The notes below the pieces were generated by a model that saw only the letters and a program-made list of their open reading frames with translations, did not search any database and was not told where the DNA came from. From the sequence record LR756511.1: a stretch of 64,000 nucleotides of DNA. The stretch is one strand, 5' to 3'. The first letter of the stretch is position 1, and each line of letters starts with the position of its first letter. Both the position numbers and the translations under genes were made by a program. Of the stretch, positions 1 to 64,000 are shown piece by piece.

Positions 1-367
1 TGTCTGACGCAAAGAACCCCACAAAATTATTTTTGTCCCTAAGTCCATACGGGCCAAGGACAAAAAACTTGAAATTCGGTTAAGGTTTTTGCGTATTCCT
101 GGGTAGAACCCTTTTTCTGTTCTGTGACGCCAATAAACGATGTCGTTGGCGTGACAGGCTCCAGAGAAAGATGTTCCGCAAGTCCTTTTCCTGAAAAGGG
201 AAGGACTTTTCGGAATTTCCCGCAAAATGAACGCTAGCGTTCATCCAGTTCCTCCTTTGCTCTCCCCACTAGTAAAGGGGCAAAGGAGAATACGGAAACC
301 AACCAAAAACTCTGACAGTTAGAGAAGTATGGGTAAAAGGGTCGTTGGTTGCCCTTTCCTCTCTTCA

Positions 368-635
368 GTACAGCTCAATTTGAAATTATGTTCCCTAAGT
401 CGTTACGGGGGAAATAGTTGCCCCGAAATTCGGACAGTTCAGTTTTTCCCCCGTTACTACCCCGTAGGGGGTATTTCCTCCCTGCGACGTATAAAATTTA
501 TTTGTCCTTTACGTCGCAAGTCCTTGCTGGCATTCCTTTAAGAATGCTCAATTTTCGCTGCACAATTCCTATTGACTGGTCCGCCAATGTCAGTTCATGC
601 AGACAATTGCCGCAAGTTGGTTCGGTTGTACAGCT
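368..635 (-). promoter_or_regulatory. Two minus-strand AGCTGTAC motif copies (368-375, 628-635)
   Basis: GTACAGCT read directly; they point out of the window, divergent from the + copies at 717 and 894. Confidence 0.7.
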
Positions 636-930
636 TGCGCCGCACAATTTGCGATGTGGTACATATGGGCAATACTGTACCCGCAATNCATGTAGCAATC
701 ACCTTTATGACCTTGAAGCTGTACTGTGTCAGTTTGCCCAAAAAGAAAACGGGCGGCTGTGGCTGTTTGACCACTGGCTCGCCCGTTTCCCCTCTGGATG
801 GTGTTTCGGAGGGTGGGGTAGTGAACATTTGCTTTTTCTTGGAATCTTTTTACCATTGGTGTTTTTTAGGGTAAAGTAGAGTAGCCAAGTTGAAGCTGTA
901 CAAACTTGGTTGTATTACGGAGGTTCGATC

Positions 931-1977
931 ATGGCTCACATGCTGGCGACTGACAATCAGGGACAGGCAATGATGGCTTACGCGGGAGCTACTCCCTGGC
1001 ATAGCCTGGGAACGGCAATTACGGATGAAGCGGTTTGCTATGATCCGCAGGCGTTCATGACCGTGGCGAAGATGGATTGGATGGCGCACAAGCGTCGTCT
1101 TTCCCGTCCCGTGCCGCAGGCGGATGGCACGGTTAAGCATGAGGACGCGAATGCGTGGGAAGTGTATCGGGAGTCGGACGGTGCTATCCTGGCGGATATG
1201 GTGGGCCAGCGTTATACCATTCTCCAGAACAAGGAAGCGTTCAACTGGTTCAAGCCGTTCCTTGAGGCAAAGGAAGCGGCGCTCCATACGGGCGGTGTCC
1301 TGTTCAATGGTTCACGCATTTGGATTCTGGCGAAGTTGAACCGTGATCCGATGGAGATTGCGGCGGGTGACATTGTGGAGAAGTATATTCTTCTCTCTCA
1401 CTCGCACGATGGTTCCCTTGCGGTGCGTGCGGGGTTCACGCCGATTCGCGTGGTTTGCTGGAATACGCTGAGCATGGCGCACAGCGACGAAGCTAGCAAG
1501 CTGATCCGTTTGAAGCATTCGAAGAACATTCATAAGAATCTCGATAATCTTCGGGATGTTATGAATGCGGTTAATGCGGAGTTTGAGGCGACGGCTGAGC
1601 AGTATCGGCTGTTGGTTTCGAAGGCCATTAACCAGGCCGATCTTCGCAAGTATGTGAAGCGGGTGTTTAAGGTGGACGCGGAAGATAACGTTATCTGGCC
1701 GACTGGCGAGCGTAGCAAGGAGATGAAGGAACTCTGCTCCGAGCGTCAGAAGCACATCTTGGAGGAAGTCTTCAAGCTGGTCGAGTCGGGCAAGGGTAAC
1801 AACCTTCCCAGCGTCAGCGGGACGTATTGGGCGGCATACAATGGGGTTACGGAGTATCTGAGCTACGTCAACGGACGTAACGAAGATAATCGTCTCAATT
1901 CCCTCTGGTATGGTGTCAATGCGACCACCAATAAGGAAGCATTGAAGGCTGCGGTGCAAATGGCAATGGCTGTTTAA
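931..1977 (+). CDS. DUF932 / TIGR03299 phage-plasmid family protein
   Basis: MAYAGATPWHSLG N-terminus, Y-x-ILQN-x-EAF, SHDGS...FTPIRVVCWNTL, YNGVTEY; GGAGG at 919-923 favours ATG 931. Confidence 0.85.
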   Translation: MAHMLATDNQGQAMMAYAGATPWHSLGTAITDEAVCYDPQAFMTVAKMDWMAHKRRLSRPVPQADGTVKHEDANAWEVYRESDGAILADMVGQRYTILQNKEAFNWFKPFLEAKEAALHTGGVLFNGSRIWILAKLNRDPMEIAAGDIVEKYILLSHSHDGSLAVRAGFTPIRVVCWNTLSMAHSDEASKLIRLKHSKNIHKNLDNLRDVMNAVNAEFEATAEQYRLLVSKAINQADLRKYVKRVFKVDAEDNVIWPTGERSKEMKELCSERQKHILEEVFKLVESGKGNNLPSVSGTYWAAYNGVTEYLSYVNGRNEDNRLNSLWYGVNATTNKEALKAAVQMAMAV

Positions 1978-2005
1978 CCCTATAGCAGCTGTACTTACAA
2001 TTCTT

Positions 2006-2260
2006 ATGAGAAAAAATGCGGTCTATCATGCGTGTCGTGTTGCGTTTCTTTGTGGGGACGAGAGGATTCCCTGGCATATGGTATGCCATGCAATCAGGCA
2101 AGGCATGGAGTCGCCTTTCATTACTTATAGGCTTCAAGAGAAGGATTATAAGAAGTATCCTCGCTTGAGGGAGCTTGTTGAGTGGATGAATGGGGAGCGG
2201 ACTCAAGAGACGGAACGTGAAGCTGTACGAAAGATTAATGAGAGGAAACGGGCCAGATAG
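2006..2260 (+). CDS. Hypothetical protein
   Basis: ORF follows motif 1987; its 3' end overlaps the tmRNA-like 5' end. Confidence 0.55.
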   Translation: MRKNAVYHACRVAFLCGDERIPWHMVCHAIRQGMESPFITYRLQEKDYKKYPRLRELVEWMNGERTQETEREAVRKINERKRAR

Positions 2261-2383
2261 GTTTCGACATAGGAAATCAGCAACTCCCCGTGCGTTGTGG
2301 CACAAGCTGAAAAAGGCCAACTGAATTAGGCTGGGAGCCAAGTGATATGCCTATGGACTTGGGTTCAAATCCCAACTGGTCCA
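2250..2383 (+). ncRNA. ssrA: Minimal tmRNA-like RNA (tRNA-like domain intact, mRNA-like domain very short)
   Basis: 5' GGGCCAG-ATAGGTTTCGAC; 3' GGAC-TTGGG-TTCAAAT-CCCAA-CTGGTCC-A; G3:U70 pair, discriminator A; P2 ATAGG/CCTAT; motif 2221 upstream. Confidence 0.8.
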
Positions 2384-2415
2384 CTTAAAGTAACCTTTTC
2401 TTGGAGGTTTGTGAC

Positions 2416-2754
2416 ATGCGGAAGCGGCCTGTTGTGACGCAAGTGACGGAACCCGTAGCAAAGATTCAGCACGATGCCAATTCGTATACTGCAATCTATG
2501 TCCTGCGGGATGCTACACAAAAGTTCCGTATGCCTGGAGTCAAGGACGAAAGCCCGCGTGCTTGGGATTATGGTCCCAGCATAATTACGGAGCGAGTGGG
2601 TCCGATGGGTTGTGAGACGGTGACGCATGATCCTGACAACAAAGCGGTCTGGAAGTGGTTGGGGGCATTGATTGCGATTGGTGCCTATGCCATGAACCAC
2701 GAAGAACTTGCGTCAAAGTTGCCTGTTGAGTTGAAGAACTATTGGGCAGCTTAA
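2416..2754 (+). CDS. Hypothetical protein
   Basis: GGAGG at 2403; stop abuts motif 2754. Confidence 0.7.
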   Translation: MRKRPVVTQVTEPVAKIQHDANSYTAIYVLRDATQKFRMPGVKDESPRAWDYGPSIITERVGPMGCETVTHDPDNKAVWKWLGALIAIGAYAMNHEELASKLPVELKNYWAA

Positions 2755-2798
2755 GCTGTACAAACTGACTTACCAAACTCAAAACCTGGAGTATAGTA

Positions 2799-3152
2799 AT
2801 GGATAAGACTTGGCAGAACTACGAGACGTGGGTAGTCGGTTTGTGGATTGACAACGATGAACCGCTCTACCATGAAGTCAAGGAAATGGCGCAGTCTGCG
2901 TGGGATGGTGCATGGCGGTTGTCCGCTAACGCACGCTTGACGGGGACCGAGCCATTTACCCGTGAGGAAAAGGCTTGCCTGAATCTTTCTCGTCAGTTGC
3001 AGAATAAGTTTGAGGAAGATAAGCCAGAGACGACGGGGGTTTGGGCGGATTTGCTTAATGCCGCCCTGGAAGAAGTGAACTGGAAGGAACTGGCCGAGCA
3101 TTTCCTTGAGAATATAGACAAGGAAAGCACTGATGAGGACGAGGAATGTTAG
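2799..3152 (+). CDS. Conserved phage hypothetical protein (W-x-NYETW...LWIDND type)
   Basis: Recognisable N-terminal pattern; GGAG RBS; motif 2754 upstream. Confidence 0.75.
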   Translation: MDKTWQNYETWVVGLWIDNDEPLYHEVKEMAQSAWDGAWRLSANARLTGTEPFTREEKACLNLSRQLQNKFEEDKPETTGVWADLLNAALEEVNWKELAEHFLENIDKESTDEDEEC

Positions 3153-3246
3153 AATTTGTGTTAGTTTTGCCTTTGATGATTTTGGTGGTGCTGATTTCAC
3201 CATATCTTTTGGTTCGTTGGCTTGTTAAAGCTGTACTGAGGGCCAT

Positions 3247-3414
3247 ATGCAAAAGAAAATGTGGGTAGTAACGTTGGTTAAGCCTCCTACTACTAATGAC
3301 TTTCGTTCAGATTATTTCCCGCGAAGGTTTCATTATAAGCGGGATGCGAATGAGTTGAAGGTGGAAGTGGAGCATAAGGGTGGGGAGGCGAAGGTAGAGC
3401 GAGCAAAGGATTAA
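3247..3414 (+). CDS. Hypothetical 55-aa protein
   Basis: Translated by hand (MQKKMWVVTLVKPP...); GAGG after motif 3229. Confidence 0.6.
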   Translation: MQKKMWVVTLVKPPTTNDFRSDYFPRRFHYKRDANELKVEVEHKGGEAKVERAKD

Positions 3415-3630
3415 AAAAAGCGGGACTCATGCGTAAGACTTAACCTGTTGGCTTAGCATGGGTATAGACAATTGCTTCAACCTTGAAACTGTCAACAGAG
3501 TTTTCGAGGGGACAAGAAGCTACCGCTTGGGGCGAAGCCATTATACTGTTTACAGTCAATGGTGGCATACGTTTCCGCTAATATGCCCAAAGTATAACAT
3601 GGAAACGTATGTTTTCAAGCGTCCCTTTTT
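3415..3630 (+). ncRNA. Candidate structured RNA
   Basis: GGGAC/GTCCC closing pair; 11-bp stem CATACGTTTCC 3566-3576 / GGAAACGTATG 3601-3611. Confidence 0.35.
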
Positions 3631-3688
3631 GAAGCTGTACTAAATGGTTCAAGCGACGAAACCAAAACACTCTTGAAAGGGGTCTACA

Positions 3689-4489
3689 ATGTCGGCTTTG
3701 GACAAACTGAGCAAGTTGCAGAAGAAGGTAAGCACGACGGAGAAGGTGAAGGAGACGCGGGAACGTCCTGAAATGACGGTGCCCGCCATTGTGAAGCTGG
3801 CATTTACCCGTTTGATTCCTGCTCAGCGTATTGCGAAGATTGCTGAGGAGCGCATTAAGATTGAGAATGCGCTTGTATCTGATGAAATGATCGGGGTTTA
3901 TGCTGATTGTTTGTTTTCGCAGGGTTGTCGTCCGACGAATCCCCGCATCAATTTGGAGAAGGATGGTCGGCCTGATATTTCGGGGCTGTTCCAGGTGCAG
4001 GAACGGTTCAAAGTTCAGTGCGAAAAGACGACGGCGCCATTGCGTGACCGTCTTATCAGCGCCTTTGTTTCGGCTGGAGTTGCTCCTGCCGTCGCTGAAA
4101 AGCTGGTGGAAATGGAGATTAAGTATCTTCCCACCACTACCCTAAAGAAGCCTCTTAATGAGCTTGCCGAAGGGACGGACGTTGAGAAGTCAGCGGCGGA
4201 AAAGATTATCGGTCTGTGTATCGGTGAAGCGGTTGAACCGTTGACCGATGACGAACGAGAAGCGGCAATTTTACAGTATGAAGTTGCCGAAGTCAAGGAT
4301 GGATTCCTTGAGCGTGTAAGGGGTTACGTCACTTCGGCACAGCAGTTGAAGCTGGTGTTTAAGGTTGTGACGCCTGTTCATTTTGTGAGTCATGGGAAGT
4401 TTGGCGAGTCGGATACGCCAGAGGAACAGGTCAAGCGATTGGCAGAGGAAGCGGCCAAGCTGGTTCTTGGCACGCCACTGAAGAAGTAA
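3689..4489 (+). CDS. Hypothetical protein, 266 aa
   Basis: Long ORF, RBS, motif 3633 upstream, terminator downstream. Confidence 0.8.
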   Translation: MSALDKLSKLQKKVSTTEKVKETRERPEMTVPAIVKLAFTRLIPAQRIAKIAEERIKIENALVSDEMIGVYADCLFSQGCRPTNPRINLEKDGRPDISGLFQVQERFKVQCEKTTAPLRDRLISAFVSAGVAPAVAEKLVEMEIKYLPTTTLKKPLNELAEGTDVEKSAAEKIIGLCIGEAVEPLTDDEREAAILQYEVAEVKDGFLERVRGYVTSAQQLKLVFKVVTPVHFVSHGKFGESDTPEEQVKRLAEEAAKLVLGTPLKK

Positions 4490-4509
4490 GCGGCACGGTC
4501 CTGTCCCAA

Positions 4510-4543
4510 GGGGAGTAGGGTAACACCTACTCCCCTCTTTTTT
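4510..4543 (+). terminator. Intrinsic terminator
   Basis: GGGGAGTAGG-GTAACA-CCTACTCCCC then a T-run. Confidence 0.8.
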
Positions 4544-4593
4544 GCGCCACTTGTTATAAAGCTGTACTTAAGGCTAAACAAAGGGGGATTATC

Positions 4594-4785
4594 ATGTTGC
4601 CGAATACTGTGGGCGAGTTGAGGGAGTTTATCAAGGGCTTGCCTGATGAAATGCCGTTCAATCTGGAAGTAGATGTTAGTGTGGATACTGTCAAGCTGGA
4701 GGTAGAGGATCAGCTTTCGGGCTATGACGGCAAGAATTACGTCTATAAGAAGATGTTGGTCTTGACGGTGGACGTGTCTTGTTAA
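4594..4785 (+). CDS. Hypothetical protein
   Basis: Between motifs 4560 and 4786; GGGGG RBS. Confidence 0.7.
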   Translation: MLPNTVGELREFIKGLPDEMPFNLEVDVSVDTVKLEVEDQLSGYDGKNYVYKKMLVLTVDVSC

Positions 4786-4807
4786 AGCTGTACTAAAAGG
4801 GTTTACC

Positions 4808-5113
4808 ATGAAAAAAACAATGTCAATTCTGATGGTTGTGGGCAAACGATGGTTTAATCGTGGCCCTGGTAACACCTACCATTCGGCAGCGATTTATGTC
4901 GATGGTGATTGTGTCCATAAGATTGATTATGCCTATGGTTATGGCGATCAATACTTATGGAATGCATCGCTTTGGCTGGAAGAAAATGGTTATCTTCCTG
5001 GTCGAACGCACAGCAGTAACGGAAGTCGTGAAGCCCTATGGCGTTATTGCGAGCGCATGGGGATTAAATTCTCTTACAATGTCTCTGATGTGCAAAGGAA
5101 GAAAGACCTTTAA
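4808..5113 (+). CDS. Conserved phage hypothetical protein
   Basis: KRWF...GNTYHSA...YGYGDQY pattern; between motifs 4786 and 5115. Confidence 0.75.
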   Translation: MKKTMSILMVVGKRWFNRGPGNTYHSAAIYVDGDCVHKIDYAYGYGDQYLWNASLWLEENGYLPGRTHSSNGSREALWRYCERMGIKFSYNVSDVQRKKDL

Positions 5114-5157
5114 CAGCTGTACTAAAAGCGTTGTAACTCTAACTCAAGGAGATTCAG

Positions 5158-5628
5158 ATGAGCGTTGAAGATGCCATGAAGGATTTGATTGATGACCGTA
5201 TTTCTGAGGCTGACCTGAGTGACAAGATTCAGGATGAACTGCCTAACTTCAATGAGAAGATCGAAGAGGCGCTGAAGGATCACGATTTCAGGGATGCGAT
5301 TTCGGATGCGTTGGACGATTACGACATGGATCAGGACATCGGCAAGGCGCTGGAGCATTTCGACTTTAGCGATGCGGTTTCGGAAGCGTTTAGCTATGAC
5401 CGTCGCGTTCAGCACACGCTTAAGACGGAAGTGCGTGAGCGGGTTGACGATCAGGTGGGCGAATATGTCCAGTCGCCCGAATTCGTTTCGCTGGTGCGTG
5501 GCGTGGTCGTTAATGTCCTTTGGGACATTTTCACGCTCAAGGCATTGCGGGGCAAGGCAACGGTGTATAAGGCGGAAGTGATTAAGTTCACAAAGGATCA
5601 GGTGAGTCGGCTCCGTAAGGCAGCTTAA
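5158..5628 (+). CDS. Acidic helical-repeat hypothetical protein
   Basis: AAGGAG RBS; repeated D-F-x-D-A-I/V-x-D/E-A pattern. Confidence 0.75.
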   Translation: MSVEDAMKDLIDDRISEADLSDKIQDELPNFNEKIEEALKDHDFRDAISDALDDYDMDQDIGKALEHFDFSDAVSEAFSYDRRVQHTLKTEVRERVDDQVGEYVQSPEFVSLVRGVVVNVLWDIFTLKALRGKATVYKAEVIKFTKDQVSRLRKAA

Positions 5629-5687
5629 AGCTGTACTAAACGTGGTTGTCGGTTAAACAACAACTTTTCTCTTTCTCAAGGGGGTGC

Positions 5688-6077
5688 ATGATGGCGTTCG
5701 AAGTGTTCGGTTCCTACCGTGGTGAGGCGATGGTGGCGGGTGATGCTCTGGAGGTTTACGATGACGGGGTTGTGAATCCCGCTCCGAAGCTTCGCAAGCC
5801 GCGCAATGACAAGGGCGTGCCGCGTGGCCCGCGTAAGGTTGCTCCGAAAGTGGTCGCAAAGACCGCTCCGAAGGGTAGCAAGCGTGGCCCTGGTCGCCCG
5901 CGTGTCTACAATGGTCAGGTTCGCCGTATTGTGGGGTCGTTCCTCAAGAAGTACGGTCTGACCAAGGGAATCGAGAAGCTTGCGACGGAACGCAAGATCA
6001 AGGTTTCCCTTACGCTGGCCCGCTCCGTTGCGGAACAGTATGGGATTGAGTTCAAGCTGGGTCGTCCCGCCGCGTAA
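5688..6077 (+). CDS. Basic protein with AT-hook-like motif, putative DNA-binding
   Basis: KRGPGRPR and GRP motifs; K/R-rich. Confidence 0.6.
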   Translation: MMAFEVFGSYRGEAMVAGDALEVYDDGVVNPAPKLRKPRNDKGVPRGPRKVAPKVVAKTAPKGSKRGPGRPRVYNGQVRRIVGSFLKKYGLTKGIEKLATERKIKVSLTLARSVAEQYGIEFKLGRPAA

Positions 6078-6086
6078 TGCGGCTAC

Positions 6087-6128
6087 GGGGAGCAGGGGCG
6101 GATGTGCCCCTGTCTCCCCTTTTCTTTT
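6087..6128 (+). terminator. Intrinsic terminator
   Basis: GGGGAG-CAGGGGC...GCCCCTG-TCTCCCC plus T-run. Confidence 0.75.
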
Positions 6129-6308
6129 GCCCTCTAGCTTTTTATAAAGCTGTACTAAAAACGGGTGTAGCTTTACCTTACTGGAGGATTGCAATGGATC
6201 GTGAAGAGATGATTGAAGTGATTGTGGCTGACGATTGCGGGGATGTTGTGGTTGTGCGGGTTTGAAAAGGCTGGCGATTGGGTTCACGATAACATCTAAA
6301 GCTGTAAA

Positions 6309-6392
6309 GGCCGCGTGGCGAAATTGGCAAACGCAACGGTCTTAAGAACCGTTACCCGTAAGGGTTTGCGGGTTCAAGTCCCGCCGTGGCTA
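6309..6392 (+). tRNA. tRNA-Leu(TAA)
   Basis: Acceptor GGCCGCG/CGTGGCT; anticodon arm ACGGT-CTTAAGA-ACCGT; long variable arm; GCGGG-TTCAAGT-CCCGC; CCA not encoded. Confidence 0.92.
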
Positions 6393-6435
6393 TTATAAAG
6401 CTGTACTTAAAGGGTTATCTCTAACGGAGGATAAC

Positions 6436-6729
6436 ATGGATCTACGCGACGCGCTGGACGAGTTTGAAACGCAGGAAAACCTGAGTCGAAATGAGGGGAC
6501 AACGGGCGTCAAGAATCTCTGTCGCATTGTTCACGCGATGGGATATAAGGACCGCCAGTATTTCGGACAATTCCATCAGGCGGGAAGTTATGGCGATCTA
6601 ATCACTTTCCTTGAGGACAATCCTGGCTGCGTGGAAGCAATCAAGGACTGGATTGCCGAGCAAGACGCGATGGAATGGGCGGAAGAGTTGGAATCGCATC
6701 TTGATGCGAAAGATGAGGACGAAGATTAA
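6436..6729 (+). CDS. Hypothetical protein
   Basis: GGAGG RBS; between motifs 6399 and 6729. Confidence 0.75.
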   Translation: MDLRDALDEFETQENLSRNEGTTGVKNLCRIVHAMGYKDRQYFGQFHQAGSYGDLITFLEDNPGCVEAIKDWIAEQDAMEWAEELESHLDAKDEDED

Positions 6730-6766
6730 GCTGTACAAACAGCATTAGTGAAACACTGTGCGAGAT

Positions 6767-6944
6767 GGACGAAGGGTAAGCCGTAAGCCAAGCGCACTGT
6801 CTATCCAGTCGGCAACGGTTCTCTGGCTGGCTCCATGCAGGGGTTAAGCTGGGGCAAGATTTCTCTAGCGCAACCGCGATAAAACGGCAACGCCCGATCA
6901 GGGTGGGGCCGCTGACGGTGAGGAAGCAACAGTTACCCTAGTCC
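6767..6944 (+). ncRNA. Candidate structured RNA
   Basis: Closing stem GGAC-GA-AGGGTAA / TTACCCT-A-GTCC; no ORF in the track; follows motif 6729. Confidence 0.45.
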
Positions 6945-6965
6945 GTTACATTCAAAGGGGCAATC

Positions 6966-7238
6966 ATGGCAAAGGTCTATCAAGCGGTCAATCCTGTCTA
7001 TAACGAGGACATTCAACCCTGGCCTAGCTCTTATGAGCTAGTGGCCGAAGTGGACACGGACAATCTTGAGGTTGCTTTCCAGCAAACCAATACGATTATG
7101 CATCCGTGGTGGGAGAATGTGGACGTGGCGGCGTTCAAGCGTGCCCGCTCAACGTCAGTCGGTGACATTGTGGAAATCAAGGGTAAGTTTTGGATGGTTT
7201 GTATGGCTGGCTGGAAGGAAGTCACCAAGCTGTACTAA
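6966..7238 (+). CDS. YodL-like domain protein
   Basis: RSTSVGDIV...W-x-V-x-x-x-GW pattern. Confidence 0.55.
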   Translation: MAKVYQAVNPVYNEDIQPWPSSYELVAEVDTDNLEVAFQQTNTIMHPWWENVDVAAFKRARSTSVGDIVEIKGKFWMVCMAGWKEVTKLY

Positions 7239-7246
7239 AGGCTAAC

Positions 7247-7495
7247 ATGAAACTTTACGAGCAAGCCGACAAAACTGGTGACAAGGTGACGTATTCCTGG
7301 CTACTAGAAGCCCCTTATAACATGCGGGGGCGTTTAGTAGACTGGAAATGGGTCAAAGGTGTAGGTGGCAAGGGCTGTTATGTCACTAACAACCTATTGC
7401 TTGCTATCGTAACAGCAAGGCGGTTCGGGTTGGGCAAGCCGATTAGTAACGGAACGCACGGTTCTGTTAAGGCTGAGATGAGTAGCTTTAGCTAA
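7247..7495 (+). CDS. Hypothetical protein
   Basis: ATG 11 nt after motif 7228. Confidence 0.6.
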   Translation: MKLYEQADKTGDKVTYSWLLEAPYNMRGRLVDWKWVKGVGGKGCYVTNNLLLAIVTARRFGLGKPISNGTHGSVKAEMSSFS

Positions 7496-7544
7496 AGAGA
7501 GTCATGCAGCTGTACAAAACGGTGTTGTGTAACTGAGTTCTAAC

Positions 7545-7757
7545 GTGAAGGAGATTGGAATGCTGGTCGTGCTGAAGGGAACGCATCCTGTTGAGGGTGA
7601 GCTTTGCAATGAGTTTACCCTGAATGAACGGGATACGGCGGTGCATGTTGGGAAGCGATGGTTGGCGAAGGGATGGCGTCCGCGTCTGTTCATCAAGTCC
7701 TTCGATGGCCGCTTTACTTGGCTCACTTCTTCTCTGGCCGAGCGCAAGGCGGCGTAG
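7545..7757 (+). CDS. Hypothetical protein
   Basis: After motif 7508; hairpin follows the stop. Confidence 0.65.
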   Translation: MKEIGMLVVLKGTHPVEGELCNEFTLNERDTAVHVGKRWLAKGWRPRLFIKSFDGRFTWLTSSLAERKAA

Positions 7758-7950
7758 TGCTGGGACAGGGGAGGGGCAATCCTCTCCCCTGTCAGTAAAA
7801 GGGCGTGGATAAAGCTGTACAAACGTAAGTCATGGGAGCTTATTCAATGCTATTATGGCTGATTTGCTGTTGGTGGCCATGCCTTGTGATCCCGCACGGA
7901 AAGTCGCATGACATTTTACCATTGCTAGATTTTGGAGTAAAGTGTAAAAG

Positions 7951-8039
7951 GAACCTACCTATAGTCGTGGGCTGAACAGGGGCGGGGTTCGCTCCGTCCC
8001 TAAAGACTACTAAATTGGCGACTAATTAGAGGTTGGTTC
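7951..8039 (+). ncRNA. Candidate structured RNA
   Basis: Nested stems GAACC-T-ACCT/AGGT-T-GGTTC, TAGTC/GACTA, and a 10-bp UUCG-capped hairpin 7978-8001. Confidence 0.35.
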
Positions 8040-8062
8040 GATGAGACTGGTTTGCGAGACTG

Positions 8063-8100
8063 GCACGGTGGGCGAAGGCCAAGCCCACCGTGCATTTTTT
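8063..8100 (+). terminator. Intrinsic terminator
   Basis: 11-bp stem GCACGGTGGGC/GCCCACCGTGC then ATTTTTT. Confidence 0.85.
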
Positions 8101-8140
8101 CGCTGCTCACTCTTATAGAGCTGTACTAACTGAGGATACT

Positions 8141-8587
8141 ATGAGTCAAATTCTTGTAATCATGCAGGGTCCGAGCGGTGGTGGCAAGTCAACTCTTGCC
8201 AATACCCATATCAAGCCGTTGCTTGAGGCTATGGGGCACACTGTCCGCATCTGCTCGACGGACGATCAGTTTAAGGTGGACGGCGTTTATCGCTTTGATC
8301 CGACCAAGTTGACGGCCTACCATGCCATTAACCAGAAGCTTGCTGCTGAAGCTTTGGAGCGTGGCGAGAGCGTTATTGTGGACAATACGAATCTTGCTCG
8401 CTGGGAAGCGAAGCCGTATGTTCAGGTGGCGCATCGTTTAGGCATTCCTGTTTCTTTCCATCATGTCGATGGGAACTATAAGAATGTTCACGGTGTTCCT
8501 GATGGAAAGGTGGAGCTAATGCGTTCCCGCGTTGAACCTTTGACGCTGGAAGGGTGTCTAGGTGCCAAGGCGCCGTGGGAGAAGTAA
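8141..8587 (+). CDS. P-loop kinase (AAA_33 / polynucleotide-kinase-like, N4BP2-type)
   Basis: Walker A GPSGGGKST, CSTDD, VIVDNTN, NVHGVP. Confidence 0.85.
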   Translation: MSQILVIMQGPSGGGKSTLANTHIKPLLEAMGHTVRICSTDDQFKVDGVYRFDPTKLTAYHAINQKLAAEALERGESVIVDNTNLARWEAKPYVQVAHRLGIPVSFHHVDGNYKNVHGVPDGKVELMRSRVEPLTLEGCLGAKAPWEK

Positions 8588-8665
8588 AGCTGTACAAACC
8601 AAACTATCAATCCTTCAACTGGAGTGGTAAGATGGCACACAATAGTTTTAAGTGATGCCAGTGAA

Positions 8666-8761
8666 CCCGTTGTCACTCTTGACTGTCGTTTCCTGAACCT
8701 GATGCGAGTATCGGAAGAGTTTGTTCAGGCTCAGAGGGACGGCATTGGGGTGACAAGCGGG
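8666..8761 (+). ncRNA. Long irregular hairpin (candidate ncRNA)
   Basis: CCCG-TTGTCACTC / GGGGTGACAA-G-CGGG, TGTCGTTTC/GGGACGGCA, CTGAAC/GTTCAG. Confidence 0.45.
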
Positions 8762-8855
8762 GATTTGACAAAGCCGAAGCGAAGAAAGACGGAGGAGTAG
8801 AATATATCCTCCGTTGAAGCTGTACTAAATCAGCTATCTCTAACGGAGGATAAAG

Positions 8856-9962
8856 ATGTTGGCGGTTCAGGAATATCTCAAGAGCGGCAAGACGTTCGAT
8901 GATCTCCATACGGAGCTTGGAATCGAAGTCAATCGAAGCAAGAAGCTGCCGCTTGCAAATCTCAATTACAGTCAGATTAATTCCCCAAAGACGCACCCGA
9001 TTGTGCGGGAATGCCGTGGTCTGACGTTGCGCTCCGACGATTACTCTCTCGTTGCGCGGTCATTCTGGCGGTTTTATAATTGGGGTGAAGTCGCGGACGA
9101 AATGCCGTTATTCGATTGGTCTACGGCGTCTGCGGATGAAAAGGTGGACGGTTCACTCTGCAAGTTCTACTTCTTTGAGGGAGAATGGCGAGTTGAAACC
9201 CGTGGTTCATTCGCGGATATGCCGATGTTCTACAACGAATGGCAGGCAATGTATCATAACATGCCTGCGGATTGGACCTGGAAGCAAGGCATTCTCGTTG
9301 CGTTGAACATGAAGGATTTGAACGAGTTAGACTCATACCTGGATCGAAGCTGTACGTATGCGTGTGAGTTCTGCTCGCTCTGGAATAAGGTTGTAAGGGA
9401 TTACCCGAAGCCGTGCATTTACCAGCTTTCCCGATTCGTTGGGGAGGAGGAAATCGGGCCGAAGTCAGTTCCTTGTTTCCTTGACGTGCGACAGTTCCCG
9501 TTGCGGAATGCGGATGATGTGATGGAGTTTGTGACGGCGCATGATGGCAAGGAGCTTGAAGGGTGTGTGGTCAAGGATGCGGGGTTGCGACGTTGGAAGA
9601 TCAAGAATCCCAAGTATTTGTCCCTTCACAAGATGAAGGGAGCGAACGGGGATGCGCTGTATCATCCGAAGTCCTTATTCCCTTATATCATGGATGGGGA
9701 AGGGGATGAGTTGCTGGCGGTTTATCCTGAAGTCAAGGACGTATTCCGCCACTATAAGGATATGGTGGACGAATGTTACGTTGAATTGGATAAGCTGTAC
9801 GAAAAGACGAAGCACATTGAGAACCAGAAGGAATTTGCTCTGGCAATCGTGGGCAAGCACAAGTTGCATGGATTGTTGTTTGAAACTCGTAAGCGGGGTT
9901 TGCCGCTCAAGGAAACTTGGCGGTTATGTCCTGATTATGTGTATAAGGGGCTGTTCAAGTAA
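8856..9962 (+). CDS. T4 Rnl1-like RNA ligase
   Basis: EKVDGS (motif I), TRGSF (Ia), EFCSLWNKVV (III), EGCVV (IV), KIKNPKY (V). Confidence 0.88.
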   Translation: MLAVQEYLKSGKTFDDLHTELGIEVNRSKKLPLANLNYSQINSPKTHPIVRECRGLTLRSDDYSLVARSFWRFYNWGEVADEMPLFDWSTASADEKVDGSLCKFYFFEGEWRVETRGSFADMPMFYNEWQAMYHNMPADWTWKQGILVALNMKDLNELDSYLDRSCTYACEFCSLWNKVVRDYPKPCIYQLSRFVGEEEIGPKSVPCFLDVRQFPLRNADDVMEFVTAHDGKELEGCVVKDAGLRRWKIKNPKYLSLHKMKGANGDALYHPKSLFPYIMDGEGDELLAVYPEVKDVFRHYKDMVDECYVELDKLYEKTKHIENQKEFALAIVGKHKLHGLLFETRKRGLPLKETWRLCPDYVYKGLFK

Positions 9963-10121
9963 AGGAGTGATGATGTTTGATCTTGAGACATTGGCTGCAA
10001 TCAATAAGGAACGCGGCCTTGCATCAGCAATGCCGAGCAACGGCGTCGTGATTTCTTCTTGAAAGAGAAAGCTGTACAAACTGGGCTAGTGAATCCTCAC
10101 TATCCTTCCTAAGAGGTAACA

Positions 10122-10289
10122 ATGGGCTGGCAACGTAAGCAATATGACAAAAGTGGTGGCAAAGTCCGACGTGTGTTTAGTGGCTCAAAGGATTGGACCC
10201 GCGAGCAAAAGCAACAAATCGAACAGTATCAGGAGCGATACGACCGTGACAACGAATCTAATCAAGACGAACGACGAAAGGCGGGATAA
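10122..10289 (+). CDS. Hypothetical 55-aa protein
   Basis: Hand-translated MGWQRKQYDKSGG...; GAGGT RBS; motif 10070. Confidence 0.55.
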   Translation: MGWQRKQYDKSGGKVRRVFSGSKDWTREQKQQIEQYQERYDRDNESNQDERRKAG

Positions 10290-10415
10290 CCCGCTACCGT
10301 GGGAAGACCCCTGGATTGATCTTGGCGGCGAGGGGTGAGCATTGAATATCTCCGCTTTCTTCTTGGTTCGCCAAGGTGGAAGCGGAGAATTCGTTTAAGC
10401 TGTACTAACAACATC

Positions 10416-10646
10416 ATGACTGGAAAATACTCTCCCACGATCTATTGGGCCTATCAACATGACCAGGATTGGCATAGAGTCGCCAGCAATGGCGACCTTT
10501 ATGATCCCGATGGTTATGATAGCTATGGCTATAACAGTGACGGCGTGGACCGAGCGGGACATACGGAATGGGATTATGCCCAAGATGACTTGTATGAGCG
10601 AGTCTTACACCAATGGGCTGATAAAGCTGTACTAAAAACATCATGA
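10416..10646 (+). CDS. Hypothetical protein with YD-x-DGYD-x-x-GY repeat
   Basis: ATG 10 nt after motif 10398. Confidence 0.65.
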   Translation: MTGKYSPTIYWAYQHDQDWHRVASNGDLYDPDGYDSYGYNSDGVDRAGHTEWDYAQDDLYERVLHQWADKAVLKTS

Positions 10647-10831
10647 ACGAAGAACTCATAGCCGACCTGTATTACATTGGTGAGTATGCGAAGTATGCTC
10701 GCGTAATGATCGAGCATAATCGCCGTCCCCTTCCTGGGATACTCAACCAAATGCGGGATTTGGCTGAGAAAGTGCAGCGTCATTTCGATCCCCAATTAGA
10801 GGAGTGGTGCAATGGTGAAGCCCGACGTTGA
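10643..10831 (+). CDS. Hypothetical protein
   Basis: ATGA overlap with the previous stop; motif 10625. Confidence 0.6.
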   Translation: MNEELIADLYYIGEYAKYARVMIEHNRRPLPGILNQMRDLAEKVQRHFDPQLEEWCNGEARR

Positions 10832-11000
10832 ATTGACAAGTGCAATCGGCGGCAAAATCTTTTACAACGGGCGAATCTTCGACATCGCCAAGAGTAAACG
10901 AGGCTGGGAAGTATTCCACATGGCGAAGGAGGTTGCCGTAACCGCAACCGTAGAAAAGGCTTGTGCCTTTCTTGCGGAGCAAAAAGAACAGACCAAGTGA
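10812..11000 (+). CDS. Hypothetical protein
   Basis: GAGGAG RBS; coupled to the previous ORF. Confidence 0.55.
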   Translation: MVKPDVELTSAIGGKIFYNGRIFDIAKSKRGWEVFHMAKEVAVTATVEKACAFLAEQKEQTK

Positions 11001-11112
11001 GCTAGGGGGCTTAGGCGCTGGACGGGGATAAGGATGTGACCATCTGGCTGTGAGAGGGCCAGCCTCTTAAAGCTGTACTTAAAGCTTTATCTCTAACCTC
11101 AAGGAGTCCAGC

Positions 11113-11370
11113 ATGTATGATCCCGAAAAGGAAGGCAAGGAGTTCGCGGACGCTTTCAGCAGGTTTGTGAACAACATGAATCGCACGCCGAAAAAGCACG
11201 CGATTGAACACATGCTCCGCGATCACCCGACCTTGCAGCAAGGCATGGTGCGCTTCTTCATGGAATTCATGGAGGAACTGGCCAAACAGACAGGCGACTT
11301 GCGCAATGAGGGCAGCATCAAGCTGGCCAAGGAAATCAGCAAGATGGAGCGTTATCTTCCCTGCATCTAA
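11113..11370 (+). CDS. Conserved phage hypothetical protein (HPTLQQ type)
   Basis: Motif 11071 plus leader with AAGGAG; terminator-like hairpin after. Confidence 0.75.
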   Translation: MYDPEKEGKEFADAFSRFVNNMNRTPKKHAIEHMLRDHPTLQQGMVRFFMEFMEELAKQTGDLRNEGSIKLAKEISKMERYLPCI

Positions 11371-11377
11371 TGGGGCA

Positions 11378-11416
11378 AAAGGGCGGGACTGCAACCGCCC
11401 ACCCCTTTTCTTTTTT
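11378..11416 (+). terminator. Intrinsic terminator
   Basis: GGGCGG/CCGCCC stem plus T-run. Confidence 0.6.
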
Positions 11417-11634
11417 AAAGCTGTACTGAGAACAGGCAACATATCGCCAATGTGCCAACGGGCGCTTTGTCGATGGGTATTGCTCAGGTGCCGATGGCGG
11501 CAATCGTGCTGATGTGCCAGTTTGTTCGCGGGGAAATCGCAACAACGCGATATGAACAGTGGTCATGGGAATGGCAGCAACTCCCCCGTAATTAAAGCTG
11601 TACTAAAAGGGTTATCTCTAACGGAGGAAAACCC

Positions 11635-11871
11635 ATGATTGCTCGCGTCCTTGGCACCAATGCACGGTTCTGCAACAAGAATTGCAAGCAAAGCTTCAAG
11701 GAAGATCGACAGAGCGGCCTTAACTATGGCTTGCATCGCGTCAATGGCGTGTTTTGCTTGCATCGGGAAGAATGGTCACTGGTAGCGTGCCAGTGTGCCT
11801 ATTGCGGGGAGAAGGTGGAAGGGGAGATTCCCGACTACCTCAAGGAAAAGTTTCAGGTGGGGGCGGTTTAG
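11635..11871 (+). CDS. Cys-rich hypothetical protein
   Basis: C-x3-C and CQCAYCG; motif 11596. Confidence 0.7.
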   Translation: MIARVLGTNARFCNKNCKQSFKEDRQSGLNYGLHRVNGVFCLHREEWSLVACQCAYCGEKVEGEIPDYLKEKFQVGAV

Positions 11872-11928
11872 TTACAGCTGTACGAAATCGAGTTGTAACA
11901 GCAACGAATCCTTAACGGGGAGAATCGC

Positions 11929-12310
11929 AATGGACAATCGCTTCACCATCGAAGTCAACCGCTACTTCATCGAAACCGAAAAGAAGAACAGCAAGGGAAA
12001 GCCCGTCATGATCCCCATTGACGTGCGCAAGATGACCATTAACGGGGATTTCATCGGGGCGGTTTGCTTCCAAGCTACCGTCGTGAAGCGCGGCGGGGAA
12101 CAGTATATCTCCGTCAAAAAGCTGGTCCCCCCGACCAAACCCAAATGGCCGTGCGTGCTTATCGACAAGCCGCAAGAGCCGAAATGGGTGAAAGAGGGAA
12201 GCTATTCCCTGGAGAAATTCAAGAAATGGCTCAATCCCTACTTCAAGGGACGCGCCGAAGCAATCGTCAGCGAATTGCTGACGGCGCCGCCCGAAAACCT
12301 TGCGGCATAA
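11929..12310 (+). CDS. Hypothetical protein
   Basis: GGGGAG RBS; motif 11876. Confidence 0.7.
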
Positions 12311-12316
12311 GGGATT

Positions 12317-12352
12317 AGGGGACGGGGAGCAATCCCGTCCCCTTTTCTTTTT
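12317..12352 (+). terminator. Intrinsic terminator
   Basis: GGGGACGGG-GAGCAAT-CCCGTCCCC plus T-run. Confidence 0.8.
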
Positions 12353-12444
12353 GCTTTCTTGTTGATATAAAGCTGTACTTAATTCATCATACTACAGGAT
12401 TAAAGCTGTACAAAAAGAGGTATCTCTAACATAAGGAGAATGCG

Positions 12445-12753
12445 ATGCGGGCTACCTCTCCCGAAGGGCTGGTTGGCAAGAACGTGCAGTTTTCGTTGTG
12501 GGGCTATGTGCCCGATTGCACGGGCGAGGACGTGGACAAGGATACCAGCGGGGAAGTGCGCGGCGTCATTGAAGGGGTAAACCTCAAGACGGGCATTTGC
12601 AAGGTCAAGCCCACCGAATTCCGTCCCAATGTTGGCGGTGCGGAGTGGTCAGGCGACGTGAGCGACAGCAACATGCGGGGCCATTTGCTGAGCCTGAGTC
12701 ACTGGTATGACGACCATTTTGAGGAATACTTCTACAATCTGGACGTAATCTAA
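12445..12753 (+). CDS. Hypothetical protein
   Basis: Motif 12404 plus AAGGAG. Confidence 0.7.
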   Translation: MRATSPEGLVGKNVQFSLWGYVPDCTGEDVDKDTSGEVRGVIEGVNLKTGICKVKPTEFRPNVGGAEWSGDVSDSNMRGHLLSLSHWYDDHFEEYFYNLDVI

Positions 12754-12813
12754 GGGGAAGCGGGGACAGCAAACCCGCCTAATCTCTCTTATAAAGCTGT
12801 ACTTGAGGCTAAC

Positions 12814-13083
12814 ATGGACGCAAAAGACCTTGCCTTTAGTTTCTGTGGCTTGACGACAGATCAGAAGCGGCGGGAGTTCATCCAGCGTGAGCTAGGGAAC
12901 AATCCGTTGCATCATGCTCTGTTTGCCCGCGAATTAACCTTCCTGGGACATCCGCACGATTGGATTTGCTACAGAGATGCCATGAAACAGCTATATGGGC
13001 GATGCCCCGTATGCGATAGTTTCGGCACCTCTCCCGTTACGGAGCATACCTACGATGAGGGTTGTCTGTGTAAGCGACCCTAG
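12814..13083 (+). CDS. Hypothetical protein, C-terminal CPVC...CLC
   Basis: Between motifs 12795 and 13088. Confidence 0.7.
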   Translation: MDAKDLAFSFCGLTTDQKRREFIQRELGNNPLHHALFARELTFLGHPHDWICYRDAMKQLYGRCPVCDSFGTSPVTEHTYDEGCLCKRP

Positions 13084-13141
13084 TAAGAGCTGTACAAACT
13101 GAGTCAGTGGCACCTAACACCTTTTAGGAAAGGAACGACTG

Positions 13142-13396
13142 ATGACGAATCTGGAAGTGATGAAAGCCGTGGCAGAGGGCAAGATGACGGCAGAAGAGGG
13201 CGAGCGCTTGCTCAAGGAAAAGAAGCTGAAGCTCAAGGTGAGCAACAAGGGCGCCGTGCAACTCGACGGGCTGCGCCGCTTCCCTGTCACGCTCTACAAG
13301 AAAGAGTGGCAGGCGGTGCTGGAAATGAAGGACAGCATCCTCAAGTTCATTCAGGAAAACGACAAGCGGCTGACGGAAAAGGGTAGCGACGACTAA
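13142..13396 (+). CDS. Conserved small protein, SHOCT-like N-terminus plus KVS-x-KG...RFPVTLY domain
   Basis: EGKMTAEEGERLL and RFPVTLY-x-x-EW patterns. Confidence 0.7.
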   Translation: MTNLEVMKAVAEGKMTAEEGERLLKEKKLKLKVSNKGAVQLDGLRRFPVTLYKKEWQAVLEMKDSILKFIQENDKRLTEKGSDD

Positions 13397-13486
13397 CCTT
13401 GTGGGGCGGGGACAGCAAACCCGCCCCTATTCTTTCTTATAAAGCTGTACTAAAGAGGGTATAACCTTAACCCAAAGGAGTCAGCA

Positions 13487-13681
13487 ATGCCGCGAATGAC
13501 GAAAGAAGAGAAGCGAATCGAGAAGGAAACGGAACAGGCTTTCAACAAGAACGCCAGCGGTATTCAGTTCGACATCATGGATTTGGGCAAGATTCATCAG
13601 GCAGGAGTGAACGCGGGCAAGGCCAACCAGAGCATCGAAGAAGCGGTCAAGGCCGCAATCCAGACCTACCGCAAGAACTAA
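13487..13681 (+). CDS. Conserved phage hypothetical protein
   Basis: Motif 13443 plus AAGGAG. Confidence 0.7.
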   Translation: MPRMTKEEKRIEKETEQAFNKNASGIQFDIMDLGKIHQAGVNAGKANQSIEEAVKAAIQTYRKN

Positions 13682-13743
13682 GGGGCACGGCGGGGACAGC
13701 CAACCCGCCTATTCTCTTTTAAAGCTGTACTAAATGAGGCATT

Positions 13744-13935
13744 ATGCAACTCATTCGCTTCCAAGTTGGCGACCGTGACATGCTGATTCAAGCGGCAGAT
13801 GAGTGGTCCGCCCGCGAAAAGCTGAAGCAATACCTCAAGCGGCATCCGATGCTGCTGGTGCGATATGAGGATTGTCGATGCAAGGAAGTATGCGGGCATG
13901 TTGCAGATGGCATCTATACGCTGGGGAACAAATGA
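13744..13935 (+). CDS. Hypothetical protein
   Basis: Motif 13723, GAGG. Confidence 0.6.
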   Translation: MQLIRFQVGDRDMLIQAADEWSAREKLKQYLKRHPMLLVRYEDCRCKEVCGHVADGIYTLGNK

Positions 13936-14165
13936 ACGAACCGCAAGTAGGCGACCGTGTATTGTATCATGGTCGTTTTGACAACGTGGTGGAAGGGATA
14001 CTAGCGGAACGTATCCTGTCCCCACTGACGGGCAATCCCCGTTACCGCGTGGTCGATTCATGGGCAGAAGCCAAGGACGAAGAAGCTGGAAGATGGATCG
14101 ACGTGATGGAAATAATTGGCATCTATCCCAGCTGTACTAAAAGGAATATCTCTAACAAGGAGTGA
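13932..14165 (+). CDS. SH3-like hypothetical protein
   Basis: QVGDRVLY start; ATGA coupling. Confidence 0.55.
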   Translation: MNEPQVGDRVLYHGRFDNVVEGILAERILSPLTGNPRYRVVDSWAEAKDEEAGRWIDVMEIIGIYPSCTKRNISNKE

Positions 14166-14168
14166 CCT

Positions 14169-14348
14169 ATGTGCCAGTTTTGCGGTCAGCCGTGCGGTCA
14201 GCGGGAGTTCTGTGACGAAGCCTGCTACAAGGAGTATCAGGAAGAGAAGGCGATTCAGGAAGCCAGCATGAGAGAGGACGGAATCTCTCAGTTCTACGTC
14301 GATCCCTTCGATGAACCCTACCATTCCGACGTGCAAGGCGGGCTATAA
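14169..14348 (+). CDS. Cys-rich 59-aa protein (TRASH-like CxxC...FC-x-x-x-C)
   Basis: Hand-translated MCQFCGQPCGQREFCDEACY; motif 14130 plus AAGGAG. Confidence 0.6.
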   Translation: MCQFCGQPCGQREFCDEACYKEYQEEKAIQEASMREDGISQFYVDPFDEPYHSDVQGGL

Positions 14349-14416
14349 AAGCCCGTCCGTTTTCTTGTTTGTAAAGCTGTACTTAATACATTACCTCTAA
14401 CGCAAAGGAGAATGGA

Positions 14417-14716
14417 ATGGCACAGCGGCATATCATCAAGACGATCAACCCCAACGGCATCCCATCGCGGCTCGAAATCGACTTGTGGGAAATGAAGCAC
14501 GATTGCAACATCCAGCATGTGCAACGGCTTTACGTGGCATTCAAGCAAGGCAAGCGGCGCAAGATCAAGCGGCTCCGAGTCAATGAATACAAGAGCTACC
14601 CGTGCGAGTTGTGCGGCTCGCATACCTATCTTGATGCGGTTGTGGGCCGAAGTGTATTAAAGCTGTACGAAATACAGCAAAGGGAGGACAAACATGGGAC
14701 CATGCTTGTGCGGTGA
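14417..14716 (+). CDS. Hypothetical protein with CxxC
   Basis: Motif 14375 cassette leader. Confidence 0.7.
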   Translation: MAQRHIIKTINPNGIPSRLEIDLWEMKHDCNIQHVQRLYVAFKQGKRRKIKRLRVNEYKSYPCELCGSHTYLDAVVGRSVLKLYEIQQREDKHGTMLVR

Positions 14717-14903
14717 TCTTCGTTGTGGGTCATGTGGACCAGCACAAGGCAACAGCAAGTGCATCATTTGCGGCAAATGGGCCGATGAGGGGGGCTGCAC
14801 TGATCCCAAGAAGTGCGAAGAGGAACTAATCAAGTTTGAGGAAGCGTGGGCGAAGCAAGAGGAAGAATGGTCCAGAATGGAGGCAAACCTCGACCTGTAT
14901 TAA
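14694..14903 (+). CDS. Cys-rich hypothetical protein
   Basis: CLCG-x-x-x-C-x-x-C, CIICG; GGAGG RBS. Confidence 0.65.
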   Translation: MGPCLCGDLRCGSCGPAQGNSKCIICGKWADEGGCTDPKKCEEELIKFEEAWAKQEEEWSRMEANLDLY

Positions 14904-14939
14904 GCTGTACAAATGAGGGAGCAGGCTCAAACCTGCGTT

Positions 14940-15090
14940 GACAGGATGGACGGGGAATACTGGTTGCGGATTCGCACTCCGCTAGGGGCGTACGACCCTA
15001 TGAACTCCAACCCGCTTGAGATGGGAGGGAGAAGGCTAACCAGACTTAAAAAGCGGAGCTAAAAGGCCGCTGAACCCGTCCTACCCTGTC
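14940..15090 (+). ncRNA. Candidate structured RNA (or 49-aa ORF 14913-15062)
   Basis: GACAGG-AT-GGACGGG / CCCGTCC-TAC-CCTGTC closing stem; bracketed by motifs 14903 and 15096. Confidence 0.4.
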
Positions 15091-15131
15091 GTTAAAGCTG
15101 TACGAAATCCATTACCTCTAACACAAGGAGA

Positions 15132-15317
15132 TTGGTGATGGACAGTCTGGAAGCGTGGTTGGATTTTCGTCGTGGTGAGCGTTACGAACCGTCCCATCCT
15201 TGCTGCTTCCATTGCGGCGGGGAATGTAGCGGGGACACAACCGAAACCGTCACCATATACGACGACGTAACAGCGGAAAAGCCCATCTGCGATAACCCCG
15301 AAGAGTGTCCCAAGTAA
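15132..15317 (+). CDS. Cys-rich hypothetical protein
   Basis: CFHCG...ICD-x-x-x-C. Confidence 0.65.
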   Translation: MVMDSLEAWLDFRRGERYEPSHPCCFHCGGECSGDTTETVTIYDDVTAEKPICDNPEECPK

Positions 15318-15397
15318 AGGCAGGCAGGGGAATGCAAACCCTGCCTATTCTTGTTTATAAAGCTGTACTTAAAGCTTTACCTAACAAGGAGAATACT

Positions 15398-15661
15398 ATG
15401 AAGGTCGATTTCAAGCTTGCGGATTATCTCTCTCCTCGCGGCAAGTATCCTTACTCGCAACTGGCGACCGACTTGGAAACGGCGCTTGCCAGCGGCAATA
15501 CCGTCTATCTCTGGTCGGTTCCTGGTTTCTTCATGCTCAGTGGTCATCCCGATCCCAACAATTACGGCAAGAAGTGGCGCCCGTGGTCGGACGGCGAACT
15601 TGACTATCGAACCGCGAAGGATGCGCTTAACGGGAAGAACGGGAAAGCTCCATTGCGTTAA
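15398..15661 (+). CDS. Hypothetical protein
   Basis: Cassette leader shared with the next gene. Confidence 0.7.
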   Translation: MKVDFKLADYLSPRGKYPYSQLATDLETALASGNTVYLWSVPGFFMLSGHPDPNNYGKKWRPWSDGELDYRTAKDALNGKNGKAPLR

Positions 15662-15698
15662 AGCTGTACTAAAAGCTTTACCTAACAAGGAGAATACC

Positions 15699-15938
15699 AT
15701 GACGAAGGCAGAACTGGCAAAGGCCGTGGAACTGGCTCAGAACAAGCAAGAGATCAAGGACGATGATAGCGTTCTTGATGGGTTGTATCTGGCCAACTTC
15801 AAGCCCGTCGCCACTACGCTCGGCGCCGTCGCCCGTTTCATTCGCTGGCATTGTATCTACTTGAATGGAACGCTTGCAACGGATGAACTGGCCGAATTCG
15901 CGGGATTCGCCCGCCACCGCATCACGATAATCGGTTAG
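15699..15938 (+). CDS. Hypothetical protein
   Basis: Cassette leader AAAGCTTTACCTAACAAGGAGAATAC. Confidence 0.7.
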   Translation: MTKAELAKAVELAQNKQEIKDDDSVLDGLYLANFKPVATTLGAVARFIRWHCIYLNGTLATDELAEFAGFARHRITIIG

Positions 15939-16025
15939 AGGGAAAAGCGGGGGAAAGCCAACCCCGCTATTATTGCTTATAAAGCTGTACAAATAGCTTT
16001 ACCTCTAACGCAAAGGAGTCCGAAA

Positions 16026-16199
16026 ATGCGAATCCTCGACGCATGGGAAAAGGACCACAAGCCCGTCAAGCCCGAACAGGTCAAGGCCGATCTTCCGCGA
16101 CTTCAAGCGGAGCATGACAAGGCGTGCAAGCAAGACCCAACGTGGCAATTCTTCGGCGGCATCCTCACCGTCGAACAGCGACAGTATCAAGTAGTCTAA
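16026..16199 (+). CDS. Hypothetical 57-aa protein
   Basis: Hand-translated MRILDAWEKDHKPV...; motif 15983. Confidence 0.6.
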   Translation: MRILDAWEKDHKPVKPEQVKADLPRLQAEHDKACKQDPTWQFFGGILTVEQRQYQVV

Positions 16200-16257
16200 G
16201 CGGGGGGAAAGCTAAAGCTGTACTAAAAGCTTTACCTCTAACGCAAAGGAGTCAGAC

Positions 16258-16473
16258 ATGGGATCGCCAGTCGTCACCTGGATGGATGTGGCTTATAACG
16301 GCGGCATCGCAGAGGACGTTTTCGGCGTCCCCGATGAATGGTATGAGCAGGAACCCATCGAACCCGAACCCGAACCATGCCATTGTCGCGCTTGCGAGTA
16401 TGTCGCTTCCCTCCCATCCGACATGCAACTGCTCGCCGCAATGGTCCACGTCTGCGAGTCGGACGGCAACTAA
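16258..16473 (+). CDS. Hypothetical protein with CHC-x-x-C
   Basis: Motif 16216 cassette. Confidence 0.65.
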   Translation: MGSPVVTWMDVAYNGGIAEDVFGVPDEWYEQEPIEPEPEPCHCRACEYVASLPSDMQLLAAMVHVCESDGN

Positions 16474-16551
16474 AGGGAAGCGGGGGAAAGCCAACCCCGC
16501 TATTCTTGTTTATAAAGCTGTACTTATAGCTTTATAACAAAGGAGGAAGAA

Positions 16552-16680
16552 ATGGACGAAACCGATTTCGACTTGGTGCAAGAGGCGTGCGAGTGCGGGG
16601 AATTGCTCTACACCGATTGCAACGGCGGCAAACGGTGCGAACTCTGCGATCCACCCTGTCCGTCATGTTCCGATCAGTAA
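16552..16680 (+). CDS. Cys-rich 42-aa microprotein
   Basis: MDETDFDLVQEACECGELLYTDCNGGKRCELCDPPCPSCSDQ; AGGAGG RBS. Confidence 0.6.
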   Translation: MDETDFDLVQEACECGELLYTDCNGGKRCELCDPPCPSCSDQ

Positions 16681-16779
16681 AGGGAAAAGGCAGGGATTTA
16701 ATCCCTGCCAGTTTAATATCAATTCTCAAGCTGTACTTAAAGGGTTATCAACAACTCAACCCCTTCTAAGGAGAATGCG

Positions 16780-17019
16780 ATGCAGGCCAACAAGCTCAAC
16801 GTGGTGGTGGCTTACAAGGTCGAACGCAAGGCGTTCGCCAAGCCCCAAACCTTGACCGAAATCAAGGTCCGCTTGGGTGAGGAAGTGGTGGCAAGCCGCA
16901 CCATTCCTGGCCGCTGGAGCCAGAAGCAGGCGCTGGGGGAGTTCAAGCGCTTCCCCACCCGCTTCACGCAAATCGCCCCGCTCGACTTGGCGGGAGTCGC
17001 CACCTGTGCGGCAGCGTGA
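16780..17019 (+). CDS. Hypothetical protein
   Basis: Motif 16729, AAGGAG. Confidence 0.7.
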   Translation: MQANKLNVVVAYKVERKAFAKPQTLTEIKVRLGEEVVASRTIPGRWSQKQALGEFKRFPTRFTQIAPLDLAGVATCAAA

Positions 17020-17104
17020 GCCGCAGGGGGAGGACCGCCACTCCCCGCATCTTCCTTTATAAAGCTGTACTTAATACATTACCTCTAACACAAAGGAGTC
17101 GGAG

Positions 17105-17347
17105 ATGCGGGACACTTTCGCCACGATCATGAGCCAGCGATTGCCCGTCCGTTCCATCGAAGAACTGTCCAAGTGGCAACTCTTCTCCGCGTTGGGCGGC
17201 AAGGGCGTCAATGCCTGCCTCAAAATCGGAGGCGTCACCGTCTTGCTCGTCAGCATCGAACGCGAAAGCGGTTGCGGGTCAAGCTACAACCTCACCGTCC
17301 ACTACAACGGCGAGAACCACAAGGTCTATTGCCGCACGAAGGACTAA
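17105..17347 (+). CDS. Hypothetical protein
   Basis: Motif 17063 cassette. Confidence 0.7.
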   Translation: MRDTFATIMSQRLPVRSIEELSKWQLFSALGGKGVNACLKIGGVTVLLVSIERESGCGSSYNLTVHYNGENHKVYCRTKD

Positions 17348-17428
17348 CGGCAAGCGGGGACCGCCAACCCGCATACAGCTTTATAAAGCTGTACTTAATA
17401 CATTACCTCTAACGCAAAGGAGTCGAAG

Positions 17429-17584
17429 ATGGAACCGATCTACCGTGGCATCCCGTTCCCTCGCATCCTCCAATTCATCTTCACCCCCAACCCGCCCGAC
17501 CCGAAGAAGCGCCGCAAGGCACGGCTCACCCGCAAGCGCCGCCGCAAGCTGGTCAACCGTCAATCGCGGAGCATGGCCGCTTAA
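17429..17584 (+). CDS. Basic 51-aa protein
   Basis: Hand-translated; KKRRKARLTRKRRRK. Confidence 0.6.
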   Translation: MEPIYRGIPFPRILQFIFTPNPPDPKKRRKARLTRKRRRKLVNRQSRSMAA

Positions 17585-17641
17585 TGCGGCCTCTTCTCAT
17601 TCTTCTAAAGCTGTACTAAATAAAGCTAAAGGAGAACGAAC

Positions 17642-17818
17642 ATGCATAACGTGCAGATGAAGAAGAAGGACGAGTATCATTGCGGCACCATCAAGACGCC
17701 CATCAACCGCAACATCATCCCGATCCAGTATCAGATCATGGCCGTTGCGGTCTGCAAGCGGCATGATAAGAGCAAGAGCCGCGCCAAGCAGAAACGTGCT
17801 TGGCAGAAGGGGGACTAA
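17642..17818 (+). CDS. Basic 58-aa protein
   Basis: Hand-translated MHNVQMKKKDEY...; AAGGAG. Confidence 0.6.
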   Translation: MHNVQMKKKDEYHCGTIKTPINRNIIPIQYQIMAVAVCKRHDKSKSRAKQKRAWQKGD

Positions 17819-17948
17819 AATGGTAGATGGGGACAAGCGCCGCCGTCGTTTCTCCACCGAAGCCCGCCGTAAGTGGTATGCTTACTGGCGAACCCTACGT
17901 TTTGCAAAGCTGTACAAATTGGGGATACCCTAACCCAAGGAGACAGAC

Positions 17949-18103
17949 ATGCACAGCCGCGAGTCGATCCAGGCGTTGCTCATGAACAACCCCAAGGCCG
18001 TCTCAGCAAGGCGCAACTGGAACGCGCCCGCGACATGCTCATGAAGTATGCGGCGCAACTCGCCCGTGTTGCCAACGGGGAGGACGTGGCCACCCCCGTC
18101 TAG
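17949..18103 (+). pseudogene. Internally deleted, frameshifted gene remnant
   Basis: MHSRESIQALLMNNPKAV in one frame joins LSKAQLERARDMLMKYAAQLARVAN in another. Confidence 0.55.
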
Positions 18104-18160
18104 GGGGCTTGCCCGTTTTATAAAGCTGTACTTAATGCAGTATCTAACCAAGGAGATGCC

Positions 18161-18349
18161 ATGAGTGACGCGGAAAGCGCCCTGATCGACGCGGAGTATG
18201 CCATGAAGCAAGTGCAATTCGGCCTTGCTCATAAGGGCGAAGCTCCCAAGAATGCCGTCGATTATGTCGCATGGTATGCCATGAGTGATTGCCTCCAACG
18301 TGCGAGCGACGGCTTGGAACGGCTCATCGACAAGCTGAAGAGTATGTAA
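18161..18349 (+). CDS. Hypothetical protein
   Basis: Between motifs 18124 and 18350. Confidence 0.7.
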   Translation: MSDAESALIDAEYAMKQVQFGLAHKGEAPKNAVDYVAWYAMSDCLQRASDGLERLIDKLKSM

Positions 18350-18392
18350 AGCTGTACGAAAAGCTTTACCTCTAACCCAAAAGGAGCAACGC

Positions 18393-18626
18393 ATGAGAGA
18401 GCAAATCCGCAAGGCAATGGAGCGCGGCATCATCACCGAAGTCGAAGCGGCAACCGCAAACAAGGTGGCCGACTGGCGGGAAAGCTGGATCAACGGCAAC
18501 CGCAAAGACGTGGTTGTTGAACTGATCGAGAACGGCTTGCTCTCCGACGCCATCGCCTTCGCTGGCACCCTGGATCATGACGACAGGGAAACCCTGCTGA
18601 AAATGCTCCGCAACCGCGACAAGTAG
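18393..18626 (+). CDS. Hypothetical protein
   Basis: Cassette leader. Confidence 0.7.
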   Translation: MREQIRKAMERGIITEVEAATANKVADWRESWINGNRKDVVVELIENGLLSDAIAFAGTLDHDDRETLLKMLRNRDK

Positions 18627-18707
18627 AGGGAAGCGGGGACCGCCAACCCGCATACAGCTTTATAAAGCTGTACTTAATACATTACCTCTAACGCAAAGGA
18701 GCAAGTC

Positions 18708-18908
18708 ATGGGTAAGCTGGCCTACTGGTCGTTCGAAGTGTTCGCCGTTGTCGCGCCCGTCGTCTTTGGGGCGATGTTCACCTGGGTTTGGTGGCTGCTG
18801 TTCACCTACGGCAGCGATCATACCCTTGGCGTCAAGCTGGGCACGTTGTTCGGCATGAGCGTCACCGCATGGGTGCTGTATCTCATGTGGACGGCAACCC
18901 GATCCTAA
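18708..18908 (+). CDS. Small two-TM membrane protein
   Basis: Two hydrophobic segments; cassette leader. Confidence 0.7.
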   Translation: MGKLAYWSFEVFAVVAPVVFGAMFTWVWWLLFTYGSDHTLGVKLGTLFGMSVTAWVLYLMWTATRS

Positions 18909-19048
18909 AGCTGTACGAAATACGTTACCTCTAACGAAAGGAGAGCTAGCCCTACAGGAACTACGCAACAAGAGATGGGTCAGCGCCTTCTGCGTCAGCG
19001 CCATGCTGGTGCTGGTATGGTGGGTCAAGCTACCATTCTAATGAGCAT

Positions 19049-19071
19049 GGGCTAGGCTAACAACCTAGCCC
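19049..19071. terminator. Hairpin at the convergence of the two gene blocks
   Basis: GGGCTAGG-CTAACAA-CCTAGCCC. Confidence 0.5.
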
Positions 19072-19456
19072 AATTGTATTTAAATACATTACATCAGTAC
19101 AGCTATATGAGCATAGCACTTAGTACCATATGCAGTACCTGCTATAATGGTATATGTTTATAAATTGTTATAGCCAGCTGTACGCAAAGTTATTAATAGA
19201 GAAATTAAAGTCAAAAAGCGTTTCAATTTGGTTCCATAGGGACGGGGATGGAGGCGCACTGCCTTTACTTTCCGTCTATGGAGTGATAAAGTAGGTGTAT
19301 GCCGTGAAGGGCGAACACGGCTTACGGGAACAGCGGTGGTTCGTCCCATCCTGTTCCTATCACATTTCGTATTCTGCAATACTGCTATTCTGCGATTCTG
19401 TAGTTTGGGTCAAGAAAGCGAGTCCCTGGATGGACTCGCTTTCTTGTTTTGTACAG

Positions 19457-19735
19457 CTACACCATCACAGCCTCGCCCCGCTTCTTAGCCAATAAGAAGT
19501 TCATCTCGCTCTCAATCACCATCACAACGTAGCTCACATCCGAAGGGTGCTTAGCTCTCGTCTGAACAATCCAGTTACCATTGAAGCCACTACTTTCAGG
19601 ATATAAGTAATTATTGCCAAATGGATCACAAATGTTCCTTAAAACATTCTCCGCTTCCTTTGACGTAATACCCTGATTATAGTAGTCTTCAAAATGTAAC
19701 CATATACTCGTCGTCGTGTGATAGTGAATCCTCAT
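19457..19735 (-). CDS. Hypothetical protein
   Basis: Last gene of the leftward block. Confidence 0.55.
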   Translation of the reverse strand: MRIHYHTTTSIWLHFEDYYNQGITSKEAENVLRNICDPFGNNYLYPESSGFNGNWIVQTRAKHPSDVSYVVMVIESEMNFLLAKKRGEAVMV

Positions 19736-19997
19736 TGGAAACCTTTCATTAAGCCATAATTTAGTTCCAATTCACATGGAAATGTTTCCAAAATCCCTGA
19801 AAATTGAAATTAAAAGGCACTAAAGAGAACGGGCTAGACCCAATATCTGCCAAACTTTTCTGCCCAAAAATTCGCCTCGTCACAAATCGTTTCACAGTCT
19901 CAACTTGCGCTCAGCATTATTTTCTCCCACTTTTCCCCACTTATAACCACAATTCACCACATTTCCTAGCTTTTCTGGTACAGCTGGTGGAATATTA

Positions 19998-20246
19998 TTA
20001 ATGTGCCTTAGATAGAGCGTGGACCATGATGAAGATAAGTCCGAATGGGCTTCGTGGTCGTTGAAATGGATTCAATTTTCTTTGGTAGTCATCCATATCC
20101 TTGAGCCATTCCACAAATGCCCCTGTTGTGCTACAGCAATAATCAAATGGTGCTACGCCTAATTCTTCTACTTTATCACAGACAATTTCAATTGGCACAG
20201 TGCCACGGGCATATGCAATGGTCAATTGGTCTAAATCACTGAGCAT
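19998..20246 (-). CDS. Hypothetical protein
   Basis: Tiled ORF. Confidence 0.6.
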   Translation of the reverse strand: MLSDLDQLTIAYARGTVPIEIVCDKVEELGVAPFDYCCSTTGAFVEWLKDMDDYQRKLNPFQRPRSPFGLIFIMVHALSKAH

Positions 20247-20430
20247 CGTTATTAATAACCTTTTCCGCTTTACGTTGTTCGGCGTCTCGTCTATCGAGTA
20301 ATGCGCATGTAGCGGTGGTCACAAGGGTCTGGAGTGTAACAAGGAATTCGGGATTAAGTTCTCGTCCATATGCCCATTTCTGGACATAATCATCGAGGAA
20401 CCGTGCTTCATTCATGGAAATCTTAGCCAT
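20236..20430 (-). CDS. Hypothetical protein
   Basis: Tiled ORF. Confidence 0.55.
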   Translation of the reverse strand: MAKISMNEARFLDDYVQKWAYGRELNPEFLVTLQTLVTTATCALLDRRDAEQRKAEKVINNDAQ

Positions 20431-20432
20431 TA

Positions 20433-20648
20433 TTAACCTTTCATGAAGTAGGCGATTGCAAAGGTAATGGCCCAAACGATGCCAATGGGAATAAGGTATA
20501 ATACCTTGAACATACTTTCCACATCAGGAATCCAGAAACGTCCATGAAATTCTTTATTTTGCGAGGGCCAGAAGAAAGCGGCCAAGCATAATACCGTAAT
20601 TACAACAGGGATAGCCCAAAGAACAGACGTAGGAATGAAGATACTCAT
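20433..20648 (-). CDS. Small two-TM membrane protein
   Basis: Hydrophobic segments. Confidence 0.65.
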   Translation of the reverse strand: MSIFIPTSVLWAIPVVITVLCLAAFFWPSQNKEFHGRFWIPDVESMFKVLYLIPIGIVWAITFAIAYFMKG

Positions 20649-20746
20649 TTTGGTAAAAATTAGTGTGCCAAGGTCTTGTATTGTTCTTTCCCCAGCACAT
20701 ATTACGCGGTTTGGTGCAACAGCCCGCGCATCATAAATAGTTCCAG

Positions 20747-21112
20747 CTAGTCTACAAGGAGTTTGAGTCGAATTTTGGCTAATTCTTTTTCGTTATCGGT
20801 CAGTTTTCGCCATGTTCCGAAAAGGAAGTTTTGCCTTCGGTGTTCTCTTTTGATACGCTTAATGAGTCGAATGGCTCTTGCGGCCAGCCGTCTTTCTTTA
20901 GCGTAGCAGAAGTTGGCGATAACGACGTAGAAATTCCAATCTCTGTTCATGGTTGGGCGCAAGGCCAGGGGAGTATCGTCTTTGGGGATCATTTCTCCCT
21001 TTAGGCAATTTGGGAGTTGGTGGCCGCGTTCCATGAGGTAGTCATGGAGGGCCATCCAAGCTCCGCTATCTCCCTGATAAGCTGCCCGCACCATGTTAAG
21101 GATTTGGTCCAT
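20747..21112 (-). CDS. Protein with TIGR02996-like N-terminal motif
   Basis: GDSGAWMALHDYLMERG; motif 21124. Confidence 0.55.
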   Translation of the reverse strand: MDQILNMVRAAYQGDSGAWMALHDYLMERGHQLPNCLKGEMIPKDDTPLALRPTMNRDWNFYVVIANFCYAKERRLAARAIRLIKRIKREHRRQNFLFGTWRKLTDNEKELAKIRLKLLVD

Positions 21113-21137
21113 GTCCTCTGTTTGTACAGCTGCATTT

Positions 21138-21422
21138 TCATGCGGGGATTGGGATTACGATTTGGACACATTCAAGAGCATGGTCATCGACTTTGAATGG
21201 TGGGGTTAGTCCCTTTGCCCAGCAATTAGCCACCATTGGTTCTGGCAATTCAATATCCAATTCGGGCAGAGCGTCATCCTCAATATCCGAATACCAGATA
21301 TTAACGATTTTCCCATTCGGGAGTGTAATTTCAACAACATCGCCATCTTGCTCTAGCGTTACAGACTTTTTCATGGCTTTTTCCTTTTTAGCAGAAGGTT
21401 GCGGCTTTTTCAAAATCTTCAT
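21138..21422 (-). CDS. Hypothetical protein
   Basis: Tiled ORF. Confidence 0.6.
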   Translation of the reverse strand: MKILKKPQPSAKKEKAMKKSVTLEQDGDVVEITLPNGKIVNIWYSDIEDDALPELDIELPEPMVANCWAKGLTPPFKVDDHALECVQIVIPIPA

Positions 21423-21834
21423 TAGCGATACATTCTAGCTTATCGCCGTGGAGCTTAATAAGCTGTTCTTTTACTTTAGGTTCATATGGATGTTTGATAA
21501 CATGCCATGCGCCGACTTTATCTCCAGTAAGGCGGAACCACGTTGTATTTTTGGTTCTTCGCTTGAGGGTATTGACGACTTCGACCAATGCGGTGAGTTT
21601 GCTGATAATTTGGTCAAGTTTTTCGAATTCGAATTCCGTGGGTTGGGTTTTGGCCCAATTTTCGATAGATTGTCCGATAGTGCGGTCTGTCCAATAATAA
21701 TCATTACAGCCGCCGTTGCCGCGATTGCTGGCCTGTCCTACCTTCTTCCCATCCAGGTAGATATCGCAAGTAAAGCAATCAGTCTCTTCGGAGAGTTTAG
21801 CGACTCGTTTATAGCTCTTAATGGTCAGGTTCAT
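21388..21834 (-). CDS. Conserved phage hypothetical protein
   Basis: SEET-x-CF...NRGNGG pattern. Confidence 0.75.
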   Translation of the reverse strand: MNLTIKSYKRVAKLSEETDCFTCDIYLDGKKVGQASNRGNGGCNDYYWTDRTIGQSIENWAKTQPTEFEFEKLDQIISKLTALVEVVNTLKRRTKNTTWFRLTGDKVGAWHVIKHPYEPKVKEQLIKLHGDKLECIANEDFEKAATFC

Positions 21835-21838
21835 GATT

Positions 21839-22159
21839 TCACCAGCTTATTGTGATAGAGGCGAAAGGAGTTCGTACACGTTCTGCTTTATAGTCTACAT
21901 ACATTGCCGCTTTATAATCCCGCTTCAATTCTTTGGCCAGTTTTTCAGGGATTGGTCTACTGGTAGAAAATTCAGTAATATAATCTTCTTCGGAGTAGAG
22001 TTTGGTGATATTTTCGATTAGTGGGAGGAAGGCGAACCAGTCTTCGGGTGAAATATACTTAAATTCGCCTTGCTCATATTCATTGGTGAGTTGTTCGATA
22101 GTGCATCCGCCTTGGAGAGTTCTTTGAACAGCTTCGCCAAGTAATTGCATTGCGGTCAT
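21839..22159 (-). CDS. Hypothetical protein
   Basis: Tiled ORF. Confidence 0.65.
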   Translation of the reverse strand: MTAMQLLGEAVQRTLQGGCTIEQLTNEYEQGEFKYISPEDWFAFLPLIENITKLYSEEDYITEFSTSRPIPEKLAKELKRDYKAAMYVDYKAERVRTPFASITISW

Positions 22160-22170
22160 TATTTGTTCCT

Positions 22171-22485
22171 TTAGATGCCAGGGGTAATTGGGTTTTTTTG
22201 CAGGTCAAAATAGCCTACGCCGAGATTGATTATATCACCAATTTCGGGGGTTTCGGGGAAAATACCGATAAATTGGTCGCCAGCGTGTCCAGACTGGCGG
22301 GTTTCGATAATTTGTGCCCAAAGCTTAACCTTTTTGCCTAGAAAAGTTTGCGCTGTAAGTAGGTCAAAATGGGGGTTAACGGTGGCGGTGCCGTGGAAAT
22401 TTACGTCTGAGAGATAGAAGTAGCCGTAACGTTGGGATTGTCGTTCGGGGGAATCCCACATGAAGATACCAGAGCCTAGCCGCAT
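22171..22485 (-). CDS. Hypothetical protein
   Basis: Tiled ORF. Confidence 0.6.
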   Translation of the reverse strand: MRLGSGIFMWDSPERQSQRYGYFYLSDVNFHGTATVNPHFDLLTAQTFLGKKVKLWAQIIETRQSGHAGDQFIGIFPETPEIGDIINLGVGYFDLQKNPITPGI

Positions 22486-22666
22486 GGTTTCTCCTTAGCT
22501 GAGTTTGGCGGTGTTTTCGTCGGCAATTTCTTCGATAGAGCAAGCGAAGAGTTGGTGAGCGATTTTGTCTACGATACGGTCTAGTTCGTCGTGTTGTTCT
22601 TTGGTGCAAGTATCATCAATGTTCATGTAAAGATGATACAATTCGTCTTTGGTAACGTGTTCCATG

Positions 22667-22879
22667 TTATTCTCCGTTAATTTTCATCCACTGGCGAGTG
22701 AATTCGTTAAGAGCGTCTTCCATTTCTTCGGTTTTATTACGGACGAAATCAATGAGTTCGTTATCGGGAAGGCTATTGGTATAGGATGCAAGGTCGCAAC
22801 CCAGGAGCCGTTCTGCCTGATTATGTCCGTGAACAGCGAATTCAGCGATTAATTCCCGCATTTTTTGTGGTGTCATCAT
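22667..22879 (-). CDS. Hypothetical protein
   Basis: Tiled ORF with RBS. Confidence 0.6.
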   Translation of the reverse strand: MMTPQKMRELIAEFAVHGHNQAERLLGCDLASYTNSLPDNELIDFVRNKTEEMEDALNEFTRQWMKINGE

Positions 22880-22983
22880 AGTTTCGCCTTGCCAATCGTT
22901 TTTGAAAGCGTTTAGCGGACTGTTTAATACGTCGGGTGCCCCGTTTGCCGTTGGTTTTCCAGCCTAAGAGGACGCCAGGGGTT

Positions 22984-23253
22984 TTAGCGGACAGACTCAT
23001 TTACCTTTCGTCTCTCCATAATAGTTTGTACAGCTTGACGGGTGACATCGAGTTTAGTGACTAGGGAAGCGTAGACTTCGCGTGCATCGCGGCGAAGGAA
23101 ATCGCCCCAGCGATATTCGCGTTTCATATCTCCTTCTGGCCCATCAATTACTTGCTTCCGTGCCTCATCTAAAACAGATGGAGGCATAAAGAACAGCAAT
23201 TCATGGATCAGACGCATTTCAGAGGGAGTGAGTTCTAATTTATATGTTTCCAT
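22984..23253 (-). CDS. Hypothetical protein
   Basis: GAGGA RBS. Confidence 0.65.
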   Translation of the reverse strand: METYKLELTPSEMRLIHELLFFMPPSVLDEARKQVIDGPEGDMKREYRWGDFLRRDAREVYASLVTKLDVTRQAVQTIMERRKVNESVR

Positions 23254-23403
23254 TTATTCCTCAACATCTTCGAAGGATTCGGCTTTAACGTTAGCCATTA
23301 ATTCCGCTTGTTCTAGGGCATTGCAGACAATTTCTTCTGCATCCTCAAGCGTAATGTCATCGCTGAAAACGACGCGGACGGTGAGGACGATTTGGCGTTG
23401 CAT

Positions 23404-23763
23404 TTAAGCGGCCTTTCGGAGTTTGCGGATTGCGGTTTTCCAGGCTTCGTCATACTGTTTGTACAGCTGCTGGACGAGGCTATAATCCTTCTTATTGAGT
23501 CGTCCCGTTTGCTTATCCGTCATAGAGAAACCGTAGCGGGCGCCAGCATCGAGAGCGACATTCATGGGGACATTATAATGGAATTCTGGCTTGATGATAA
23601 TGGCCTTTATGCCTTCGGGGAACGTCCCGTAAAGCTGGCCCAAGATACAATTCTTGCCATTCCTTAGACTAAGCGTGGTAAGTTTGACTTTATTGTACCA
23701 GCCAGGGTTGCGGCGGTTGAGCAGTTTAACGCCAGCGTTGACTTTACGGGTGATGGTGTCCAT
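23404..23763 (-). CDS. Conserved phage protein, paralog of 32992-33351
   Basis: V-x-x-GVK-x-L...PGW...L...C-x-x-GQLYG shared. Confidence 0.8.
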   Translation of the reverse strand: MDTITRKVNAGVKLLNRRNPGWYNKVKLTTLSLRNGKNCILGQLYGTFPEGIKAIIIKPEFHYNVPMNVALDAGARYGFSMTDKQTGRLNKKDYSLVQQLYKQYDEAWKTAIRKLRKAA

Positions 23764-23809
23764 GTTTTAGCTCCTGTGTTTTGGTGTCGTTGGTTCTGAT
23801 TGTACAGCT

Positions 23810-24271
23810 TTATCGGCTTTTATCCCAGCATTTAGGGTTATTGCGTGTTTGGTGGTGTTTGGCGAATTGTTCCATAATCATAGGAATATGGGCTTGTGGG
23901 AAAGTGACCGCCATTTTAACTTGAACATTTGGTTCGGCGCGGTAGCCGTCGTCACTGAGTCCTGTATGATCTTCGACAAATGGGTAGTAATCCCAGCAAT
24001 CATCAGTTTTAATTGGAGGACAGAATATGAAGGTATGAAACTGGCAATCTCTTGGGGTTGCGTCTAGTCGAGCGATGCAAATATTCATGAATTTGGTAAA
24101 ATCTTGCATACTTGGAAAGGATATGAATACTTTTCCAGGTGTATGTTCTTGGCAAGATTCTTCGGTTTCGATGAAGGATTCCCACATAGCCTTGATTAGA
24201 GGGGCAATGAGGGTATCGACTTCAGCGCGTGTCTTGCCGACTTTAATCAGTTTAGGCTTATGTTCTTTCAT
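23810..24271 (-). CDS. Hypothetical protein
   Basis: Tiled ORF. Confidence 0.7.
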   Translation of the reverse strand: MKEHKPKLIKVGKTRAEVDTLIAPLIKAMWESFIETEESCQEHTPGKVFISFPSMQDFTKFMNICIARLDATPRDCQFHTFIFCPPIKTDDCWDYYPFVEDHTGLSDDGYRAEPNVQVKMAVTFPQAHIPMIMEQFAKHHQTRNNPKCWDKSR

Positions 24272-24450
24272 GGTTTGCCTTTAAGGATTTTGAGGCGGAA
24301 TTTAGCCTTATCGTATTTGATTTTATATTTTTCGTATTCTTCGGGGTCACGTTCCTTGAAGTTTTTGGATGCAAGGGCGCGTTGGAGTAGGGCGATCCAT
24401 TTCTCTTCGTGGGCAATTTCTTGTGCCTTAGTCATTTTCTTCTTTTTCAT
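24268..24450 (-). CDS. Basic hypothetical protein
   Basis: Coupled to the next ORF. Confidence 0.6.
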   Translation of the reverse strand: MKKKKMTKAQEIAHEEKWIALLQRALASKNFKERDPEEYEKYKIKYDKAKFRLKILKGKP

Positions 24451-24456
24451 GATTTT

Positions 24457-24777
24457 CTAGCATCCGTCACAATACCAGTGGACTTTGCCCTTGAACCATG
24501 ATGCAACGTTTTGGATTTGGGCTACGAAAGCTGGCATATTATCAATATCGCCTACGTCAACGGGCGATTCTTGGATAATCTTGCTAACTTCCTCTTCGTT
24601 GGTTTCGTTGGGGACTTCGACACGGAAGGACAAATTACCTTCCCATACGGTTTTGGTATTGGCGTTGAGGATTTCGCCTAGAGCGTTGGCAAAATCTTCT
24701 TTGGTCCAGCCTTCGGCTTTCTTTTGTTCAACGAAAGCTTTGGCTTCTTCAAGAATTTTTTGGGTAGAGGGTTTCAT
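24457..24777 (-). CDS. Hypothetical protein
   Basis: GGAG RBS before MKPST. Confidence 0.6.
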   Translation of the reverse strand: MKPSTQKILEEAKAFVEQKKAEGWTKEDFANALGEILNANTKTVWEGNLSFRVEVPNETNEEEVSKIIQESPVDVGDIDNMPAFVAQIQNVASWFKGKVHWYCDGC

Positions 24778-25196
24778 TCCCACTCCAGGGGTTCGCCTTG
24801 TTCGTCGCAAAGGAGGACAAAAAGATCATCGTAAGCATGATCTTTGTCGGGGATATTGGTATAAATCCATTCCCAGCCGTCATCGAAGGTATCGAAGGTT
24901 TTGCCGCCAGTATTAACTTCGTTGTTAGCCCAATCATAGATTTTATACATTACTTCTCCAATTCATTGACGCGGTTTTGGAGTTCATTGACTTCTGCCTG
25001 TAAGACCTGATGGGCTTCGGCGTTTTCAGTTTCTTCGTTATTAACCTTCTGTTTCATGTTGTACAGCTGCTTATTAATCCGCTCCACTTCCCATTCCAGG
25101 TTATTAATCCTATGGGTTTGATGCATATTGGTTAAAGCAGAGGCAATAGATTGTAGTAATTGTAAAAATTCTTTCTTACGGGCTTAAAATTGATTT

Positions 25197-25514
25197 CTAG
25201 CTATATTTGTCCGCTAGTGCGTTTGCCCCTTGGACAATATTTTCGATATTAACAGAGTAATCGGATAGAACGTCGTAGCCACTATTGCCATAGACGAGGA
25301 ATGCCCAGCCGATGCGTTTATCGTCCTTATAGAAGCGTAGGGTTTCTTCATCGGTTTGGAACATGGCATTGAGGATATCTTTGACGTTAGTGGACTTGGA
25401 GATAGCGATATCTTCTCCGTTGTCTACGGTGACGGTATATCCTTGGTGGATTGCGTCAAGGATGATACGTCGGGCGATAACTCGTTCAACGTGTTGGCGC
25501 ATCTTAACGCTCAT
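25197..25514 (-). CDS. Conserved phage hypothetical protein
   Basis: LVYGNSG-x-DV-x-SDYS pattern; start MSVKMRQ. Confidence 0.7.
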   Translation of the reverse strand: MSVKMRQHVERVIARRIILDAIHQGYTVTVDNGEDIAISKSTNVKDILNAMFQTDEETLRFYKDDKRIGWAFLVYGNSGYDVLSDYSVNIENIVQGANALADKYS

Positions 25515-25698
25515 TAAGAACTTCCTTTGCCTTTTCGACAGGGTTGATGGGGTCGCCAGTGTTTCTTGCATAAAAGAACGGAAGCGTATCGTTATGATAG
25601 CTGAGCAGTTCACCGACACATTCTAGGTCATAAGGGGAAGTTAGTTTAACTCCCTCTTCATGGCAAACCAGAATGATTTTTGCAATTAGTTTGTTCAT
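25504..25698 (-). CDS. Hypothetical protein
   Basis: ATG 10 nt after motif 25709. Confidence 0.6.
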   Translation of the reverse strand: MNKLIAKIILVCHEEGVKLTSPYDLECVGELLSYHNDTLPFFYARNTGDPINPVEKAKEVLNER

Positions 25699-26006
25699 AG
25701 CTTTTGTTGTACAGCTTGTGGTGGATCAGGTCGCCAGAATTCGCTATTGCTATCGAGCAATTCATCTTCGGTAGCAACAGCTTCGAAACCGTCTTCAAAT
25801 CGCACATAATAGCAAAGGACCATTCCAGCCTCATATCGTTCCTCTTGGGAAGCGATATTAATGCCATCACAATCGGCTATGCCCAGGACGGTAGCTTTCT
25901 GGTGTGAATGATACCATAGTTTTGCATCTTGGGATTTATGGCTTTCCCAGCAATGGTATTCAAACCAGAGAGTTTCGCCAGCTTTGCGTTCTTTTTCTAG
26001 AATCAT
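25695..26006 (-). CDS. Hypothetical protein
   Basis: ATG 10 nt after motif 26017. Confidence 0.7.
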   Translation of the reverse strand: MILEKERKAGETLWFEYHCWESHKSQDAKLWYHSHQKATVLGIADCDGINIASQEERYEAGMVLCYYVRFEDGFEAVATEDELLDSNSEFWRPDPPQAVQQKL

Positions 26007-26063
26007 AGCTTTTGTTGTACAGCTTTAGGAAAGTAGATTTCGTCCATGAACTTATACCATTCC

Positions 26064-26474
26064 TTATGCGTGCGCTAACCCTTTTAGTACAGCTTTAATT
26101 ACGGGGGAGTTGTCTTCTACACTAAAGGCGCGGAGAAGGTTAATTACTTCTGGATCAAATCCGCGTTCTTCTAATAGGTCAGCGGCAACTCCGAATTCCG
26201 TCTTACCATTATGTTGTTCTACATAGCCGTAATTCTCAATTTGGTCCCAAACCAGTTTGCCGTAATGGTAGATTTGGATACCGAATCGAGCTTCTTGGCT
26301 TCGTAGGGTTGCGTTACGGGAGAAAATATGGGTTACTTCTTTGGCAAGTTGTTCCTTATCTTCGGCGGTAGCGGTAATGAGTTCAGAGCTATAATATTCC
26401 ATATCGCAACCGCGAATACGTTCGGTTGATTCAGGCTTATAGGCGATGATGGTATACATTATTCTCCTTTCCAA
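26064..26474 (-). CDS. Protein with C-terminal TIGR02996-like motif
   Basis: GVAADLLEERG. Confidence 0.55.
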   Translation of the reverse strand: MERRIMYTIIAYKPESTERIRGCDMEYYSSELITATAEDKEQLAKEVTHIFSRNATLRSQEARFGIQIYHYGKLVWDQIENYGYVEQHNGKTEFGVAADLLEERGFDPEVINLLRAFSVEDNSPVIKAVLKGLAHA

Positions 26475-26800
26475 CTGCTCATGAGACGGCGCCAGCCTTC
26501 TTCAAGCGATTCAATTAGGTCACAGACCTGTACTTTGAATAGCTTTGACGGGACAAGGCAACACTGGCAATTGGCATCAAAGGGTCTAATGCCCTGTTCA
26601 GTAAACATGATAGGAGTATCCCATGCCCAGCCATAATATGCCATTTGCCAAGGGTATAGGGACGGATGCTTTTTGTTATCATATGCCCAGCGGAGGCAAT
26701 TAGCGTTCTTTTGTTCTCCGCGTTCTTCGAACCAGTCTGCCGCGATAAGGACAGCGGAATAATCTTCAACGGTTGCCCGTAGAATATTATCGACGGCCAT
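26459..26800 (-). CDS. TIGR02996-like domain protein
   Basis: ILRATVEDYSAVLIAADWFEERGEQKNANCLR. Confidence 0.65.
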   Translation of the reverse strand: MAVDNILRATVEDYSAVLIAADWFEERGEQKNANCLRWAYDNKKHPSLYPWQMAYYGWAWDTPIMFTEQGIRPFDANCQCCLVPSKLFKVQVCDLIESLEEGWRRLMSSWKGE

Positions 26801-26801
26801 A

Positions 26802-27023
26802 TTATTCTCCGAAATACATATCGAATTGGGAGCATAGATCGGTGGATTCTTTATCGTCGGTCAGTTTAACTCTCACGCCGCTATTAAGTACAACTTCGTA
26901 TGTATCATCTTTACAGACGACGCAAGCGATTTGGCTAACGACAACGAAATCGCCTTTTGCATCTTTAATAACGGGAATTTTCATGATAATCTCCGAGGGT
27001 TTGCAAACAATTTGCCGCCGCAT
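26802..27023 (-). CDS. Hypothetical protein
   Basis: Tiled ORF. Confidence 0.55.
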   Translation of the reverse strand: MRRQIVCKPSEIIMKIPVIKDAKGDFVVVSQIACVVCKDDTYEVVLNSGVRVKLTDDKESTDLCSQFDMYFGE

Positions 27024-27196
27024 TCAAGACACGTTGGAATCATTCGAATGATATTATTTCCGTGTCTACTAATGTTTTCCCACCAATTTTTATGGGCAAC
27101 ATAGATTTTGTTGCGGTAACAATTTTCGCAAACTGAAAGGAACGGTGTTTCTGGCGTTTGTTGGTCTGTGCAAATTAAAGGAATGCGCGTCGCCAT
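26981..27196 (-). CDS. Small Cys-containing protein
   Basis: CENC...CLECG. Confidence 0.55.
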   Translation of the reverse strand: MATRIPLICTDQQTPETPFLSVCENCYRNKIYVAHKNWWENISRHGNNIIRMIPTCLECGGKLFANPRRLS

Positions 27197-27439
27197 TTAA
27201 ACCTCTTTGTCCACGGGCACTGTGCAGAAGATTAGGTCATCTTTAAACCGCATGAATTCCCCAGGCTTGGCGTTATTAAGCCATTCGATTTGTTCAACTG
27301 AGCATTGATAACGCCGCATGGCAATATCAGCGCTCATATACATCCAATTAATAGGGAATGAGGGTCTGCAACAAACAAAATCTAATTTTGCCATTGCGAC
27401 TCCTGATCGTATTTGGGCAAGGTTTCCTGCATATCCCAA
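27197..27439 (-). CDS. Hypothetical protein (start uncertain)
   Basis: Tiled ORF. Confidence 0.5.
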   Translation of the reverse strand: MGYAGNLAQIRSGVAMAKLDFVCCRPSFPINWMYMSADIAMRRYQCSVEQIEWLNNAKPGEFMRFKDDLIFCTVPVDKEV

Positions 27440-27777
27440 TGATTAGGGGTATATTCGGTTCGGCTTTCGATATAGGTAAGGACACGTTCAAGGATTACGT
27501 TGAGGGCGGTTTCATAATCCTCATTTTCGGCGCCATCGCTGAGCATGAGTTCCTTGCGAAGATCAATTGGCGCGAATTCCCGCAAGAAAGCTTCGGCGGG
27601 GCCAGCGGTTTCGATGCCATAGCCATCATACCAATAATCGCCATCGTTGTAGTAGCGATAAATGATTTTGTTCAAGGCGCGGAGCGTTTCACCTTCAATA
27701 GTAGCGGCCTTTCCCATAAAGGGAACGAGCTTCTTGAAAAGCTTATCGTTACGGTCATCGAGATTCTTGGGGACCAT
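27382..27777 (-). CDS. Conserved phage hypothetical protein
   Basis: GE-x-LRA-x-x-KI-x-YRYYNDGD pattern; motif 27817. Confidence 0.75.
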   Translation of the reverse strand: MVPKNLDDRNDKLFKKLVPFMGKAATIEGETLRALNKIIYRYYNDGDYWYDGYGIETAGPAEAFLREFAPIDLRKELMLSDGAENEDYETALNVILERVLTYIESRTEYTPNHWDMQETLPKYDQESQWQN

Positions 27778-27827
27778 TGGTTACTCCTTATTTTGGTTTT
27801 CTCAATAGTGCTGTTTGTACAGCTGTA

Positions 27828-27971
27828 TCATTCGTAGTCTTCTTCGTCTAAAACAGCGGCGGTTACTTCCTTCGGGTCCAGTCCAAGTTCACGGATTTGC
27901 CAGTCGGCAAGCATGGCCAGCCGTTTAATTTCGGCTACGCGAATATCATCCAAATAATCGTGAAGAGTCAT
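27828..27971 (-). CDS. Hypothetical protein
   Basis: AAGGAG before MTLHDY. Confidence 0.55.
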   Translation of the reverse strand: MTLHDYLDDIRVAEIKRLAMLADWQIRELGLDPKEVTAAVLDEEDYE

Positions 27972-27981
27972 GGTTTGCTCC

Positions 27982-28344
27982 TTATAGACTTTTGGTTTTT
28001 TCCCAATATTCATAGCATTCAGCGGTAAGATCGCCAATTCGGTCTTTGACAATCGGGTAGTAAGCTTTAATTAGGGCATAACGCCGATAGGAGATTTCTT
28101 GGCGTTGCTGTTCATAGTTTTTCTTTAAAAGCTTCATTTGGTCAGGAATCATGCGGCTAATTCGCAAACCTTGCCTTCCGCCACAAACTGAAGGAATTGA
28201 GTTATATTCCCATTCGGAGCAAGCTAGGTTTCTAGCAATGTTATAGTGTTCAAGAAGTTCTGCATCTTCTCTTCCGAGGGCATTGAGTTGTTCAAAGAAC
28301 AATTCAATCTGAACATTCTTGAGATGGGTTTTTGTAAGTTTCAT
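27982..28344 (-). CDS. Hypothetical protein
   Basis: ATG 10 nt after motif 28355. Confidence 0.65.
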   Translation of the reverse strand: MKLTKTHLKNVQIELFFEQLNALGREDAELLEHYNIARNLACSEWEYNSIPSVCGGRQGLRISRMIPDQMKLLKKNYEQQRQEISYRRYALIKAYYPIVKDRIGDLTAECYEYWEKTKSL

Positions 28345-28360
28345 AGTTTTGTTTGTACAG

Positions 28361-28825
28361 CTACATCTTCCGTCGAATGTTGTCAGGGATTTCGTAACGT
28401 AGTTCAGCACGCCATACGGCGCCATAACCTTCTTGCCATTCCTCATAGGTTCCATCTGACTTAACGATAAAATCATCGCCAAAATGATGATGGAAGATAA
28501 TGAGACAAGCGGTGACAGCGGCATCGTAGGGTCGTCGTGCCGTCTTACAGAAAGCAAAATACTTGCCTTCCTTTTCTACCGAATACGGCAGCGTAAATTC
28601 CTGTTCGATAAGGAAGGTTTCATAGCCTTCATCCCCCTTACCGTTTAGATAAACGAAATCTCCAGAACGAACAAGTTCCGAAGGATTAGGAGAGGGAAAT
28701 TCAGATTCAAGAAGAAGACCTTCGTGAGCCAAAAGATCGCAAACCTTCTTGCAATCTTCGGCTGCGGCCTTAAACTTGTTCTTATCCAGAGTCTTAGGAC
28801 GATACCAGTAATGCGTGTAGCCCAT
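28361..28825 (-). CDS. Conserved phage protein (MGYTHYW family)
   Basis: MGYTHYW...FCKTAR-x-PYD...SDG. Confidence 0.8.
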   Translation of the reverse strand: MGYTHYWYRPKTLDKNKFKAAAEDCKKVCDLLAHEGLLLESEFPSPNPSELVRSGDFVYLNGKGDEGYETFLIEQEFTLPYSVEKEGKYFAFCKTARRPYDAAVTACLIIFHHHFGDDFIVKSDGTYEEWQEGYGAVWRAELRYEIPDNIRRKM

Positions 28826-28827
28826 TG

Positions 28828-29520
28828 TTACTTCTCCTTTGCGAGTTGTTCGTACAGCTTGACAAAGTGCGGGCAATAATCCCCTTGCGTGCAACCAGGG
28901 ACAGGAGTAAGGGTATTAGAGCCTTTAACATCGCAATTAGGCAATGCCGCCATACGTTTATACCAATCTGGAACGTGTTTAATTAAATCAAGCGTAGCCA
29001 GAACATGATAGCCGCCCTTAGTCTCTAAAGACTTATAAGTGCCAGCAGGAAGAATATTAAATACTTCTTTGAGAATGTTTACGTCTTTGGAGTCATAATC
29101 AAAATCAATAAAGATTTTGCGGCTTAGAGCATTATGAACAGCCGTAGTAGCGAGGGAAATAGGGCTTACGTTAAACTTTCCATCGGCGCACAGCGTTGCC
29201 AATTCGACCAATAGGTTTTTATTGGCTTTAATGATGGAGCGTGGGTTAATGGTAATGTATAGGGCTAGTGCTTCTTGGGGGACGGCAATCCCGTCGCGGA
29301 CAAAGGAACCGATGGGAGCTTCCAGTCTACGGATTTTCTCGTATAAATCTTCCTTATTGGAAGTGAAGCGAACCAGTTGGTTATCGGCCTTATAGTCTTT
29401 GGAGTATTTGCTACGGGCGAAGAGGGAGAGATAGAAGACTTCATTAGCTTCCAGGTTAGGGAGGAAGTTATTGATGAAGTTTTCTAGTTCGCCAGGGTCT
29501 TTAATGATTTCGTAGTTCAT
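28828..29520 (-). CDS. Primase-polymerase (AEP)-like fold protein
   Basis: IDFDYD (DxD) followed by ETKGGYH. Confidence 0.5.
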   Translation of the reverse strand: MNYEIIKDPGELENFINNFLPNLEANEVFYLSLFARSKYSKDYKADNQLVRFTSNKEDLYEKIRRLEAPIGSFVRDGIAVPQEALALYITINPRSIIKANKNLLVELATLCADGKFNVSPISLATTAVHNALSRKIFIDFDYDSKDVNILKEVFNILPAGTYKSLETKGGYHVLATLDLIKHVPDWYKRMAALPNCDVKGSNTLTPVPGCTQGDYCPHFVKLYEQLAKEK

Positions 29521-29696
29521 ACGGTTACGTGTGCCTTACATTGTGGACAAACGATCCAGCTAACAATTTCCGTTTCGCACATGCAGGAGTATGATTTAAA
29601 CTGAACATCTTTGGGAAGGTATTCCAGTTTAGTCGCACAGTTCTTGCATGTGACCTTTTTGTACAGCTTCTTATCTTTGCCGACTTTGCGCACCAT
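29517..29696 (-). CDS. Zinc-ribbon microprotein
   Basis: Hand-translated: TCKNC...CPQC. Confidence 0.65.
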   Translation of the reverse strand: MVRKVGKDKKLYKKVTCKNCATKLEYLPKDVQFKSYSCMCETEIVSWIVCPQCKAHVTV

Positions 29697-29782
29697 GATT
29701 ATCTCCTAGTAGGGACTATAGGCGCCGCGATAGATTGGTCCAAGAATCTTTTCGGCCTTTTCCACTTGAAGATCGTAGGGCA

Positions 29783-29965
29783 TTAATCGAAGAATAGATC
29801 ATCGCCGTGCAGGATAATTTTAACGCCGCGTGGGTCGATGTTAAAGAAGCTGAATAAACGGTGGATCGCATCAAAGGGGCCAGAGGCACGAATGATGAGA
29901 TTTTCCCCGTTTGCTTCAATAACATAACTTTTCCAGGCGACGACTTGAGGCTTAGGCATCAGCAT
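29783..29965 (-). CDS. Hypothetical protein
   Basis: AGGA RBS. Confidence 0.5.
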   Translation of the reverse strand: MLMPKPQVVAWKSYVIEANGENLIIRASGPFDAIHRLFSFFNIDPRGVKIILHGDDLFFD

Positions 29966-30178
29966 GATTCGGTTTCCTAAAGCACAGTGACAGATTGGAG
30001 CAATAGTCTCTTATGGCGTAGTCCACTTGTACAGCTTGACGATCAGGCGAGTGATTGCCGCCGCATTCTTCTGGCGTATGGTGGTCTACAAGGCAATTGC
30101 ATTCCTCACACTGAGGACATATTAGCTCGATAGCTCAGCCATCCCATTTGAATCCACATTTCCAGCATTGGTAGTGTT

Positions 30179-30457
30179 TCATGTTGGATAGCGTTCGTTA
30201 ATCTTGTCGATTAAGTATTGTTTGTGTTCTGGATCGATTTTGATATAGATGCTTTGCACGCCTCTTCCGCCATAGCCTTTTATTTTTAAACCGCCAGGGA
30301 CTTCCATTTGAATCTTGATTACGCCAGGAGTAAATGAGTGTCGTGCCGATTCAGCCAGTCCAAGGACGACTCTGCTAACGCAATCGAATGATTCCAGCCA
30401 GCGTATTGTTTGTTTTAGTTCACGGTCTACGCTGGTATGTTGTCCCTTCTTGCTCAT
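30179..30457 (-). CDS. DUF2103-like protein
   Basis: HTS...GGLKIKGYGGRGVQ-x-IY. Confidence 0.5.
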   Translation of the reverse strand: MSKKGQHTSVDRELKQTIRWLESFDCVSRVVLGLAESARHSFTPGVIKIQMEVPGGLKIKGYGGRGVQSIYIKIDPEHKQYLIDKINERYPT

Positions 30458-30464
30458 AATTTCA

Positions 30465-30480
30465 TATTTAGTCCTAAATA
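30465..30480. promoter_or_regulatory. Palindromic pair of late-type CTAAATA boxes
   Basis: TATTTAG-TC-CTAAATA between divergent starts 30457 and 30486. Confidence 0.5.
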
Positions 30481-30485
30481 GATTT

Positions 30486-30881
30486 ATGTTGACATTCACC
30501 GAATGGTTAGAAACCAATCATCCTAAAGAAGCGTGGTATCATCAGGCATTACATGGTGTTGCGAATGTTGCCGATTATTTAAACCAAAAGCTAGGCATAA
30601 TTAATACAATTTTTATTGCAGCTTTGGGTGGTGTCGGCGGTGCTTATTATGGTGCCAATGTAGATTCAAGTTTATTGCATCTTTTACATTCGGCAGCTTC
30701 TAAAGCTATTCAGGGCGTTATTGTTGGTGGCGGATTTGGGATTGCCACCCATAGCTTTATTGATTATGTTATTGATAAGATTAAACAGCTTGCAAAGGAA
30801 GAAGGCAATAAACTAACGCCAGAAAAAGTTCGTTCAACGGTGATGAATGCCGCAAGAGAGTTTAAACCTTCTTACGAGTAG
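30486..30881 (+). CDS. Membrane protein with CTS-like N-terminus (MLTFTEWLE)
   Basis: Antisense to neighbours; two hydrophobic segments; CTAAATA upstream. Confidence 0.7.
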   Translation: MLTFTEWLETNHPKEAWYHQALHGVANVADYLNQKLGIINTIFIAALGGVGGAYYGANVDSSLLHLLHSAASKAIQGVIVGGGFGIATHSFIDYVIDKIKQLAKEEGNKLTPEKVRSTVMNAAREFKPSYE

Positions 30882-31183
30882 TAGTCGGACTCTTCGATTT
30901 CTTTAATTCTCGCTAGCCATTCGGCGCGGGTATCATCGTCCATCATTACAATAATTTCAATCGCTTTGAATTTAAAATCTATATCTTCCTGATCGACGTA
31001 AATGGTGTCGGTGTCTGTAATGATGGTGATTCTGCCGCCGTCGCCTTCGGTGCGGTAGAAATGGACCTTGCCCTGTTTCCCTTTGTGCTTACCACGAACG
31101 ACTTTAACCTCTTGGTGGAGTTTTAAAGCTGGTTCTGGTTCTTCTTGTATTAGTCCTTCCCACGGATCGTTTTTCTTTCGCAT
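30872..31183 (-). CDS. KOW/SH3-like protein
   Basis: VKVVRGKHKGKQGKV. Confidence 0.65.
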   Translation of the reverse strand: MRKKNDPWEGLIQEEPEPALKLHQEVKVVRGKHKGKQGKVHFYRTEGDGGRITIITDTDTIYVDQEDIDFKFKAIEIIVMMDDDTRAEWLARIKEIEESDYYS

Positions 31184-31555
31184 TTAAACCTCATGAATTT
31201 GGACAGACCATTCCGCGTGCTTACTAGGAATATAGGTGCCATATTCCTCTAATTCCTTGCGAATCTTTTCCTTAGATTCGCTGGCGCCTTGATCCTTGGC
31301 GAGTGTAACGGCAATTACACTGAGAATGGCGTGGCTTGCATCGCCTAAGTGGTATGGTGGGCGATACTTACCCAAGCTTTGTAGACCTTGCGTGATTAAA
31401 TTAAAATCACCGCCGCCCATAATAACGGTTTCTGATTCAAGGTTCTGGATTTGCTCATCTGTAATTAGAATAAACGAAACCAGATACTTGTAGGCTGGCT
31501 TGCCTTCGACTTCGACTTCCTTATGATCGAAGATAAACCCTTTTAATGCTTCCAT
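31184..31555 (-). CDS. Hypothetical protein
   Basis: Tiled ORF. Confidence 0.7.
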   Translation of the reverse strand: MEALKGFIFDHKEVEVEGKPAYKYLVSFILITDEQIQNLESETVIMGGGDFNLITQGLQSLGKYRPPYHLGDASHAILSVIAVTLAKDQGASESKEKIRKELEEYGTYIPSKHAEWSVQIHEV

Positions 31556-31835
31556 TTAAACCTCATCCTTTTCCTTGGAGACGTAGACGAATTCTCCATT
31601 CTCTAAGATTCGGTGGAGATATTCCTTACAATCGTCGCATTGAAAGTACTTAGCACCAGTTTCATCGTTGCCAATAATCGTAACGTGCTTGTGTTCGCAC
31701 ATAATTACCTCATAATGAAGTAGGTGATTGTTGCGCCAATTACGCCGCCAACGACCAAAACAATGCCGATTAGCACAATTAGGAAACAGCCTTCTCGTTC
31801 GGCAACGGCGCCAGCAAATTGACCGTCAATCATAA

Positions 31836-32147
31836 TTAAACCCTATGTGCGGTGAAAATGGTTGTAACTGTTTTGAGCATTTCTGCTTCAGCCTTATAGA
31901 AGATTTCCTTCTTCGATGGCTTTAATTCCAGTTCCACATAGCTTACGTCCTTGAAGGAAGCAGCAATCGGCTCATCAACGATATGGTTCCATTGATCGCC
32001 GTCGAATAGTTCGACATTCTGATAGGATTGATCGTCATAAGAATTACGACGAATTGTAACCCTAAGACAGCGATTTGCCAGGGACCAATGCGCCCGATAG
32101 TTCCAACTTTGGTCGCCATTCCAGAAAGTTTCAGTTAATTTCTTCAT
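31836..32147 (-). CDS. Hypothetical protein
   Basis: ATG 10 nt after motif 32158. Confidence 0.7.
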   Translation of the reverse strand: MKKLTETFWNGDQSWNYRAHWSLANRCLRVTIRRNSYDDQSYQNVELFDGDQWNHIVDEPIAASFKDVSYVELELKPSKKEIFYKAEAEMLKTVTTIFTAHRV

Positions 32148-32168
32148 AATGTTGATTGTACAGCTGTG

Positions 32169-32360
32169 TTACTCGTCCTCTTCATCTTCCCCAAAATCGC
32201 CTTCGTCTTGGAGATGATTAGACCATTCTTCGGCTTCTTCTTTGATTTCCTTGAGGGTTGCTAGCTCACTGACAGTCAGCTTATCTTTAAATCGCTCCAC
32301 GATTTGCGTAAGATAGTTGATACTATCGCAAGCGGACCAAAGTGAATGCTGATAATCCAT
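32169..32360 (-). CDS. Hypothetical protein
   Basis: Tiled ORF. Confidence 0.55.
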   Translation of the reverse strand: MDYQHSLWSACDSINYLTQIVERFKDKLTVSELATLKEIKEEAEEWSNHLQDEGDFGEDEEDE

Positions 32361-32361
32361 G

Positions 32362-32610
32362 TTATGCCTTTGGAGTTCTGTTTTTGTCGTAATTGTAAAG
32401 ACTGGACCCCACATACGAATCAGGGAAATTCAGAACAATTTCGCCCGCATCGCTTAATTCAATCTCAGCGTTCGGGTATTCGGTTCGCACAATCGTATAC
32501 AAACGATGGAGATTACGACACACATTAAGGCGAGGAAAGGCATTAAAACCTTTTTCCTTATCCCATGCAAGCCAGAATCCATCGTCATTATAGTCTATGC
32601 AAATAATCAT
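32362..32610 (-). CDS. Hypothetical protein
   Basis: Tiled ORF. Confidence 0.55.
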   Translation of the reverse strand: MIICIDYNDDGFWLAWDKEKGFNAFPRLNVCRNLHRLYTIVRTEYPNAEIELSDAGEIVLNFPDSYVGSSLYNYDKNRTPKA

Positions 32611-32801
32611 GATTTTGCAGCTAGTGCGTTGTGTCCGTAGGGATCGTGTTCTTTTTGGATAAACTCAAGGATTTCATCGGCCAGCATGATTGCCATGTTG
32701 TGTTCGGGGTTGTTGGTGGCAACAGCGATGTTCTTGAGTTCGTTAATAACGTCAACAACCTGTTCCCAAGACTCGATTTTGAACGGATCAGGACTTCCCA
32801 T
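32607..32801 (-). CDS. Hypothetical protein
   Basis: GGAGG RBS; motif 32829. Confidence 0.6.
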   Translation of the reverse strand: MGSPDPFKIESWEQVVDVINELKNIAVATNNPEHNMAIMLADEILEFIQKEHDPYGHNALAAKS

Positions 32802-32805
32802 TGTT

Positions 32806-32991
32806 TCAATCCTCCTTTACCGTTTCTTGTACAGCTTTGTAAACGATATCCTTGTCGGGCATACTGAGTTCAAACTGACGTGGCACGCCGTATTTAACAA
32901 GATATTCCTGAAATAGCGTAGGACTTACCTTAGTTAAATCCAGCCATTCCCGTCCCCATTCAACAATCAGCCGTGCCTTGTCATCGTCCAT
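32806..32991 (-). CDS. Hypothetical protein
   Basis: Tiled ORF. Confidence 0.6.
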   Translation of the reverse strand: MDDDKARLIVEWGREWLDLTKVSPTLFQEYLVKYGVPRQFELSMPDKDIVYKAVQETVKED

Positions 32992-33351
32992 TTAACTCAC
33001 CTTTCGAAGCTTATGAATTGCTTCCTTCCAAACCTTCGTAAGTTCCTTATGTGCCTTAGCTTCGCCTATGTCGCCACGAAAACTTCGAAGTTCCCGTTCA
33101 CTAAAGCTAAAGCCATACTTAGCACCTTTGGTCATGGCATCAACACGATCAACGCCACCCCAGGATTCATTTGCCATGCCAAATTGGTGCATTGCATTGA
33201 AGAAGTTTCCGTACAATTGGCCCATGAGACAATGAAGCGGGTGATAAAGGTCAAGCTCAGTCAGTTTAACTTCCTTATGCCAGCCAGGGCGCTTTTGGTT
33301 AAGGAACTTAACGCCACGATTCACGCGATTGACAAGTTTGGAAGTTTCCAT
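32992..33351 (-). CDS. Conserved phage protein, paralog of 23404-23763
   Basis: Shared N-terminal pattern; motif 33363. Confidence 0.8.
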   Translation of the reverse strand: METSKLVNRVNRGVKFLNQKRPGWHKEVKLTELDLYHPLHCLMGQLYGNFFNAMHQFGMANESWGGVDRVDAMTKGAKYGFSFSERELRSFRGDIGEAKAHKELTKVWKEAIHKLRKVS

Positions 33352-33372
33352 GTGTGTCCTTTGTACAGCTGG

Positions 33373-33645
33373 TTAAACGAAATAGACCTTCTGCCCGTCT
33401 GAGAGTTCCTTTACGGACTCATCCTTGTAGAGATTGTCCATATACTTAATTGCAGGAATCCACTTCTCTTCTTCCTTTTTGGATTGCTCAATTAAGTGTT
33501 GGAAGAATGCATCATCGACCACTTCCCGATTAAATGATACTTCGACTGGCGTTACATACCACTTATGGTCGGGTTTCAGGTCAAAATGCTTCATAAATTC
33601 ATTGCGTTGACGATCCGCAACGAAAAGGGTCATGGTATGTTGCAA
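33373..33645 (-). CDS. Hypothetical protein
   Basis: GGAGG RBS. Confidence 0.65.
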   Translation of the reverse strand: MQHTMTLFVADRQRNEFMKHFDLKPDHKWYVTPVEVSFNREVVDDAFFQHLIEQSKKEEEKWIPAIKYMDNLYKDESVKELSDGQKVYFV

Positions 33646-33656
33646 ATGATCCTCCT

Positions 33657-33908
33657 TTAGTCAATCACCCAGCGGTCATATTCCGCATCGTGCTTAACTT
33701 TACTTTTAATGGTATCTTCAAGTTCGTGCGCGTTCTTCCAGAGCAATTCGGAAAGCATGAGCATGATTAATTGCTGATTAAGCAGAATTTGCTCTTTGGC
33801 TTCCTTGCGATCTGTATGATAAGCGCTTTCTACATTCAAATTCCTCCGCTTGCATTCAGCGGAAAGAATATTGAGCATTACGGTTTCACGCAATTCTAGA
33901 CTAGCCAT
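33657..33908 (-). CDS. Hypothetical protein
   Basis: Tiled ORF. Confidence 0.6.
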   Translation of the reverse strand: MASLELRETVMLNILSAECKRRNLNVESAYHTDRKEAKEQILLNQQLIMLMLSELLWKNAHELEDTIKSKVKHDAEYDRWVID

Positions 33909-34255
33909 TATTTTGTGTCCTTTGTTTGTACGGCTGGGAGAATAGTTGCTTCCCAGCGGACATAGTATTCGTTACCCTGTCTATCTTTAATTGCAATCGG
34001 TTCAATACCGTCTTTATTCTTTAGAATATTGATCCACTTGATTGCTTCTTCGATAGTCCAGACGAATACGCCAACTTCTGAGTCTTCGTAACAGATTTCA
34101 AAATTGCCAGAGGGAAATTCTCTCTGAATCACAGCCATTGCTTCGGCTTGCAGCTTTTCTAATTCTGTATTCTCTTCTGGCGTGCGATTATGATTGCGAA
34201 TGAGTTCCGCACGCCGATGATTCATTGTGTCCCATTCTTTTGAGTTCAGTTCCAT
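33908..34255 (-). CDS. Hypothetical protein
   Basis: Tiled ORF. Confidence 0.65.
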   Translation of the reverse strand: MELNSKEWDTMNHRRAELIRNHNRTPEENTELEKLQAEAMAVIQREFPSGNFEICYEDSEVGVFVWTIEEAIKWINILKNKDGIEPIAIKDRQGNEYYVRWEATILPAVQTKDTK

Positions 34256-34454
34256 CTATATCTCCCATCAGTTCAACCCATTGGTAGTTAATCCATGCTA
34301 CTAGTACAGCTGCGCCAACAGCCTGTGTCACAGTAAGGAGGAGTATGACATCCTTTGGCCCAAACTTAAATATAAGTCCGAGAATAGGGATATCACAAAG
34401 TAAAGCTAAAGATACTGCATCGGCAATAGCAAGCTTAGCTTTCCTTAATTTCAT
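34188..34454 (-). CDS. Small membrane protein
   Basis: Hydrophobic segments. Confidence 0.55.
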   Translation of the reverse strand: MKLRKAKLAIADAVSLALLCDIPILGLIFKFGPKDVILLLTVTQAVGAAVLVAWINYQWVELMGDIDGTELKRMGHNESSACGTHSQS

Positions 34455-34743
34455 TTTCTTTAATCCTGTTACGGGGATTCTTTTGCTTAATTCGCTTGGC
34501 CTTAGCCTTGCGACTCACATATTTCCTACTTCCCGCGTCTCCGCTAGGATCAAAGTTGAAGCTAGGCGGGCGCCGATACTTCAATTCGTCGGGATTAGCT
34601 GGCCGAATGGAATAATTAGTTCGTTGTCCCCTTTGACTCTGTTCCAAAGCTTTCTTGCGGGCTTTAACTTTGGGCAGAGCGTCGGTCATATAGACCGTTT
34701 CTTTGCCCGATTGAATCTTAACCAAAGTGTATAGCGTTGTCAT
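34435..34743 (-). CDS. Basic hypothetical protein
   Basis: Start MTTLYT. Confidence 0.6.
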   Translation of the reverse strand: MTTLYTLVKIQSGKETVYMTDALPKVKARKKALEQSQRGQRTNYSIRPANPDELKYRRPPSFNFDPSGDAGSRKYVSRKAKAKRIKQKNPRNRIKENEIKES

Positions 34744-34864
34744 GGTCGCCCTACAATCAGAAAGATCATTGTTCCAAATACTACAAACAGCCAGAACCAC
34801 AAGCTGCTCAATGGTCGAAAGTACAGCTTGATTGTCTCCATAGCGGCGTTCTTTATAACTTCAA

Positions 34865-35263
34865 TTACCCTTGCCATATTACATTGTTCCAGTCGATGTT
34901 AGGGTCATCACGGTCTACTTCTACCTCTTCTAGCTTGGTAGGCGGAAAGTAAAGATGCCCGTCTCCATCTTCGTCAAGGTAGACACTTCCGTTCTTCCCG
35001 CATTGAATCAGCGTTCCTTTTGGGTATAGCTTGCCCTTTGCAGGTTCGGAGTGATAGCCGCCCTGGTCATATTCCTTGGAAAGCTGAACATCTTCCGTCA
35101 GCCGCATTAGGCGATACTTATTGCGTTCCTGTAGATCGAGATTATCAGACCAATCAAGATGGTTTTTGGCTCGATAAACAGGCGAATTCTCCACATGCTC
35201 AACAAGCTCGCGTGTAAGCTTGGCAAGTTCAAAATATCGTGCTTTCCAGTCAGTAGGGGTCAT
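34865..35263 (-). CDS. Hypothetical protein
   Basis: Tiled ORF. Confidence 0.65.
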   Translation of the reverse strand: MTPTDWKARYFELAKLTRELVEHVENSPVYRAKNHLDWSDNLDLQERNKYRLMRLTEDVQLSKEYDQGGYHSEPAKGKLYPKGTLIQCGKNGSVYLDEDGDGHLYFPPTKLEEVEVDRDDPNIDWNNVIWQG

Positions 35264-35265
35264 AA

Positions 35266-35607
35266 TTATTCCGCTTCAAATGGTTTGTATTGTTCAGCGC
35301 GAAGTCTTAATTGTTCCGCAGCAACCCTAAATCCTCTTTCCTCAAGGAAGTCAGCCGCTACCAGCATTTCGTCAATTTGGCTTTTCGTTAATTCGGTCAT
35401 TTCGACCACTTCAACGACAGGAATCATTTCAAATTTAGTTGCTTCATTGTCACAGCCACTTTGGGAGTGCTTAGACCAAAACCTATGCGCATCTTGCCAG
35501 CATTTTCCCCAAGCACTCCCGCCCGTTTCGGTGTAGCAAAGATAATCAGCTACGCCCCATATCGTTCTTCTTAGAACATACTTTCTTACTACCATGTGAT
35601 TTGGCAT
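35266..35607 (-). CDS. Protein with C-terminal TIGR02996-like motif
   Basis: IDEMLVAADFLEERGFRVAAEQLR. Confidence 0.6.
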   Translation of the reverse strand: MPNHMVVRKYVLRRTIWGVADYLCYTETGGSAWGKCWQDAHRFWSKHSQSGCDNEATKFEMIPVVEVVEMTELTKSQIDEMLVAADFLEERGFRVAAEQLRLRAEQYKPFEAE

Positions 35608-35935
35608 AGCGTTTCCTCCTATCGCTTAGCATTTCATAGGCTTGATTCATTGCCTGTTCTGCATACTCAATACTTCGCTCCAGCATTTCTTCTGAATCGA
35701 AATGAGTAATACGGCATCGAAGTGTATTACAATCAAATCCATTAGTTACATCATGAAAATGAGCCAACAAAGGATTATTAGACTCATTACATACTCGCAG
35801 ATAGCGTTCCCACGCATTCCAAACTAGATCATGGAGCGATTCGCCATCCGCCGTAATTGCCGCAACTGGATCGCCCCACTTCTCAGGCAATTCAAGTTGA
35901 ATATAGACGCCAATTAGTTTATCGAAATGTTTCAT
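35546..35935 (-). CDS. Hypothetical protein
   Basis: Tiled ORF. Confidence 0.6.
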   Translation of the reverse strand: MKHFDKLIGVYIQLELPEKWGDPVAAITADGESLHDLVWNAWERYLRVCNESNNPLLAHFHDVTNGFDCNTLRCRITHFDSEEMLERSIEYAEQAMNQAYEMLSDRRKRYAKSHGSKKVCSKKNDMGRS

Positions 35936-36360
35936 TTCTTCCGCTTTTCTTCCCTAAGCTGAATTGCCTCATTCAGCCGATGCTCAATACTGTCAACATA
36001 AACATTGCCAGTCTCGCAACGTCGTAGGTCGCGGATGATATTGCGAGTAATTTGCACATGCCGATCAAATTCACTTTGAGGGCCACGCTTCATTGCATGA
36101 ATCTCGCACGTTGCCGCAGAACAATCAGCAAAATAAGCGAGCTTATCAATCAGCCATTTAAAGCCATTTTCATTATTGAGAAGATTCGCAATCTGTAATG
36201 CCCGCCCCTTGCTGAGTGTTCTTGCGACTACAGTAAATTCGTCCTTTGGCCCATAGCCAATTTCGTAATCAGGTGCGTTCTCTTGGACATAATACTTGTC
36301 AGTCGGCTTAGGTTCAGGCAAGAATGGTTCAGTTTGAGTGTTTTCCATAGTAAACCACAT
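35932..36360 (-). CDS. Hypothetical protein
   Basis: Follows motif 36362. Confidence 0.65.
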   Translation of the reverse strand: MWFTMENTQTEPFLPEPKPTDKYYVQENAPDYEIGYGPKDEFTVVARTLSKGRALQIANLLNNENGFKWLIDKLAYFADCSAATCEIHAMKRGPQSEFDRHVQITRNIIRDLRRCETGNVYVDSIEHRLNEAIQLREEKRKK

Positions 36361-36666
36361 TGTACAGCTTTACCTTACGTCTCTATCCACGGCGTCTAGG
36401 CGTTCCATTAGGAAATCATAGTCGTCTGCTTTAGAGGCGCGGATAACGTTGTTATGAAAGTGCCAGAAGCTTTTTGCTAATTTATCAAGGTCGCCAAGGG
36501 TGCGTCCGCAACAATGAGTGCGCCGCCAAGCTTTATGTTTTATTTAAAATGTGATGAGCCAGGGTCCATTAGGTTATCTTACTACGAATTTGCGCAATGT
36601 CAAGTGCAGCTGAAAGGCCAAGAGCCACGCGCCCTTGGCCTTTCCTGTCCGATAGCAAAACGTCTA

Positions 36667-37266
36667 TTATTGATTTCTGATTTTGGTTTCGTAGCCTTGC
36701 TGAGCATATTCGTCAGCCGTGGTATCAGCGTCAGCTTCGTTATCATAAAGACCGACTAATACCCAGCCGTCATTTGTGTTCACATAAACTGCCCAATTGT
36801 TGACATAATTCCAATTGTAGTTTACACCACACCAGTTACCATTATCATAGTAACCATATAACCAAACGTTATTAACAAACTTCCAATAGCAATGAACCCA
36901 AACGTTATTTGTAAAATGCCAGTGATTCCAAATAACAACTGGCTGCACTTTAACAGGTGCGGGTGGAATATTAACTGGAGGCTTTGGCTTAGGAGGAAGC
37001 GGTTTTGGTGGCAATGGCTTAGGCGGCAATGGCTTCGGAGGAAGCGGAATTGGCTTAGGTGGAATAGGTAATGGTTTTGGTGGTATTGGATGCGGCGCTG
37101 GCACTGGATGAGGCAATGGAACAGGGTGCGGCGCTGGCACTGGATGAGGCAATGGAACAGGGTGCGGCGCTGGCACTGGATGAGGCGCTGGCTTCGGTGG
37201 TGGGTTGTTTGCAAATACCGATGCGCACAACCCTAATGTTATCAATGATACAAGTAGCTTTTTCAT
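36667..37266 (-). CDS. Secreted proline-rich repeat protein
   Basis: Signal-peptide-like N-terminus; PHPVP(A/L) and PPKPL repeats; W/Y-rich C-terminus. Confidence 0.75.
   Translation of the reverse strand: MKKLLVSLITLGLCASVFANNPPPKPAPHPVPAPHPVPLPHPVPAPHPVPLPHPVPAPHPIPPKPLPIPPKPIPLPPKPLPPKPLPPKPLPPKPKPPVNIPPAPVKVQPVVIWNHWHFTNNVWVHCYWKFVNNVWLYGYYDNGNWCGVNYNWNYVNNWAVYVNTNDGWVLVGLYDNEADADTTADEYAQQGYETKIRNQ
37091..37186. repeat. 36-bp coding tandem repeat (about 2.7 copies)
   Basis: TGCGGCGCTGGCACTGGATGAGGCAATGGAACAGGG at 37091, 37127 and partial at 37163. Confidence 0.9.
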
Positions 37267-37299
37267 TTAATACTCCTTTTGGTTAAAGGAGTATTCGTT

Positions 37300-37662
37300 T
37301 TACATTTCTTTAGCGGACAAATTACGCAAGTTATCAGCAACTTCCTTCAAATTATGGAAATTGGTTTCAAACTGGTTGTAATAACTGATTACAGTAAGAA
37401 AACGGCTTAGCTCTAACTCCCCTGATGCCAACCACTTACACAGAGCTATCTTGCCGCAAATACCAAGGCAGCGAGTTTGGATTTCAGGGTCATCATCTGG
37501 CCCTTCAATCTTCGCCATTGTAAAGCTACCATCGCCATCCAAACGGCATTCGTATTTTCTATTGCCAGTGAGGGTTATTTCCATTAAGTTTTTGTCGGGA
37601 TAATTAGAAACAACAATCCACCTAATCTTGTCTCTTTTTTCTTTAAGCCAGAAGTTTCTCAT
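37300..37662 (-). CDS. Hypothetical protein
   Basis: Tiled ORF. Confidence 0.65.
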   Translation of the reverse strand: MRNFWLKEKRDKIRWIVVSNYPDKNLMEITLTGNRKYECRLDGDGSFTMAKIEGPDDDPEIQTRCLGICGKIALCKWLASGELELSRFLTVISYYNQFETNFHNLKEVADNLRNLSAKEM

Positions 37663-37674
37663 TCCCTATTAGAG

Positions 37675-37944
37675 TTAAACGTCGCCAGGATTTCCTACGG
37701 ATACTGTCATCTTTTGCGGATCGTAGCCCACATAATAATGGTAATCCATGCTGCTATCTGTTATTGTTTCCATAGCAGCAATAAACTCTGGCCGCGTCAT
37801 CCAGCTTACTTGGAACGTGCTATCGGTTGGAGCTTTTTCAATACGCTTAAGAATGGATTGAACCTGCGGATTCAATCGCGGATCATTCATCCCAAATCCA
37901 ACGGTGGACTCTTTTAGTGCGGCGAATTCTTTAAATGTCTTCAT
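37675..37944 (-). CDS. Candidate internal head protein with CTS-like N-terminus
   Basis: MKTFKEFAALKE; ATAAATA upstream. Confidence 0.6.
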   Translation of the reverse strand: MKTFKEFAALKESTVGFGMNDPRLNPQVQSILKRIEKAPTDSTFQVSWMTRPEFIAAMETITDSSMDYHYYVGYDPQKMTVSVGNPGDV

Positions 37945-37962
37945 GACATTATTTATGCTTAA

Positions 37963-38208
37963 TCATACATTTCCCCATGCTGTTTCAATAGGATCGGCTA
38001 ATTGATTCAAACGCTGTTTGAATTCCTCAAGCTCGCTATATTCGCCCGTCGCAAGCAAATGATTCATGCTCATTGAATTAGGGTGAGCGTATTCATACAA
38101 TGCCACGCTACCCTTGCTAAACAGCATAGGGCGACGGACTTCAATGTAATAATTGCCAGCGCTGATAAGTTCGCCGTCAATCCAGCCTGAATCAATAGTG
38201 TAAATCAT
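37963..38208 (-). CDS. Hypothetical protein
   Basis: Tiled ORF. Confidence 0.55.
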   Translation of the reverse strand: MIYTIDSGWIDGELISAGNYYIEVRRPMLFSKGSVALYEYAHPNSMSMNHLLATGEYSELEEFKQRLNQLADPIETAWGNV

Positions 38209-38361
38209 TTGACTGGTAAAACCGTTGCTGTTTCAGTTTCAGTATGAAGATTTTGGAAAAGTTTCTCCGCTGGCACGAATGCGTGACCATTGAGGTTGAT
38301 AACTCGCTCATGTTCCTCTTCGGGAACATTATCAAGTGCATGACCCGTAACGTCAGGCTGT

Positions 38362-38658
38362 TTAAAGTGCAGTCGGATTTTCATTTCGTTCCCTTTCTAT
38401 TTGTCCACATTTGCAACCATACGCCATCAGCTTGATAATATCGCAAGTGCATACGCTTGCTTTTGGCGCGGGAGTCTCTGTCGCTACATGCAGTTTGAAT
38501 CTTCTTTGGTAGAAACCTTGGACAATGCCTTTTATCCAAACCATATTATCTGGATCATTGGTCTTTGATCCTCTAGAAACCTCATATATTTTTCCTTTTA
38601 CCAACACTCCATTGCTGTGAGGCTCAATACATTCAACTTGGTCCCCTTGTTTAAACAT
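38362..38658 (-). CDS. SH3-like protein with C-terminal CxC...GCxCG
   Basis: FKQGDQVEC...; CTCDIIKLMAYGCKCG. Confidence 0.7.
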   Translation of the reverse strand: MFKQGDQVECIEPHSNGVLVKGKIYEVSRGSKTNDPDNMVWIKGIVQGFYQRRFKLHVATETPAPKASVCTCDIIKLMAYGCKCGQIERERNENPTAL

Positions 38659-38866
38659 ATGCTTCCCTCATTTTGGATAGGATTTCCAAAGCGGTGTCCA
38701 TTGCCGCCTTCATTGTCTGATGATTCCCGATACAGACAATATTATCCCCTAAAATGGTATTTCCTGTCCAAATGCCTTCATCCGTGAAAACCCCACAACC
38801 ATTCTTCTCTGTTCCGTAAAGATAAGCCTCTTGCGGCTTACTATAATGCCATTGTTGCTCGTTCAT
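38651..38866 (-). CDS. Hypothetical protein
   Basis: Start MNEQQW. Confidence 0.6.
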   Translation of the reverse strand: MNEQQWHYSKPQEAYLYGTEKNGCGVFTDEGIWTGNTILGDNIVCIGNHQTMKAAMDTALEILSKMREAYV

Positions 38867-39061
38867 ATTCAGCCTTTTCCTTATCAGCCTTAGCAAGATC
38901 GTGTGCGTGCTGCTTCTGGAGCGCGGCAAGAGCCTGGACCGTATTATGCGGATTAAAGATACGGGCATCGTTCCAACGGAATCCTTCCATCAATTCGTAA
39001 GAAAGAGTTGATCTTCAAAGAAGTTAATGGTTGCGTTCGTCATCAGATCGTCAATTGTCAT
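38841..39061 (-). pseudogene. Gene with apparent 1-nt deletion near 39002-39004
   Basis: MTIDDL...FFEDQL continues as SYELMEGFRWNDARIFNPH in a shifted frame. Confidence 0.5.
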
Positions 39062-39449
39062 TAATTTTCTCCTTCGTGCCTTGCCGACTATCGCCATCGT
39101 AACGCGGCAGATCAAGATTCTTACCTTGATTATGTTCAGGATAATCCTGCTTAAATGGAGCCTTAATTACTTCAAACTCCACCCAATCGGGGCAAGTGGC
39201 AGGAATACCATCAACGTCGATTGCATTATGATATCCAGGTATAATTTCCCCAGCTTTAGCCATTTGTTCTCCGCTTGGAAAAAAGTGGTCCTTTGCAACC
39301 TTTTTCATATGAAGAACTTGAATGCCGCTTGGCAAAATGTTCTGCAATTTGACAAAAACGCGGGGCTTATCAGGCCGCAATTCGCGGAACCACTGACCGT
39401 ATCGCATTTCGCCAAACTTCATGATTTTCTTTTTAGGCATATTAGTCAA
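39051..39449 (-). CDS. Hypothetical protein
   Basis: Tiled ORF. Confidence 0.65.
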   Translation of the reverse strand: MTNMPKKKIMKFGEMRYGQWFRELRPDKPRVFVKLQNILPSGIQVLHMKKVAKDHFFPSGEQMAKAGEIIPGYHNAIDVDGIPATCPDWVEFEVIKAPFKQDYPEHNQGKNLDLPRYDGDSRQGTKEKINDN

Positions 39450-39657
39450 TCCTTATCCACGGTTGATCGTAAAGAGCATTAGGAGAGAAATTTAGCTCTC
39501 GCTCGCTGTCATCAAGAACAGGCTTATTGCCCACTTGCCAACCAATTTGACGAATATAACGTTTGCCATCCTTGGTGAAAACGGTATAGACTTCGTTGTA
39601 AGTGTCTTCAATTACCGTTGCGCCATCTGGCACTTCATTCCAACTGTTAATATACAT
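39442..39657 (-). CDS. Hypothetical protein
   Basis: GGGGAG RBS. Confidence 0.6.
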   Translation of the reverse strand: MYINSWNEVPDGATVIEDTYNEVYTVFTKDGKRYIRQIGWQVGNKPVLDDSERELNFSPNALYDQPWIRID

Positions 39658-39658
39658 T

Positions 39659-40033
39659 TTACTCCCCTACAATGAACGTGCTACCTCTACCGCCCTCATA
39701 GAAAGCGCCAATCGCGCCAGGAGGAGTAGGAGTAACGCCAGCCCGATACAACCCAGCATCACCATCTTCAAACCAATGCATAATCTGAGCGGGACAAGGA
39801 TTATCGTTCATAGCTTCGATAATCTTTTCCTTCTTGCCAATGTATAGAACATGGGCAATGCCGCCGCTATAATGCCAGTCGATCTTTTGCTTGGACTTCT
39901 TGCGGATTGCCTTGATCCATTCTTCAAAGCCAACCGCCCTAATAGGCTTATCTTGTGGATGCCACGTATTAGCGGCAAACAAGGATTTACCTTCCTTGAA
40001 AATCTTTTGATCGCATGGTTCTGGTTCTGGCAT
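39659..40033 (-). CDS. Conserved phage hypothetical protein
   Basis: DWHYSGG-x-A-x-VLY-x-G pattern. Confidence 0.7.
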   Translation of the reverse strand: MPEPEPCDQKIFKEGKSLFAANTWHPQDKPIRAVGFEEWIKAIRKKSKQKIDWHYSGGIAHVLYIGKKEKIIEAMNDNPCPAQIMHWFEDGDAGLYRAGVTPTPPGAIGAFYEGGRGSTFIVGE

Positions 40034-40036
40034 AAT

Positions 40037-40279
40037 TTACCTCAGTTGTAGGACAACTTCATGGGGTTTCTGGTAGTTAGGAAGACGGAGCGCGTCAAGA
40101 TGCTTGCAATTACGGTGCCGCTTCCAGCCAGGGCAAGAACAGGCCCAATGTCGATGGGTCTTATTCTGAGCCACAATATACACACGATCAGACGTAGCCG
40201 AATGGATTTCGAATCGGTTCGTCCACTGTGCGTTATCTTCAAGAACTTGGTCACGTCGCAAAACAAGAGCATTAGCCAT
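40037..40279 (-). CDS. SWIM-type zinc finger protein
   Basis: W-x-CSCPGW...CKH. Confidence 0.7.
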   Translation of the reverse strand: MANALVLRRDQVLEDNAQWTNRFEIHSATSDRVYIVAQNKTHRHWACSCPGWKRHRNCKHLDALRLPNYQKPHEVVLQLR

Positions 40280-40484
40280 TTTGAGCCTCCACTTTTGCAA
40301 GGGTTCTACCTAGTGCCACACCCTCCGCGTACAGCTTCGCCTTTGGATAGGTGAAGACGATCTTAACGGTGCCATCATTCCAAAAGAATTGGTAGCAATG
40401 CTGTCCCCGTTGGATACTGCATGTCACCTTAAGAGCGGAAATACTTTCAAGAGTGTTAATTCGATCTTGCATAGTTTCTCTCAC
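40272..40484 (-). CDS. Hypothetical protein
   Basis: Tiled ORF. Confidence 0.5.
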   Translation of the reverse strand: MRETMQDRINTLESISALKVTCSIQRGQHCYQFFWNDGTVKIVFTYPKAKLYAEGVALGRTLAKVEAQNG

Positions 40485-40638
40485 TTCAAAGCCGCCTTAA
40501 CACCTGAAAGGTAAGCGACCCGCATATAAGTGACAACAAAACCCACACAAAAGGACGCAAGACATAGAGGCTGGATCAATACGAGAAGCAAGATTTGAAT
40601 GATTTGCCAGCCAATATACAGCCAATCTAGTATGGCTT

Positions 40639-40947
40639 TCATCGGTTCTTTTCCTCTAAGATTTCGTAAGCCGCTTGAATTTTCTTGAACAGCATTGCAT
40701 CGCCGCCACGATCAGGGTGATGCTGCATTGCCAGCTTACGATATTGTTTCTTGATTTCTTCCCAGCTTGGATTCCCACTAAGCTCAAGTACAGCTAGAGG
40801 ATCATCACCGCCCAATGTCTTCTTAGCCTCATCATAACCCATACGGGCATGAAAGGCACTATTCCATTGAGTAGCGTTCCCATAACCCTCTTTATTGGGG
40901 TTATAACGCTTGTAATTCATGAAATTAGACTTGCGACGTTCCGACAT
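40639..40947 (-). CDS. J-domain (DnaJ-like) protein
   Basis: PLAVLEL...EEIKKQYRKLAMQHHPDRGGD...FKKIQAAYEIL. Confidence 0.9.
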   Translation of the reverse strand: MSERRKSNFMNYKRYNPNKEGYGNATQWNSAFHARMGYDEAKKTLGGDDPLAVLELSGNPSWEEIKKQYRKLAMQHHPDRGGDAMLFKKIQAAYEILEEKNR

Positions 40948-40965
40948 TTTTGTTACCTTTCTTTA

Positions 40966-41436
40966 ATGGACATTAGCTATATTGCTGGACTTTTCGATGG
41001 AGAAGGAAGCATAAGCATCATTCACCAAAGAGCAGGAGTCAAGAAAAATCCAGAAAAACGGTGGCATATTCTACAGGTTAATATCACCAATTCTGATTTA
41101 CCTGTGCTTAAAGCGGTCAAAAAATTCCTTGGTTTTGGCGGTCTTAGAACAAAGCCTGTTTACGGAAAAAATTCAAATATTAAAGTTGTGTATTGTTGGT
41201 ACGTTCGTTCTATTGGCGCCGCAAAATTCTTAAAAATGGTCTATCCGCATCTTTACATTAAGAAGAAAAGGGCAAAAATAGCTTTGGACTTCCAAGCGAA
41301 AGTTAGCAAACATCGTTACGACTTCAAAATGAATCGTACTTGGGTATATGACGCTTGCGATAAAATGCGCCACCTTAATCACAAATTTGGGTCAGCAAAG
41401 GTTCTCACCTATTGTAAATACCGCCCTCATGGGTAA
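40966..41436 (+). mobile_element. Free-standing single-motif LAGLIDADG homing endonuclease
   Basis: YIAGLFDGEGSISI; FL-x-x-VYPHL-x-IKK; antisense to neighbours. Confidence 0.88.
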
Positions 41437-41489
41437 AGATATTTCAGGAGTTCTAGTTGTCTGTAATTGAGCCATTGAAAGTTAAAAGA

Positions 41490-41606
41490 TCACAGAGCCG
41501 ACACCCGTGTACCCTAACGCAATTTCAGCTTCTTTCAACGGTTGAAACAACCGTGTGTATATGTCGCCTACTTTATAACTAGGGAATGGACCCTTCGGCT
41601 CTGTGA
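41490..41606 (-). ncRNA. Candidate structured RNA
   Basis: Perfect 12-bp closing stem TCACAGAGCCGA/TCGGCTCTGTGA, internal ACGGTTG/CAACCGT hairpin; 6 nt after motif 41613. Confidence 0.5.
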
Positions 41607-41621
41607 GTCTTCGTACAGCTG

Positions 41622-41837
41622 TTACTCGTATTTAACAACTTCGGAATGGGTAATCTTACCAGCGACAGTCAAGCCGTCTTCGGTTTTTGTCCATACATTT
41701 ACGCGGTAGGAGTTAGCATAGATACGCTTGACATCCACCTTGATTACGTTCTTGGGGTGCCCAAGCTTCTCTAAGACTCCGAGACGAATCGCAGCCATCG
41801 GATCGACTGGCACAGCTTCCAAAATTGCTTCGGTCAT
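41622..41837 (-). CDS. Hypothetical protein
   Basis: NSYRVNVW pattern; GGGGA RBS. Confidence 0.65.
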   Translation of the reverse strand: MTEAILEAVPVDPMAAIRLGVLEKLGHPKNVIKVDVKRIYANSYRVNVWTKTEDGLTVAGKITHSEVVKYE

Positions 41838-41899
41838 GTTAATTCCCCTTTAGTGGTATCTACTATTCATAACTTGCTTATTCATTGTTAGTACAGCTG

Positions 41900-42103
41900 C
41901 TAATCGTAGTTGACTTCTAGCACAAGATAATGCCCATGCTCGCCCTCTTCAATACGAGTAGTAACATTCATGGGATGCTCATGCTCAAAGGCAATGCGAA
42001 TGCCTTGCCGAGTATCAGATACAGTGAACAGTATTTCACTACTGCCCATGACATGAATTTCGTTGTTAAATCCAAGATGGACAGTTTCTTTCACCTTTTC
42101 CAT
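41900..42103 (-). CDS. Hypothetical protein
   Basis: Tiled ORF. Confidence 0.55.
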   Translation of the reverse strand: MEKVKETVHLGFNNEIHVMGSSEILFTVSDTRQGIRIAFEHEHPMNVTTRIEEGEHGHYLVLEVNYD

Positions 42104-42474
42104 GTTAAATCCATCAGTTTGCGAAATTCGTGCTTAAACTCACCACGCCCATGCCAATTGCCAGTCGCCAGCAAGATCAATGAAAGCTTGTGCAGCCGCT
42201 CATGCCCATTAAACTCAAACAGCTTGGCAATGATAAGGTCTTTCAGATTTGACTTATCCTTTTTCTTGATTAGCTTTGCCATTGCATCATACCACTGACC
42301 ATCGCCCTTAATGCGGATGTTCAGATCGGTCAATTCGACTATGGCAACATTCGCCCCTTCTTTTGCCTTAGCGTCGAGAGATTTTCCAAGGCCGATGTAG
42401 ATATCGCCATCATCATACCGCTTTTCAACGGTATGACCCTTTGAATTTTCGAGCAGATTGAGTTCAATAAGCAC
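42091..42474 (-). CDS. Hypothetical protein
   Basis: AGGAG RBS. Confidence 0.65.
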   Translation of the reverse strand: MLIELNLLENSKGHTVEKRYDDGDIYIGLGKSLDAKAKEGANVAIVELTDLNIRIKGDGQWYDAMAKLIKKKDKSNLKDLIIAKLFEFNGHERLHKLSLILLATGNWHGRGEFKHEFRKLMDLTWKR

Positions 42475-42482
42475 TGTTACTC

Positions 42483-42776
42483 CTACAGAATAAACGGGAT
42501 TTCAGGTCGAATGGTATACATAACCGCTTTTTGTTTATAGAATTCTTTCGTAATCTCTACAACCTTAACGATTTGCCAGGGTTCAGCGGCAATGCGCACA
42601 CGGATCATTGCTTCGGCATACATCACACCCTGATGAATCCATCGGCCTTTCTTCGTCTTAAAGACGGTAAGACCACCAGCAATTTCACTTACTTTCTTGT
42701 CCCACTTCCGATGCTTCTTTTTCTTGATTTTCTTGCCGTTCTTCGTTGCTGGCACTAGGACTTCGTACAGCTTCAT
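42483..42776 (-). CDS. DUF3574-like ferredoxin-fold protein
   Basis: GGLTV...G-x-W...E...V...Y-x-QKAV pattern. Confidence 0.45.
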   Translation of the reverse strand: MKLYEVLVPATKNGKKIKKKKHRKWDKKVSEIAGGLTVFKTKKGRWIHQGVMYAEAMIRVRIAAEPWQIVKVVEITKEFYKQKAVMYTIRPEIPFIL

Positions 42777-43089
42777 ATTCTCTCCATAGTTCTATTAGTT
42801 TAGCTACACCCTTGCGACCATTGCCATACTTCATCTTAGCAAGGATTAAACACATGCTCATAGCTTGGCAACCATTAATGTTAAGCTTATGTCTCATCCA
42901 TTCGTCAAAATGATGCCATTGAAAAGCCTCTTCTTTAGGGGCACCACAGATATATCCTGCAATAAATGCCTGAAAAGCATAAAGAGTAGGCTTGTTGCCG
43001 ATATACATGCACACTCTGCCCAGCGGAGTATTGACATTAGGGTGCCGCCCACGGCAGATATGATTCATCATTTCACGAAATTTCATCAT
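42685..43089 (-). CDS. Hypothetical protein
   Basis: Tiled ORF; 3' end overlaps the next gene. Confidence 0.55.
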   Translation of the reverse strand: MMKFREMMNHICRGRHPNVNTPLGRVCMYIGNKPTLYAFQAFIAGYICGAPKEEAFQWHHFDEWMRHKLNINGCQAMSMCLILAKMKYGNGRKGVAKLIELWREYEAVRSPSASNEERQENQEKEASEVGQESK

Positions 43090-43421
43090 GACTTGAACGC
43101 CTCCATAGGCGGATATTCCCCCGCTTCCGCCGCTTTATTCATTTGTTTAATCAATTCCTGAACAGTAATTACAGGACGCAATGATCCTCTCGTCTTCACA
43201 GTGAGCTTAGCACCCCACGTTGGCCCACTGATTAGAGCATGATTCATCAGATAAACGTTGATCTTATCGCCACTTGTATTCTTGTCGTAAATAGCCTTGT
43301 CTTTTGGCGTAACAAAACACGCCCAAATACCTTCATTCTGCCCGTCATGGGTGATATTAAGCTTGAAGGTGCCAATACCTTGTCCAGCTTCAACGCGGTC
43401 TTCTAGGTCTTTGATAGTCAT
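43086..43421 (-). CDS. Hypothetical protein
   Basis: ATG 11 nt after motif 43433. Confidence 0.7.
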   Translation of the reverse strand: MTIKDLEDRVEAGQGIGTFKLNITHDGQNEGIWACFVTPKDKAIYDKNTSGDKINVYLMNHALISGPTWGAKLTVKTRGSLRPVITVQELIKQMNKAAEAGEYPPMEAFKS

Positions 43422-43439
43422 GGTTGTTCTCAGTACAGC

Positions 43440-43664
43440 TTAACCAAAGCCAGGAGTATTTCCTTTTCTTGTGGTTTGCTCTTTATGTTCTAACTCAAAG
43501 CCAAATTTAGAATACCATTCTATTTGTTTTTCCGTCTCTTCTGCGGAATAACCATAAGCGGGTGAATTATCCGCCATGTTAATACAAGGTCTTAGCCCCC
43601 GCTCGCCTAACCAGAACAATAGGCCGCTTGCGCTTTCTCGGAACAAAATTAGATAATTGTCCAT
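43440..43664 (-). CDS. Hypothetical protein
   Basis: Tiled ORF. Confidence 0.55.
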   Translation of the reverse strand: MDNYLILFRESASGLLFWLGERGLRPCINMADNSPAYGYSAEETEKQIEWYSKFGFELEHKEQTTRKGNTPGFG

Positions 43665-44056
43665 TATGAAATACCGTGCCCGATGGATACGTGGAATGGC
43701 AACACAGGTTCCCTGCCTAAGCCTAATTCTTGCCTCATGTCTAAGGCTAAATCACACTTCACAGGAAACCAATAGTAATCGCCGTTCGTTTCGATTTGCG
43801 GAATTACCTGGAAATCTATCTATTGACCATTATACTTCTCCCATAATTCTTTATTGGGAGGTTCTTCATCACGAATAACGGTTATGTGACATTCCCAAGC
43901 GGGACGCTGTAGTTTGTAACAGCGATTGGTCATTAAGTAGAAAAGATTGCGATAATACTTGCCAAATTCAGGATCACAGTCGATTACCAACCACCATTTA
44001 GAGGAGGATTTATCCCCTAATAGTTTAGGACTGTATCGGAGTATACCCACGTCCAC
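43664..44056 (-). pseudogene. 2H-phosphoesterase-like gene interrupted by an in-frame TAG (43820-43822)
   Basis: CHITV before the TAG and FHVSIG after it, same frame. Confidence 0.6.
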
Positions 44057-44315
44057 GATTAATTGCCTCGATCACTTTGTCAGTTTTCAGGAAAGTCAAA
44101 TAAACTTCATACCTTGAAGCTTCCCCAAATGAGGTTACACTATCAGAGAAATCTTCAATTCGCAAGGTACAGCTTGAAATATACACTTCTGGCCCACTAA
44201 ATGCGAGTGATGGTTTTAACGCCGCATTCACATAAACAACTACGCAATCCTCACTTTCATGCAGAATTGCGTAAAACTCTATAACCTTTGCAGGATCATC
44301 AAGTGTGATTTTCAT
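44025..44315 (-). CDS. Hypothetical protein
   Basis: Tiled ORF. Confidence 0.55.
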   Translation of the reverse strand: MKITLDDPAKVIEFYAILHESEDCVVVYVNAALKPSLAFSGPEVYISSCTLRIEDFSDSVTSFGEASRYEVYLTFLKTDKVIEAINRGRGYTPIQS

Positions 44316-44740
44316 TACATATTTCCATAGAAATCAGACACAGCTTTCTTTGCAGCCTGCTGTGCTTGTGGCGATGCTTTGCTGTAATTGAGCTTATTCA
44401 CATCGTCCATTAAATGCCTGTAAAGGGATCGCAATGCCTCTGATTCAGCCGAGAACCGTTGAATTTGTGGATGCTGGTCCAAAAACTGAATTAACTGATT
44501 AATTGGACTGCCACTTGGAACACTGATTCCAGAAAGTGTTATAGATGGTGACGTAAAACTATTAAGCCATGCATATCGCTGGGACAGATCAAGTAACTGT
44601 CCCTTTAATGGAGCCGTATTTTGAACTTCTCCACCTCTAGGCGTAAGATGATCTAACTCTGTACGAACAGCCGCCACTTCCTCTGGTGACACATGATCTA
44701 AATTCTCTTTAGCCATGAAAAATTCTTGAAAGGTTCTCAT
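44315..44740 (-). CDS. Candidate internal head protein with CTS-like N-terminus
   Basis: MRTFQEFFMAKE; CTAAATA at 44745-44751. Confidence 0.6.
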   Translation of the reverse strand: MRTFQEFFMAKENLDHVSPEEVAAVRTELDHLTPRGGEVQNTAPLKGQLLDLSQRYAWLNSFTSPSITLSGISVPSGSPINQLIQFLDQHPQIQRFSAESEALRSLYRHLMDDVNKLNYSKASPQAQQAAKKAVSDFYGNM

Positions 44741-45159
44741 GCCCTATTTAGAGCATTATCTTGTTCTTTTATCCAAGAAATCACAGCGCCAAAGTTGTTG
44801 GCATCTACGCGAGCTTTACGGGCGCCGTTGTCATAAGTGGGATTACAATTCTTATCCAACCAATCTTCGACCATCTTATAATCCGCAAGAAGACTGCAAC
44901 AATTGTAAAACATAATCAAATGACCATTGAGTTTAGCCCAATAAATCTCGATGGAGATTGGCCGCTTCTTAATATAACCAATAGTTTCGATATAACCTGG
45001 ACTAAGCTGTTCCCATTTGATTGTGTTAAAGTGACTGTCGCTGCCGTCCTTCCAGATATGCTTAATGAGGGACTGAGCAGACCATTTCTCCCACAAAGTA
45101 TGTTGGGCAAAGGTATCCGCTTCGACCACGAATTCAGTTTCTTTGAGTTGGTTATTCAT
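44737..45159 (-). CDS. Conserved phage hypothetical protein
   Basis: ATG after motif 45171. Confidence 0.7.
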   Translation of the reverse strand: MNNQLKETEFVVEADTFAQHTLWEKWSAQSLIKHIWKDGSDSHFNTIKWEQLSPGYIETIGYIKKRPISIEIYWAKLNGHLIMFYNCCSLLADYKMVEDWLDKNCNPTYDNGARKARVDANNFGAVISWIKEQDNALNRA

Positions 45160-45167
45160 ATGGGTCG

Positions 45168-45800
45168 TCAGTACAGCTTGAGGTATTGCGTTTTGATCGT
45201 GTGTTGTTGATTTGTATTGAGGAAATTATGGATACCGTGATAGCCTAATGTTCCTAGTTTGAAACGCTCGCATCCAAACTTGCTTGCAATATCCAGTGGC
45301 GCAACTTTAGCACCAATTTTCTGCATATTGCGGTGATAGTAGAAATCTTCCGATTCCCATTGGTAGTGGAATCGGTTGAGTATTTCTAATGTTTTGCTTC
45401 TGGATCGAATTGTTAATCCGCCGTTATATCCTCCCCACCATGAAGGCGTGCCAATCCAATCCCATTCTAAAAACTCACAAATACCCTTCTTTAATAACCC
45501 GCTATCATGCTGGAAAATTAGTATCTTTTCATGCGGAATCTTTAACCAAAATTCCTTGCTGCATAAAAGATTACTGTAACCTGCCCAAGTCAGACTATTA
45601 ATATTGAATTTCTTGGCATTGATATTTTTTACTAGATGCTCGTTATTATTGCCGTGGAAGATGTATAGTTTCCAGGTGGAATCAAGCATCCTTGTATGGT
45701 TGTATATTAGCGTTGGTAGATTTGGGAACGGTCGTGTCTCAACTATTACGGCTGCATGGATTTTCCAGCTTGGAATCAGTGAGTTCGTTAATTTGAGCAT
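45168..45800 (-). CDS. DUF5672 glycosyltransferase-like protein
   Basis: LIFQ-x-DS...WD-x-IG-x-P...NGG-x-x-IRS...EDFYY. Confidence 0.75.
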   Translation of the reverse strand: MLKLTNSLIPSWKIHAAVIVETRPFPNLPTLIYNHTRMLDSTWKLYIFHGNNNEHLVKNINAKKFNINSLTWAGYSNLLCSKEFWLKIPHEKILIFQHDSGLLKKGICEFLEWDWIGTPSWWGGYNGGLTIRSRSKTLEILNRFHYQWESEDFYYHRNMQKIGAKVAPLDIASKFGCERFKLGTLGYHGIHNFLNTNQQHTIKTQYLKLY

Positions 45801-45809
45801 TAACAGTAT

Positions 45810-46130
45810 CTAGCTGGCTTTTGTACAGCTGAGACTGTCTTTTGGATAAAATACGAGACGATCCTTATAAAATCCGCCCAAATTACTACAACTTTCAATT
45901 CTCCAGCCGTGATAGCGATTAACAATTTCTTTTAGGACAAAATGATTGGTCTGCTCTGGACAAAGAACCAGTGGCGTTGTCCCAAAACCAGCTTCGTAAG
46001 CCTTTATTAAGTCTGAATCAATTCTGCCTTCTATTGTGTCCACAATTTTAACCGCTTCTTCCTCGCTGGCCTGATCCCATTTTCTGCTCAGGCCAAACTT
46101 TTTACCTAAGTCATTTGGTTGCAATGCCAT
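45810..46130 (-). CDS. Hypothetical protein
   Basis: Tiled ORF. Confidence 0.6.
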   Translation of the reverse strand: MALQPNDLGKKFGLSRKWDQASEEEAVKIVDTIEGRIDSDLIKAYEAGFGTTPLVLCPEQTNHFVLKEIVNRYHGWRIESCSNLGGFYKDRLVFYPKDSLSCTKAS

Positions 46131-46183
46131 ACGCTTACTCCTTGCGCGGTTATTACCCTATTATTATCTTACTACGTTTCTGT

Positions 46184-46759
46184 TCAATCGCCAGTGGGTT
46201 TTTTCGGTTTTTGGCCATACCAGCCATGCACAATGAGGCGTCGGAGTTTTTTTGTGCGTGGACGGCGGTGCAACGTTCCTGGGATGTCGGGAATGCTCTT
46301 GTTTCTCCCGCTTGCGGTAATAAACAAGGTCCAGCCCAACGGAATCGGGGATTCGCCTAGCTCGGTCATTATTAACGTCGGTTCGCCCTTCATCACACAT
46401 AAAGAGCGAATATAATGGCCATCGACATGCCAGTTGCAAACTTTGCGGTCAGTCTTATGCTTTTCATTTCGAATGCTAAGACTGTCGGATTCTATGCGAA
46501 GGTTCTCATTGGGCAGGGCTTTATGTAATAATTTGTCTTGCCAGCCCACGAATTCTGTAATCCAATCGGTCATACATTCTTTTAGGGATATGTAATGACC
46601 ATATTTCTTTCCGTTTAGGGCTTTGAAAGTGAGACTTTTTTGGCTCGGCCACGTTTTACGACTTAGAAAAAGTGAAGTGTCTATTAAACTGTAGCCTTTC
46701 GTGTTCATATCCTTGGCTACACGCGATGCTAAAGACTTTGAAATAACGGGAAGAGTCAT
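46184..46759 (-). CDS. 2OG-Fe(II) oxygenase-like (DUF1826-type) protein
   Basis: WHVD...G-x-x-T...LHRRP...RRL. Confidence 0.55.
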   Translation of the reverse strand: MTLPVISKSLASRVAKDMNTKGYSLIDTSLFLSRKTWPSQKSLTFKALNGKKYGHYISLKECMTDWITEFVGWQDKLLHKALPNENLRIESDSLSIRNEKHKTDRKVCNWHVDGHYIRSLCVMKGEPTLIMTELGESPIPLGWTLFITASGRNKSIPDIPGTLHRRPRTKKLRRLIVHGWYGQKPKKPTGD

Positions 46760-46760
46760 G

Positions 46761-47150
46761 TTATTTACCTTTTATTTGTCGCCCCGCTCTTAAAAAGCGG
46801 CATTGAACGGTTCCATCGCCAACTAAAAAATAAACCTGTAACTTCCAGCCTTCTATCTTCTTTTGTTCTATTAACTCTGCAAACTCTCTAGAGGTAGGAT
46901 GATGCTTCGTCTCCACTATCCGATACGTAATATCAATACGACCATTATTATCAAGTACGTAATATTTCTCTAAGACAACTTCGGCTCGGTGTTGTATTTC
47001 TAAATCCTTATGGAAGTATGCGGCTCGTTCGACTTCATAGGATATAAGTTCATTATGGCAGCAATAATCAAATGTTTTGGTAGCGAACTCTCTGGTTTGC
47101 CAGTCATCCGCACCCATTAAAGCTATTAATAAGAATCCAATTGCATTCAT
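46761..47150 (-). CDS. Exported protein with HEAT-like DD-W-x-x-RE-x-AT motif
   Basis: Short hydrophobic N-terminus followed by ADDWQTREFATK. Confidence 0.55.
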   Translation of the reverse strand: MNAIGFLLIALMGADDWQTREFATKTFDYCCHNELISYEVERAAYFHKDLEIQHRAEVVLEKYYVLDNNGRIDITYRIVETKHHPTSREFAELIEQKKIEGWKLQVYFLVGDGTVQCRFLRAGRQIKGK

Positions 47151-47208
47151 GGCTCCGATGTTACCTGGACAAAAGCAAAAAAGCAATATTTGCGTATATA
47201 AATTTACA

Positions 47209-47667
47209 ATGGATTTCCGTGAATGGTATGACTTAAATGAGGGATTTTACTTTCCTGGGTTGAAGTTCTTCCGTCAATGGTTGTTGCCTAACACAACCAT
47301 GACCAAGAATCCTCTTTATAAGTGGTTAGAGTTGCCACAAATGACGAAAGACGCGGGCAATTACAATGCCCTATCGCAAGAAGGAAGTTCGCTTTTAAAT
47401 TCTTTGAAGGAGCGGTTGAAGTGGGCTTATGCTCAAGGTGGGGTCCATGCCGCATTACTACCATTTAATATTATGGAGCTATTGGGCAGCTTGGACAGCA
47501 AGACAGGCATGACCATTGCTACAATTGGTATTTTAGTTAATTTATATGCAGCAATTAACCAACTTGACCTTAGCCTCAGATTAAAGAAAGCGATTAATTA
47601 TAGAGCGGCAAAACAGCATTTACAGGACGTTGGCCGCGAACTAGCTAAACAGTCGCACGCTCCCTAA
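47209..47667 (+). CDS. Membrane protein with CTS-like N-terminus (MDFREWYDLNE)
   Basis: Antisense to neighbours; TATAAAT upstream. Confidence 0.65.
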   Translation: MDFREWYDLNEGFYFPGLKFFRQWLLPNTTMTKNPLYKWLELPQMTKDAGNYNALSQEGSSLLNSLKERLKWAYAQGGVHAALLPFNIMELLGSLDSKTGMTIATIGILVNLYAAINQLDLSLRLKKAINYRAAKQHLQDVGRELAKQSHAP

Positions 47668-48236
47668 CCATTTGACCACAGACGCAGCCAGTCCGTAAAG
47701 CTCTCAATTCAAATGCAAAATACCCCTTTGCGCAACTACTAGAAAATAATCTTGAGCTAATTAAGGAAGTTGAAATCCAGAAATGCATTTGCGATATTAT
47801 GGTGTTAATGCACATCGTCCATTAAATGCCTGTAAAGGGATCGCAATGCCTCTGATTCAGCCGAGAACCGTTGAATTTGTGGATGCTGGTCCAAAAACTA
47901 GAACCAATACCTATGTGGAGCATTAATCCCGTGGAAGCGAACAACTTCCCATTCGCCTTCATAGTTTTTAGAGTTTCCTGTATATTTTACCCTATCTCCA
48001 GGCTTATACACTGTCGCAGCAACTGCTGTAATGAGTTCTATATTGTTTTCTATCAGCATGGCATTATGATTAGGTTTAGTTGGATCGTTGAGTAGTTTGC
48101 AATGCCAATATCTAAGACCCTTTATAGGTTTTGCGGCACGGACAATTTCCCATTCCCCTTGAAGAGTAGGCGCCATGCCTTTGTAACGGACTTTATCACC
48201 AGCCTTAAACATTTCTTTCCCTCTCCATTTGGCCAC
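47645..48236 (-). pseudogene. Tandem SH3-like / CxC-GCxCG gene broken by an 89-bp insertion and a 117-bp inversion
   Basis: Removing the insert and re-inverting 47695-47811 gives a 167-aa open frame. Confidence 0.75.
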
Positions 48237-48263
48237 ACTTACAACCGCGTGCCATCAAATCCA

Positions 48264-48512
48264 TTACTCGCCTCGGTATTGCTTCCTTAGTTTGTCAATA
48301 GCTTCGTGATTTTTGTTCTTTTTAACGTCTACATCGCCATAATTCTTCTTTAAACTGCCAGCCTTGCCGATGTTTCCTTGAATGCCTATAAGCTTAAACT
48401 CGCCGCCAAGCTTCTGAATTGCTTGAGCGTGTTCAACACATAGCTCAGTATCAGGAATGATTTCCATACGTTCCTGGGGTATTTCTTTGCCGCAAATGGT
48501 GCAATACGTCAT
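48264..48512 (-). CDS. DksA/TraR-type zinc finger protein
   Basis: YCTICGKEIPQERMEIIPDTELCVEH. Confidence 0.7.
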   Translation of the reverse strand: MTYCTICGKEIPQERMEIIPDTELCVEHAQAIQKLGGEFKLIGIQGNIGKAGSLKKNYGDVDVKKNKNHEAIDKLRKQYRGE

Positions 48513-48526
48513 ATTTTCTCCTTAAA

Positions 48527-48647
48527 AGCTGGTAGGAGGAATTGAACCACAGTGCGTACGTAGTACTCCGTCGTGACTGTAATGAGCCGTCGCCCATATC
48601 CGTTTGATGATTAATAGTCATCTGTTCTACCGTTAAACTATACCAGC
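48527..48647 (-). tRNA. tRNA-like element (Asn-like, ATT anticodon) with 54-nt variable region; possibly pseudo-tRNA
   Basis: GCTGGTA/TACCAGC acceptor; GTTT/GAAC D-arm; GATGA-CTATTAA-TCATC; imperfect T-stem around TTCAATT. Confidence 0.6.
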
Positions 48648-48820
48648 GTCTTTCTGAATACCATAATAGAAGTCAGAATTGCAATCAAAACAGTAAAAAC
48701 AACTCCCGCTCCAAAAAAGCCCGTAATAAACGCTTGCATTGCCGCCCCAAAAAGTGCAAAGATACTGCAAAGCAGAATTACGTTGTACTCCCCATTCTGA
48801 TCTTTCCTATCTTGATCCAT
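48638..48820 (-). CDS. Small two-TM membrane protein
   Basis: Hydrophobic segments. Confidence 0.55.
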   Translation of the reverse strand: MDQDRKDQNGEYNVILLCSIFALFGAAMQAFITGFFGAGVVFTVLIAILTSIMVFRKTLV

Positions 48821-49041
48821 TCGACTTTAAACCCTTCATATTGAGTCAATGCTAATTGTTTGGCATTAGGTTTAGTGGTTGTATAAACGACCAATTCATC
48901 TTCTTTTTGCTCGCCCGCAAAGCGTTCAGGATTCGCTTTGTAAGCTTCAACATTATTCTCTCTCAATCCCACCGATTGAATATTAGTATATTTTGCTCTA
49001 AGCTCCTTCGAAAGCTTACTCCCCGCTTCTCTGAGTGTCAT
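48778..49041 (-). CDS. Hypothetical protein
   Basis: GGAG RBS. Confidence 0.6.
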   Translation of the reverse strand: MTLREAGSKLSKELRAKYTNIQSVGLRENNVEAYKANPERFAGEQKEDELVVYTTTKPNAKQLALTQYEGFKVEWIKIGKIRMGSTT

Positions 49042-49409
49042 TCGACTCTCCTTATAGTTTTAAGATAATCAGTGCTTGTTATGCGCCAGCTATCAGGATC
49101 ATCAGGAACAAGCTTCTCAATATAAATATCAAGATAAACAGTAACGTAAAGGTTCTTCTCCATGTCTGTAACCTTACATCGCACCCGCAATTTATATTGA
49201 TTGGATTCATCAACGGAAACGTTGTGTATTTTGACTACTTCTGCTCTTTTGGTGAATTTCCATGATTCGTTGTATAATGAACCATAATGTCGTGCAATCA
49301 ACTCAGCTTTAATTGCGTTCTTTAGTTCAGTTTCATCAACCTTCGGGTCGGCGGCAACTGCAAAAGTAATCCCCAAAAGAACTGGAATCGCCAAGATAAA
49401 AGTCTTCAT
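49038..49409 (-). CDS. Exported hypothetical protein
   Basis: MKTFILAIPVLLGITFAVAA signal peptide; AGGAGG RBS. Confidence 0.7.
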   Translation of the reverse strand: MKTFILAIPVLLGITFAVAADPKVDETELKNAIKAELIARHYGSLYNESWKFTKRAEVVKIHNVSVDESNQYKLRVRCKVTDMEKNLYVTVYLDIYIEKLVPDDPDSWRITSTDYLKTIRRVE

Positions 49410-49476
49410 AAAAAAACCTCCTGTAAGTCGGTCTAACTTACCAGAAGGTTTCTCGATTCGCAATCGAAAAATCGAA

Positions 49477-50184
49477 TTACGCAAACTTGTTATACTTGAA
49501 GTCATCTGACATGAGACTGCCTACTTCGTAGTCGGTATAAATACCTTCGATCACGCCTTCACCCTGACGACCTGTAGACTCGCGTGCCTTTCCGTCGAAA
49601 TCAGCAGTTTGACCGATAATACCATGTGGACGAACATTCTTGTTTAGAATGCTAGCCAGGAAGTTTAAGAAAAATCCTCGACTACCATCACTTAATGGCT
49701 CAGATGATTTAAGAACCTGAATTTCGTACGCTGGGAGACGTAAGTGTAATAAAGCTCCTTCGAATGATCCTGCATGACGAATATCTGGCGTGTCCACGTT
49801 AAATCCGTCGAAAGTAGTCTTAGGCTCAGCGAAAGCTAAGTAACCATTAGAATCAAAATCAAAAACCATTCTAGACGATAATTTCTCACCATTAAACGTA
49901 ATGAGTCCATCATTTTCCATAACTATGTAATTAAAACTGGTAGGTTGGCCCACTTTAATTCCAATTTTCTTAATGATGGTGCTTTCTGGCTCATTATTCC
50001 AATTTCCAAAAAGAGCATTGATCTGCAAATTAACATCACTTAGAAGGTTGTAGTATTTGTTTGGCTCGCCATGCAAGTCAAATCGTTCGCCCTCAAAACC
50101 ATACAGATGAGGGTCGCCAAAAAGCAATGTGGAAAGACCCGCCGCAATACAGCCTGGACAACCACTGAAAATAGGATTAGCCAC
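49477..50184 (-). CDS. VWD/root-cap-like domain protein with GDPH motif
   Basis: GDPHLYGFEGERFDLHGE...YNLLSD...HGIIGQT. Confidence 0.7.
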   Translation of the reverse strand: MANPIFSGCPGCIAAGLSTLLFGDPHLYGFEGERFDLHGEPNKYYNLLSDVNLQINALFGNWNNEPESTIIKKIGIKVGQPTSFNYIVMENDGLITFNGEKLSSRMVFDFDSNGYLAFAEPKTTFDGFNVDTPDIRHAGSFEGALLHLRLPAYEIQVLKSSEPLSDGSRGFFLNFLASILNKNVRPHGIIGQTADFDGKARESTGRQGEGVIEGIYTDYEVGSLMSDDFKYNKFA

Positions 50185-50193
50185 TCATTCTCC

Positions 50194-50880
50194 TTACACC
50201 AACAAATAATTTTCCCAAGATAACAACGTCATTGCAACACCGCCGCTCGTCGTATTAGAATTAACCGCAAACCCTATTTGATCGGCAGTCGTTGTAAAGA
50301 AATTGTTTACAGCACTAGTAAATATCGACTCAAAATTAACTCCGTCTGAACTTATAAGCCAAGAGAAGTTAGTTCCATCATTTTTTATTCTAAACCAAAC
50401 AGTCGGCCCCTTTAGCACATTGGCACTAACTTTTGTGTAATTGCCGCTCAATGTAGTTTCATTAGTAAACTTGTCTAGTGATACAAGTGTATCGCTTTTA
50501 GAATTATTTTTATCAAAAAATAAGCTCAAAAATATAATCTTAGATGTAGAACTTTCACGGAGGATTAGACCACAACTAGTATTGTTAAAGGCATCTATCT
50601 GAGGAATAAATCCAGCATCTAGACCATAGGGCGTTGCAATTGGCGCAATCGTTCTAGCATGGATGTTGTCACCCGAACTCCCTGGAGCGGGCATTGCCAG
50701 GATTATTGCACCAGCCGTAGCATCCACGGTAGCTGAACCTTGATTTAGCCAAGCAAAGCTTCCCGCTGGCACCACCAATTGATTAAGCAAGCCCCATTTA
50801 ACCCACATGCTGCCATCATCATGATAGAAATGCCAGCCTGGGGTTTCGTCAAACCATATTCTTCCTGCTGCGTCTGCCAT
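50194..50880 (-). CDS. Putative virion beta-sandwich (ConA/lectin-like) protein, paralog 3
   Basis: W-x-NQGSATV, GL-x-LRES, SA-x-VLKGP-x-x-WF shared with 52268 and 53278. Confidence 0.65.
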   Translation of the reverse strand: MADAAGRIWFDETPGWHFYHDDGSMWVKWGLLNQLVVPAGSFAWLNQGSATVDATAGAIILAMPAPGSSGDNIHARTIAPIATPYGLDAGFIPQIDAFNNTSCGLILRESSTSKIIFLSLFFDKNNSKSDTLVSLDKFTNETTLSGNYTKVSANVLKGPTVWFRIKNDGTNFSWLISSDGVNFESIFTSAVNNFFTTTADQIGFAVNSNTTSGGVAMTLLSWENYLLV

Positions 50881-50882
50881 AA

Positions 50883-52235
50883 TTATAACCCATTACCTTG
50901 TGCCGCTCCCGCCTGTGGTCGCTGCGGAGGCTGACCTTGTGGAGCATAATTATTAAATAGAACCTTTTTACCCTGCCATGTCATAACCGCTGTTATACAA
51001 GAGCCAGTTGGATGTTCCGCTTGAGTAGAAATTAACCTCGTAGCAGTCCAATCAGATGTAAAAACGGTTGCATTTAAATTAACATTTGTATATTCGATAG
51101 CTGTAACTTTAAACAACTCGTTGTCTATCTTGCAATAAAATGGTGGAGCAGGCCACTGTAAGCCTAATTTGCCTCCACATTTATCGACAATTGGTTGGTC
51201 CACAATTGTATTATAAACTGTAAACGTAATTTCGTCGTCAACATTACCGTTTGGAATATCAGAGCTAGTATATGTTGTCAAGCACTGAATAATTGTATAA
51301 GGGTCAGGAGTAGTCGTCAAATCCCCCGAATTTGCAAACAAAAACCAAGATATACAGTTATTGCTAGTTCTTAAATAGGTTTGATTGCCATTGCTCGGTA
51401 ATAGCTTTATACCTTTTACGTCTTTCCAAGAAATAGTTGTTCCGTATTTAGGCCAAGCATTATTAGGTGGACGCCAAGGAATATTATTGATGGTTACATT
51501 TGTGCCGCCTAAAGAGGGGTGAACGTCGCCTGTAACCCATGTGCAATGACCATTAGAGTTATAGAAGCCTACAGGTGTACCAGCATTATAAAAAGTGGTA
51601 AAATTAAACCCAAATTGGTTTGCACCACCCCAAATGCCAGGATTATTGTCAATCAACACGGCTCCCGAATACAAATTTACCTGCCTTACTTTCGCCTTCG
51701 CGGGAGCATTATTGTTTGCATACTCATAAGCAACAAACAATGCCGCTCCTTGACTGCTTTGGCATCCAGGCAAACGGCACCCATCAAATCCAATTGGTTG
51801 ACCAAGATCAACAGGAATACCATTGATTGCGTAAGTTCCATTACCATTAACAATGTTGTCCCCCGCTGGGCCTACATCAAATGCATATACTCTATTTCTT
51901 AAATAGGTTGTGTTTTCTGGTCCTAAGTTCTGCCAGCAAGTTGAATTACATAATCCAAATGGTGTATCAGTAAGAGGAGTCGAAGGCGTGTTTTTACCAA
52001 ACCCAATAATAGGATCAGGCTGATTATTAGATTGATAAGTGTTTACCAATAACCATGCATTTGATACAGTTGCTCCACGCGGAATACTTCTAAGATAGAA
52101 GGTTCCTGTTCCTGTGTTCCTAGTGCCAGCTACAACAACCACATAATCGCCGTAAGTAGGCTCTTGCTCTAATAAAATACCCAAATTCTGCACATAAACC
52201 GCAGATGGATTGGGTGCTGTTGGACATAGTGCCAT
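50883..52235 (-). CDS. Putative virion structural / tail-associated protein
   Basis: N/G/T-rich 450 aa; C-terminal F-x-x-KIDNE...V-x-A...TR module like the N-termini of neighbours. Confidence 0.6.
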   Translation of the reverse strand: MALCPTAPNPSAVYVQNLGILLEQEPTYGDYVVVVAGTRNTGTGTFYLRSIPRGATVSNAWLLVNTYQSNNQPDPIIGFGKNTPSTPLTDTPFGLCNSTCWQNLGPENTTYLRNRVYAFDVGPAGDNIVNGNGTYAINGIPVDLGQPIGFDGCRLPGCQSSQGAALFVAYEYANNNAPAKAKVRQVNLYSGAVLIDNNPGIWGGANQFGFNFTTFYNAGTPVGFYNSNGHCTWVTGDVHPSLGGTNVTINNIPWRPPNNAWPKYGTTISWKDVKGIKLLPSNGNQTYLRTSNNCISWFLFANSGDLTTTPDPYTIIQCLTTYTSSDIPNGNVDDEITFTVYNTIVDQPIVDKCGGKLGLQWPAPPFYCKIDNELFKVTAIEYTNVNLNATVFTSDWTATRLISTQAEHPTGSCITAVMTWQGKKVLFNNYAPQGQPPQRPQAGAAQGNGL

Positions 52236-52267
52236 AATAAACCTATATTAGTATAAAATTACAAAAT

Positions 52268-53275
52268 CTACGACAAATTAAGCACAACCATAGCGGCACT
52301 ACCATTAGCATCATTGCTTGACAAACAATAACCAAATTGATCTGGCGCCGTTGTAAAATAGTCTGTTATTGTAGTCGTTAGCACTGTCGTAAAGTTTACA
52401 TTATTATTAGAATACTTGAATGTTAAATTGCTGTCGTCATTACCAATCTGGAACCAAATGAGCGGACCCTTCAACACTGATGCTGAAATGCCTACATATG
52501 TGCCAGCAGGCGTCGTAGGATTGGCATATTTGTCCACCGAAACTACCATATCCGTATTAGTAAGACTCGTAGCGGTGTCAAATAACAGCCTCAGAAAAAC
52601 AACCTTGCCAGTAGCACTCTCTCTCAAAACTAATCCAACACACGTTTGATTAGCAGGGTAAAGAGTTGCTAAGAATCCAGCCGTAAATGTATATGGAGTA
52701 GCAGGCGTGGTCTTCAAATACATCATCAAATTAGCTGGATTAACACCAACGCCAGGACTTCCAAATGCTAAACCGCCATCGGTAGTCACCACGGTAGCCG
52801 ATCCCTGATTGACCCAGCTAAAACCAGTCGTAGTAGGCTCAGTAAGAGTAAATAGTGGTCCCCATGTCTGCCAGCCGCCAAAATCAGTGCTAGCATCTCT
52901 ATTCAAATAAAAGCTGGTATCATTAAACCAAAGCCTTCCAGGGAAATCAGTAGTAGCAGCAGGGCGAGCGGAAAAGTTCCCCTCTTGACAATAACACCAC
53001 GTTGTATTATTCAAACCTTCTAAGGTAAAAACGTTAGCAATGTCAAGACCCGCCGCATGAAATACAGCCGTAGTGCTTTCTTCCGCTCTCGTTACCGTGA
53101 AAGTATTTCCCGTAACGCCCGTTACCAACATAATCTCATCTTCGACCCTCACTCGAAAAGGAGTTTGAGTCGGGAAACTAGTAACATCTAAAACCAAAAT
53201 AGTTGTATCAGATATTTGACAATCATTAACTATTGTGGACTTACTATTATTACCGAAATATTCGCAGAATGCCAT
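52268..53275 (-). CDS. Putative tail fibre / receptor-binding protein, paralog 2
   Basis: DTTI-x-V...FP...F-x-V-x-V-x-DEIMLVT...TVTRAEE-x-T N-module plus lectin-like C-domain. Confidence 0.7.
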   Translation of the reverse strand: MAFCEYFGNNSKSTIVNDCQISDTTILVLDVTSFPTQTPFRVRVEDEIMLVTGVTGNTFTVTRAEESTTAVFHAAGLDIANVFTLEGLNNTTWCYCQEGNFSARPAATTDFPGRLWFNDTSFYLNRDASTDFGGWQTWGPLFTLTEPTTTGFSWVNQGSATVVTTDGGLAFGSPGVGVNPANLMMYLKTTPATPYTFTAGFLATLYPANQTCVGLVLRESATGKVVFLRLLFDTATSLTNTDMVVSVDKYANPTTPAGTYVGISASVLKGPLIWFQIGNDDSNLTFKYSNNNVNFTTVLTTTITDYFTTAPDQFGYCLSSNDANGSAAMVVLNLS

Positions 53276-53277
53276 AC

Positions 53278-54342
53278 TTATGCCTTATACCAAGAATATA
53301 TGTTCATGCCAGAACCGCCCGTTGTATTATTTGTACCAAATGCAAACCCAATTGTATCTGGCCCACTTGTCAAGAAGTCTGTCCTTGACCGCGAATCAAA
53401 TAATACGAACGAATAGCCATCATTAGAAAAATACCACTTTAAATTAGTACCATCATCCTCAATAACGAAAAAGATCACCGATCCCATCAATGTAGCCGCA
53501 CTCAGCTTCGTATAATTAGAATTGAAGGTGTTTGGATCATCATACTTGTCTAATGATATGACAAGATTGCCGTTAGAAACAACGTTAGTGGTATCATATT
53601 CAATTTTAAAATAGATAAACTTATCTGTCGCACTATCTCTAAACACTACGCCGCAAGAAGTCTGATCTGCGGGATATAAAGTAGGCGTAAATGCTATTAC
53701 AACAGAATAAGGTGGGGAGGTAGGTGCCTCTTCGTTTACAGGCGTGACAAATAACTTTAAATTAGTGCCAGCGCCAACATTAGCCCCTACGCCCAAACAA
53801 AGCGAACCATTTTCAGAATTACCGCCAGCGATAGGATTTACAGTATCGTCCTCATTTACCCATTGCCAAATAGGATCAAATGTCGTTTGATTTATTGCGT
53901 CGAAATTTCGATAATCATTAAAGGTGAATGTCGGTCCCCAAGCATTCCATGAGACTCCATCTTCACGATAGACAAACCAGCCTGGACCTTGGGTTAAATA
54001 AATACGACCATTCATGCCAGGAGCGGGTAGATTTGCTCTGGTATCGCTAGAAAAGCGGCAGGAACTCCAGGCGTTAAAACTGCCTTGAGTAAAGACATTA
54101 GCAACAAGTGAGCCTGTCGTATGGGCAACAGCCGTGGTATCTTCTTCGGCTCGCGTGACAGTCCACGTTGTTGTCATTTCTCCCGCCGTTACGAGCATGA
54201 TTTCATCATCAATCATGATACGAAACGGAGAAGCAGGGAATCCTGTATTAGAAGCGACTTGAATTGTAGTGTCGCTAATAGTAACATTAGCCGCCAACGT
54301 CGTTGTCGGATAATTCGCAAAATTTTCGCATACAATAGCCAT
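53278..54342 (-). CDS. Putative tail fibre / receptor-binding protein, paralog 1
   Basis: Same two-domain architecture as 52268-53275. Confidence 0.7.
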   Translation of the reverse strand: MAIVCENFANYPTTTLAANVTISDTTIQVASNTGFPASPFRIMIDDEIMLVTAGEMTTTWTVTRAEEDTTAVAHTTGSLVANVFTQGSFNAWSSCRFSSDTRANLPAPGMNGRIYLTQGPGWFVYREDGVSWNAWGPTFTFNDYRNFDAINQTTFDPIWQWVNEDDTVNPIAGGNSENGSLCLGVGANVGAGTNLKLFVTPVNEEAPTSPPYSVVIAFTPTLYPADQTSCGVVFRDSATDKFIYFKIEYDTTNVVSNGNLVISLDKYDDPNTFNSNYTKLSAATLMGSVIFFVIEDDGTNLKWYFSNDGYSFVLFDSRSRTDFLTSGPDTIGFAFGTNNTTGGSGMNIYSWYKA

Positions 54343-54363
54343 ACCCTACAATAGTAAATTATC

Positions 54364-54588
54364 CTAATTTCCTATGCATGGTTGACCATATTCACTCAAA
54401 ACTTCACGCAATACATCCTCACTAACCATTGGCATCGCCTCGCCCTTTACAATCCAGTAATTTGAGCTAGGCTTACGAATACATTCCATTTGCAGAAAAC
54501 GATGCCCGCCAAACTTTCCGAATAGCCGCGTTAGCAAATCCGAAAGCCTAACCGTCTCCACTCCATCAACACTCCACCAATAATTCAT
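54364..54588 (-). CDS. Hypothetical protein
   Basis: Tiled ORF. Confidence 0.5.
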   Translation of the reverse strand: MNYWWSVDGVETVRLSDLLTRLFGKFGGHRFLQMECIRKPSSNYWIVKGEAMPMVSEDVLREVLSEYGQPCIGN

Positions 54589-54611
54589 GATGCTACTCCC
54601 CTAAATAAGAC

Positions 54612-55070
54612 ATGATTAACTTCTTCTTCGTCCTCTTCGGATGGTATATTGCCGACCTTGTTACTGGAATATATCACTATTTTGTAGATAACTACGGCTC
54701 AGCCAAGACCCCAATCTTCGGCAAGCAAATCAAAGAATTTCAAGAACACCACATTCGTCCAAGAGCCTTCCTATACCACTCGCAATGGGACAGTCTCAAA
54801 TTACCACTTATAGCATCAATTCCATTCCTGTTTCTGGCGGTCTTTAATCCTTATTTCTTCTTGCCGCTAGCGATTGGTATTGCCTTCTCTCAATGGATTC
54901 ATAAATGGTCCCATATGGACAGTCCACCCGCAATAATAAAAGCATTGCAGAAATGTTGGATAGTGCTACCGAAGGAAGAACACCAGCGGCACCATACAAC
55001 TTTCGACAATGCTTACTGTATCGTAAACGGATGGTCAAATCCGCTATTGGATAGACTTATTAACCGTTAG
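54612..55070 (+). CDS. CarF/TMEM189/FAD4-family lipid desaturase
   Basis: ADLVTGIYHYFVDNYGS...FQEHH-x-x-P...WIHKWSH...HQRHH...YCIVNGW-x-NP. Confidence 0.85.
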   Translation: MINFFFVLFGWYIADLVTGIYHYFVDNYGSAKTPIFGKQIKEFQEHHIRPRAFLYHSQWDSLKLPLIASIPFLFLAVFNPYFFLPLAIGIAFSQWIHKWSHMDSPPAIIKALQKCWIVLPKEEHQRHHTTFDNAYCIVNGWSNPLLDRLINR

Positions 55071-55341
55071 CAGGAATACTTAAAGTAATTAGTTTGCTAC
55101 CAAAGGTAGGATTCCAGCTAACATGCCAGCCAGCCTTACGGTAATCAAGAACCGCATCAATAATAACAAACGGCTTCAATCCATCCAAATTCACTACGAT
55201 GGACGGAGGAGGCTGTTCAACCGCAAATGCTTTGGAGATTGCATGATTGATTTTGGTTCTCGCCAAATCAAGTTCAGCATTATGATCGAGAAGGTTATCA
55301 CCAACGGCAACATAAAGAGCATGATTAGGAGAAATAGTCAT
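55060..55341 (-). CDS. Hypothetical protein
   Basis: Tiled ORF. Confidence 0.6.
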   Translation of the reverse strand: MTISPNHALYVAVGDNLLDHNAELDLARTKINHAISKAFAVEQPPPSIVVNLDGLKPFVIIDAVLDYRKAGWHVSWNPTFGSKLITLSIPANG

Positions 55342-55352
55342 AATTAAACCCC

Positions 55353-55694
55353 TTAAACACTATACTTGAGACTAGGAGGCGAAACTTTCATACGCTCATT
55401 AAAAATATTAGGATGAAGTTTAGACATTTCAATCCTAACCCTGTATAACATATCCGCATAGGCATCAACGACTTCCGTAAACAATTCTTTATCATTTACG
55501 AATGCTTCGGTAACGTCAATGACAACATTGCCAGCCATTGTGCCCGCATCAGCATCGCTTAAACCATGCTTCTTGAAAGCTTCAAAGAGAGCCTTTGTGG
55601 TAAGATAATCTGGAGTTTTAGGGATATCCAAAGCCCTCATTGCCTTAACCATATCCATGAAATCATTACGTAGGCTCATTTTGACTCCAAACAA
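55353..55694 (-). CDS. Hypothetical protein
   Basis: Tiled ORF. Confidence 0.65.
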   Translation of the reverse strand: MFGVKMSLRNDFMDMVKAMRALDIPKTPDYLTTKALFEAFKKHGLSDADAGTMAGNVVIDVTEAFVNDKELFTEVVDAYADMLYRVRIEMSKLHPNIFNERMKVSPPSLKYSV

Positions 55695-55896
55695 TGAATT
55701 GTTGAGTATCTGGACGCCAGAAAGACGTTATGTAAGCTTTCGCTTCGTCTAACCCCTTAAACGTATTCAGATACCTTGTTGGGTTGTTAGGATTACATTT
55801 CGCCACTTCAACCGCATTCACTACAGCCAAATATTCATTTGAAATAACTGTAATAGTGCCGATTACCAGTGGCCCAATTGTTGCTGTATAACTCAT
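55666..55896 (-). CDS. Hypothetical protein
   Basis: After motif 55904. Confidence 0.55.
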   Translation of the reverse strand: MSYTATIGPLVIGTITVISNEYLAVVNAVEVAKCNPNNPTRYLNTFKGLDEAKAYITSFWRPDTQQFIVWSQNEPT

Positions 55897-55990
55897 GTCT
55901 TATGTACAGCTGTAGCCTTCAAAAAGGACGCGCGTGAGGTAGGCTCCCACATACACCTTACTTGGGCTTTTAGCAGGAGTTAGTCCCCCT

Positions 55991-56239
55991 CTAACCGCGC
56001 GTTTTATTCATGTAATGGAAATAACCAACTAGCTGACCTTCCGCATTATACCGATCCAACAGCTTAATCTTAATTTCCTTTACGTCTTCAGGATTAAGAT
56101 TCATTTCCTTGATACGATCAAAAACCTTTTGTGTATCCTGAATCTTCTCACCCGCATGAGCAGAACCATATGTAGACCACATTAAATGCTCTCTGCCGTC
56201 CCTAGTGACCGCAAAGACGTTATCAAGCAATCCCATCAT
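55991..56239 (-). CDS. Hypothetical protein
   Basis: Coupled ORF. Confidence 0.6.
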   Translation of the reverse strand: MMGLLDNVFAVTRDGREHLMWSTYGSAHAGEKIQDTQKVFDRIKEMNLNPEDVKEIKIKLLDRYNAEGQLVGYFHYMNKTRG

Positions 56240-56739
56240 TTTGCAAACTCCAGTAATCGTTTAATATATTCCGTCGCCTTCTCATAACTCCACGCATGAA
56301 TCAACTGGCCCTCCTTCGTAGTATCTTCATGCGGAAAGATTTCTTGAGCATTTTGCTTAACATCCGTGCCCTTCCAAGAGATAGAGATAACCCGCTTTCG
56401 CCAGCCAATCTCAACAGGGCCAATCTTCGTGGTTACAATAAACCAGGGGCGATGAGAGCAACACCAATCATTACAGTAACCATTAGGGATTTCTTTAACG
56501 TAAACTTCGTTGGAGAAGCAAGCCAGAAGCTTCGCTTTCTCAATACGCGCATTTTCCATTCGCTCAGGGTCAGAACGAACATAAGTTGTAAGAATCATCT
56601 TCTTGATTTCTTCAACCTTATCCTCGATGAAATTAAATTCGCTTTCGGTGAGATTACGAGTAAGGGCAACATCAACCTTAATCCCATAAGTAAAATCTCC
56701 ACCAATCGACTCTCGCTTGCAAACTTCTTTATAGTTCAC
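56236..56739 (-). CDS. Conserved phage hypothetical protein
   Basis: EIPNGYC...PWF-x-VTT-x-x-G-x-x-x-IGWRKRVI pattern. Confidence 0.75.
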   Translation of the reverse strand: MNYKEVCKRESIGGDFTYGIKVDVALTRNLTESEFNFIEDKVEEIKKMILTTYVRSDPERMENARIEKAKLLACFSNEVYVKEIPNGYCNDWCCSHRPWFIVTTKIGPVEIGWRKRVISISWKGTDVKQNAQEIFPHEDTTKEGQLIHAWSYEKATEYIKRLLEFAK

Positions 56740-56998
56740 TGGTTTCTCCCTTCGTTTGTTGCCTTATCTCCCAAGCGGCAATGAGCAATTTATCCCGTTC
56801 ATCGCAGAATTGTTCCGCTTCCTTAATCGAATTAAATGGAATCTGGTGAAAATCCCACCCTTCCATTACAAGGTAATATCCATTGCCATTGACGTTAGGC
56901 GGGAAGTAATAGATTTCATAGCCTCGATATTTCTTAACCAATTCGTAGCCCATTATTGCACCTTCCTCGCCCATCTTGTGTACAGCTTCGACTTCCAA
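56729..56998 (-). CDS. Hypothetical protein
   Basis: Tiled ORF. Confidence 0.55.
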   Translation of the reverse strand: MEVEAVHKMGEEGAIMGYELVKKYRGYEIYYFPPNVNGNGYYLVMEGWDFHQIPFNSIKEAEQFCDERDKLLIAAWEIRQQTKGETSEL

Positions 56999-58119
56999 GA
57001 ATCGTCCTCATCTTCAAACTCATTACAGACAATCCAAATGCTTAGTCCAACATTTACCGCAACGGTTAGGAAAAATGTCAGCATCACCGTCCACATCGGC
57101 GGCTCAACGGTCAAATAGTCAAAATCCTTAAAATGCTTACGCACGAATCCAGCCTGAACCTTCTCCCCCACCACATCTACCGACTTACCAAGATCAAACT
57201 TATCTTGTTCAATAATAAACTGCTTAACTTCCGCCTTGAGCATTTCTTGCTCAGTCCAACTAATAACATGGCACCACTTAACCTTTTCCCCATCCAGCCC
57301 AACCGCAACAATAAATTCGTTCTTATTGCCGCCTTGCCAGTGGTTTTCCTGATTAAGAGCAACGTCGAATGGAAGATCGTGATACAGAGCAAAAATCAAG
57401 CGGCATTGTTTATTATGTCCATTGCGAGCGTTCCAAAGAGTAAGCTTACGCTCCGCAACAGGGTCCGCGCCGCCAAGAATGAATTGAGAGTCATAGAATC
57501 CACGCACCAGCGGATATTCATACAACCCTTCCTTAGAATCAGGCTCAGGGAATTTGAATACACTATTGCTGGCGATAACCCTGTTCTTATAGCGATGCTG
57601 AGTAGTGCAAATCTCGCACTTATCATCGCTACCGTCCCAATTCGAAGCATACTTGTTGCCATTAATCGAATGATAATGGCGATGCATATTAATGAACTGT
57701 TTATTACCAAACTTCTGAACCAATTCAGAAAACTTACGCTCATTAACGCCAACCGTAATGCCATTGGTATCAACGACTTGCCAAACGGGAGGATGATAGT
57801 CTACGTCATACGCATGTTCGTAGCCGTCTTGGACTTCTGACGTAGTGCCATCCGAATTCTTAACGGTCTTATATTTGGGGTGACGGCATGGAACTTCTTC
57901 ATCCCATGCCTCATAGAATTCGGCGGTTTGAACGGCTCCAGTCCACCATTCTGTATCGGAAGTCTGAACAGCTTCGACAGTCCACTTGAGGATAAAGCAA
58001 AGAATCAGGGACACGCCAAAGGGAATGAGGAATTCCCACCACTTAGTTTTATGCTTGAAATAAGCATAGAGAAGGATTGCTGTAATGATAGGAATAATCA
58101 TTGAGCAGTAGATAAGCAT
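56953..58119 (-). CDS. Membrane-anchored protein (TPM-like central domain)
   Basis: N- and C-terminal TM segments; W-x-GGNKNE-x-IV. Confidence 0.75.
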   Translation of the reverse strand: MLIYCSMIIPIITAILLYAYFKHKTKWWEFLIPFGVSLILCFILKWTVEAVQTSDTEWWTGAVQTAEFYEAWDEEVPCRHPKYKTVKNSDGTTSEVQDGYEHAYDVDYHPPVWQVVDTNGITVGVNERKFSELVQKFGNKQFINMHRHYHSINGNKYASNWDGSDDKCEICTTQHRYKNRVIASNSVFKFPEPDSKEGLYEYPLVRGFYDSQFILGGADPVAERKLTLWNARNGHNKQCRLIFALYHDLPFDVALNQENHWQGGNKNEFIVAVGLDGEKVKWCHVISWTEQEMLKAEVKQFIIEQDKFDLGKSVDVVGEKVQAGFVRKHFKDFDYLTVEPPMWTVMLTFFLTVAVNVGLSIWIVCNEFEDEDDSWKSKLYTRWARKVQ

Positions 58120-58126
58120 ATATTCC

Positions 58127-58345
58127 TCAACGGTCTATTGAACTTTCACTAATGTATTCTTGAATCTCAGACAGGTTGACGATTGACTGGCCAATTCTCG
58201 CTCTTTGTTGTTCTTTTGATACGTCAAAGCTGTTCATGTATTCATGAAGAAGACTAGCCGCTTCTTCCAGGTCTTTCAACCATTGTACAGCTGTGCGACT
58301 TTCAACGTTCATGTTTCTTCTCCCCTTACATAACGTCTTATACAA
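58127..58345 (-). CDS. Hypothetical protein
   Basis: Tiled ORF. Confidence 0.55.
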   Translation of the reverse strand: MYKTLCKGRRNMNVESRTAVQWLKDLEEAASLLHEYMNSFDVSKEQQRARIGQSIVNLSEIQEYISESSIDR

Positions 58346-58506
58346 GCGGCATAGCGGGATGCCGTAAACCCAGCGGGGACTAGATTGTTGTCAACAATGA
58401 ACGATCTAATCTGGTTGAATTCAAGGCATCCAGCCTCTATACATCGCTTGGAAGTCCGTTCCATAACCTTATGGCGGTCCCAAGCTAATTTTTCAGCAAA
58501 TGACAT
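58309..58506 (-). CDS. Hypothetical protein
   Basis: Tiled ORF. Confidence 0.55.
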   Translation of the reverse strand: MSFAEKLAWDRHKVMERTSKRCIEAGCLEFNQIRSFIVDNNLVPAGFTASRYAACIRRYVRGEET

Positions 58507-58905
58507 TTATAGCAGCGTTTCCCATTTTATGACAGGTGCAACTTCGATTGAAATAATAGTATGGATTCCGTGTTCGCCAAATGGAAGATAACTCTCAAAA
58601 ATATCAAAAACCTTATCGTTAAATCCTTTATAGACTTTTCTAGGCGGCAGTTCGCCCAAATCTTCCCGTGGACAGTATTCGCCATGAGGATAATTATTGC
58701 TATGCGTCCAAGTCATTCCGTCAACTTTAGTGGTATATGGTTTGAATGCCTTAATAGCCTCAATCAAAGGCTTAATTTTATTCAAGTCAGCATCGGAAAT
58801 CTGCGATATTTCAGTTACATAATCAGCATCGTTCGTATCAGCCTTGATCTTAATTTCCCACATCTTTTTCTTCGTCGCCACGGCAATGACTCCTTTATGT
58901 CTCAT
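58507..58905 (-). CDS. Conserved phage hypothetical protein
   Basis: ADTNDADY...P-x-GE-x-GIHTI-x-SI pattern. Confidence 0.7.
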   Translation of the reverse strand: MRHKGVIAVATKKKMWEIKIKADTNDADYVTEISQISDADLNKIKPLIEAIKAFKPYTTKVDGMTWTHSNNYPHGEYCPREDLGELPPRKVYKGFNDKVFDIFESYLPFGEHGIHTIISIEVAPVIKWETLL

Positions 58906-59089
58906 AACCCAATCGCTTCTTGAGTTCCTTGACCCTTATTCTCAAGCAATCTACGCAAGTTACTTGGTCCTCAACATAGCTGAGATGGACCTGATCGTGC
59001 CCACTAATGCCAAGCACTTTGCCACAGAGAGCCATTAAATCACTGCCCATACCACAGTGAATCAAACCATCTGGCGGTTCTGTTCTCAT
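58895..59089 (-). CDS. Small Cys-containing protein
   Basis: LCG...VTC-x-x-C. Confidence 0.6.
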   Translation of the reverse strand: MRTEPPDGLIHCGMGSDLMALCGKVLGISGHDQVHLSYVEDQVTCVDCLRIRVKELKKRLGYET

Positions 59090-59313
59090 TAATACCTCTC
59101 GTAAACATCCTTAATTGCTGCCGCAAACCCCTCGCAATCTTGCTTGTCTCCTTCAAGATCGAAGTCAATGGATTCGTTTTGAAGGGCGATAGTTCCATTG
59201 AGCCTAAAGGCCGCAGCGAGTTTCTTTAGATGCGGCATAGCCGCACCCAAATCTTCGTTGTAGCCTTTAAGCGTAAGTTTAGCCTTGTAAGTATGCATTA
59301 GCACTGATACCAT
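59089..59313 (-). CDS. Hypothetical protein (weak acylphosphatase-fold resemblance)
   Basis: L-x-G-x-I...EG...F pattern only. Confidence 0.45.
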   Translation of the reverse strand: MVSVLMHTYKAKLTLKGYNEDLGAAMPHLKKLAAAFRLNGTIALQNESIDFDLEGDKQDCEGFAAAIKDVYERY

Positions 59314-59564
59314 CGGTTATTGGTTGTTACCCAAATAAACCACTTCTCATCTTGAGAACCTTTGCCATGCCCACCAGGAGGCACCAGCTTAATCTGCCCA
59401 TGCTTCTTGGCGAATTCATGTAAGTCTTCAATTTCGACTTCATAATCGCCACGCATTTCACCCGTAGGCTTACCACTAAAGTAGTGAACTTCATGTTCGC
59501 CTACCTTAATAGCTTCGGGAACGGGAGGCTGTTTACCATACCAATGAGCAATGGCATATCTCAT
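59298..59564 (-). CDS. Hypothetical protein
   Basis: Tiled ORF. Confidence 0.6.
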   Translation of the reverse strand: MRYAIAHWYGKQPPVPEAIKVGEHEVHYFSGKPTGEMRGDYEVEIEDLHEFAKKHGQIKLVPPGGHGKGSQDEKWFIWVTTNNRWYQC

Positions 59565-59749
59565 AATGAATCACTGTTCGTTTTTGTTTCTTTCAAGAAA
59601 GCAGAAAGTTCTTCGTCTGTTAAAAACTCGCCCGTAGTCCAGTATGGCTTGCACGGCGCATATTCACTATAGTTTCCATTCGGGTCTATAAACTTAGGGG
59701 GAACAAACACCGTGCCACCATTCCAGTCAACATAAAAAGCTATCGACAT
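59561..59749 (-). CDS. Hypothetical protein
   Basis: Coupled ORF. Confidence 0.55.
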   Translation of the reverse strand: MSIAFYVDWNGGTVFVPPKFIDPNGNYSEYAPCKPYWTTGEFLTDEELSAFLKETKTNSDSL

Positions 59750-59754
59750 TACGG

Positions 59755-60294
59755 TTACTTCTGGAACAGGGTTTGGTCATCCTTACCAGTTTCAAACACT
59801 TCTTCCGTATTGGTAGAAGTGACGATAGTAACATCGACCTTGGCGCGGCCAGCCAGGAACCATGAAGACGGAGGCTGATCGAGCAACGTATCATGCTGCC
59901 GCTTCAAATCCCGAAGCTTCTTCTGCTCACGCAGAAACATCTTCCGCTCCGCTTCAATCGACGCCATCAAATCCTTATAAAGCGAAGTATCAAACTTCGG
60001 GTTCGCTTCCTTGACGAACTGCATAAGCAACTGCTTCCGATCTTCATATCGACCAGCAATCAGCTTCGGGTAAATCTCAGCGAAGGCGTTCTTATACTCG
60101 CTGGTAACACCCGCCTTGTCCTTGAGAATCTTCCACATGGTATCATGGGAAGCCTTATTGGTATCTTGCTGAGCCTCAATCTGGTTACGCAACTGGACTT
60201 CTGACCGTGCGCAACTCATCCAGTAGAAACCCATCAGCAAAACCACGCCAAGAAACACTCCACCAACCGCCAGAACCTTGCTAAAGTTACTCAT
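59755..60294 (-). CDS. LemA-like membrane protein
   Basis: N-terminal TM; LRNQIEAQ; P-x-FDTSLYKDLM-x-x-IEAER. Confidence 0.7.
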   Translation of the reverse strand: MSNFSKVLAVGGVFLGVVLLMGFYWMSCARSEVQLRNQIEAQQDTNKASHDTMWKILKDKAGVTSEYKNAFAEIYPKLIAGRYEDRKQLLMQFVKEANPKFDTSLYKDLMASIEAERKMFLREQKKLRDLKRQHDTLLDQPPSSWFLAGRAKVDVTIVTSTNTEEVFETGKDDQTLFQK

Positions 60295-60302
60295 AAATCC
60301 TC

Positions 60303-60569
60303 CTAGACTTGTGTGTGAAAAATACTGATATTCTTTACCTTCATAGAGTCTCCAGCCTTAGAATTGGCAATAAATTCATTGACCAATTCAAAGGCCAAAG
60401 GCTCATGAACAAACTTAGCTCGCAATTCAACTGGAAGTAAAAGCTTTGAAGTAATTGCTCCTTCCTTGTTGATAAGAATGAGGAAACGGTCAGGAACCAT
60501 CGACTTCTTAATCCGTTCGATGAGATTCATGTTCCCCTTACGTTTAGCAGTCAACATCCTAGTCACCAT
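60303..60569 (-). CDS. Hypothetical protein
   Basis: Tiled ORF. Confidence 0.55.
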   Translation of the reverse strand: MVTRMLTAKRKGNMNLIERIKKSMVPDRFLILINKEGAITSKLLLPVELRAKFVHEPLAFELVNEFIANSKAGDSMKVKNISIFHTQV

Positions 60570-60789
60570 GACCCCTTTGATCTAAATGGACAACGCCATT
60601 ACTTAATTCATTTACCTTAATCATTAAATACGCATAATCTAAATGGACAACGCCATTACTTAATTCATTTACCTTAATCATTAAATACGCATAATCGTAA
60701 TTGGTCAAAGGGACAATCTTACGACTCTCCCCTTTCCTCTTTCGTTGGTACAGCTGCCAGATTTGAGCTAGCCTTTTCTTCTTGTTCAA
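60559..60789 (-). CDS. Hypothetical protein with internal 19-aa duplication
   Basis: DYAYLMIKVNELSNGVVHL occurs twice. Confidence 0.5.
   Translation of the reverse strand: MNKKKRLAQIWQLYQRKRKGESRKIVPLTNYDYAYLMIKVNELSNGVVHLDYAYLMIKVNELSNGVVHLDQRGHGD
60580..60696. repeat. 57-bp perfect tandem duplication
   Basis: 60580-60636 equals 60637-60693. Confidence 0.95.
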
Positions 60790-60958
60790 GAATCACCATC
60801 GCTTCTTCTAGTTTTCTACGAACCGCACCAAAGTATCCAGGGCTAAAATTCCCTTGCGGCCCGCCAAGAAACCGATCTATCAGCACCGCGAGCAACGCTT
60901 GATCCGTAATCGCCATATTGGGATTTAAACCTAATATTAAGATCGCCCGCTGGAGCAT
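60719..60958 (-). CDS. Hypothetical protein (start uncertain)
   Basis: Tiled ORF. Confidence 0.45.
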   Translation of the reverse strand: MLQRAILILGLNPNMAITDQALLAVLIDRFLGGPQGNFSPGYFGAVRRKLEEAMVILEQEEKASSNLAAVPTKEERGES

Positions 60959-61033
60959 AGATTGTATATTGGTAGGGGCGGTTTAAATTATCATGTTTTT
61001 CACCGCACGCTACACTTAGAGGCGGAAGATTCT

Positions 61034-61432
61034 TTACTGTGAACATAATCTCCCCCGAATATCGCCCTCAAGTTTCGCATTCTTAATAAGCTCCAGAATA
61101 TTTAGAGCTTCAGGATAAGAGATACGTTCCTTGAGAGTAACAGGCGAACCCTGCTCCTCTACGAAATCCTTAGCCTCTCTTAATCCCAAATTTAGAACTT
61201 CGCGGGTGAGCTTAATAACCCGAATCTTCTGTTCAGGACTCCAGTGAACGACTACGGCATGGTCAAAATGCTCAACAATCTGAATTTGCGTCGGCATTTT
61301 GGTATGCAAAACGCCCTTGTTATCCATAAGGGTAACATAAAGCTGTTCTCGATCTTGATGAACAAGAACAATTTCGCCACGGTCGCCGCAATCGTTAAAC
61401 ATCGCCAATCGACCAAGCAAATTAGTAAGCAT
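61034..61432 (-). CDS. Protein with C-terminal ribosomal bL12 (L7/L12)-CTD-like domain
   Basis: QKIRVIKLTREVLNLGLREAKDFVE. Confidence 0.7.
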   Translation of the reverse strand: MLTNLLGRLAMFNDCGDRGEIVLVHQDREQLYVTLMDNKGVLHTKMPTQIQIVEHFDHAVVVHWSPEQKIRVIKLTREVLNLGLREAKDFVEEQGSPVTLKERISYPEALNILELIKNAKLEGDIRGRLCSQ

Positions 61433-61612
61433 GTTTAACTTTCTTCCTTATAAACCTCAAAGCTGTCTTTGATAATTGTTACAGATTCACCAGTTGAAGG
61501 ATCGGTTAAGTTAATATTGAACTTAATAATCCTTCCCCACTCCCGATATTCGTCGCTAATATCCAGACTCAGATTGTCCTTCAAATACTCAAATACTTCT
61601 TGCTTAGTCATG

Positions 61613-61984
61613 CTAGTCCCAAAAGTTCACCTTTTTACATTTGTTACACCGAAATAGAGGATACATTTCGTCTGGAATATGCGTGCTATGATTGTAGAGA
61701 CAGGCACCACAATCGCAGAATGCAACACCTTCATGTAACGTATTACATTCCTTGCAATAGGTGCGATGCCCGCCACCTTCGACCCAATCTTTACCAATCT
61801 CCTCCGTTGGCAGAATAGCCTTTTTGGTATCGCCTTCGAAGTTAATAATGGTAACGCATTCCCATTCCCCATTAACTTCTTTGACGGTCCCTAACTGAAC
61901 CTTGCCGTGAAAACGGTTCTCATAGCTACAAGAAAGGGTGCCATCATCTGCCGTAACCCAAGTATAAGGACTGGTAGTAGTCAT
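61613..61984 (-). CDS. Zinc-ribbon hypothetical protein
   Basis: CKEC, CDCG, C-x-KC motifs. Confidence 0.65.
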   Translation of the reverse strand: MTTTSPYTWVTADDGTLSCSYENRFHGKVQLGTVKEVNGEWECVTIINFEGDTKKAILPTEEIGKDWVEGGGHRTYCKECNTLHEGVAFCDCGACLYNHSTHIPDEMYPLFRCNKCKKVNFWD

Positions 61985-62267
61985 TCAGAAATAATCTCCC
62001 CAACGCTCAGCTTGAGCTTATATTCAGCGATATAGATGAATTCACGCCACTTGCGCGACCCATCCGTTTGTTCAGGACCACACTTCTGAAATTGAAGAAT
62101 GCCCTTATCAAACATAATTGCGGCACTATCAAACTTGGTGCCAGGGGGTGTTTGCCAACCTGAACCTTAAGGACAGGATTATAAAAAATCATGCACTCAA
62201 TGTCGCCATCCCACTCTTCCCAATCAAAAATTTGGCACTCAATGGTCTGCTTTTCGGTTGCATTCAT
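61981..62267 (-). pseudogene. Gene with apparent 1-nt deletion in the G5 run at 62144-62148
   Basis: VGKHP continues as PGTKFDSAAIMFDKGILQFQ in the shifted frame. Confidence 0.55.
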
Positions 62268-62342
62268 GGTATCTCCTTTGTTTTCTTCGTTCATTCGTTG
62301 TTTGTACAGCTGGGAATTTGTGTTCTAGGACTAGATAGAAGT

Positions 62343-62717
62343 ATGTTAAACTTCAAAGAATATTGCGAGGCTATGGCTGGCGGTAGAGCAGATGTTTATA
62401 AGATCAGACATGATCTACCCTCTAGTGTGGCTGCACCGCCACCACAAATGGGACAAAGAAGCAAGCCATTGGAAGACACTCTTGATTATTCAAAGTTAAA
62501 AGCTAGCGATATTGGCAAATATGAAAACGCTTTAACAGCAATCGCCAATTCAATTGTTGCCCCACCTTCTTTTGCTCCTAAGCCTACCAAGATGGGAGAA
62601 ATAAGGGAGTTAGAACCAGCCGACATTGCTGCAACTCACGCAAAGGCAGCAATGGCATGGCTAGGTAATTATGCTAGGTATCGCGCAACATCGCATTTGC
62701 GCTATGGTACTTATTAA
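62343..62717 (+). CDS. Candidate internal head protein with CTS-like N-terminus (MLNFKEYCEA)
   Basis: Antisense to neighbours; CTAGATA upstream. Confidence 0.55.
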   Translation: MLNFKEYCEAMAGGRADVYKIRHDLPSSVAAPPPQMGQRSKPLEDTLDYSKLKASDIGKYENALTAIANSIVAPPSFAPKPTKMGEIRELEPADIAATHAKAAMAWLGNYARYRATSHLRYGTY

Positions 62718-62901
62718 CGCTTAAACTATAGAACACGTAGGTCGAACCAGTCGTCAGCATTTGCTGTATATTTGGCGAGTGTTGGATTGTTTGGCCACCA
62801 ATGACAAAAATACCTTAATGCGTGCCGCTAAGTATGCTGGAATTGATGAAAAGGATTTGGATGCAGCAATTCGCGCATTGGGGAATAGAATTATGCATAG
62901 C

Positions 62902-63333
62902 TTAACGCTCCACCTTCTGTCTCATAATGCCATATTCTTCGTAATTTGGTTCGCCGTTTATAAGCCTAGTAGGTCCACCAAATGTAAATTCAACCTTATG
63001 TAAAGTTTTAACGCCTTGAGTATTGGTAATACGAAATGTTACATTTAACTGGACTTTCTCAAAAAGGCACCCGTCGCAATAACGATATTCCTTTTCCTTG
63101 AAATCCACTTGGTTAGGATCGTCAAAATGATTGTCAATCCATTCCATCACCTTTTCCATATACTTCTTGTCTTCCTCTTCGGACATATCATACTTCTTAT
63201 AAGTATAATCACGCCCCTTTACAGGCATCGTATCTGGCTCTTTTTCATATTTACAACCCGCAAACACCAACATAATTAAAGCTAGCTTTCTCATACATAC
63301 ACCGTCCTGTAATAATGGGAAACAGGCATACAT
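62902..63333 (-). CDS. Putative lipoprotein
   Basis: MRKLALIMLVFAGC lipobox. Confidence 0.65.
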   Translation of the reverse strand: MYACFPLLQDGVCMRKLALIMLVFAGCKYEKEPDTMPVKGRDYTYKKYDMSEEEDKKYMEKVMEWIDNHFDDPNQVDFKEKEYRYCDGCLFEKVQLNVTFRITNTQGVKTLHKVEFTFGGPTRLINGEPNYEEYGIMRQKVER

Positions 63334-63614
63334 CCCAACGCCGTCAGTAATGCCTTTATATCTTCACGATTAAAAACAACAACATCTTCCATCCACCTCC
63401 ACCGATATCCGCATCGAGCAAATCTCCTAAAAGGAATCAATTCGCTAGGCAACCTTGTACGTAAAGCTACTATCTGTTCGTATTTGGCGAACAGATAGCA
63501 GTATGGTTTACCGATTTCGCGTTGGCAAAAGCCACGTTCCTCAATATAATCGCACATAACTAGCAATTCATCTATTGGAACGGACTTTGGCTTACGTGGT
63601 TTAACCTTTATCAT
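63291..63614 (-). CDS. Protein with TIGR02996-like motif
   Basis: PIDELLVMCDYIEERG. Confidence 0.55.
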   Translation of the reverse strand: MIKVKPRKPKSVPIDELLVMCDYIEERGFCQREIGKPYCYLFAKYEQIVALRTRLPSELIPFRRFARCGYRWRWMEDVVVFNREDIKALLTALGCMPVSHYYRTVYV

Positions 63615-63964
63615 TTCACTTTAAACCCAAGCTCTCTCATTCTGTTTCTATCCCAAAGTTCAGAATTAGGGTATAATAAATGAAACTCGTCCCATTTATC
63701 CTTCGATATTTGTTGCCTCCACCATCCTTTAATCTCTACATAAAGGTCTTTATCTTTTAAATAAAGATCGCAGTAATAGGTTCCGCAACTCAAATTAAAT
63801 GCCACTTGCCAATCGAAATCAATTTTGTTTGCATTCAAATATTCTACCACTTGCTTCTCGTACCCACCACAGCAAAATAGTTGGTCGCCCGTTTTCCAAT
63901 GTGTAAATTTGCATGTTTTGCGTGCGCTTTGTTTGCTTTTTACCAGAAATTCTCTTTTCAGCAT
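63611..63964 (-). CDS. PD-(D/E)XK endonuclease-like protein
   Basis: YEK-x-V...Y-x-x-DLYL...YVEIKGW. Confidence 0.7.
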   Translation of the reverse strand: MLKREFLVKSKQSARKTCKFTHWKTGDQLFCCGGYEKQVVEYLNANKIDFDWQVAFNLSCGTYYCDLYLKDKDLYVEIKGWWRQQISKDKWDEFHLLYPNSELWDRNRMRELGFKVK

Positions 63965-64000
63965 TACATGCTCAACGCCGTATCGTTCTAAGCAAGTTTG

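What the first reader, a model, noticed from the sequence alone, without database searches (positions are those of the whole stretch)
368..62311. An 8-bp motif (AGCTGTAC) marks about 90 gene starts and follows transcription direction
Seen: by manual count about 55 copies on + (717-19183) and about 38 on - (368, 628, then 19097-62311); a few may be missed. About one per strand is expected by chance in 64 kb. Consensus is (A/C)AGCTGTAC(A/T/G)(A/T)AA. Orientation matches gene direction everywhere except the convergence zone. Copies sit mostly 10-40 nt before start codons or RNA 5' ends, and are missing from 45831-55903, which includes the structural cluster. The motif fits neither sigma70 -35/-10 nor T4 early, middle or late consensus. 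Inference: a dedicated early-expression system of an uncharacterised phage group. Three models fit: (a) promoter or activator site; (b) RNA-level processing, antitermination or translation element, since RBS-like GAGG/AGGA starts only 2-4 nt after the motif at 12795, 13723 and 33363; (c) recombination boundary for gene cassettes.
Basis: partly seen in the sequence, partly recalled or inferred. Interest (0 to 1): 0.9.

Follow-up and report, generated by a model that had tools for sequence, protein, structure and literature searches.

The report
Genome-specific promoter motif of huge phages
An invariant 8-base word (AGCTGTAC) sits just upstream of about 90 small genes and RNA genes at one end of a 595-kb phage genome; it is most likely the core of a phage-specific promoter, each related huge phage has its own variant, and the protein that reads it is still unknown.

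Summary
AGCTGTAC occurs 93 times in the window, where about 1 is expected. The window is the first 64 kb of the 595-kb uncultured phage LR756511.1.

- **Distribution:** there are 134 copies genome-wide, always in gene orientation. Density falls from 0 to about 300 kb, and the late/structural half is at chance level.
- **Invariance:** one-mismatch variants are at background.
- **Context:** copies lie in intergenic cassettes, often terminator hairpin, T-run, motif, leader, then start codon. Some precede a tmRNA-like RNA or tRNA genes.
- **Spacing:** the distance to ATG peaks sharply at 10-11 nt, mostly without a Shine-Dalgarno (SD) sequence, or is 12-50 nt with one.
- **Relatives:** related huge phages carry the same system with their own invariant variants (AGTTGTAC, GGTTGTAC, AATTGTAC, ATTTGTAC), kept before orthologous genes.

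Best reading: this is the core of a start-site-proximal promoter of a pre-late gene class, read by a phage-encoded factor that co-evolves with it. It is arranged like the T4 PeSL cassettes, but the promoter is not sigma70-like. No phage RNA polymerase was found. Transcript 5'-end mapping is needed.

The parts
717..19183 (+). Array of 55 AGCTGTAC copies on the + strand. Each lies before a small gene, about one copy per 330 bp.
   Evidence: Flank consensus is T(A/G)A-AGCTGTAC-(T/A)AAA.
19097..62311 (-). 36 copies on the - strand, before a subset of the roughly 119 tightly packed - strand genes. The spacing looks like operon heads.
368..635 (-). Two - strand copies (368-375 and 628-635), left of the divergence point.
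17349..17422 (+). Complete regulatory cassette. It contains a GC-rich hairpin, a T-rich tract, TATAA, AGCTGTAC, the leader TTAATACATTACCTCTAACGC and the SD sequence AAAGGAG.
   Evidence: the repeat finder family D5; fold.
18628..18701 (+). Second copy of the same 74-nt cassette, 99% identical, in front of an unrelated gene.
   Evidence: no paralogy between array genes at E<1e-6.
2221..2386 (+). Motif (2221-2228) followed 21 nt later by a tmRNA-like non-coding RNA (2250-2386).
   Evidence: Rfam RF00023, 50.4 bits against a gathering score of 47.
894..1977 (+). Motif (894-901) followed by a DUF932 gene (931-1977). In four relatives the orthologous gene is preceded by that genome's own motif variant.
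8119..9962 (+). An AAA_33 kinase gene (8141-8587) and a T4 Rnl1-type RNA ligase gene (8856-9962). Each has its own motif (8119 and 8818). Two further copies lie inside the ligase ORF (9348 and 9793).
10398..10831 (+). Two examples of the SD-less class. Motif 10398-10405 is followed by ATG 10416, and motif 10625-10632 by ATG 10643. Both gaps are exactly 10 nt.
6309..6406 (+). tRNA-Leu(taa) at 6309-6392, with the next motif starting 7 nt after its 3' end.
45831..55903 (-). Motif-free stretch. It includes genes whose N-termini resemble tail fibre proteins (50194-54342).
   Evidence: PHROGs tail fibre families at E 1e-6 to 2e-8 and phrog_19068.
19048..19446 (.). Convergence zone between the + array and the - strand genes. 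It has strong hairpins at 19048-19072 and 19411-19446.

Best explanation
AGCTGTAC is the invariant core of a phage-specific promoter that drives a pre-late (early/middle-type) class of genes in a huge, distantly T4-related phage.

**Shown**
- The word is invariant and co-oriented with genes.
- It is confined to the ORFan-rich half of the genome.
- It lies in intergenic terminator-promoter-leader cassettes.
- It also precedes non-coding RNA genes.
- In related phages a genome-specific variant replaces it at the same places.

**Inferred**
- Transcription starts within, or at most about 2 nt after, the 3' end of the word. The basis is that strong Shine-Dalgarno sequences can begin 1-4 nt after it.
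- The element is read by a phage-encoded specificity protein that co-evolves with it. This protein either retargets the host RNA polymerase or is an unrecognised polymerase. It is either delivered with the DNA or made very early.
- The class includes a conserved sigma factor gene. That sigma probably switches on a later class, and the isolated TATATA elements in front of the structural genes are the candidate targets.
- The repeated cassettes also serve as homology patches that shuffle gene cassettes, as PeSLs do in T4-like phages.
For: **Statistics**
- 93 copies against 0.98 expected in the window.
- 134 copies against about 6 expected genome-wide; it is the top 8-mer.
- One-mismatch variants are at background.

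**Position**
- Distances to the next ATG-initiated ORF cluster at 10-11 and 25-50 nt.
- Over 236 sites in 11 loci, the distance to ATG peaks at 10 nt (36 sites) and 11 nt (12 sites). It is empty at 16-19 nt and broad at 20-50 nt, where SD sequences are present.

**Terminators upstream**
- Hairpin plus T-run ends within 65 nt upstream of 40% of + array copies, against 10.8% of random positions. In relatives the figures are 13-33% against 6-9%.
- Only 10-20 bp remain between the T-run and the motif, so there is no room for another promoter.

**Non-coding targets**
- A tmRNA-like RNA starts 21 nt after the motif at 2221.
- In L061, tRNA-Tyr/Glu start about 20 nt after a motif copy.

**No sigma70-type promoters to do the job**
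- 23 sites against 17.3 expected in 1-20 kb.
- The first 200 kb are at shuffle level.

**Gene content of the class**
- rIIA, RNA ligases, NAPRTase, HNH and a sigma factor, and a kinase.
- The motif is absent from the portal/terminase/baseplate region and from the tail-fibre-like stretch.

**Co-evolution across relatives**
- Each 21-kb relative locus holds 34-38 same-strand copies of its own variant: AATTGC-RATTGTAC-CA, AATTGM-GGTTGTAC-TRA, CTT-AGCTGTAC-CRAG and CTT-AGTTGTAC-CAA.
- In 15 related loci or contigs the sigma-1 orthologue has its genome's variant about 45-60 nt before the ATG. A 16th contig (L083) starts too close to the gene to tell, and in L075 the motif was not seen upstream.
Against: - There are no transcript 5' ends, so the promoter function and start site are inferred.
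- No reader has been identified.
  - No homologue of rpoB/rpoC, T4 gp55 or phiKZ RNAP subunits was found by phmmer.
  - No DFDGD or T7-type motif was found.
  - No RNAP Pfam domain was found in any of the 44 predicted genes of at least 500 aa.
- The conserved sigma-1 does not co-vary with the motif. The L081 and L069 proteins are 85% identical, and identical in the region-2.4-like helix, yet their motifs differ (ATTTGTAC against AGCTGTAC).
- Sigma-2 exists only in this genome.
- An element that abuts the start site is not the geometry of sigma70-family promoters.
- The sharp 10-nt spacing to SD-less ATGs would be explained more simply by a start site about 10 nt downstream (leaderless mRNA). 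This conflicts with the SD-adjacent cases.
- By crude gene calls, about 12 window copies lie well inside ORFs.
Confidence: 0.75

Rival explanations
1. RNA-level element. The motif is transcribed and acts in the mRNA as one of two things. It could be a cleavage site for a phage endoribonuclease that cuts long early transcripts into single mRNAs, with the upstream hairpins stabilising the 3' ends. Or it could be a ribosome-recruiting or translation-control element placed at a fixed distance from the start codon.
For: - The spacing to SD-less start codons is sharp: 48 of 236 sites at 10-11 nt, and only 11 of those have any SD-like 4-mer.
- SD sequences can start 1-4 nt after the motif.
- Some copies lie inside ORFs.
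- T7 early RNA is processed between genes by RNase III (textbook knowledge), so there is a precedent.
Against: - Bona fide intrinsic terminators (stems of 8-11 bp followed by TTTTCTTTTT) end 10-20 nt upstream of many copies, and no other conserved promoter lies in between.
- The motif also precedes tRNA and tmRNA-like genes, which need no translation signal.
- The variable bases differ between phages whereas ribosomal RNA targets would not.
- In the - strand region only about one gene in three has a copy, as expected for operon heads rather than a per-gene translation signal.
Confidence: 0.13
2. Recombination site as the primary function. The 8-mer and its cassette exist mainly as a crossover point for gaining, losing and moving gene cassettes, either through a site-specific enzyme or as a homology patch.
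For: - Repeated cassettes of up to 74 nt, some 99% identical, flank unrelated ORFans.
- A conserved gene backbone is interspersed with genome-specific genes.
- At least six cassettes sit at different positions in relatives, for example window 6436-6729, 11930-12310 and 18393-18626.
- PeSLs do this in T4-like phages (PMC2839356, PMC4122927).
Against: - A pure crossover site would not need a fixed distance to start codons, strict co-orientation with genes, or exclusion from the late half of the genome.
- The same motif heads conserved, syntenic genes such as sigma-1, rIIA and DUF932.
- The only recombinase-family hit (684 aa, Pfam Recombinase) lies far away and was not linked to the motif.
Confidence: 0.05
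3. Genome-architecture or defence-related word. Examples are a Chi-like or KOPS-like polar sequence oriented with replication, a nicking site, or a target of a modification or restriction enzyme.
For: - It is a strictly invariant, strand-polar 8-mer.
- It contains two 4-bp palindromes, AGCT and GTAC.
- GTAC is otherwise avoided in the genome, at O/E 0.51.
Against: - Polarity flips with gene direction at about 0.65 and 19.2 kb, not with a replication arm.
- Copies are intergenic and 10-50 nt from start codons, and absent from half the genome.
- Variants in relatives lose AGCT.
Confidence: 0.03

Closest known systems
PeSL (promoter-early stem-loop) cassettes in hyperplastic regions of T4-like phages (PMC2839356, PMC4122927)
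   Same: - Both are short composite terminator stem-loop plus promoter cassettes, ending in an SD sequence and a start codon.
- Both are repeated between small ORFan genes in a plastic genome region of a phage with T4-type portal and terminase.
- In both, cassettes and their genes are shuffled between relatives.
   Different: - PeSL promoters match the host sigma70 consensus (-35, -10, AT-rich upstream). Here there is no -35 or -10 pattern, only an invariant 8-mer that differs between related phages.
- Only about 40% of copies have the stem-loop.
- Recombination at the cassettes was not demonstrated here.
[quoted passage not shown]
   Same: - Both are highly conserved short motifs that can be found bioinformatically upstream of early operons.
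- Both lie close to the start site and have no -35 element.
- Both are 'different from phage to phage' (PMC7598289).
   Different: - Those motifs are about 10-nt AT-rich words centred near -10. This one is mixed in composition and seems to abut the start site.
- Those phages encode split beta/beta' RNAP subunits and are not T4-like. No such genes were found here.
Promoters of T7-group single-subunit RNA polymerases (T7, T3, SP6, K11; textbook knowledge)
   Same: - Both are contiguous conserved blocks directly upstream of the start site. With flanks, the block here is about 11-19 bp.
- Both are nearly identical within a genome.
   Different: - No T7-like polymerase gene was found: no Pfam RNA_pol hit in any predicted gene of at least 500 aa and no catalytic motif.
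- The core is shorter.
- There are roughly 10 times more copies per genome.
T4 late promoters (TATAAATA), read by gp55 with gp33 and the gp45 clamp (textbook knowledge)
   Same: Both are promoters made of one nearly invariant 8-bp word without a -35 element. Both occur in the T4 lineage and mark one temporal gene class.
   Different: - The sequence, the gene class (pre-late against late) and apparently the distance to the start site all differ.
- No gp55 homologue was found.
- The isolated TATATA element in front of this phage's structural genes is the closer analogue of T4 late promoters.

Membership tests
Sigma70-type promoter (host or T4 early/PeSL type) | -35 TTGACA-like and -10 TATAAT-like hexamers 16-18 bp apart | tested here: not met
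   - Consensus scan of 1-20 kb gives 23 sites against 17.3 +/- 3.8 in shuffles. Most are on the wrong strand and none coincides with the motif series.
- No conserved positions lie upstream of -6.
- The genome-wide scan is at shuffle level in the first 200 kb.
PeSL cassette of T4-like phages | Composite stem-loop terminator plus promoter in intergenic regions between ORFans of a hyperplastic region | tested here: met
   - Hairpin plus T-run is present upstream of 22 of 55 + array copies, against 10.8% of random positions.
- Repeated cassettes of 39-74 nt are present.
- Genes between them are unrelated to each other and mostly genome-specific.
PeSL cassette of T4-like phages | The promoter part is a strong sigma70-like early promoter | tested here: not met
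PeSL cassette of T4-like phages | Mediates indels and exchange by recombination between cassettes (mini-circles, breakpoints in the cassettes) | tested here: inconclusive
   Cassette-gene units occupy different positions in relatives. However, the relatives are too divergent (62-76% aa identity) to place breakpoints.
T4 middle promoter (MotA/AsiA) | MotA box centred at -30 plus a sigma70 -10 element downstream | tested here: not met
   Start codons lie 10-11 nt after the motif in 48 of 236 sites, which leaves no room for a -10 element and start site downstream. The sequence is unlike TGCTT.
T4 late promoter (gp55) | TATAAATA word about 6 nt upstream of the start, and a gp55-type sigma encoded by the phage | tested here: not met
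   The word is different, and there is no phmmer hit to T4 gp55.
T7-group single-subunit RNAP promoter | The phage encodes a T7-like RNA polymerase | tested here: not met
   - No Pfam RNA polymerase domain in any of the 44 predicted genes of at least 500 aa.
- No T7 catalytic motifs.
- This does not exclude a very divergent or split enzyme.
T7-group single-subunit RNAP promoter | Contiguous conserved block abutting the start site, with lineage-specific specificity positions | tested here: inconclusive
   The block and the lineage-specific positions were seen. The start site is only inferred, from SD sequences beginning 1-4 nt after the motif.
phiKZ-like jumbo phage early promoter (virion RNAP) | Genes for split beta/beta'-like RNAP subunits | tested here: not met
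   - phmmer with E. coli RpoB/RpoC and phiKZ gp55/68/71/73/74/80 gave nothing below E = 0.02.
- No DFDGD motif in any ORF of at least 60 aa.
phiKZ-like jumbo phage early promoter (virion RNAP) | AT-rich ~10-nt motif centred near -10, different from phage to phage, upstream of early operons | tested here: inconclusive
   The motif is phage-specific and lies upstream of presumed early genes, so those parts are met. It is not AT-rich, and its position relative to the start site is unknown.

The most novel reading that the evidence does not exclude
A clade of huge, distantly T4-related phages uses a promoter-recognition system of an unrecognised kind. It reads a start-site-abutting word (NNY-TGTAC) that co-evolves with it. 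The system is coupled to a distinct mode of translation start on SD-less leaders of exactly 10-11 nt.
Probability: 0.35. Interest if true: 0.8.

Novelty: new variant of a known kind. Interest (0 to 1): 0.62.

Why it matters
Huge phages are known almost only from metagenomes, and how they express their genes is unknown. This motif supplies four things.

- **A transcription map.** It gives a ready-made map of about 134 transcription units for one of the largest phage genomes. It also splits the genome into a pre-late half and a half with isolated TATATA elements.
- **A natural specificity series.** The variants AGCT-, AGTT-, GGTT-, AATT- and ATTT-GTAC across relatives allow the unknown reader to be found by co-variation or pull-down, and then tested by swapping.
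- **A new example of cassette architecture.** The T4 'mobile regulatory cassette' arrangement can be built on a promoter that is not sigma70-like.

The sharp 10-nt SD-less leaders also give a concrete case for studying SD-independent initiation.

Tried and rejected
- **Literature search for the 8-mer.** It returned about 2,000 papers, and the 20 listed were unrelated cell-biology, virology and poultry papers. The accession LR756511 is cited nowhere in the library. The source paper does not mention promoters of this phage. Two further searches on jumbo or huge phage promoters gave only phiKZ/AR9-type work and a PhagePromoter run on phage G.
- **Scan of IMG/VR for ATAAAGCTGTACTTAA.** It gave 46 single, apparently chance hits and no relative. 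Relatives were reached through the DUF932 protein instead.
- **Alternative genetic code as the reason for the small ORFs.** Rejected: recoding any stop codon adds few long ORFs.
Its gene is always under the motif, but closely similar sigma-1 proteins go with different variants.
It is split into two ORFs and has no homologue outside this genome.
- **Single-protein pattern scans for sigma-1 and sigma-2.** They found nothing. An alignment-based scan found 2 loci in IMG/VR and 4 in metagenomes.
- **Phage RNA polymerase search.** I used phmmer seeds, catalytic-motif regexes, Pfam and PHROGs on large ORFs, and PDB sequence searches of four large orphan proteins. All were negative.
- **Short sigma-1 contigs as possible transcript-like assemblies starting at the motif.** Their ends are unrelated to it.
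- **Reading the motif as an extended -10 (TG-TACYAA) with leaderless starts.** This is attractive for the 10-nt class. It is contradicted by the 12-15-nt class, in which 12 of 13 sites have an SD directly after the motif.

Full report
**What the window is.** The window is identical to the first 64 kb of LR756511.1, an unannotated 595,163-bp 'uncultured phage' genome. I read the rest of the record (64,001-595,163) as loci L001-L011. I did not look up the single N near window position 688. The standard genetic code fits. The phage has a T4-type portal (E 2.6e-73, with an intein) and a T4-type large terminase at 531-537 kb. It also has a DnaE-type polymerase, PrkA, rIIA, 64 tRNA genes called by ARAGORN and a tmRNA. 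Its terminase is only about 31% identical to the nearest catalogued phages, which infect Flavobacterium, Microcystis and Synechococcus. Genes in the window are very small, with a median of 80-100 aa and a maximum of 450 aa.

**The observation.** AGCTGTAC occurs 93 times in the window, 55 on + and 38 on -, against 0.98 expected.
- Genome-wide there are 134 copies. 55 are + copies in 0.7-19.2 kb. The - copies thin out from 19 kb to about 300 kb. Only 3 copies lie in 300-595 kb, which is about chance.
- It is by far the most over-represented 8-mer of the genome.
- All 24 one-mismatch variants are at background and show no strand bias. The only exception is AGCTtTAC, which belongs to a repeated leader. 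The word is therefore invariant, not a degenerate consensus.
- Flanks are T(A/G)A upstream and (T/A)AAA downstream in the + array, and (T)T(G/A)(C/A) upstream further into the genome.

**Anatomy.** In the + array the motif lies in repeated intergenic cassettes of 39-74 nt. Each has a GC-rich hairpin, a T-rich tract, TATAA, AGCTGTAC, a leader such as TTAATACATTACCTCTAACGC, AAAGGAG and then ATG. Two copies of the cassette are 99% identical although the genes behind them are unrelated.
- A terminator-like hairpin with a T-run ends within 65 nt upstream of 40% of + array copies, against 10.8% of random positions.
- Elsewhere the motif follows, or overlaps, the stop codon of the upstream gene.
- Sigma70-type promoters are not enriched.
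- The motif also precedes non-coding RNA genes. A tmRNA-like RNA starts 21 nt after the copy at 2221. In relative L061, a tRNA-Tyr/tRNA-Glu pair starts about 20 nt after a copy.
- Outside the window, genes headed by the motif include rIIA (E 2.4e-110), two RNA-ligase-type proteins, an HNH endonuclease, an AAA ATPase, NAPRTase and a sigma factor.
- In the window they include a DUF932 protein and a kinase plus Rnl1-type RNA ligase pair.
- The motif-free stretch 45.8-55.9 kb holds proteins with tail-fibre-like N-termini.
- The structural modules at 510-575 kb have no copies.

**Spacing to start codons.** I pooled 236 sites from this genome and ten related loci.
- The distance from the end of the word to the first ATG that opens an ORF has a sharp peak at 10 nt (36 sites) and 11 nt (12 sites). 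Only 11 of these 48 sites have any SD-like 4-mer.
- 13 sites lie at 12-15 nt, and 12 of them have an SD that begins 1-5 nt after the word, for example AGCTGTAC-g-AAGGAGG-aacaa-ATG.
- No sites lie at 16-19 nt.
- A broad group lies at 20-50 nt, nearly always with an SD.
- For the SDs right after the word to work, the RNA must start in or just after the word. This places the word directly upstream of the start site.
- The sharp 10-nt class would be explained more simply by a start about 10 nt downstream, giving leaderless mRNA. I cannot reconcile the two without 5'-end data, and I record this as unexplained.

**Relatives.** Through the DUF932 protein I found contigs of 130-390 kb from related huge phages, at 62-76% identity. 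Each 21-kb locus has 34-38 same-strand copies of its own invariant word in the same kind of context:
- AATTGC-(A/G)ATTGTAC-CA
- AATTG(A/C)-GGTTGTAC-T(A/G)A
- (A/C/G)CTT-AGCTGTAC-C(A/G)AG
- (G/C)CTT-AGTTGTAC-CAA

More relatives were reached through the sigma-1 family, which has 39 members at 43-66% identity on contigs of up to 623 kb. They use AGCTGTAC, AATTGTAC, GGTTGTAC, AGTTGTAC or ATTTGTAC. TGTAC is constant and the three bases before it are lineage-specific.

Orthologous genes keep a copy in front of them, written in the local variant. This holds for DUF932 in five genomes. The sigma-1 orthologue has it in 15 related loci or contigs. A 16th contig (L083) starts too close to the gene to tell, and in L075 the motif was not seen upstream. 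Invariance within a genome, change between genomes and constant placement together are the signature of a cis element co-evolving with a phage-encoded reader. The promoters of T7-group phages, and the early promoters of phiKZ-like phages that are 'different from phage to phage' (PMC7598289), behave in the same way.

**Who reads it?** This is unresolved.
- I found no RNA polymerase.
- There are two sigma70-family genes.
- Sigma-1 lies at genome 152,574-153,575 and is 333 aa long. Its Pfam Sigma70_r2 hit is borderline, and its best PDB sequence hits are all sigma factors. The AlphaFold model has pLDDT 77, and its top 39 Foldseek matches are sigma-A chains of initiation complexes, aligned over the full length. 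It is conserved across the clade and is always a target of the motif.
- The sigma-1 proteins of L081 and L069 are 85% identical, and identical in the region-2.4-like helix, yet their motifs differ at two core positions. More likely it is the switch to a later class.
- Sigma-2 lies at 190.4-191.4 kb. It has a region-4 hit at E 4.5e-12, is split into two ORFs, and has no homologue outside this genome.
- A candidate later class exists. Upstream regions in 300-595 kb are enriched for an isolated TATATA word with no -35 element. It stands before the terminase gene and other large structural-region genes, often with ATG 4-8 nt after it.

**Comparison with known systems.** The architecture is that of T4-like PeSL cassettes: a stem-loop terminator plus an early promoter between ORFans of hyperplastic regions, which mediates modular shuffling (PMC2839356, PMC4122927). 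Cassette-gene units have indeed moved between relatives. The defining sigma70-like promoter is replaced by a genome-specific invariant word. Functionally it resembles promoters read by phage-encoded polymerases (T7 group, phiKZ-like virion RNAP), but the defining polymerase genes were sought and not found. I therefore rate it a new variant of a known kind, namely a phage-specific promoter class within a PeSL-like cassette architecture.

**Verdict.** The finding is real, not an artefact, and was not described in the literature I could search. I put the probability that the motif is a promoter core at 0.75.

Noticed in passing
whole genome (window + L001-L011) and all related loci L061-L075: The tetranucleotide CCGG is completely absent. 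It occurs 0 times in 595,163 bp, where about 1,013 copies are expected, and 0 times in each of 11 related loci, where 16-72 are expected per locus. GGCC (O/E 0.47), GTAC (0.51) and GCGC (0.59) are also depleted. This suggests clade-wide selection against an HpaII/MspI-type nuclease, either of the host or of the phage itself.
   Followed up: partly
genome 300-595 kb (L005-L011), e.g. upstream of L010:21401-23242 (terminase) and L011:5769-10691: There is a second promoter-like class: an isolated TATATA word with no -35 element, upstream of genes in the structural half of the genome. In 37 cases the ATG lies 4-8 nt after it, which looks leaderless. In others the gap is 17-30 nt and an SD sequence is present. 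This resembles T4 late promoters.
   Followed up: partly
L002:38574-39575 (-), genome 152574-153575: This is a conserved sigma70-family factor (sigma-1, 333 aa). Its AlphaFold model matches full-length sigma-A chains. It is always preceded by the local motif variant and a C/A-rich leader (aaacccaaaccc...aggta). Synteny is conserved: DUF6166, sigma, SpoU methylase, AAA, ArdC-like.
   Followed up: yes
L003:26451-27387 (-), genome 190451-191387: This is a second sigma70-like gene, with a clear region 4, split into two overlapping ORFs. This may be a frameshift or a sequencing error. It lies next to an HNH/DUF968-like ORF and a PARP/WGR-domain protein, and has no homologue elsewhere in the protein collection.
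   Followed up: partly
window 2250-2386 (+) and 48527-48647 (-): There is a short tmRNA-like RNA of 137 nt, just above the Rfam gathering score. There is also a 121-nt tRNA match, which may carry an insert or intron. ARAGORN called neither.
   Followed up: no
window 9348-9355 and 9793-9800; L061 about 16479: Motif copies lie inside the RNA ligase ORF. The L061 orthologue has its own variant at nearly the same internal place, just upstream of the conserved YACEFCSLWNK segment. This may be an internal promoter.
   Followed up: no
window 19451-19458 (-) with hairpin 19411-19446; L061 about 8641; L063 about 8540: In three genomes a motif copy is followed within a few bases by a strong hairpin and no ORF. 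This could be a very short transcript or an attenuator, or the motif may overlap a terminator of the opposite strand.
   Followed up: no
L008:30162-34055 (+) and L010:17014-19587 (-): The ribonucleotide reductase large subunit and the portal protein both carry inteins, with intein and LAGLIDADG domains.
   Followed up: no
L003:15588-15661 (-); L005:26614-26689 (-); L006:27280-27632 (-): Three further RNA genes were called: a tRNA with a CUA anticodon (amber-suppressor type, called 'Pyl' by ARAGORN), a tRNA with a four-base anticodon, and a full tmRNA with the tag ANPEFAMAA.
   Followed up: no
L006:32926-35010 and L006:29529-31109; L002:213-1784 and 5935-7620: The phage encodes PrkA and SpoVR homologues (a bacterial stress and sporulation-associated pair) and two Ser/Thr protein kinases. 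It also encodes NAD synthase, NAPRTase, CTP synthase, an aldehyde dehydrogenase and a TPP enzyme.
   Followed up: no

What the first reader, a model, noticed from the sequence alone, without database searches (positions are those of the whole stretch)
2250..2383. 134-nt minimal tmRNA: alanylatable tRNA-like domain with almost no tag-coding region
Seen: GGGCCAG pairs with CTGGTCC, giving G3:U70 and discriminator A. The 5' GG-TTTCGAC and 3' GGAC-T-arm junction is tmRNA-type. P2 helix ATAGG/CCTAT continues with ATCA/TGAT and CTCCC/GGGAG. The interior holds one small hairpin (GTGC/GCAC); one possible frame is GCC AAC TGA (Ala-Asn-stop). Established: bacterial tmRNAs are about 350 nt with pseudoknots and a proteolysis tag; G3:U70 is the AlaRS determinant; tag-less tmRNAs are known from jakobid mitochondria. 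Inference: a phage RNA that frees stalled ribosomes without tagging proteins for degradation, or a decoy that sequesters SmpB or competes with host ssrA.
Basis: partly seen in the sequence, partly recalled or inferred. Interest (0 to 1): 0.85.

Follow-up and report, generated by a model that had tools for sequence, protein, structure and literature searches.

The report
Conserved 134-nt mini-tmRNA in huge phage
A 595-kb phage that already carries a normal ribosome-rescue RNA (tmRNA) also carries a conserved, pseudoknot-free 134-base miniature of it with at most a two-codon message, which probably lets stalled ribosomes be freed, or host rescue be out-competed, without marking the unfinished protein for destruction.

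Summary
Window 2250-2383(+) has the tmRNA tRNA-like domain: a 7-bp acceptor stem with G3:U70, discriminator A, GG..UUCGAC and GGAC junctions, and a T arm. A three-segment P2 helix follows. It scores 50.4 bits against Rfam tmRNA (threshold 47). The window is the start of LR756511.1, a 595-kb uncultured phage.

It is not an assembly deletion. Four distinct relatives, from JGI, ENA and Logan assemblies, have the same 135-137-nt architecture. Ten of 30 base pairs show changes on both sides, at least one in each of six helices.

The same phage also encodes a full-length 353-nt tmRNA (tag ANPEFAMAA), so the mini is a second, specialised copy. No SmpB gene was detected.

The interior is a three-way junction. 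One arm is a hairpin. The other is a 4-bp stem whose loop shows GAAAAAG-GCC-AAC-UGA. In this family the GCC frame always closes after 2-4 codons, using three different stop codons. Across the wider class of short phage tmRNA-like genes, the GCC frame has no more stops than the other frames.

Most likely it is an alanine-accepting, degron-less rescue RNA or competitor. A pure decoy is not excluded. The closest precedent is the 80-nt "TLD-only" tmRNA of mycobacteriophage DS6A. I rate it a new variant of a known kind.

The parts
2221..2228 (+). AGCTGTAC, a phage-specific promoter-like or transcription-unit motif, 21 nt upstream of the RNA's 5' end
   Evidence: There are 93 copies in the window against 0.98 expected. 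They are strand-specific and precede nearly every small ORF between 0.7 and 19 kb. The motif also lies 14-24 nt upstream of the homologous RNA in L120, L132 and L125. It is degenerate in L131.
2250..2383 (+). Mini-tmRNA gene, 134 nt from G1 to discriminator A. CCA is not encoded; CTT follows at 2384-2386.
   Evidence: Rfam RF00023 scores 50.4 bits against a gathering score of 47. Homologues score 49.5-58.2 bits. Covariation was found in all helices.
2250..2256 (+). Acceptor stem 5' strand, GGGCCAG. It pairs with 2376-2382 (CTGGTCC), giving G3:U70. Discriminator A is at 2383.
   Evidence: G:U at position 3:70 is found in 5 of 5 homologues. Pairs 4 and 5 change on both sides.
2257..2268 (+). D-loop analogue, AUAGGUUUCGAC, the tmRNA-type TLD junction
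   Evidence: It aligns to GGaUUCGAC of the Rfam tmRNA consensus. GG and TCGAC are invariant in the family.
2269..2288 (+). P2 5' strand: P2a ATAGG (2269-2273), P2b ATCA (2276-2279), internal loop GCAA (2280-2283), P2c CTCCC (2284-2288)
   Evidence: It pairs with 2333-2354. Each segment has at least one pair changed on both sides. The loop GCAA/CCRAG is invariant apart from one R position.
2290..2303 (+). Hairpin GTGC-GTTGTG-GCAC, at the position of PK1 in a standard tmRNA
   Evidence: MFE fold. Two of its 4 pairs change on both sides.
2305..2332 (+). Second arm of the three-way junction: a 4-bp stem AGCT/GGCT (2305-2308 / 2329-2332) closing a 20-nt loop
   Evidence: MFE fold. The stem is AGCC/GGCU in L120, L131 and L132, and CAGG/CCUG in L125. 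All four pairs differ between the window and L125 yet stay paired. This was read directly.
2309..2324 (+). A-rich leader GAAAAAG (2309-2315) followed by the micro-ORF GCC AAC TGA (2316-2324): Ala-Asn-stop
   Evidence: GAAAAAGGCCAACTGAA is identical in the window, L120 and L132. L131 has GCC AAC TGC AAG TAG and L125 has GCC CAC TGC TAA. The other two frames are not consistently closed.
2333..2354 (+). P2 3' strand: GGGAG (2333-2337), loop CCAAG (2338-2342), TGAT (2343-2346), ATG, CCTAT (2350-2354)
2355..2375 (+). GGAC junction (2355-2358) and T arm TTGGG-TTCAAAT-CCCAA (2359-2375)
   Evidence: alignment. Two T-stem pairs change on both sides. The T arm differs by one loop base from that of the phage's full-length tmRNA.
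2006..2260 (+). Upstream 84-aa ORF of unknown function. Its stop codon (TAG, 2258-2260) lies inside the RNA gene.
   Evidence: no Pfam hit. Homologues were found. In L125 the stop lies in the acceptor stem. In L120 the ORF runs on to the micro-ORF's TGA.
2416..2754 (+). Downstream 112-aa ORF of unknown function, with RBS GGAGG at 2403-2407. It was used to find syntenic relatives.
   Evidence: no Pfam hit. One search found 21 homologues.

Best explanation
This is a genuine, selectively maintained second tmRNA gene of a huge phage, stripped to four parts: the tRNA-like domain, the P2 helix, one hairpin where pseudoknot 1 normally sits, and a stem-loop that displays an A-rich leader and a 2-codon message (GCC AAC UGA).

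Proposed mechanism:
1. It is transcribed from its own phage-type AGCTGTAC signal (inferred).
2. It is trimmed by RNase P and 3' nucleases, and CCA is added, as must happen for 59 of the phage's 63 tRNAs (inferred).
3. It is charged with alanine through G3:U70/A73 (identity elements shown; charging inferred).
4. It is bound by the host's SmpB and EF-Tu and delivered to ribosomes stalled on broken mRNAs (inferred).
5. The nascent chain is transferred to its alanine.
6. The ribosome then either reads Ala-Asn and terminates at the in-loop stop, or is released without resuming.

Either way the product carries no degradation tag. The mini thus frees ribosomes, and competes with the tag-adding host and phage tmRNAs, without condemning the protein.
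For: It is a real tmRNA-type RNA:
- RF00023 scores above the gathering threshold for the window and for all five homologous loci tested.

It is under selection as a structure:
- In 5 distinct sequences, 98.7% of cells are paired and 10 of 30 pairs changed on both sides, with at least one such pair in each of 6 helices. Slid controls give 34-43% paired and 0-1 such pairs.
- The extra 4-bp stem differs at all four pairs between the window and L125 yet stays paired.

It is not an artefact:
- The same architecture occurs in independent JGI, ENA and Logan assemblies.

Alanylation matters:
- G3:U70 is present in 5 of 5 family members.
- G3:U70 plus discriminator A is present in 136 of 137 short phage/metagenome tmRNA-like genes. 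A mere SmpB sponge would not need this.

The interior is more than a spacer:
- The 17-nt GAAAAAGGCCAACTGAA is the most conserved interior stretch.
- The GCC frame closes after 2, 2, 2, 4 and 3 codons, with TGA, TAG and TAA. The other frames do not.
- The hairpin-to-GCC spacing is 12 nt. From memory, this is about the PK1-to-resume spacing of E. coli tmRNA.
- Published work shows that all four pseudoknots and the tag body can be replaced without loss of activity (PMC2481249).

It is a specialised paralogue:
- The phage also has a 353-nt tmRNA with tag ANPEFAMAA (122 bits), driven by a sigma-70-like promoter and followed by a terminator. The mini instead sits in the AGCTGTAC-dense block of tiny ORFs.
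- The two acceptor stems differ at three pairs, all compensated.

Precedent:
[quoted passage not shown] PMC11915505 states that the DS6A form inhibits endogenous tmRNA when expressed in E. coli.
Against: - No expression, charging or SmpB-binding data exist.
- ARAGORN finds no tag.
- In L131 and L125 the nucleotide at -4 from GCC is U. The equivalent A86 is essential for frame setting in E. coli (PMC2481249).
- Across 23 dereplicated mini-tmRNAs of 105-140 nt, the frame starting at the conserved A-rich-GCC motif is not enriched for stops (11/23, against 7/23 and 11/23 for the other frames).
- An A-rich loop is also seen in the 77-80-nt TLD-only forms I read, including DS6A. The motif may therefore be a structural or binding element, possibly a PK1 remnant, rather than a message.
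- Only about 48 nt lie inside the P2c closing pair. Whether such a small ring can be threaded through the 30S mRNA channel is unknown.
- Several related phage contigs with the same flanking gene lack the RNA (L115-L119, L126, L129, L130), so it is dispensable.
Confidence: 0.5

Rival explanations
1. Non-productive decoy or inhibitor. The RNA titrates SmpB, AlaRS or EF-Tu, or enters stalled ribosomes but cannot resume. It thereby shuts down host trans-translation and so prevents tagging and degradation of phage proteins. The conserved loop would be a binding element, not a message.
For: - A TLD-only molecule similar to DS6A's strongly inhibits tmRNA, perhaps by titrating SmpB (PMC4131195); PMC11915505 reports inhibition of endogenous tmRNA in E. 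coli.
- Deleting tmRNA restores propagation of viruses whose proteins would otherwise be tagged (PMC6207430).
- There is no class-wide enrichment of in-frame stops.
- An A-rich loop is also present in the 77-80-nt forms I read.
- No phage SmpB was found, so host SmpB would be limiting.
- U at -4 in two family members conflicts with canonical frame setting (PMC2481249).
Against: - The phage itself carries a full-length, tag-encoding tmRNA that would be inhibited as well.
- A decoy needs only the TLD, yet this family conserves 54 extra nucleotides as a covarying three-way junction.
- It also keeps an in-frame stop by three different codons.
Confidence: 0.3
2. tRNA-like processing signal. The element serves mainly as an RNase P / 3'-end processing site that cuts the early polycistronic transcript. 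Because the upstream ORF's stop codon lies inside it, cutting may deliberately create a non-stop mRNA. The tmRNA-like features would then be inherited baggage.
For: - The upstream ORF's stop lies inside the RNA gene in all three lineages.
- No terminator was found between the upstream gene and the RNA.
Against: - An RNase P substrate does not need G3:U70, discriminator A, the UUCGAC/GGAC SmpB-type junction or the conserved interior loop. All of these are conserved.
- The RNA has its own AGCTGTAC motif in 4 of 5 relatives.
Confidence: 0.08
3. Decaying duplicate, or an assembly or recombination remnant of the phage's full-length ssrA or of an attP-type ssrA fragment, with no function.
For: - The T arm and the CTT trailer are nearly identical to those of the full-length copy.
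- The element is absent from several related contigs.
Against: - Compensatory changes occur in every helix, and the same length is kept in independent assemblies.
- Both halves of the TLD are present, unlike attP fragments.
Confidence: 0.04

Closest known systems
Standard one-piece bacterial/phage tmRNA (Rfam RF00023), including this phage's own 353-nt copy
   Same: - tRNA-like domain with G3:U70 and A73.
- GG..UUCGAC / GGAC junctions and T arm.
- Long P2 helix with a conserved internal loop.
- A structured element followed by an A-rich linker and a GCN codon.
- It scores above the Rfam threshold.
   Different: - 134 nt rather than about 350.
- No pseudoknots and no helix 5.
- A message of at most 2 codons, with no ...LAA/...MAA degron.
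- The message sits in a hairpin loop.
- ARAGORN does not detect it.
TLD-only tmRNA of mycobacteriophage DS6A (Mao et al. 2009, as cited in PMC4131195 and PMC11915505)
   Same: - Phage-encoded, drastically reduced tmRNA.
- Intact alanine identity elements.
- An A-rich loop.
- Thought to interfere with, or bypass, tagging.
   Different: DS6A's element is 80 nt: the TLD plus a single hairpin. The window's RNA has 54 more nucleotides, forming a three-segment P2, a three-way junction and a closed micro-ORF. It also coexists with a full-length phage tmRNA.
Mitochondrial (jakobid/oomycete) and Mallomonadaceae plastid tmRNAs without a tag reading frame (RF02544; PMC11915505)
   Same: Reduced tmRNAs that keep the alanyl-TLD and rely on an SmpB encoded elsewhere. 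Their presumed role is rescue without tagging.
   Different: Those are organellar, mostly permuted two-piece genes, and products of genome reduction. This one is a one-piece gene, an extra copy in a 595-kb genome that is not short of space.
Bacterial tmRNAs with 2-aa tags (Ala-Ala), for example in Fermentibacterota (PMC11915505)
   Same: Natural precedent for a message of only two codons.
   Different: From the source's wording, I take those to be otherwise ordinary bacterial tmRNAs; this was not checked.

Membership tests
tmRNA (Rfam RF00023, one-piece) | Covariance-model score at or above the curated gathering score | tested here: met
   50.4 bits against 47, E = 6e-17. Homologues score 49.5-58.2 bits. 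The phage's full-length copy scores 122.2 bits.
tmRNA (Rfam RF00023, one-piece) | tRNA-like domain: 7-bp acceptor stem and T arm, no anticodon arm, with GG..UUCGAC and GGAC junctions | tested here: met
   alignment. The junction residues are invariant in 5 sequences. Acceptor and T stems covary.
tmRNA (Rfam RF00023, one-piece) | Alanine identity: G3:U70 and discriminator A | tested here: met
   The sequence elements are present and G:U is found in 5 of 5. Actual alanylation is not testable with these tools.
tmRNA (Rfam RF00023, one-piece) | P2 helix joining the TLD to the rest of the molecule | tested here: met
   Three segments, 14 bp, each with a pair changed on both sides.
tmRNA (Rfam RF00023, one-piece) | Pseudoknots (typically four) | tested here: not met
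   65 nt replace 300 model positions. The fold gives only two small stem-loops. A possible 4-bp hairpin-loop pairing (GUUG with CAAC) holds in the window and L125 but has an A-A mismatch in L120, L131 and L132 (read).
tmRNA (Rfam RF00023, one-piece) | Tag reading frame with a resume codon, a frame-setting upstream A and a stop codon | tested here: inconclusive
   GCC AAC UGA follows GAAAAAG. The frame is closed in all 5 family members by three different stops. However, -4 is U in two members, ARAGORN finds no tag, and there is no class-wide enrichment of stops.
tmRNA (Rfam RF00023, one-piece) | Partner protein SmpB available | not testable with these tools
   No SmpB was detected in the 595-kb phage genome by tblastn (best E = 3.8). 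The probe was confirmed as SmpB by Pfam (1.5e-57). The host is unknown.
TLD-only phage tmRNA (DS6A type) | Little more than the TLD: about 80 nt, with one hairpin between the two TLD halves | tested here: not met
   DS6A's element is 80 nt. The window's is 134 nt with a covarying three-way junction. In the survey, lengths form two groups, 60-89 nt and 110-139 nt.
Mitochondrial tmRNA (RF02544) | Best match to the mt-tmRNA model; usually a permuted two-piece gene | tested here: not met
   Within the tRNA/tmRNA clan, the best-scoring family at this site is RF00023. The gene is one-piece and not permuted.
tRNA-Ala (RF00005) | Cloverleaf with D arm and anticodon arm | tested here: not met
   ARAGORN calls no tRNA here. 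Clan competition in Rfam assigns the site to tmRNA. There is no anticodon arm.

The most novel reading that the evidence does not exclude
This is the smallest complete tmRNA known. It would be a pseudoknot-free 134-nt RNA that performs full trans-translation on a two-codon message held in a hairpin loop, adding only Ala-Ala-Asn and terminating at UGA. A huge phage would deploy it alongside a normal tagging tmRNA to decide which stalled products are kept and which are destroyed. It would be one family within a large, essentially undescribed population of 77-138-nt phage tmRNA derivatives.
Probability: 0.3. Interest if true: 0.85.

Novelty: new variant of a known kind. Interest (0 to 1): 0.62.

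Why it matters
If the mini is active, it defines by natural experiment the minimum RNA needed for ribosome rescue: TLD, P2, one hairpin and a loop. It would also separate ribosome recycling from proteolytic tagging, a distinction usually made only with engineered tmRNA mutants.

It would add a new kind of phage intervention in host translation quality control. This is relevant because host tmRNA tagging can block virus propagation (PMC6207430).

The side survey suggests that reduced tmRNA genes are common in viral metagenomes. It found 137 distinct sequences from a few narrow pattern scans, 136 of them with G3:U70 and A73. ARAGORN missed the window's copy. Of the seven GenBank records with a TLD-only-like match covering at least 80% of the query, including DS6A, none carries a tmRNA annotation.

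Tried and rejected
- ARAGORN (tRNA + tmRNA) on the window finds nothing at the site. I read this as the program requiring a tag and pseudoknots, not as evidence against the RNA.
- blastn of the element against GenBank phages finds only the source record. The second 'place' was the 3' end of the phage's full-length tmRNA.
- Family-specific DNA patterns found nothing in IMG/VR or in GTDB genomes. Relatives came only through homologues of the flanking proteins.
- Alternative 7-codon frame GCU GAA AAA GGC CAA CUG AAU UAG: rejected, because a 1-nt insertion in L120, L131 and L132 removes its stop.
- Pseudoknot between the hairpin loop and CAAC: inconsistent across the family.
- Stop-codon reassignment, raised by a CUA-anticodon tRNA: no signal. 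Treating TAG or TGA as sense does not lengthen ORFs more than treating TAA as sense.
- Phage SmpB: not found.
- Class-wide test of the GCC frame: negative.
- A 137-nt marine mini (L003 type) matched cultured phages only over the T arm of ordinary tmRNA genes; the one checked (Calle_1) is annotated at 360 nt.
- Mao et al. 2009 could not be read. It is cited only through PMC4131195 and PMC11915505.
- AlaRS and CCA-adding enzyme genes of the phage were not searched for.

Full report
**Source and context**

The window is the first 64 kb of LR756511.1, an unannotated 595,163-bp "uncultured phage" genome (100% identity, same coordinates). The paper that holds the term "huge phages" and describes such genomes reports tmRNAs and SmpB in some of them, found with ARAGORN (PMC7162821).

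The element lies between two + strand ORFs with no Pfam family (2006-2260 and 2416-2754), downstream of a DUF932 gene.

**The observation**

Rfam's tmRNA model RF00023 matches 2250-2386 at 50.4 bits (gathering score 47, E = 6e-17). It aligns both halves of the tRNA-like domain and the start of P2, and skips 300 model positions against 65 nt of sequence.

ARAGORN reports only a tRNA-Leu in the window and no tmRNA. The unconstrained MFE fold gives:
- the acceptor stem;
- P2a, P2b and P2c;
- the GUGC hairpin;
- a further stem, AGCU/GGCU;
- the T arm.

The folding energy alone is unremarkable (z = -1.47).

**Not an artefact, and under selection**

Homologues of the downstream 112-aa protein and the upstream protein led to contigs from JGI, ENA and Logan assemblies. 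Four further distinct versions of the RNA were found at the same position:
- L120/121/122/124;
- L132;
- L131;
- L125, with L127/128 differing from L125 by one base.

They are 135-137 nt long, and all pass the Rfam tmRNA threshold (49.5-58.2 bits).

- 98.7% of cells are paired;
- 10 of 30 pairs have changes on both sides;
- every one of the six helices has at least one such pair;
- no shuffle reaches this;
- sliding the partners gives 34-43% paired and 0-1 such pairs.

G3:U70 is invariant. The additional 4-bp stem reads AGCU/GGCU (window), AGCC/GGCU (L120 group) and CAGG/CCUG (L125). All four pairs differ between the window and L125 yet remain paired; I read this directly from the sequences because MAFFT misaligned this stretch.

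The interior is therefore a conserved three-way junction. P2c opens into a hairpin and into a stem whose 20-23-nt loop carries an A-rich run followed by GCC.

**A second tmRNA in the same genome**

I fetched the rest of the record and scanned it piece by piece. ARAGORN finds 63 tRNAs and one full-length tmRNA at record positions 341,280-341,632 (minus strand). It is 353 nt, has the tag ANPEFAMAA and scores 122 bits in Rfam.

Comparison of the two copies:
- The T arm differs from the mini's by one loop base, and both are followed by CTT instead of CCA.
- The acceptor stems (GGGGGCG/CGCCTCC against GGGCCAG/CTGGTCC) differ at three pairs, all compensated.
- The full-length gene has a sigma-70-like promoter (TTGACA, 17 nt, TATATA) and a hairpin-plus-T-run terminator.

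Only 4 of the 63 tRNAs have CCA at their 3' end, so CCA addition is the rule for this phage's RNAs.

My own scan for TLD-type genes finds only these two. No SmpB was detected by tblastn (best E = 3.8).

**Expression signal**

AGCTGTAC occurs 93 times in the window against about 1 expected. The copies are strand-specific and precede almost every small ORF between 0.7 and 19 kb. The motif is concentrated in the first ~64 kb (93 copies), tails off to about 300 kb (about 40 more) and is nearly absent beyond.

One copy ends 21 nt before G1 of the mini. The motif is also 14-24 nt upstream in L120, L132 and L125, but is degenerate in L131.

I infer an independent, phage-specific transcription start with a short leader removed by RNase P. 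This was not tested.

**Message or not**

Within the family, the loop reads:
- GAAAAAG GCC AAC UGA (window, L120, L132);
- GAAUAAG GCC AAC UGC AAG UAG (L131);
- GAAUAAG GCC CAC UGC UAA (L125).

The GCC frame is closed after 2-4 codons by three different stops. L120 already carries the UAG that serves L131 after its UGA became UGC. The other frames are not consistently closed. By a rough post-hoc estimate this has a chance probability of about 0.02, which is suggestive only.

Points in favour of a message:
- GCN is the usual resume codon (my knowledge).
- The 12-nt linker after the hairpin resembles the PK1-to-resume distance of E. coli tmRNA (my knowledge).
- Pseudoknots and tag body are replaceable in E. 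coli (PMC2481249).

Points against:
- The essential A at -4 (A86 in E. coli; PMC2481249) is U in L131 and L125.
- In 23 dereplicated short tmRNA-like genes of 105-140 nt, the frame from the conserved A-rich-GCC motif is no richer in stops than the other frames (11, 7 and 11 of 23).
- An A-rich loop is also seen in the 77-80-nt forms I read, which have no room for a message.

The motif sits at a conserved 31-50 nt from the 3' GGAC, mostly 38-45 nt. This argues for a specific role that need not be coding.

**The wider class**

Narrow pattern scans of IMG/VR and of JGI metagenomes, followed by a strict structural filter, gave 137 distinct short tmRNA-like genes. Of these, 136 have GGG..., G3:U70 and discriminator A. 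Lengths fall in two groups: 60-89 nt (86 sequences) and 110-139 nt (46 sequences).

A covariance model of the window's family scores the other ~135-nt families at 40-69 bits and the ~80-nt forms at 36-53 bits. They are relatives, not members.

The known precedent is mycobacteriophage DS6A's "TLD only" tmRNA (PMC4131195). I located it at NC_023744.1 position ~28,480-28,559. It is 80 nt and unannotated. [quoted passage not shown] PMC11915505 also reports CDS-less plastid tmRNAs and 2-aa tags in Fermentibacterota. I found no paper describing the ~120-138-nt phage forms.

**Interpretation**

Near-universal retention of the alanine identity set argues that these RNAs must be charged, and hence that they act on the ribosome rather than merely soaking up SmpB. 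Whatever happens after peptidyl transfer, the product lacks a degron.

For this family, the covarying three-way junction and the maintained in-frame stop tilt me towards a read micro-message (adding Ala-Ala-Asn). A non-resuming competitor remains a strong rival.

The coexistence with a tag-encoding phage tmRNA under a different promoter type suggests a division of labour in time or in substrate. That is inference.

The RNA is absent from several related contigs that keep the flanking gene (L115-L119, L126, L129, L130). It is therefore an accessory gene.

**Verdict**

It is a new variant of a known kind (reduced phage tmRNAs). Its mechanism is unresolved but directly testable.

Noticed in passing
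window 717-19183 (+) and 19097-62311 (-); for example 2221-2228, 2754-2761: The octamer AGCTGTAC (extended consensus T..TaAAGCTGTACtAAa) occurs 93 times against about 1 expected. It is strand-matched to gene orientation and lies 5-45 nt before start codons of very small ORFs. It is concentrated in the first ~64 kb, tails off to about 300 kb and is nearly absent beyond. Related contigs L115-L125 have it too. It is probably a phage-specific promoter or transcription-unit signal.
   Followed up: partly
LR756511.1 341,280-341,632 (locus L049 27280-27632, minus strand); outside the window: Full-length 353-nt tmRNA with tag ANPEFAMAA, a sigma-70-like promoter (TTGACA, 17 nt, TATATA) and an intrinsic-terminator-like hairpin. 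Rfam scores it at 122 bits.
   Followed up: partly
window 48527-48647 (-): Rfam tRNA hit (47.9 bits) with a 51-nt insertion between the anticodon stem and the T arm. ARAGORN does not call it. It could be a tRNA with an unusual insertion or intron, or a pseudogene.
   Followed up: no
window 2258-2260; L125 about 2823-2825; L120 2754-2756: In all three lineages the stop codon of the upstream ORF lies inside the mini-tmRNA gene (D-loop, acceptor stem, or the micro-ORF's own UGA). RNase P cleavage at G1 of a read-through transcript would therefore leave the upstream mRNA without a stop codon, which is itself a substrate for ribosome rescue. This may be mere gene packing, or it may be functional.
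   Followed up: no
L046 15588-15661 (minus); record about 179,588-179,661: A tRNA with anticodon CUA (amber suppressor type; ARAGORN labels it tRNA-Pyl) is among the 63 phage tRNAs. A crude ORF-length test gave no sign that TAG or TGA is reassigned.
   Followed up: partly
loci L001-L320 (IMG/VR and JGI metagenome contigs): Short tmRNA-like genes are common in viral contigs. I found 137 distinct sequences, 136 with G3:U70 and A73, in two length groups (about 60-89 nt and about 110-139 nt). Many of the longer ones share a hairpin plus an A-rich-GCC loop 31-50 nt before the 3' GGAC.
   Followed up: partly
GenBank phages: NC_023744.1 ~28,480-28,559 (DS6A); KX925554.1 97142-97210 (BRock); OR725497.1 17977-18044 (LuckySocke); PP725410.1 17025-17092 (GiJojo): TLD-only-like matches in cultured actinophages carry no tmRNA annotation in the records.
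   Followed up: no
family A loci (L015, L071, L091, L093, L112 and others) compared with window 2276-2283 / 2338-2346: The module 5'-CCRAGUGRY-3' opposite 5'-RYCAGCAA-3' lies with CCAAG on the 5' strand of P2 in one group of minis, and on the 3' strand in the window's family and in the L003/L028/L083 groups. The same internal-loop module thus appears in both orientations.
   Followed up: no
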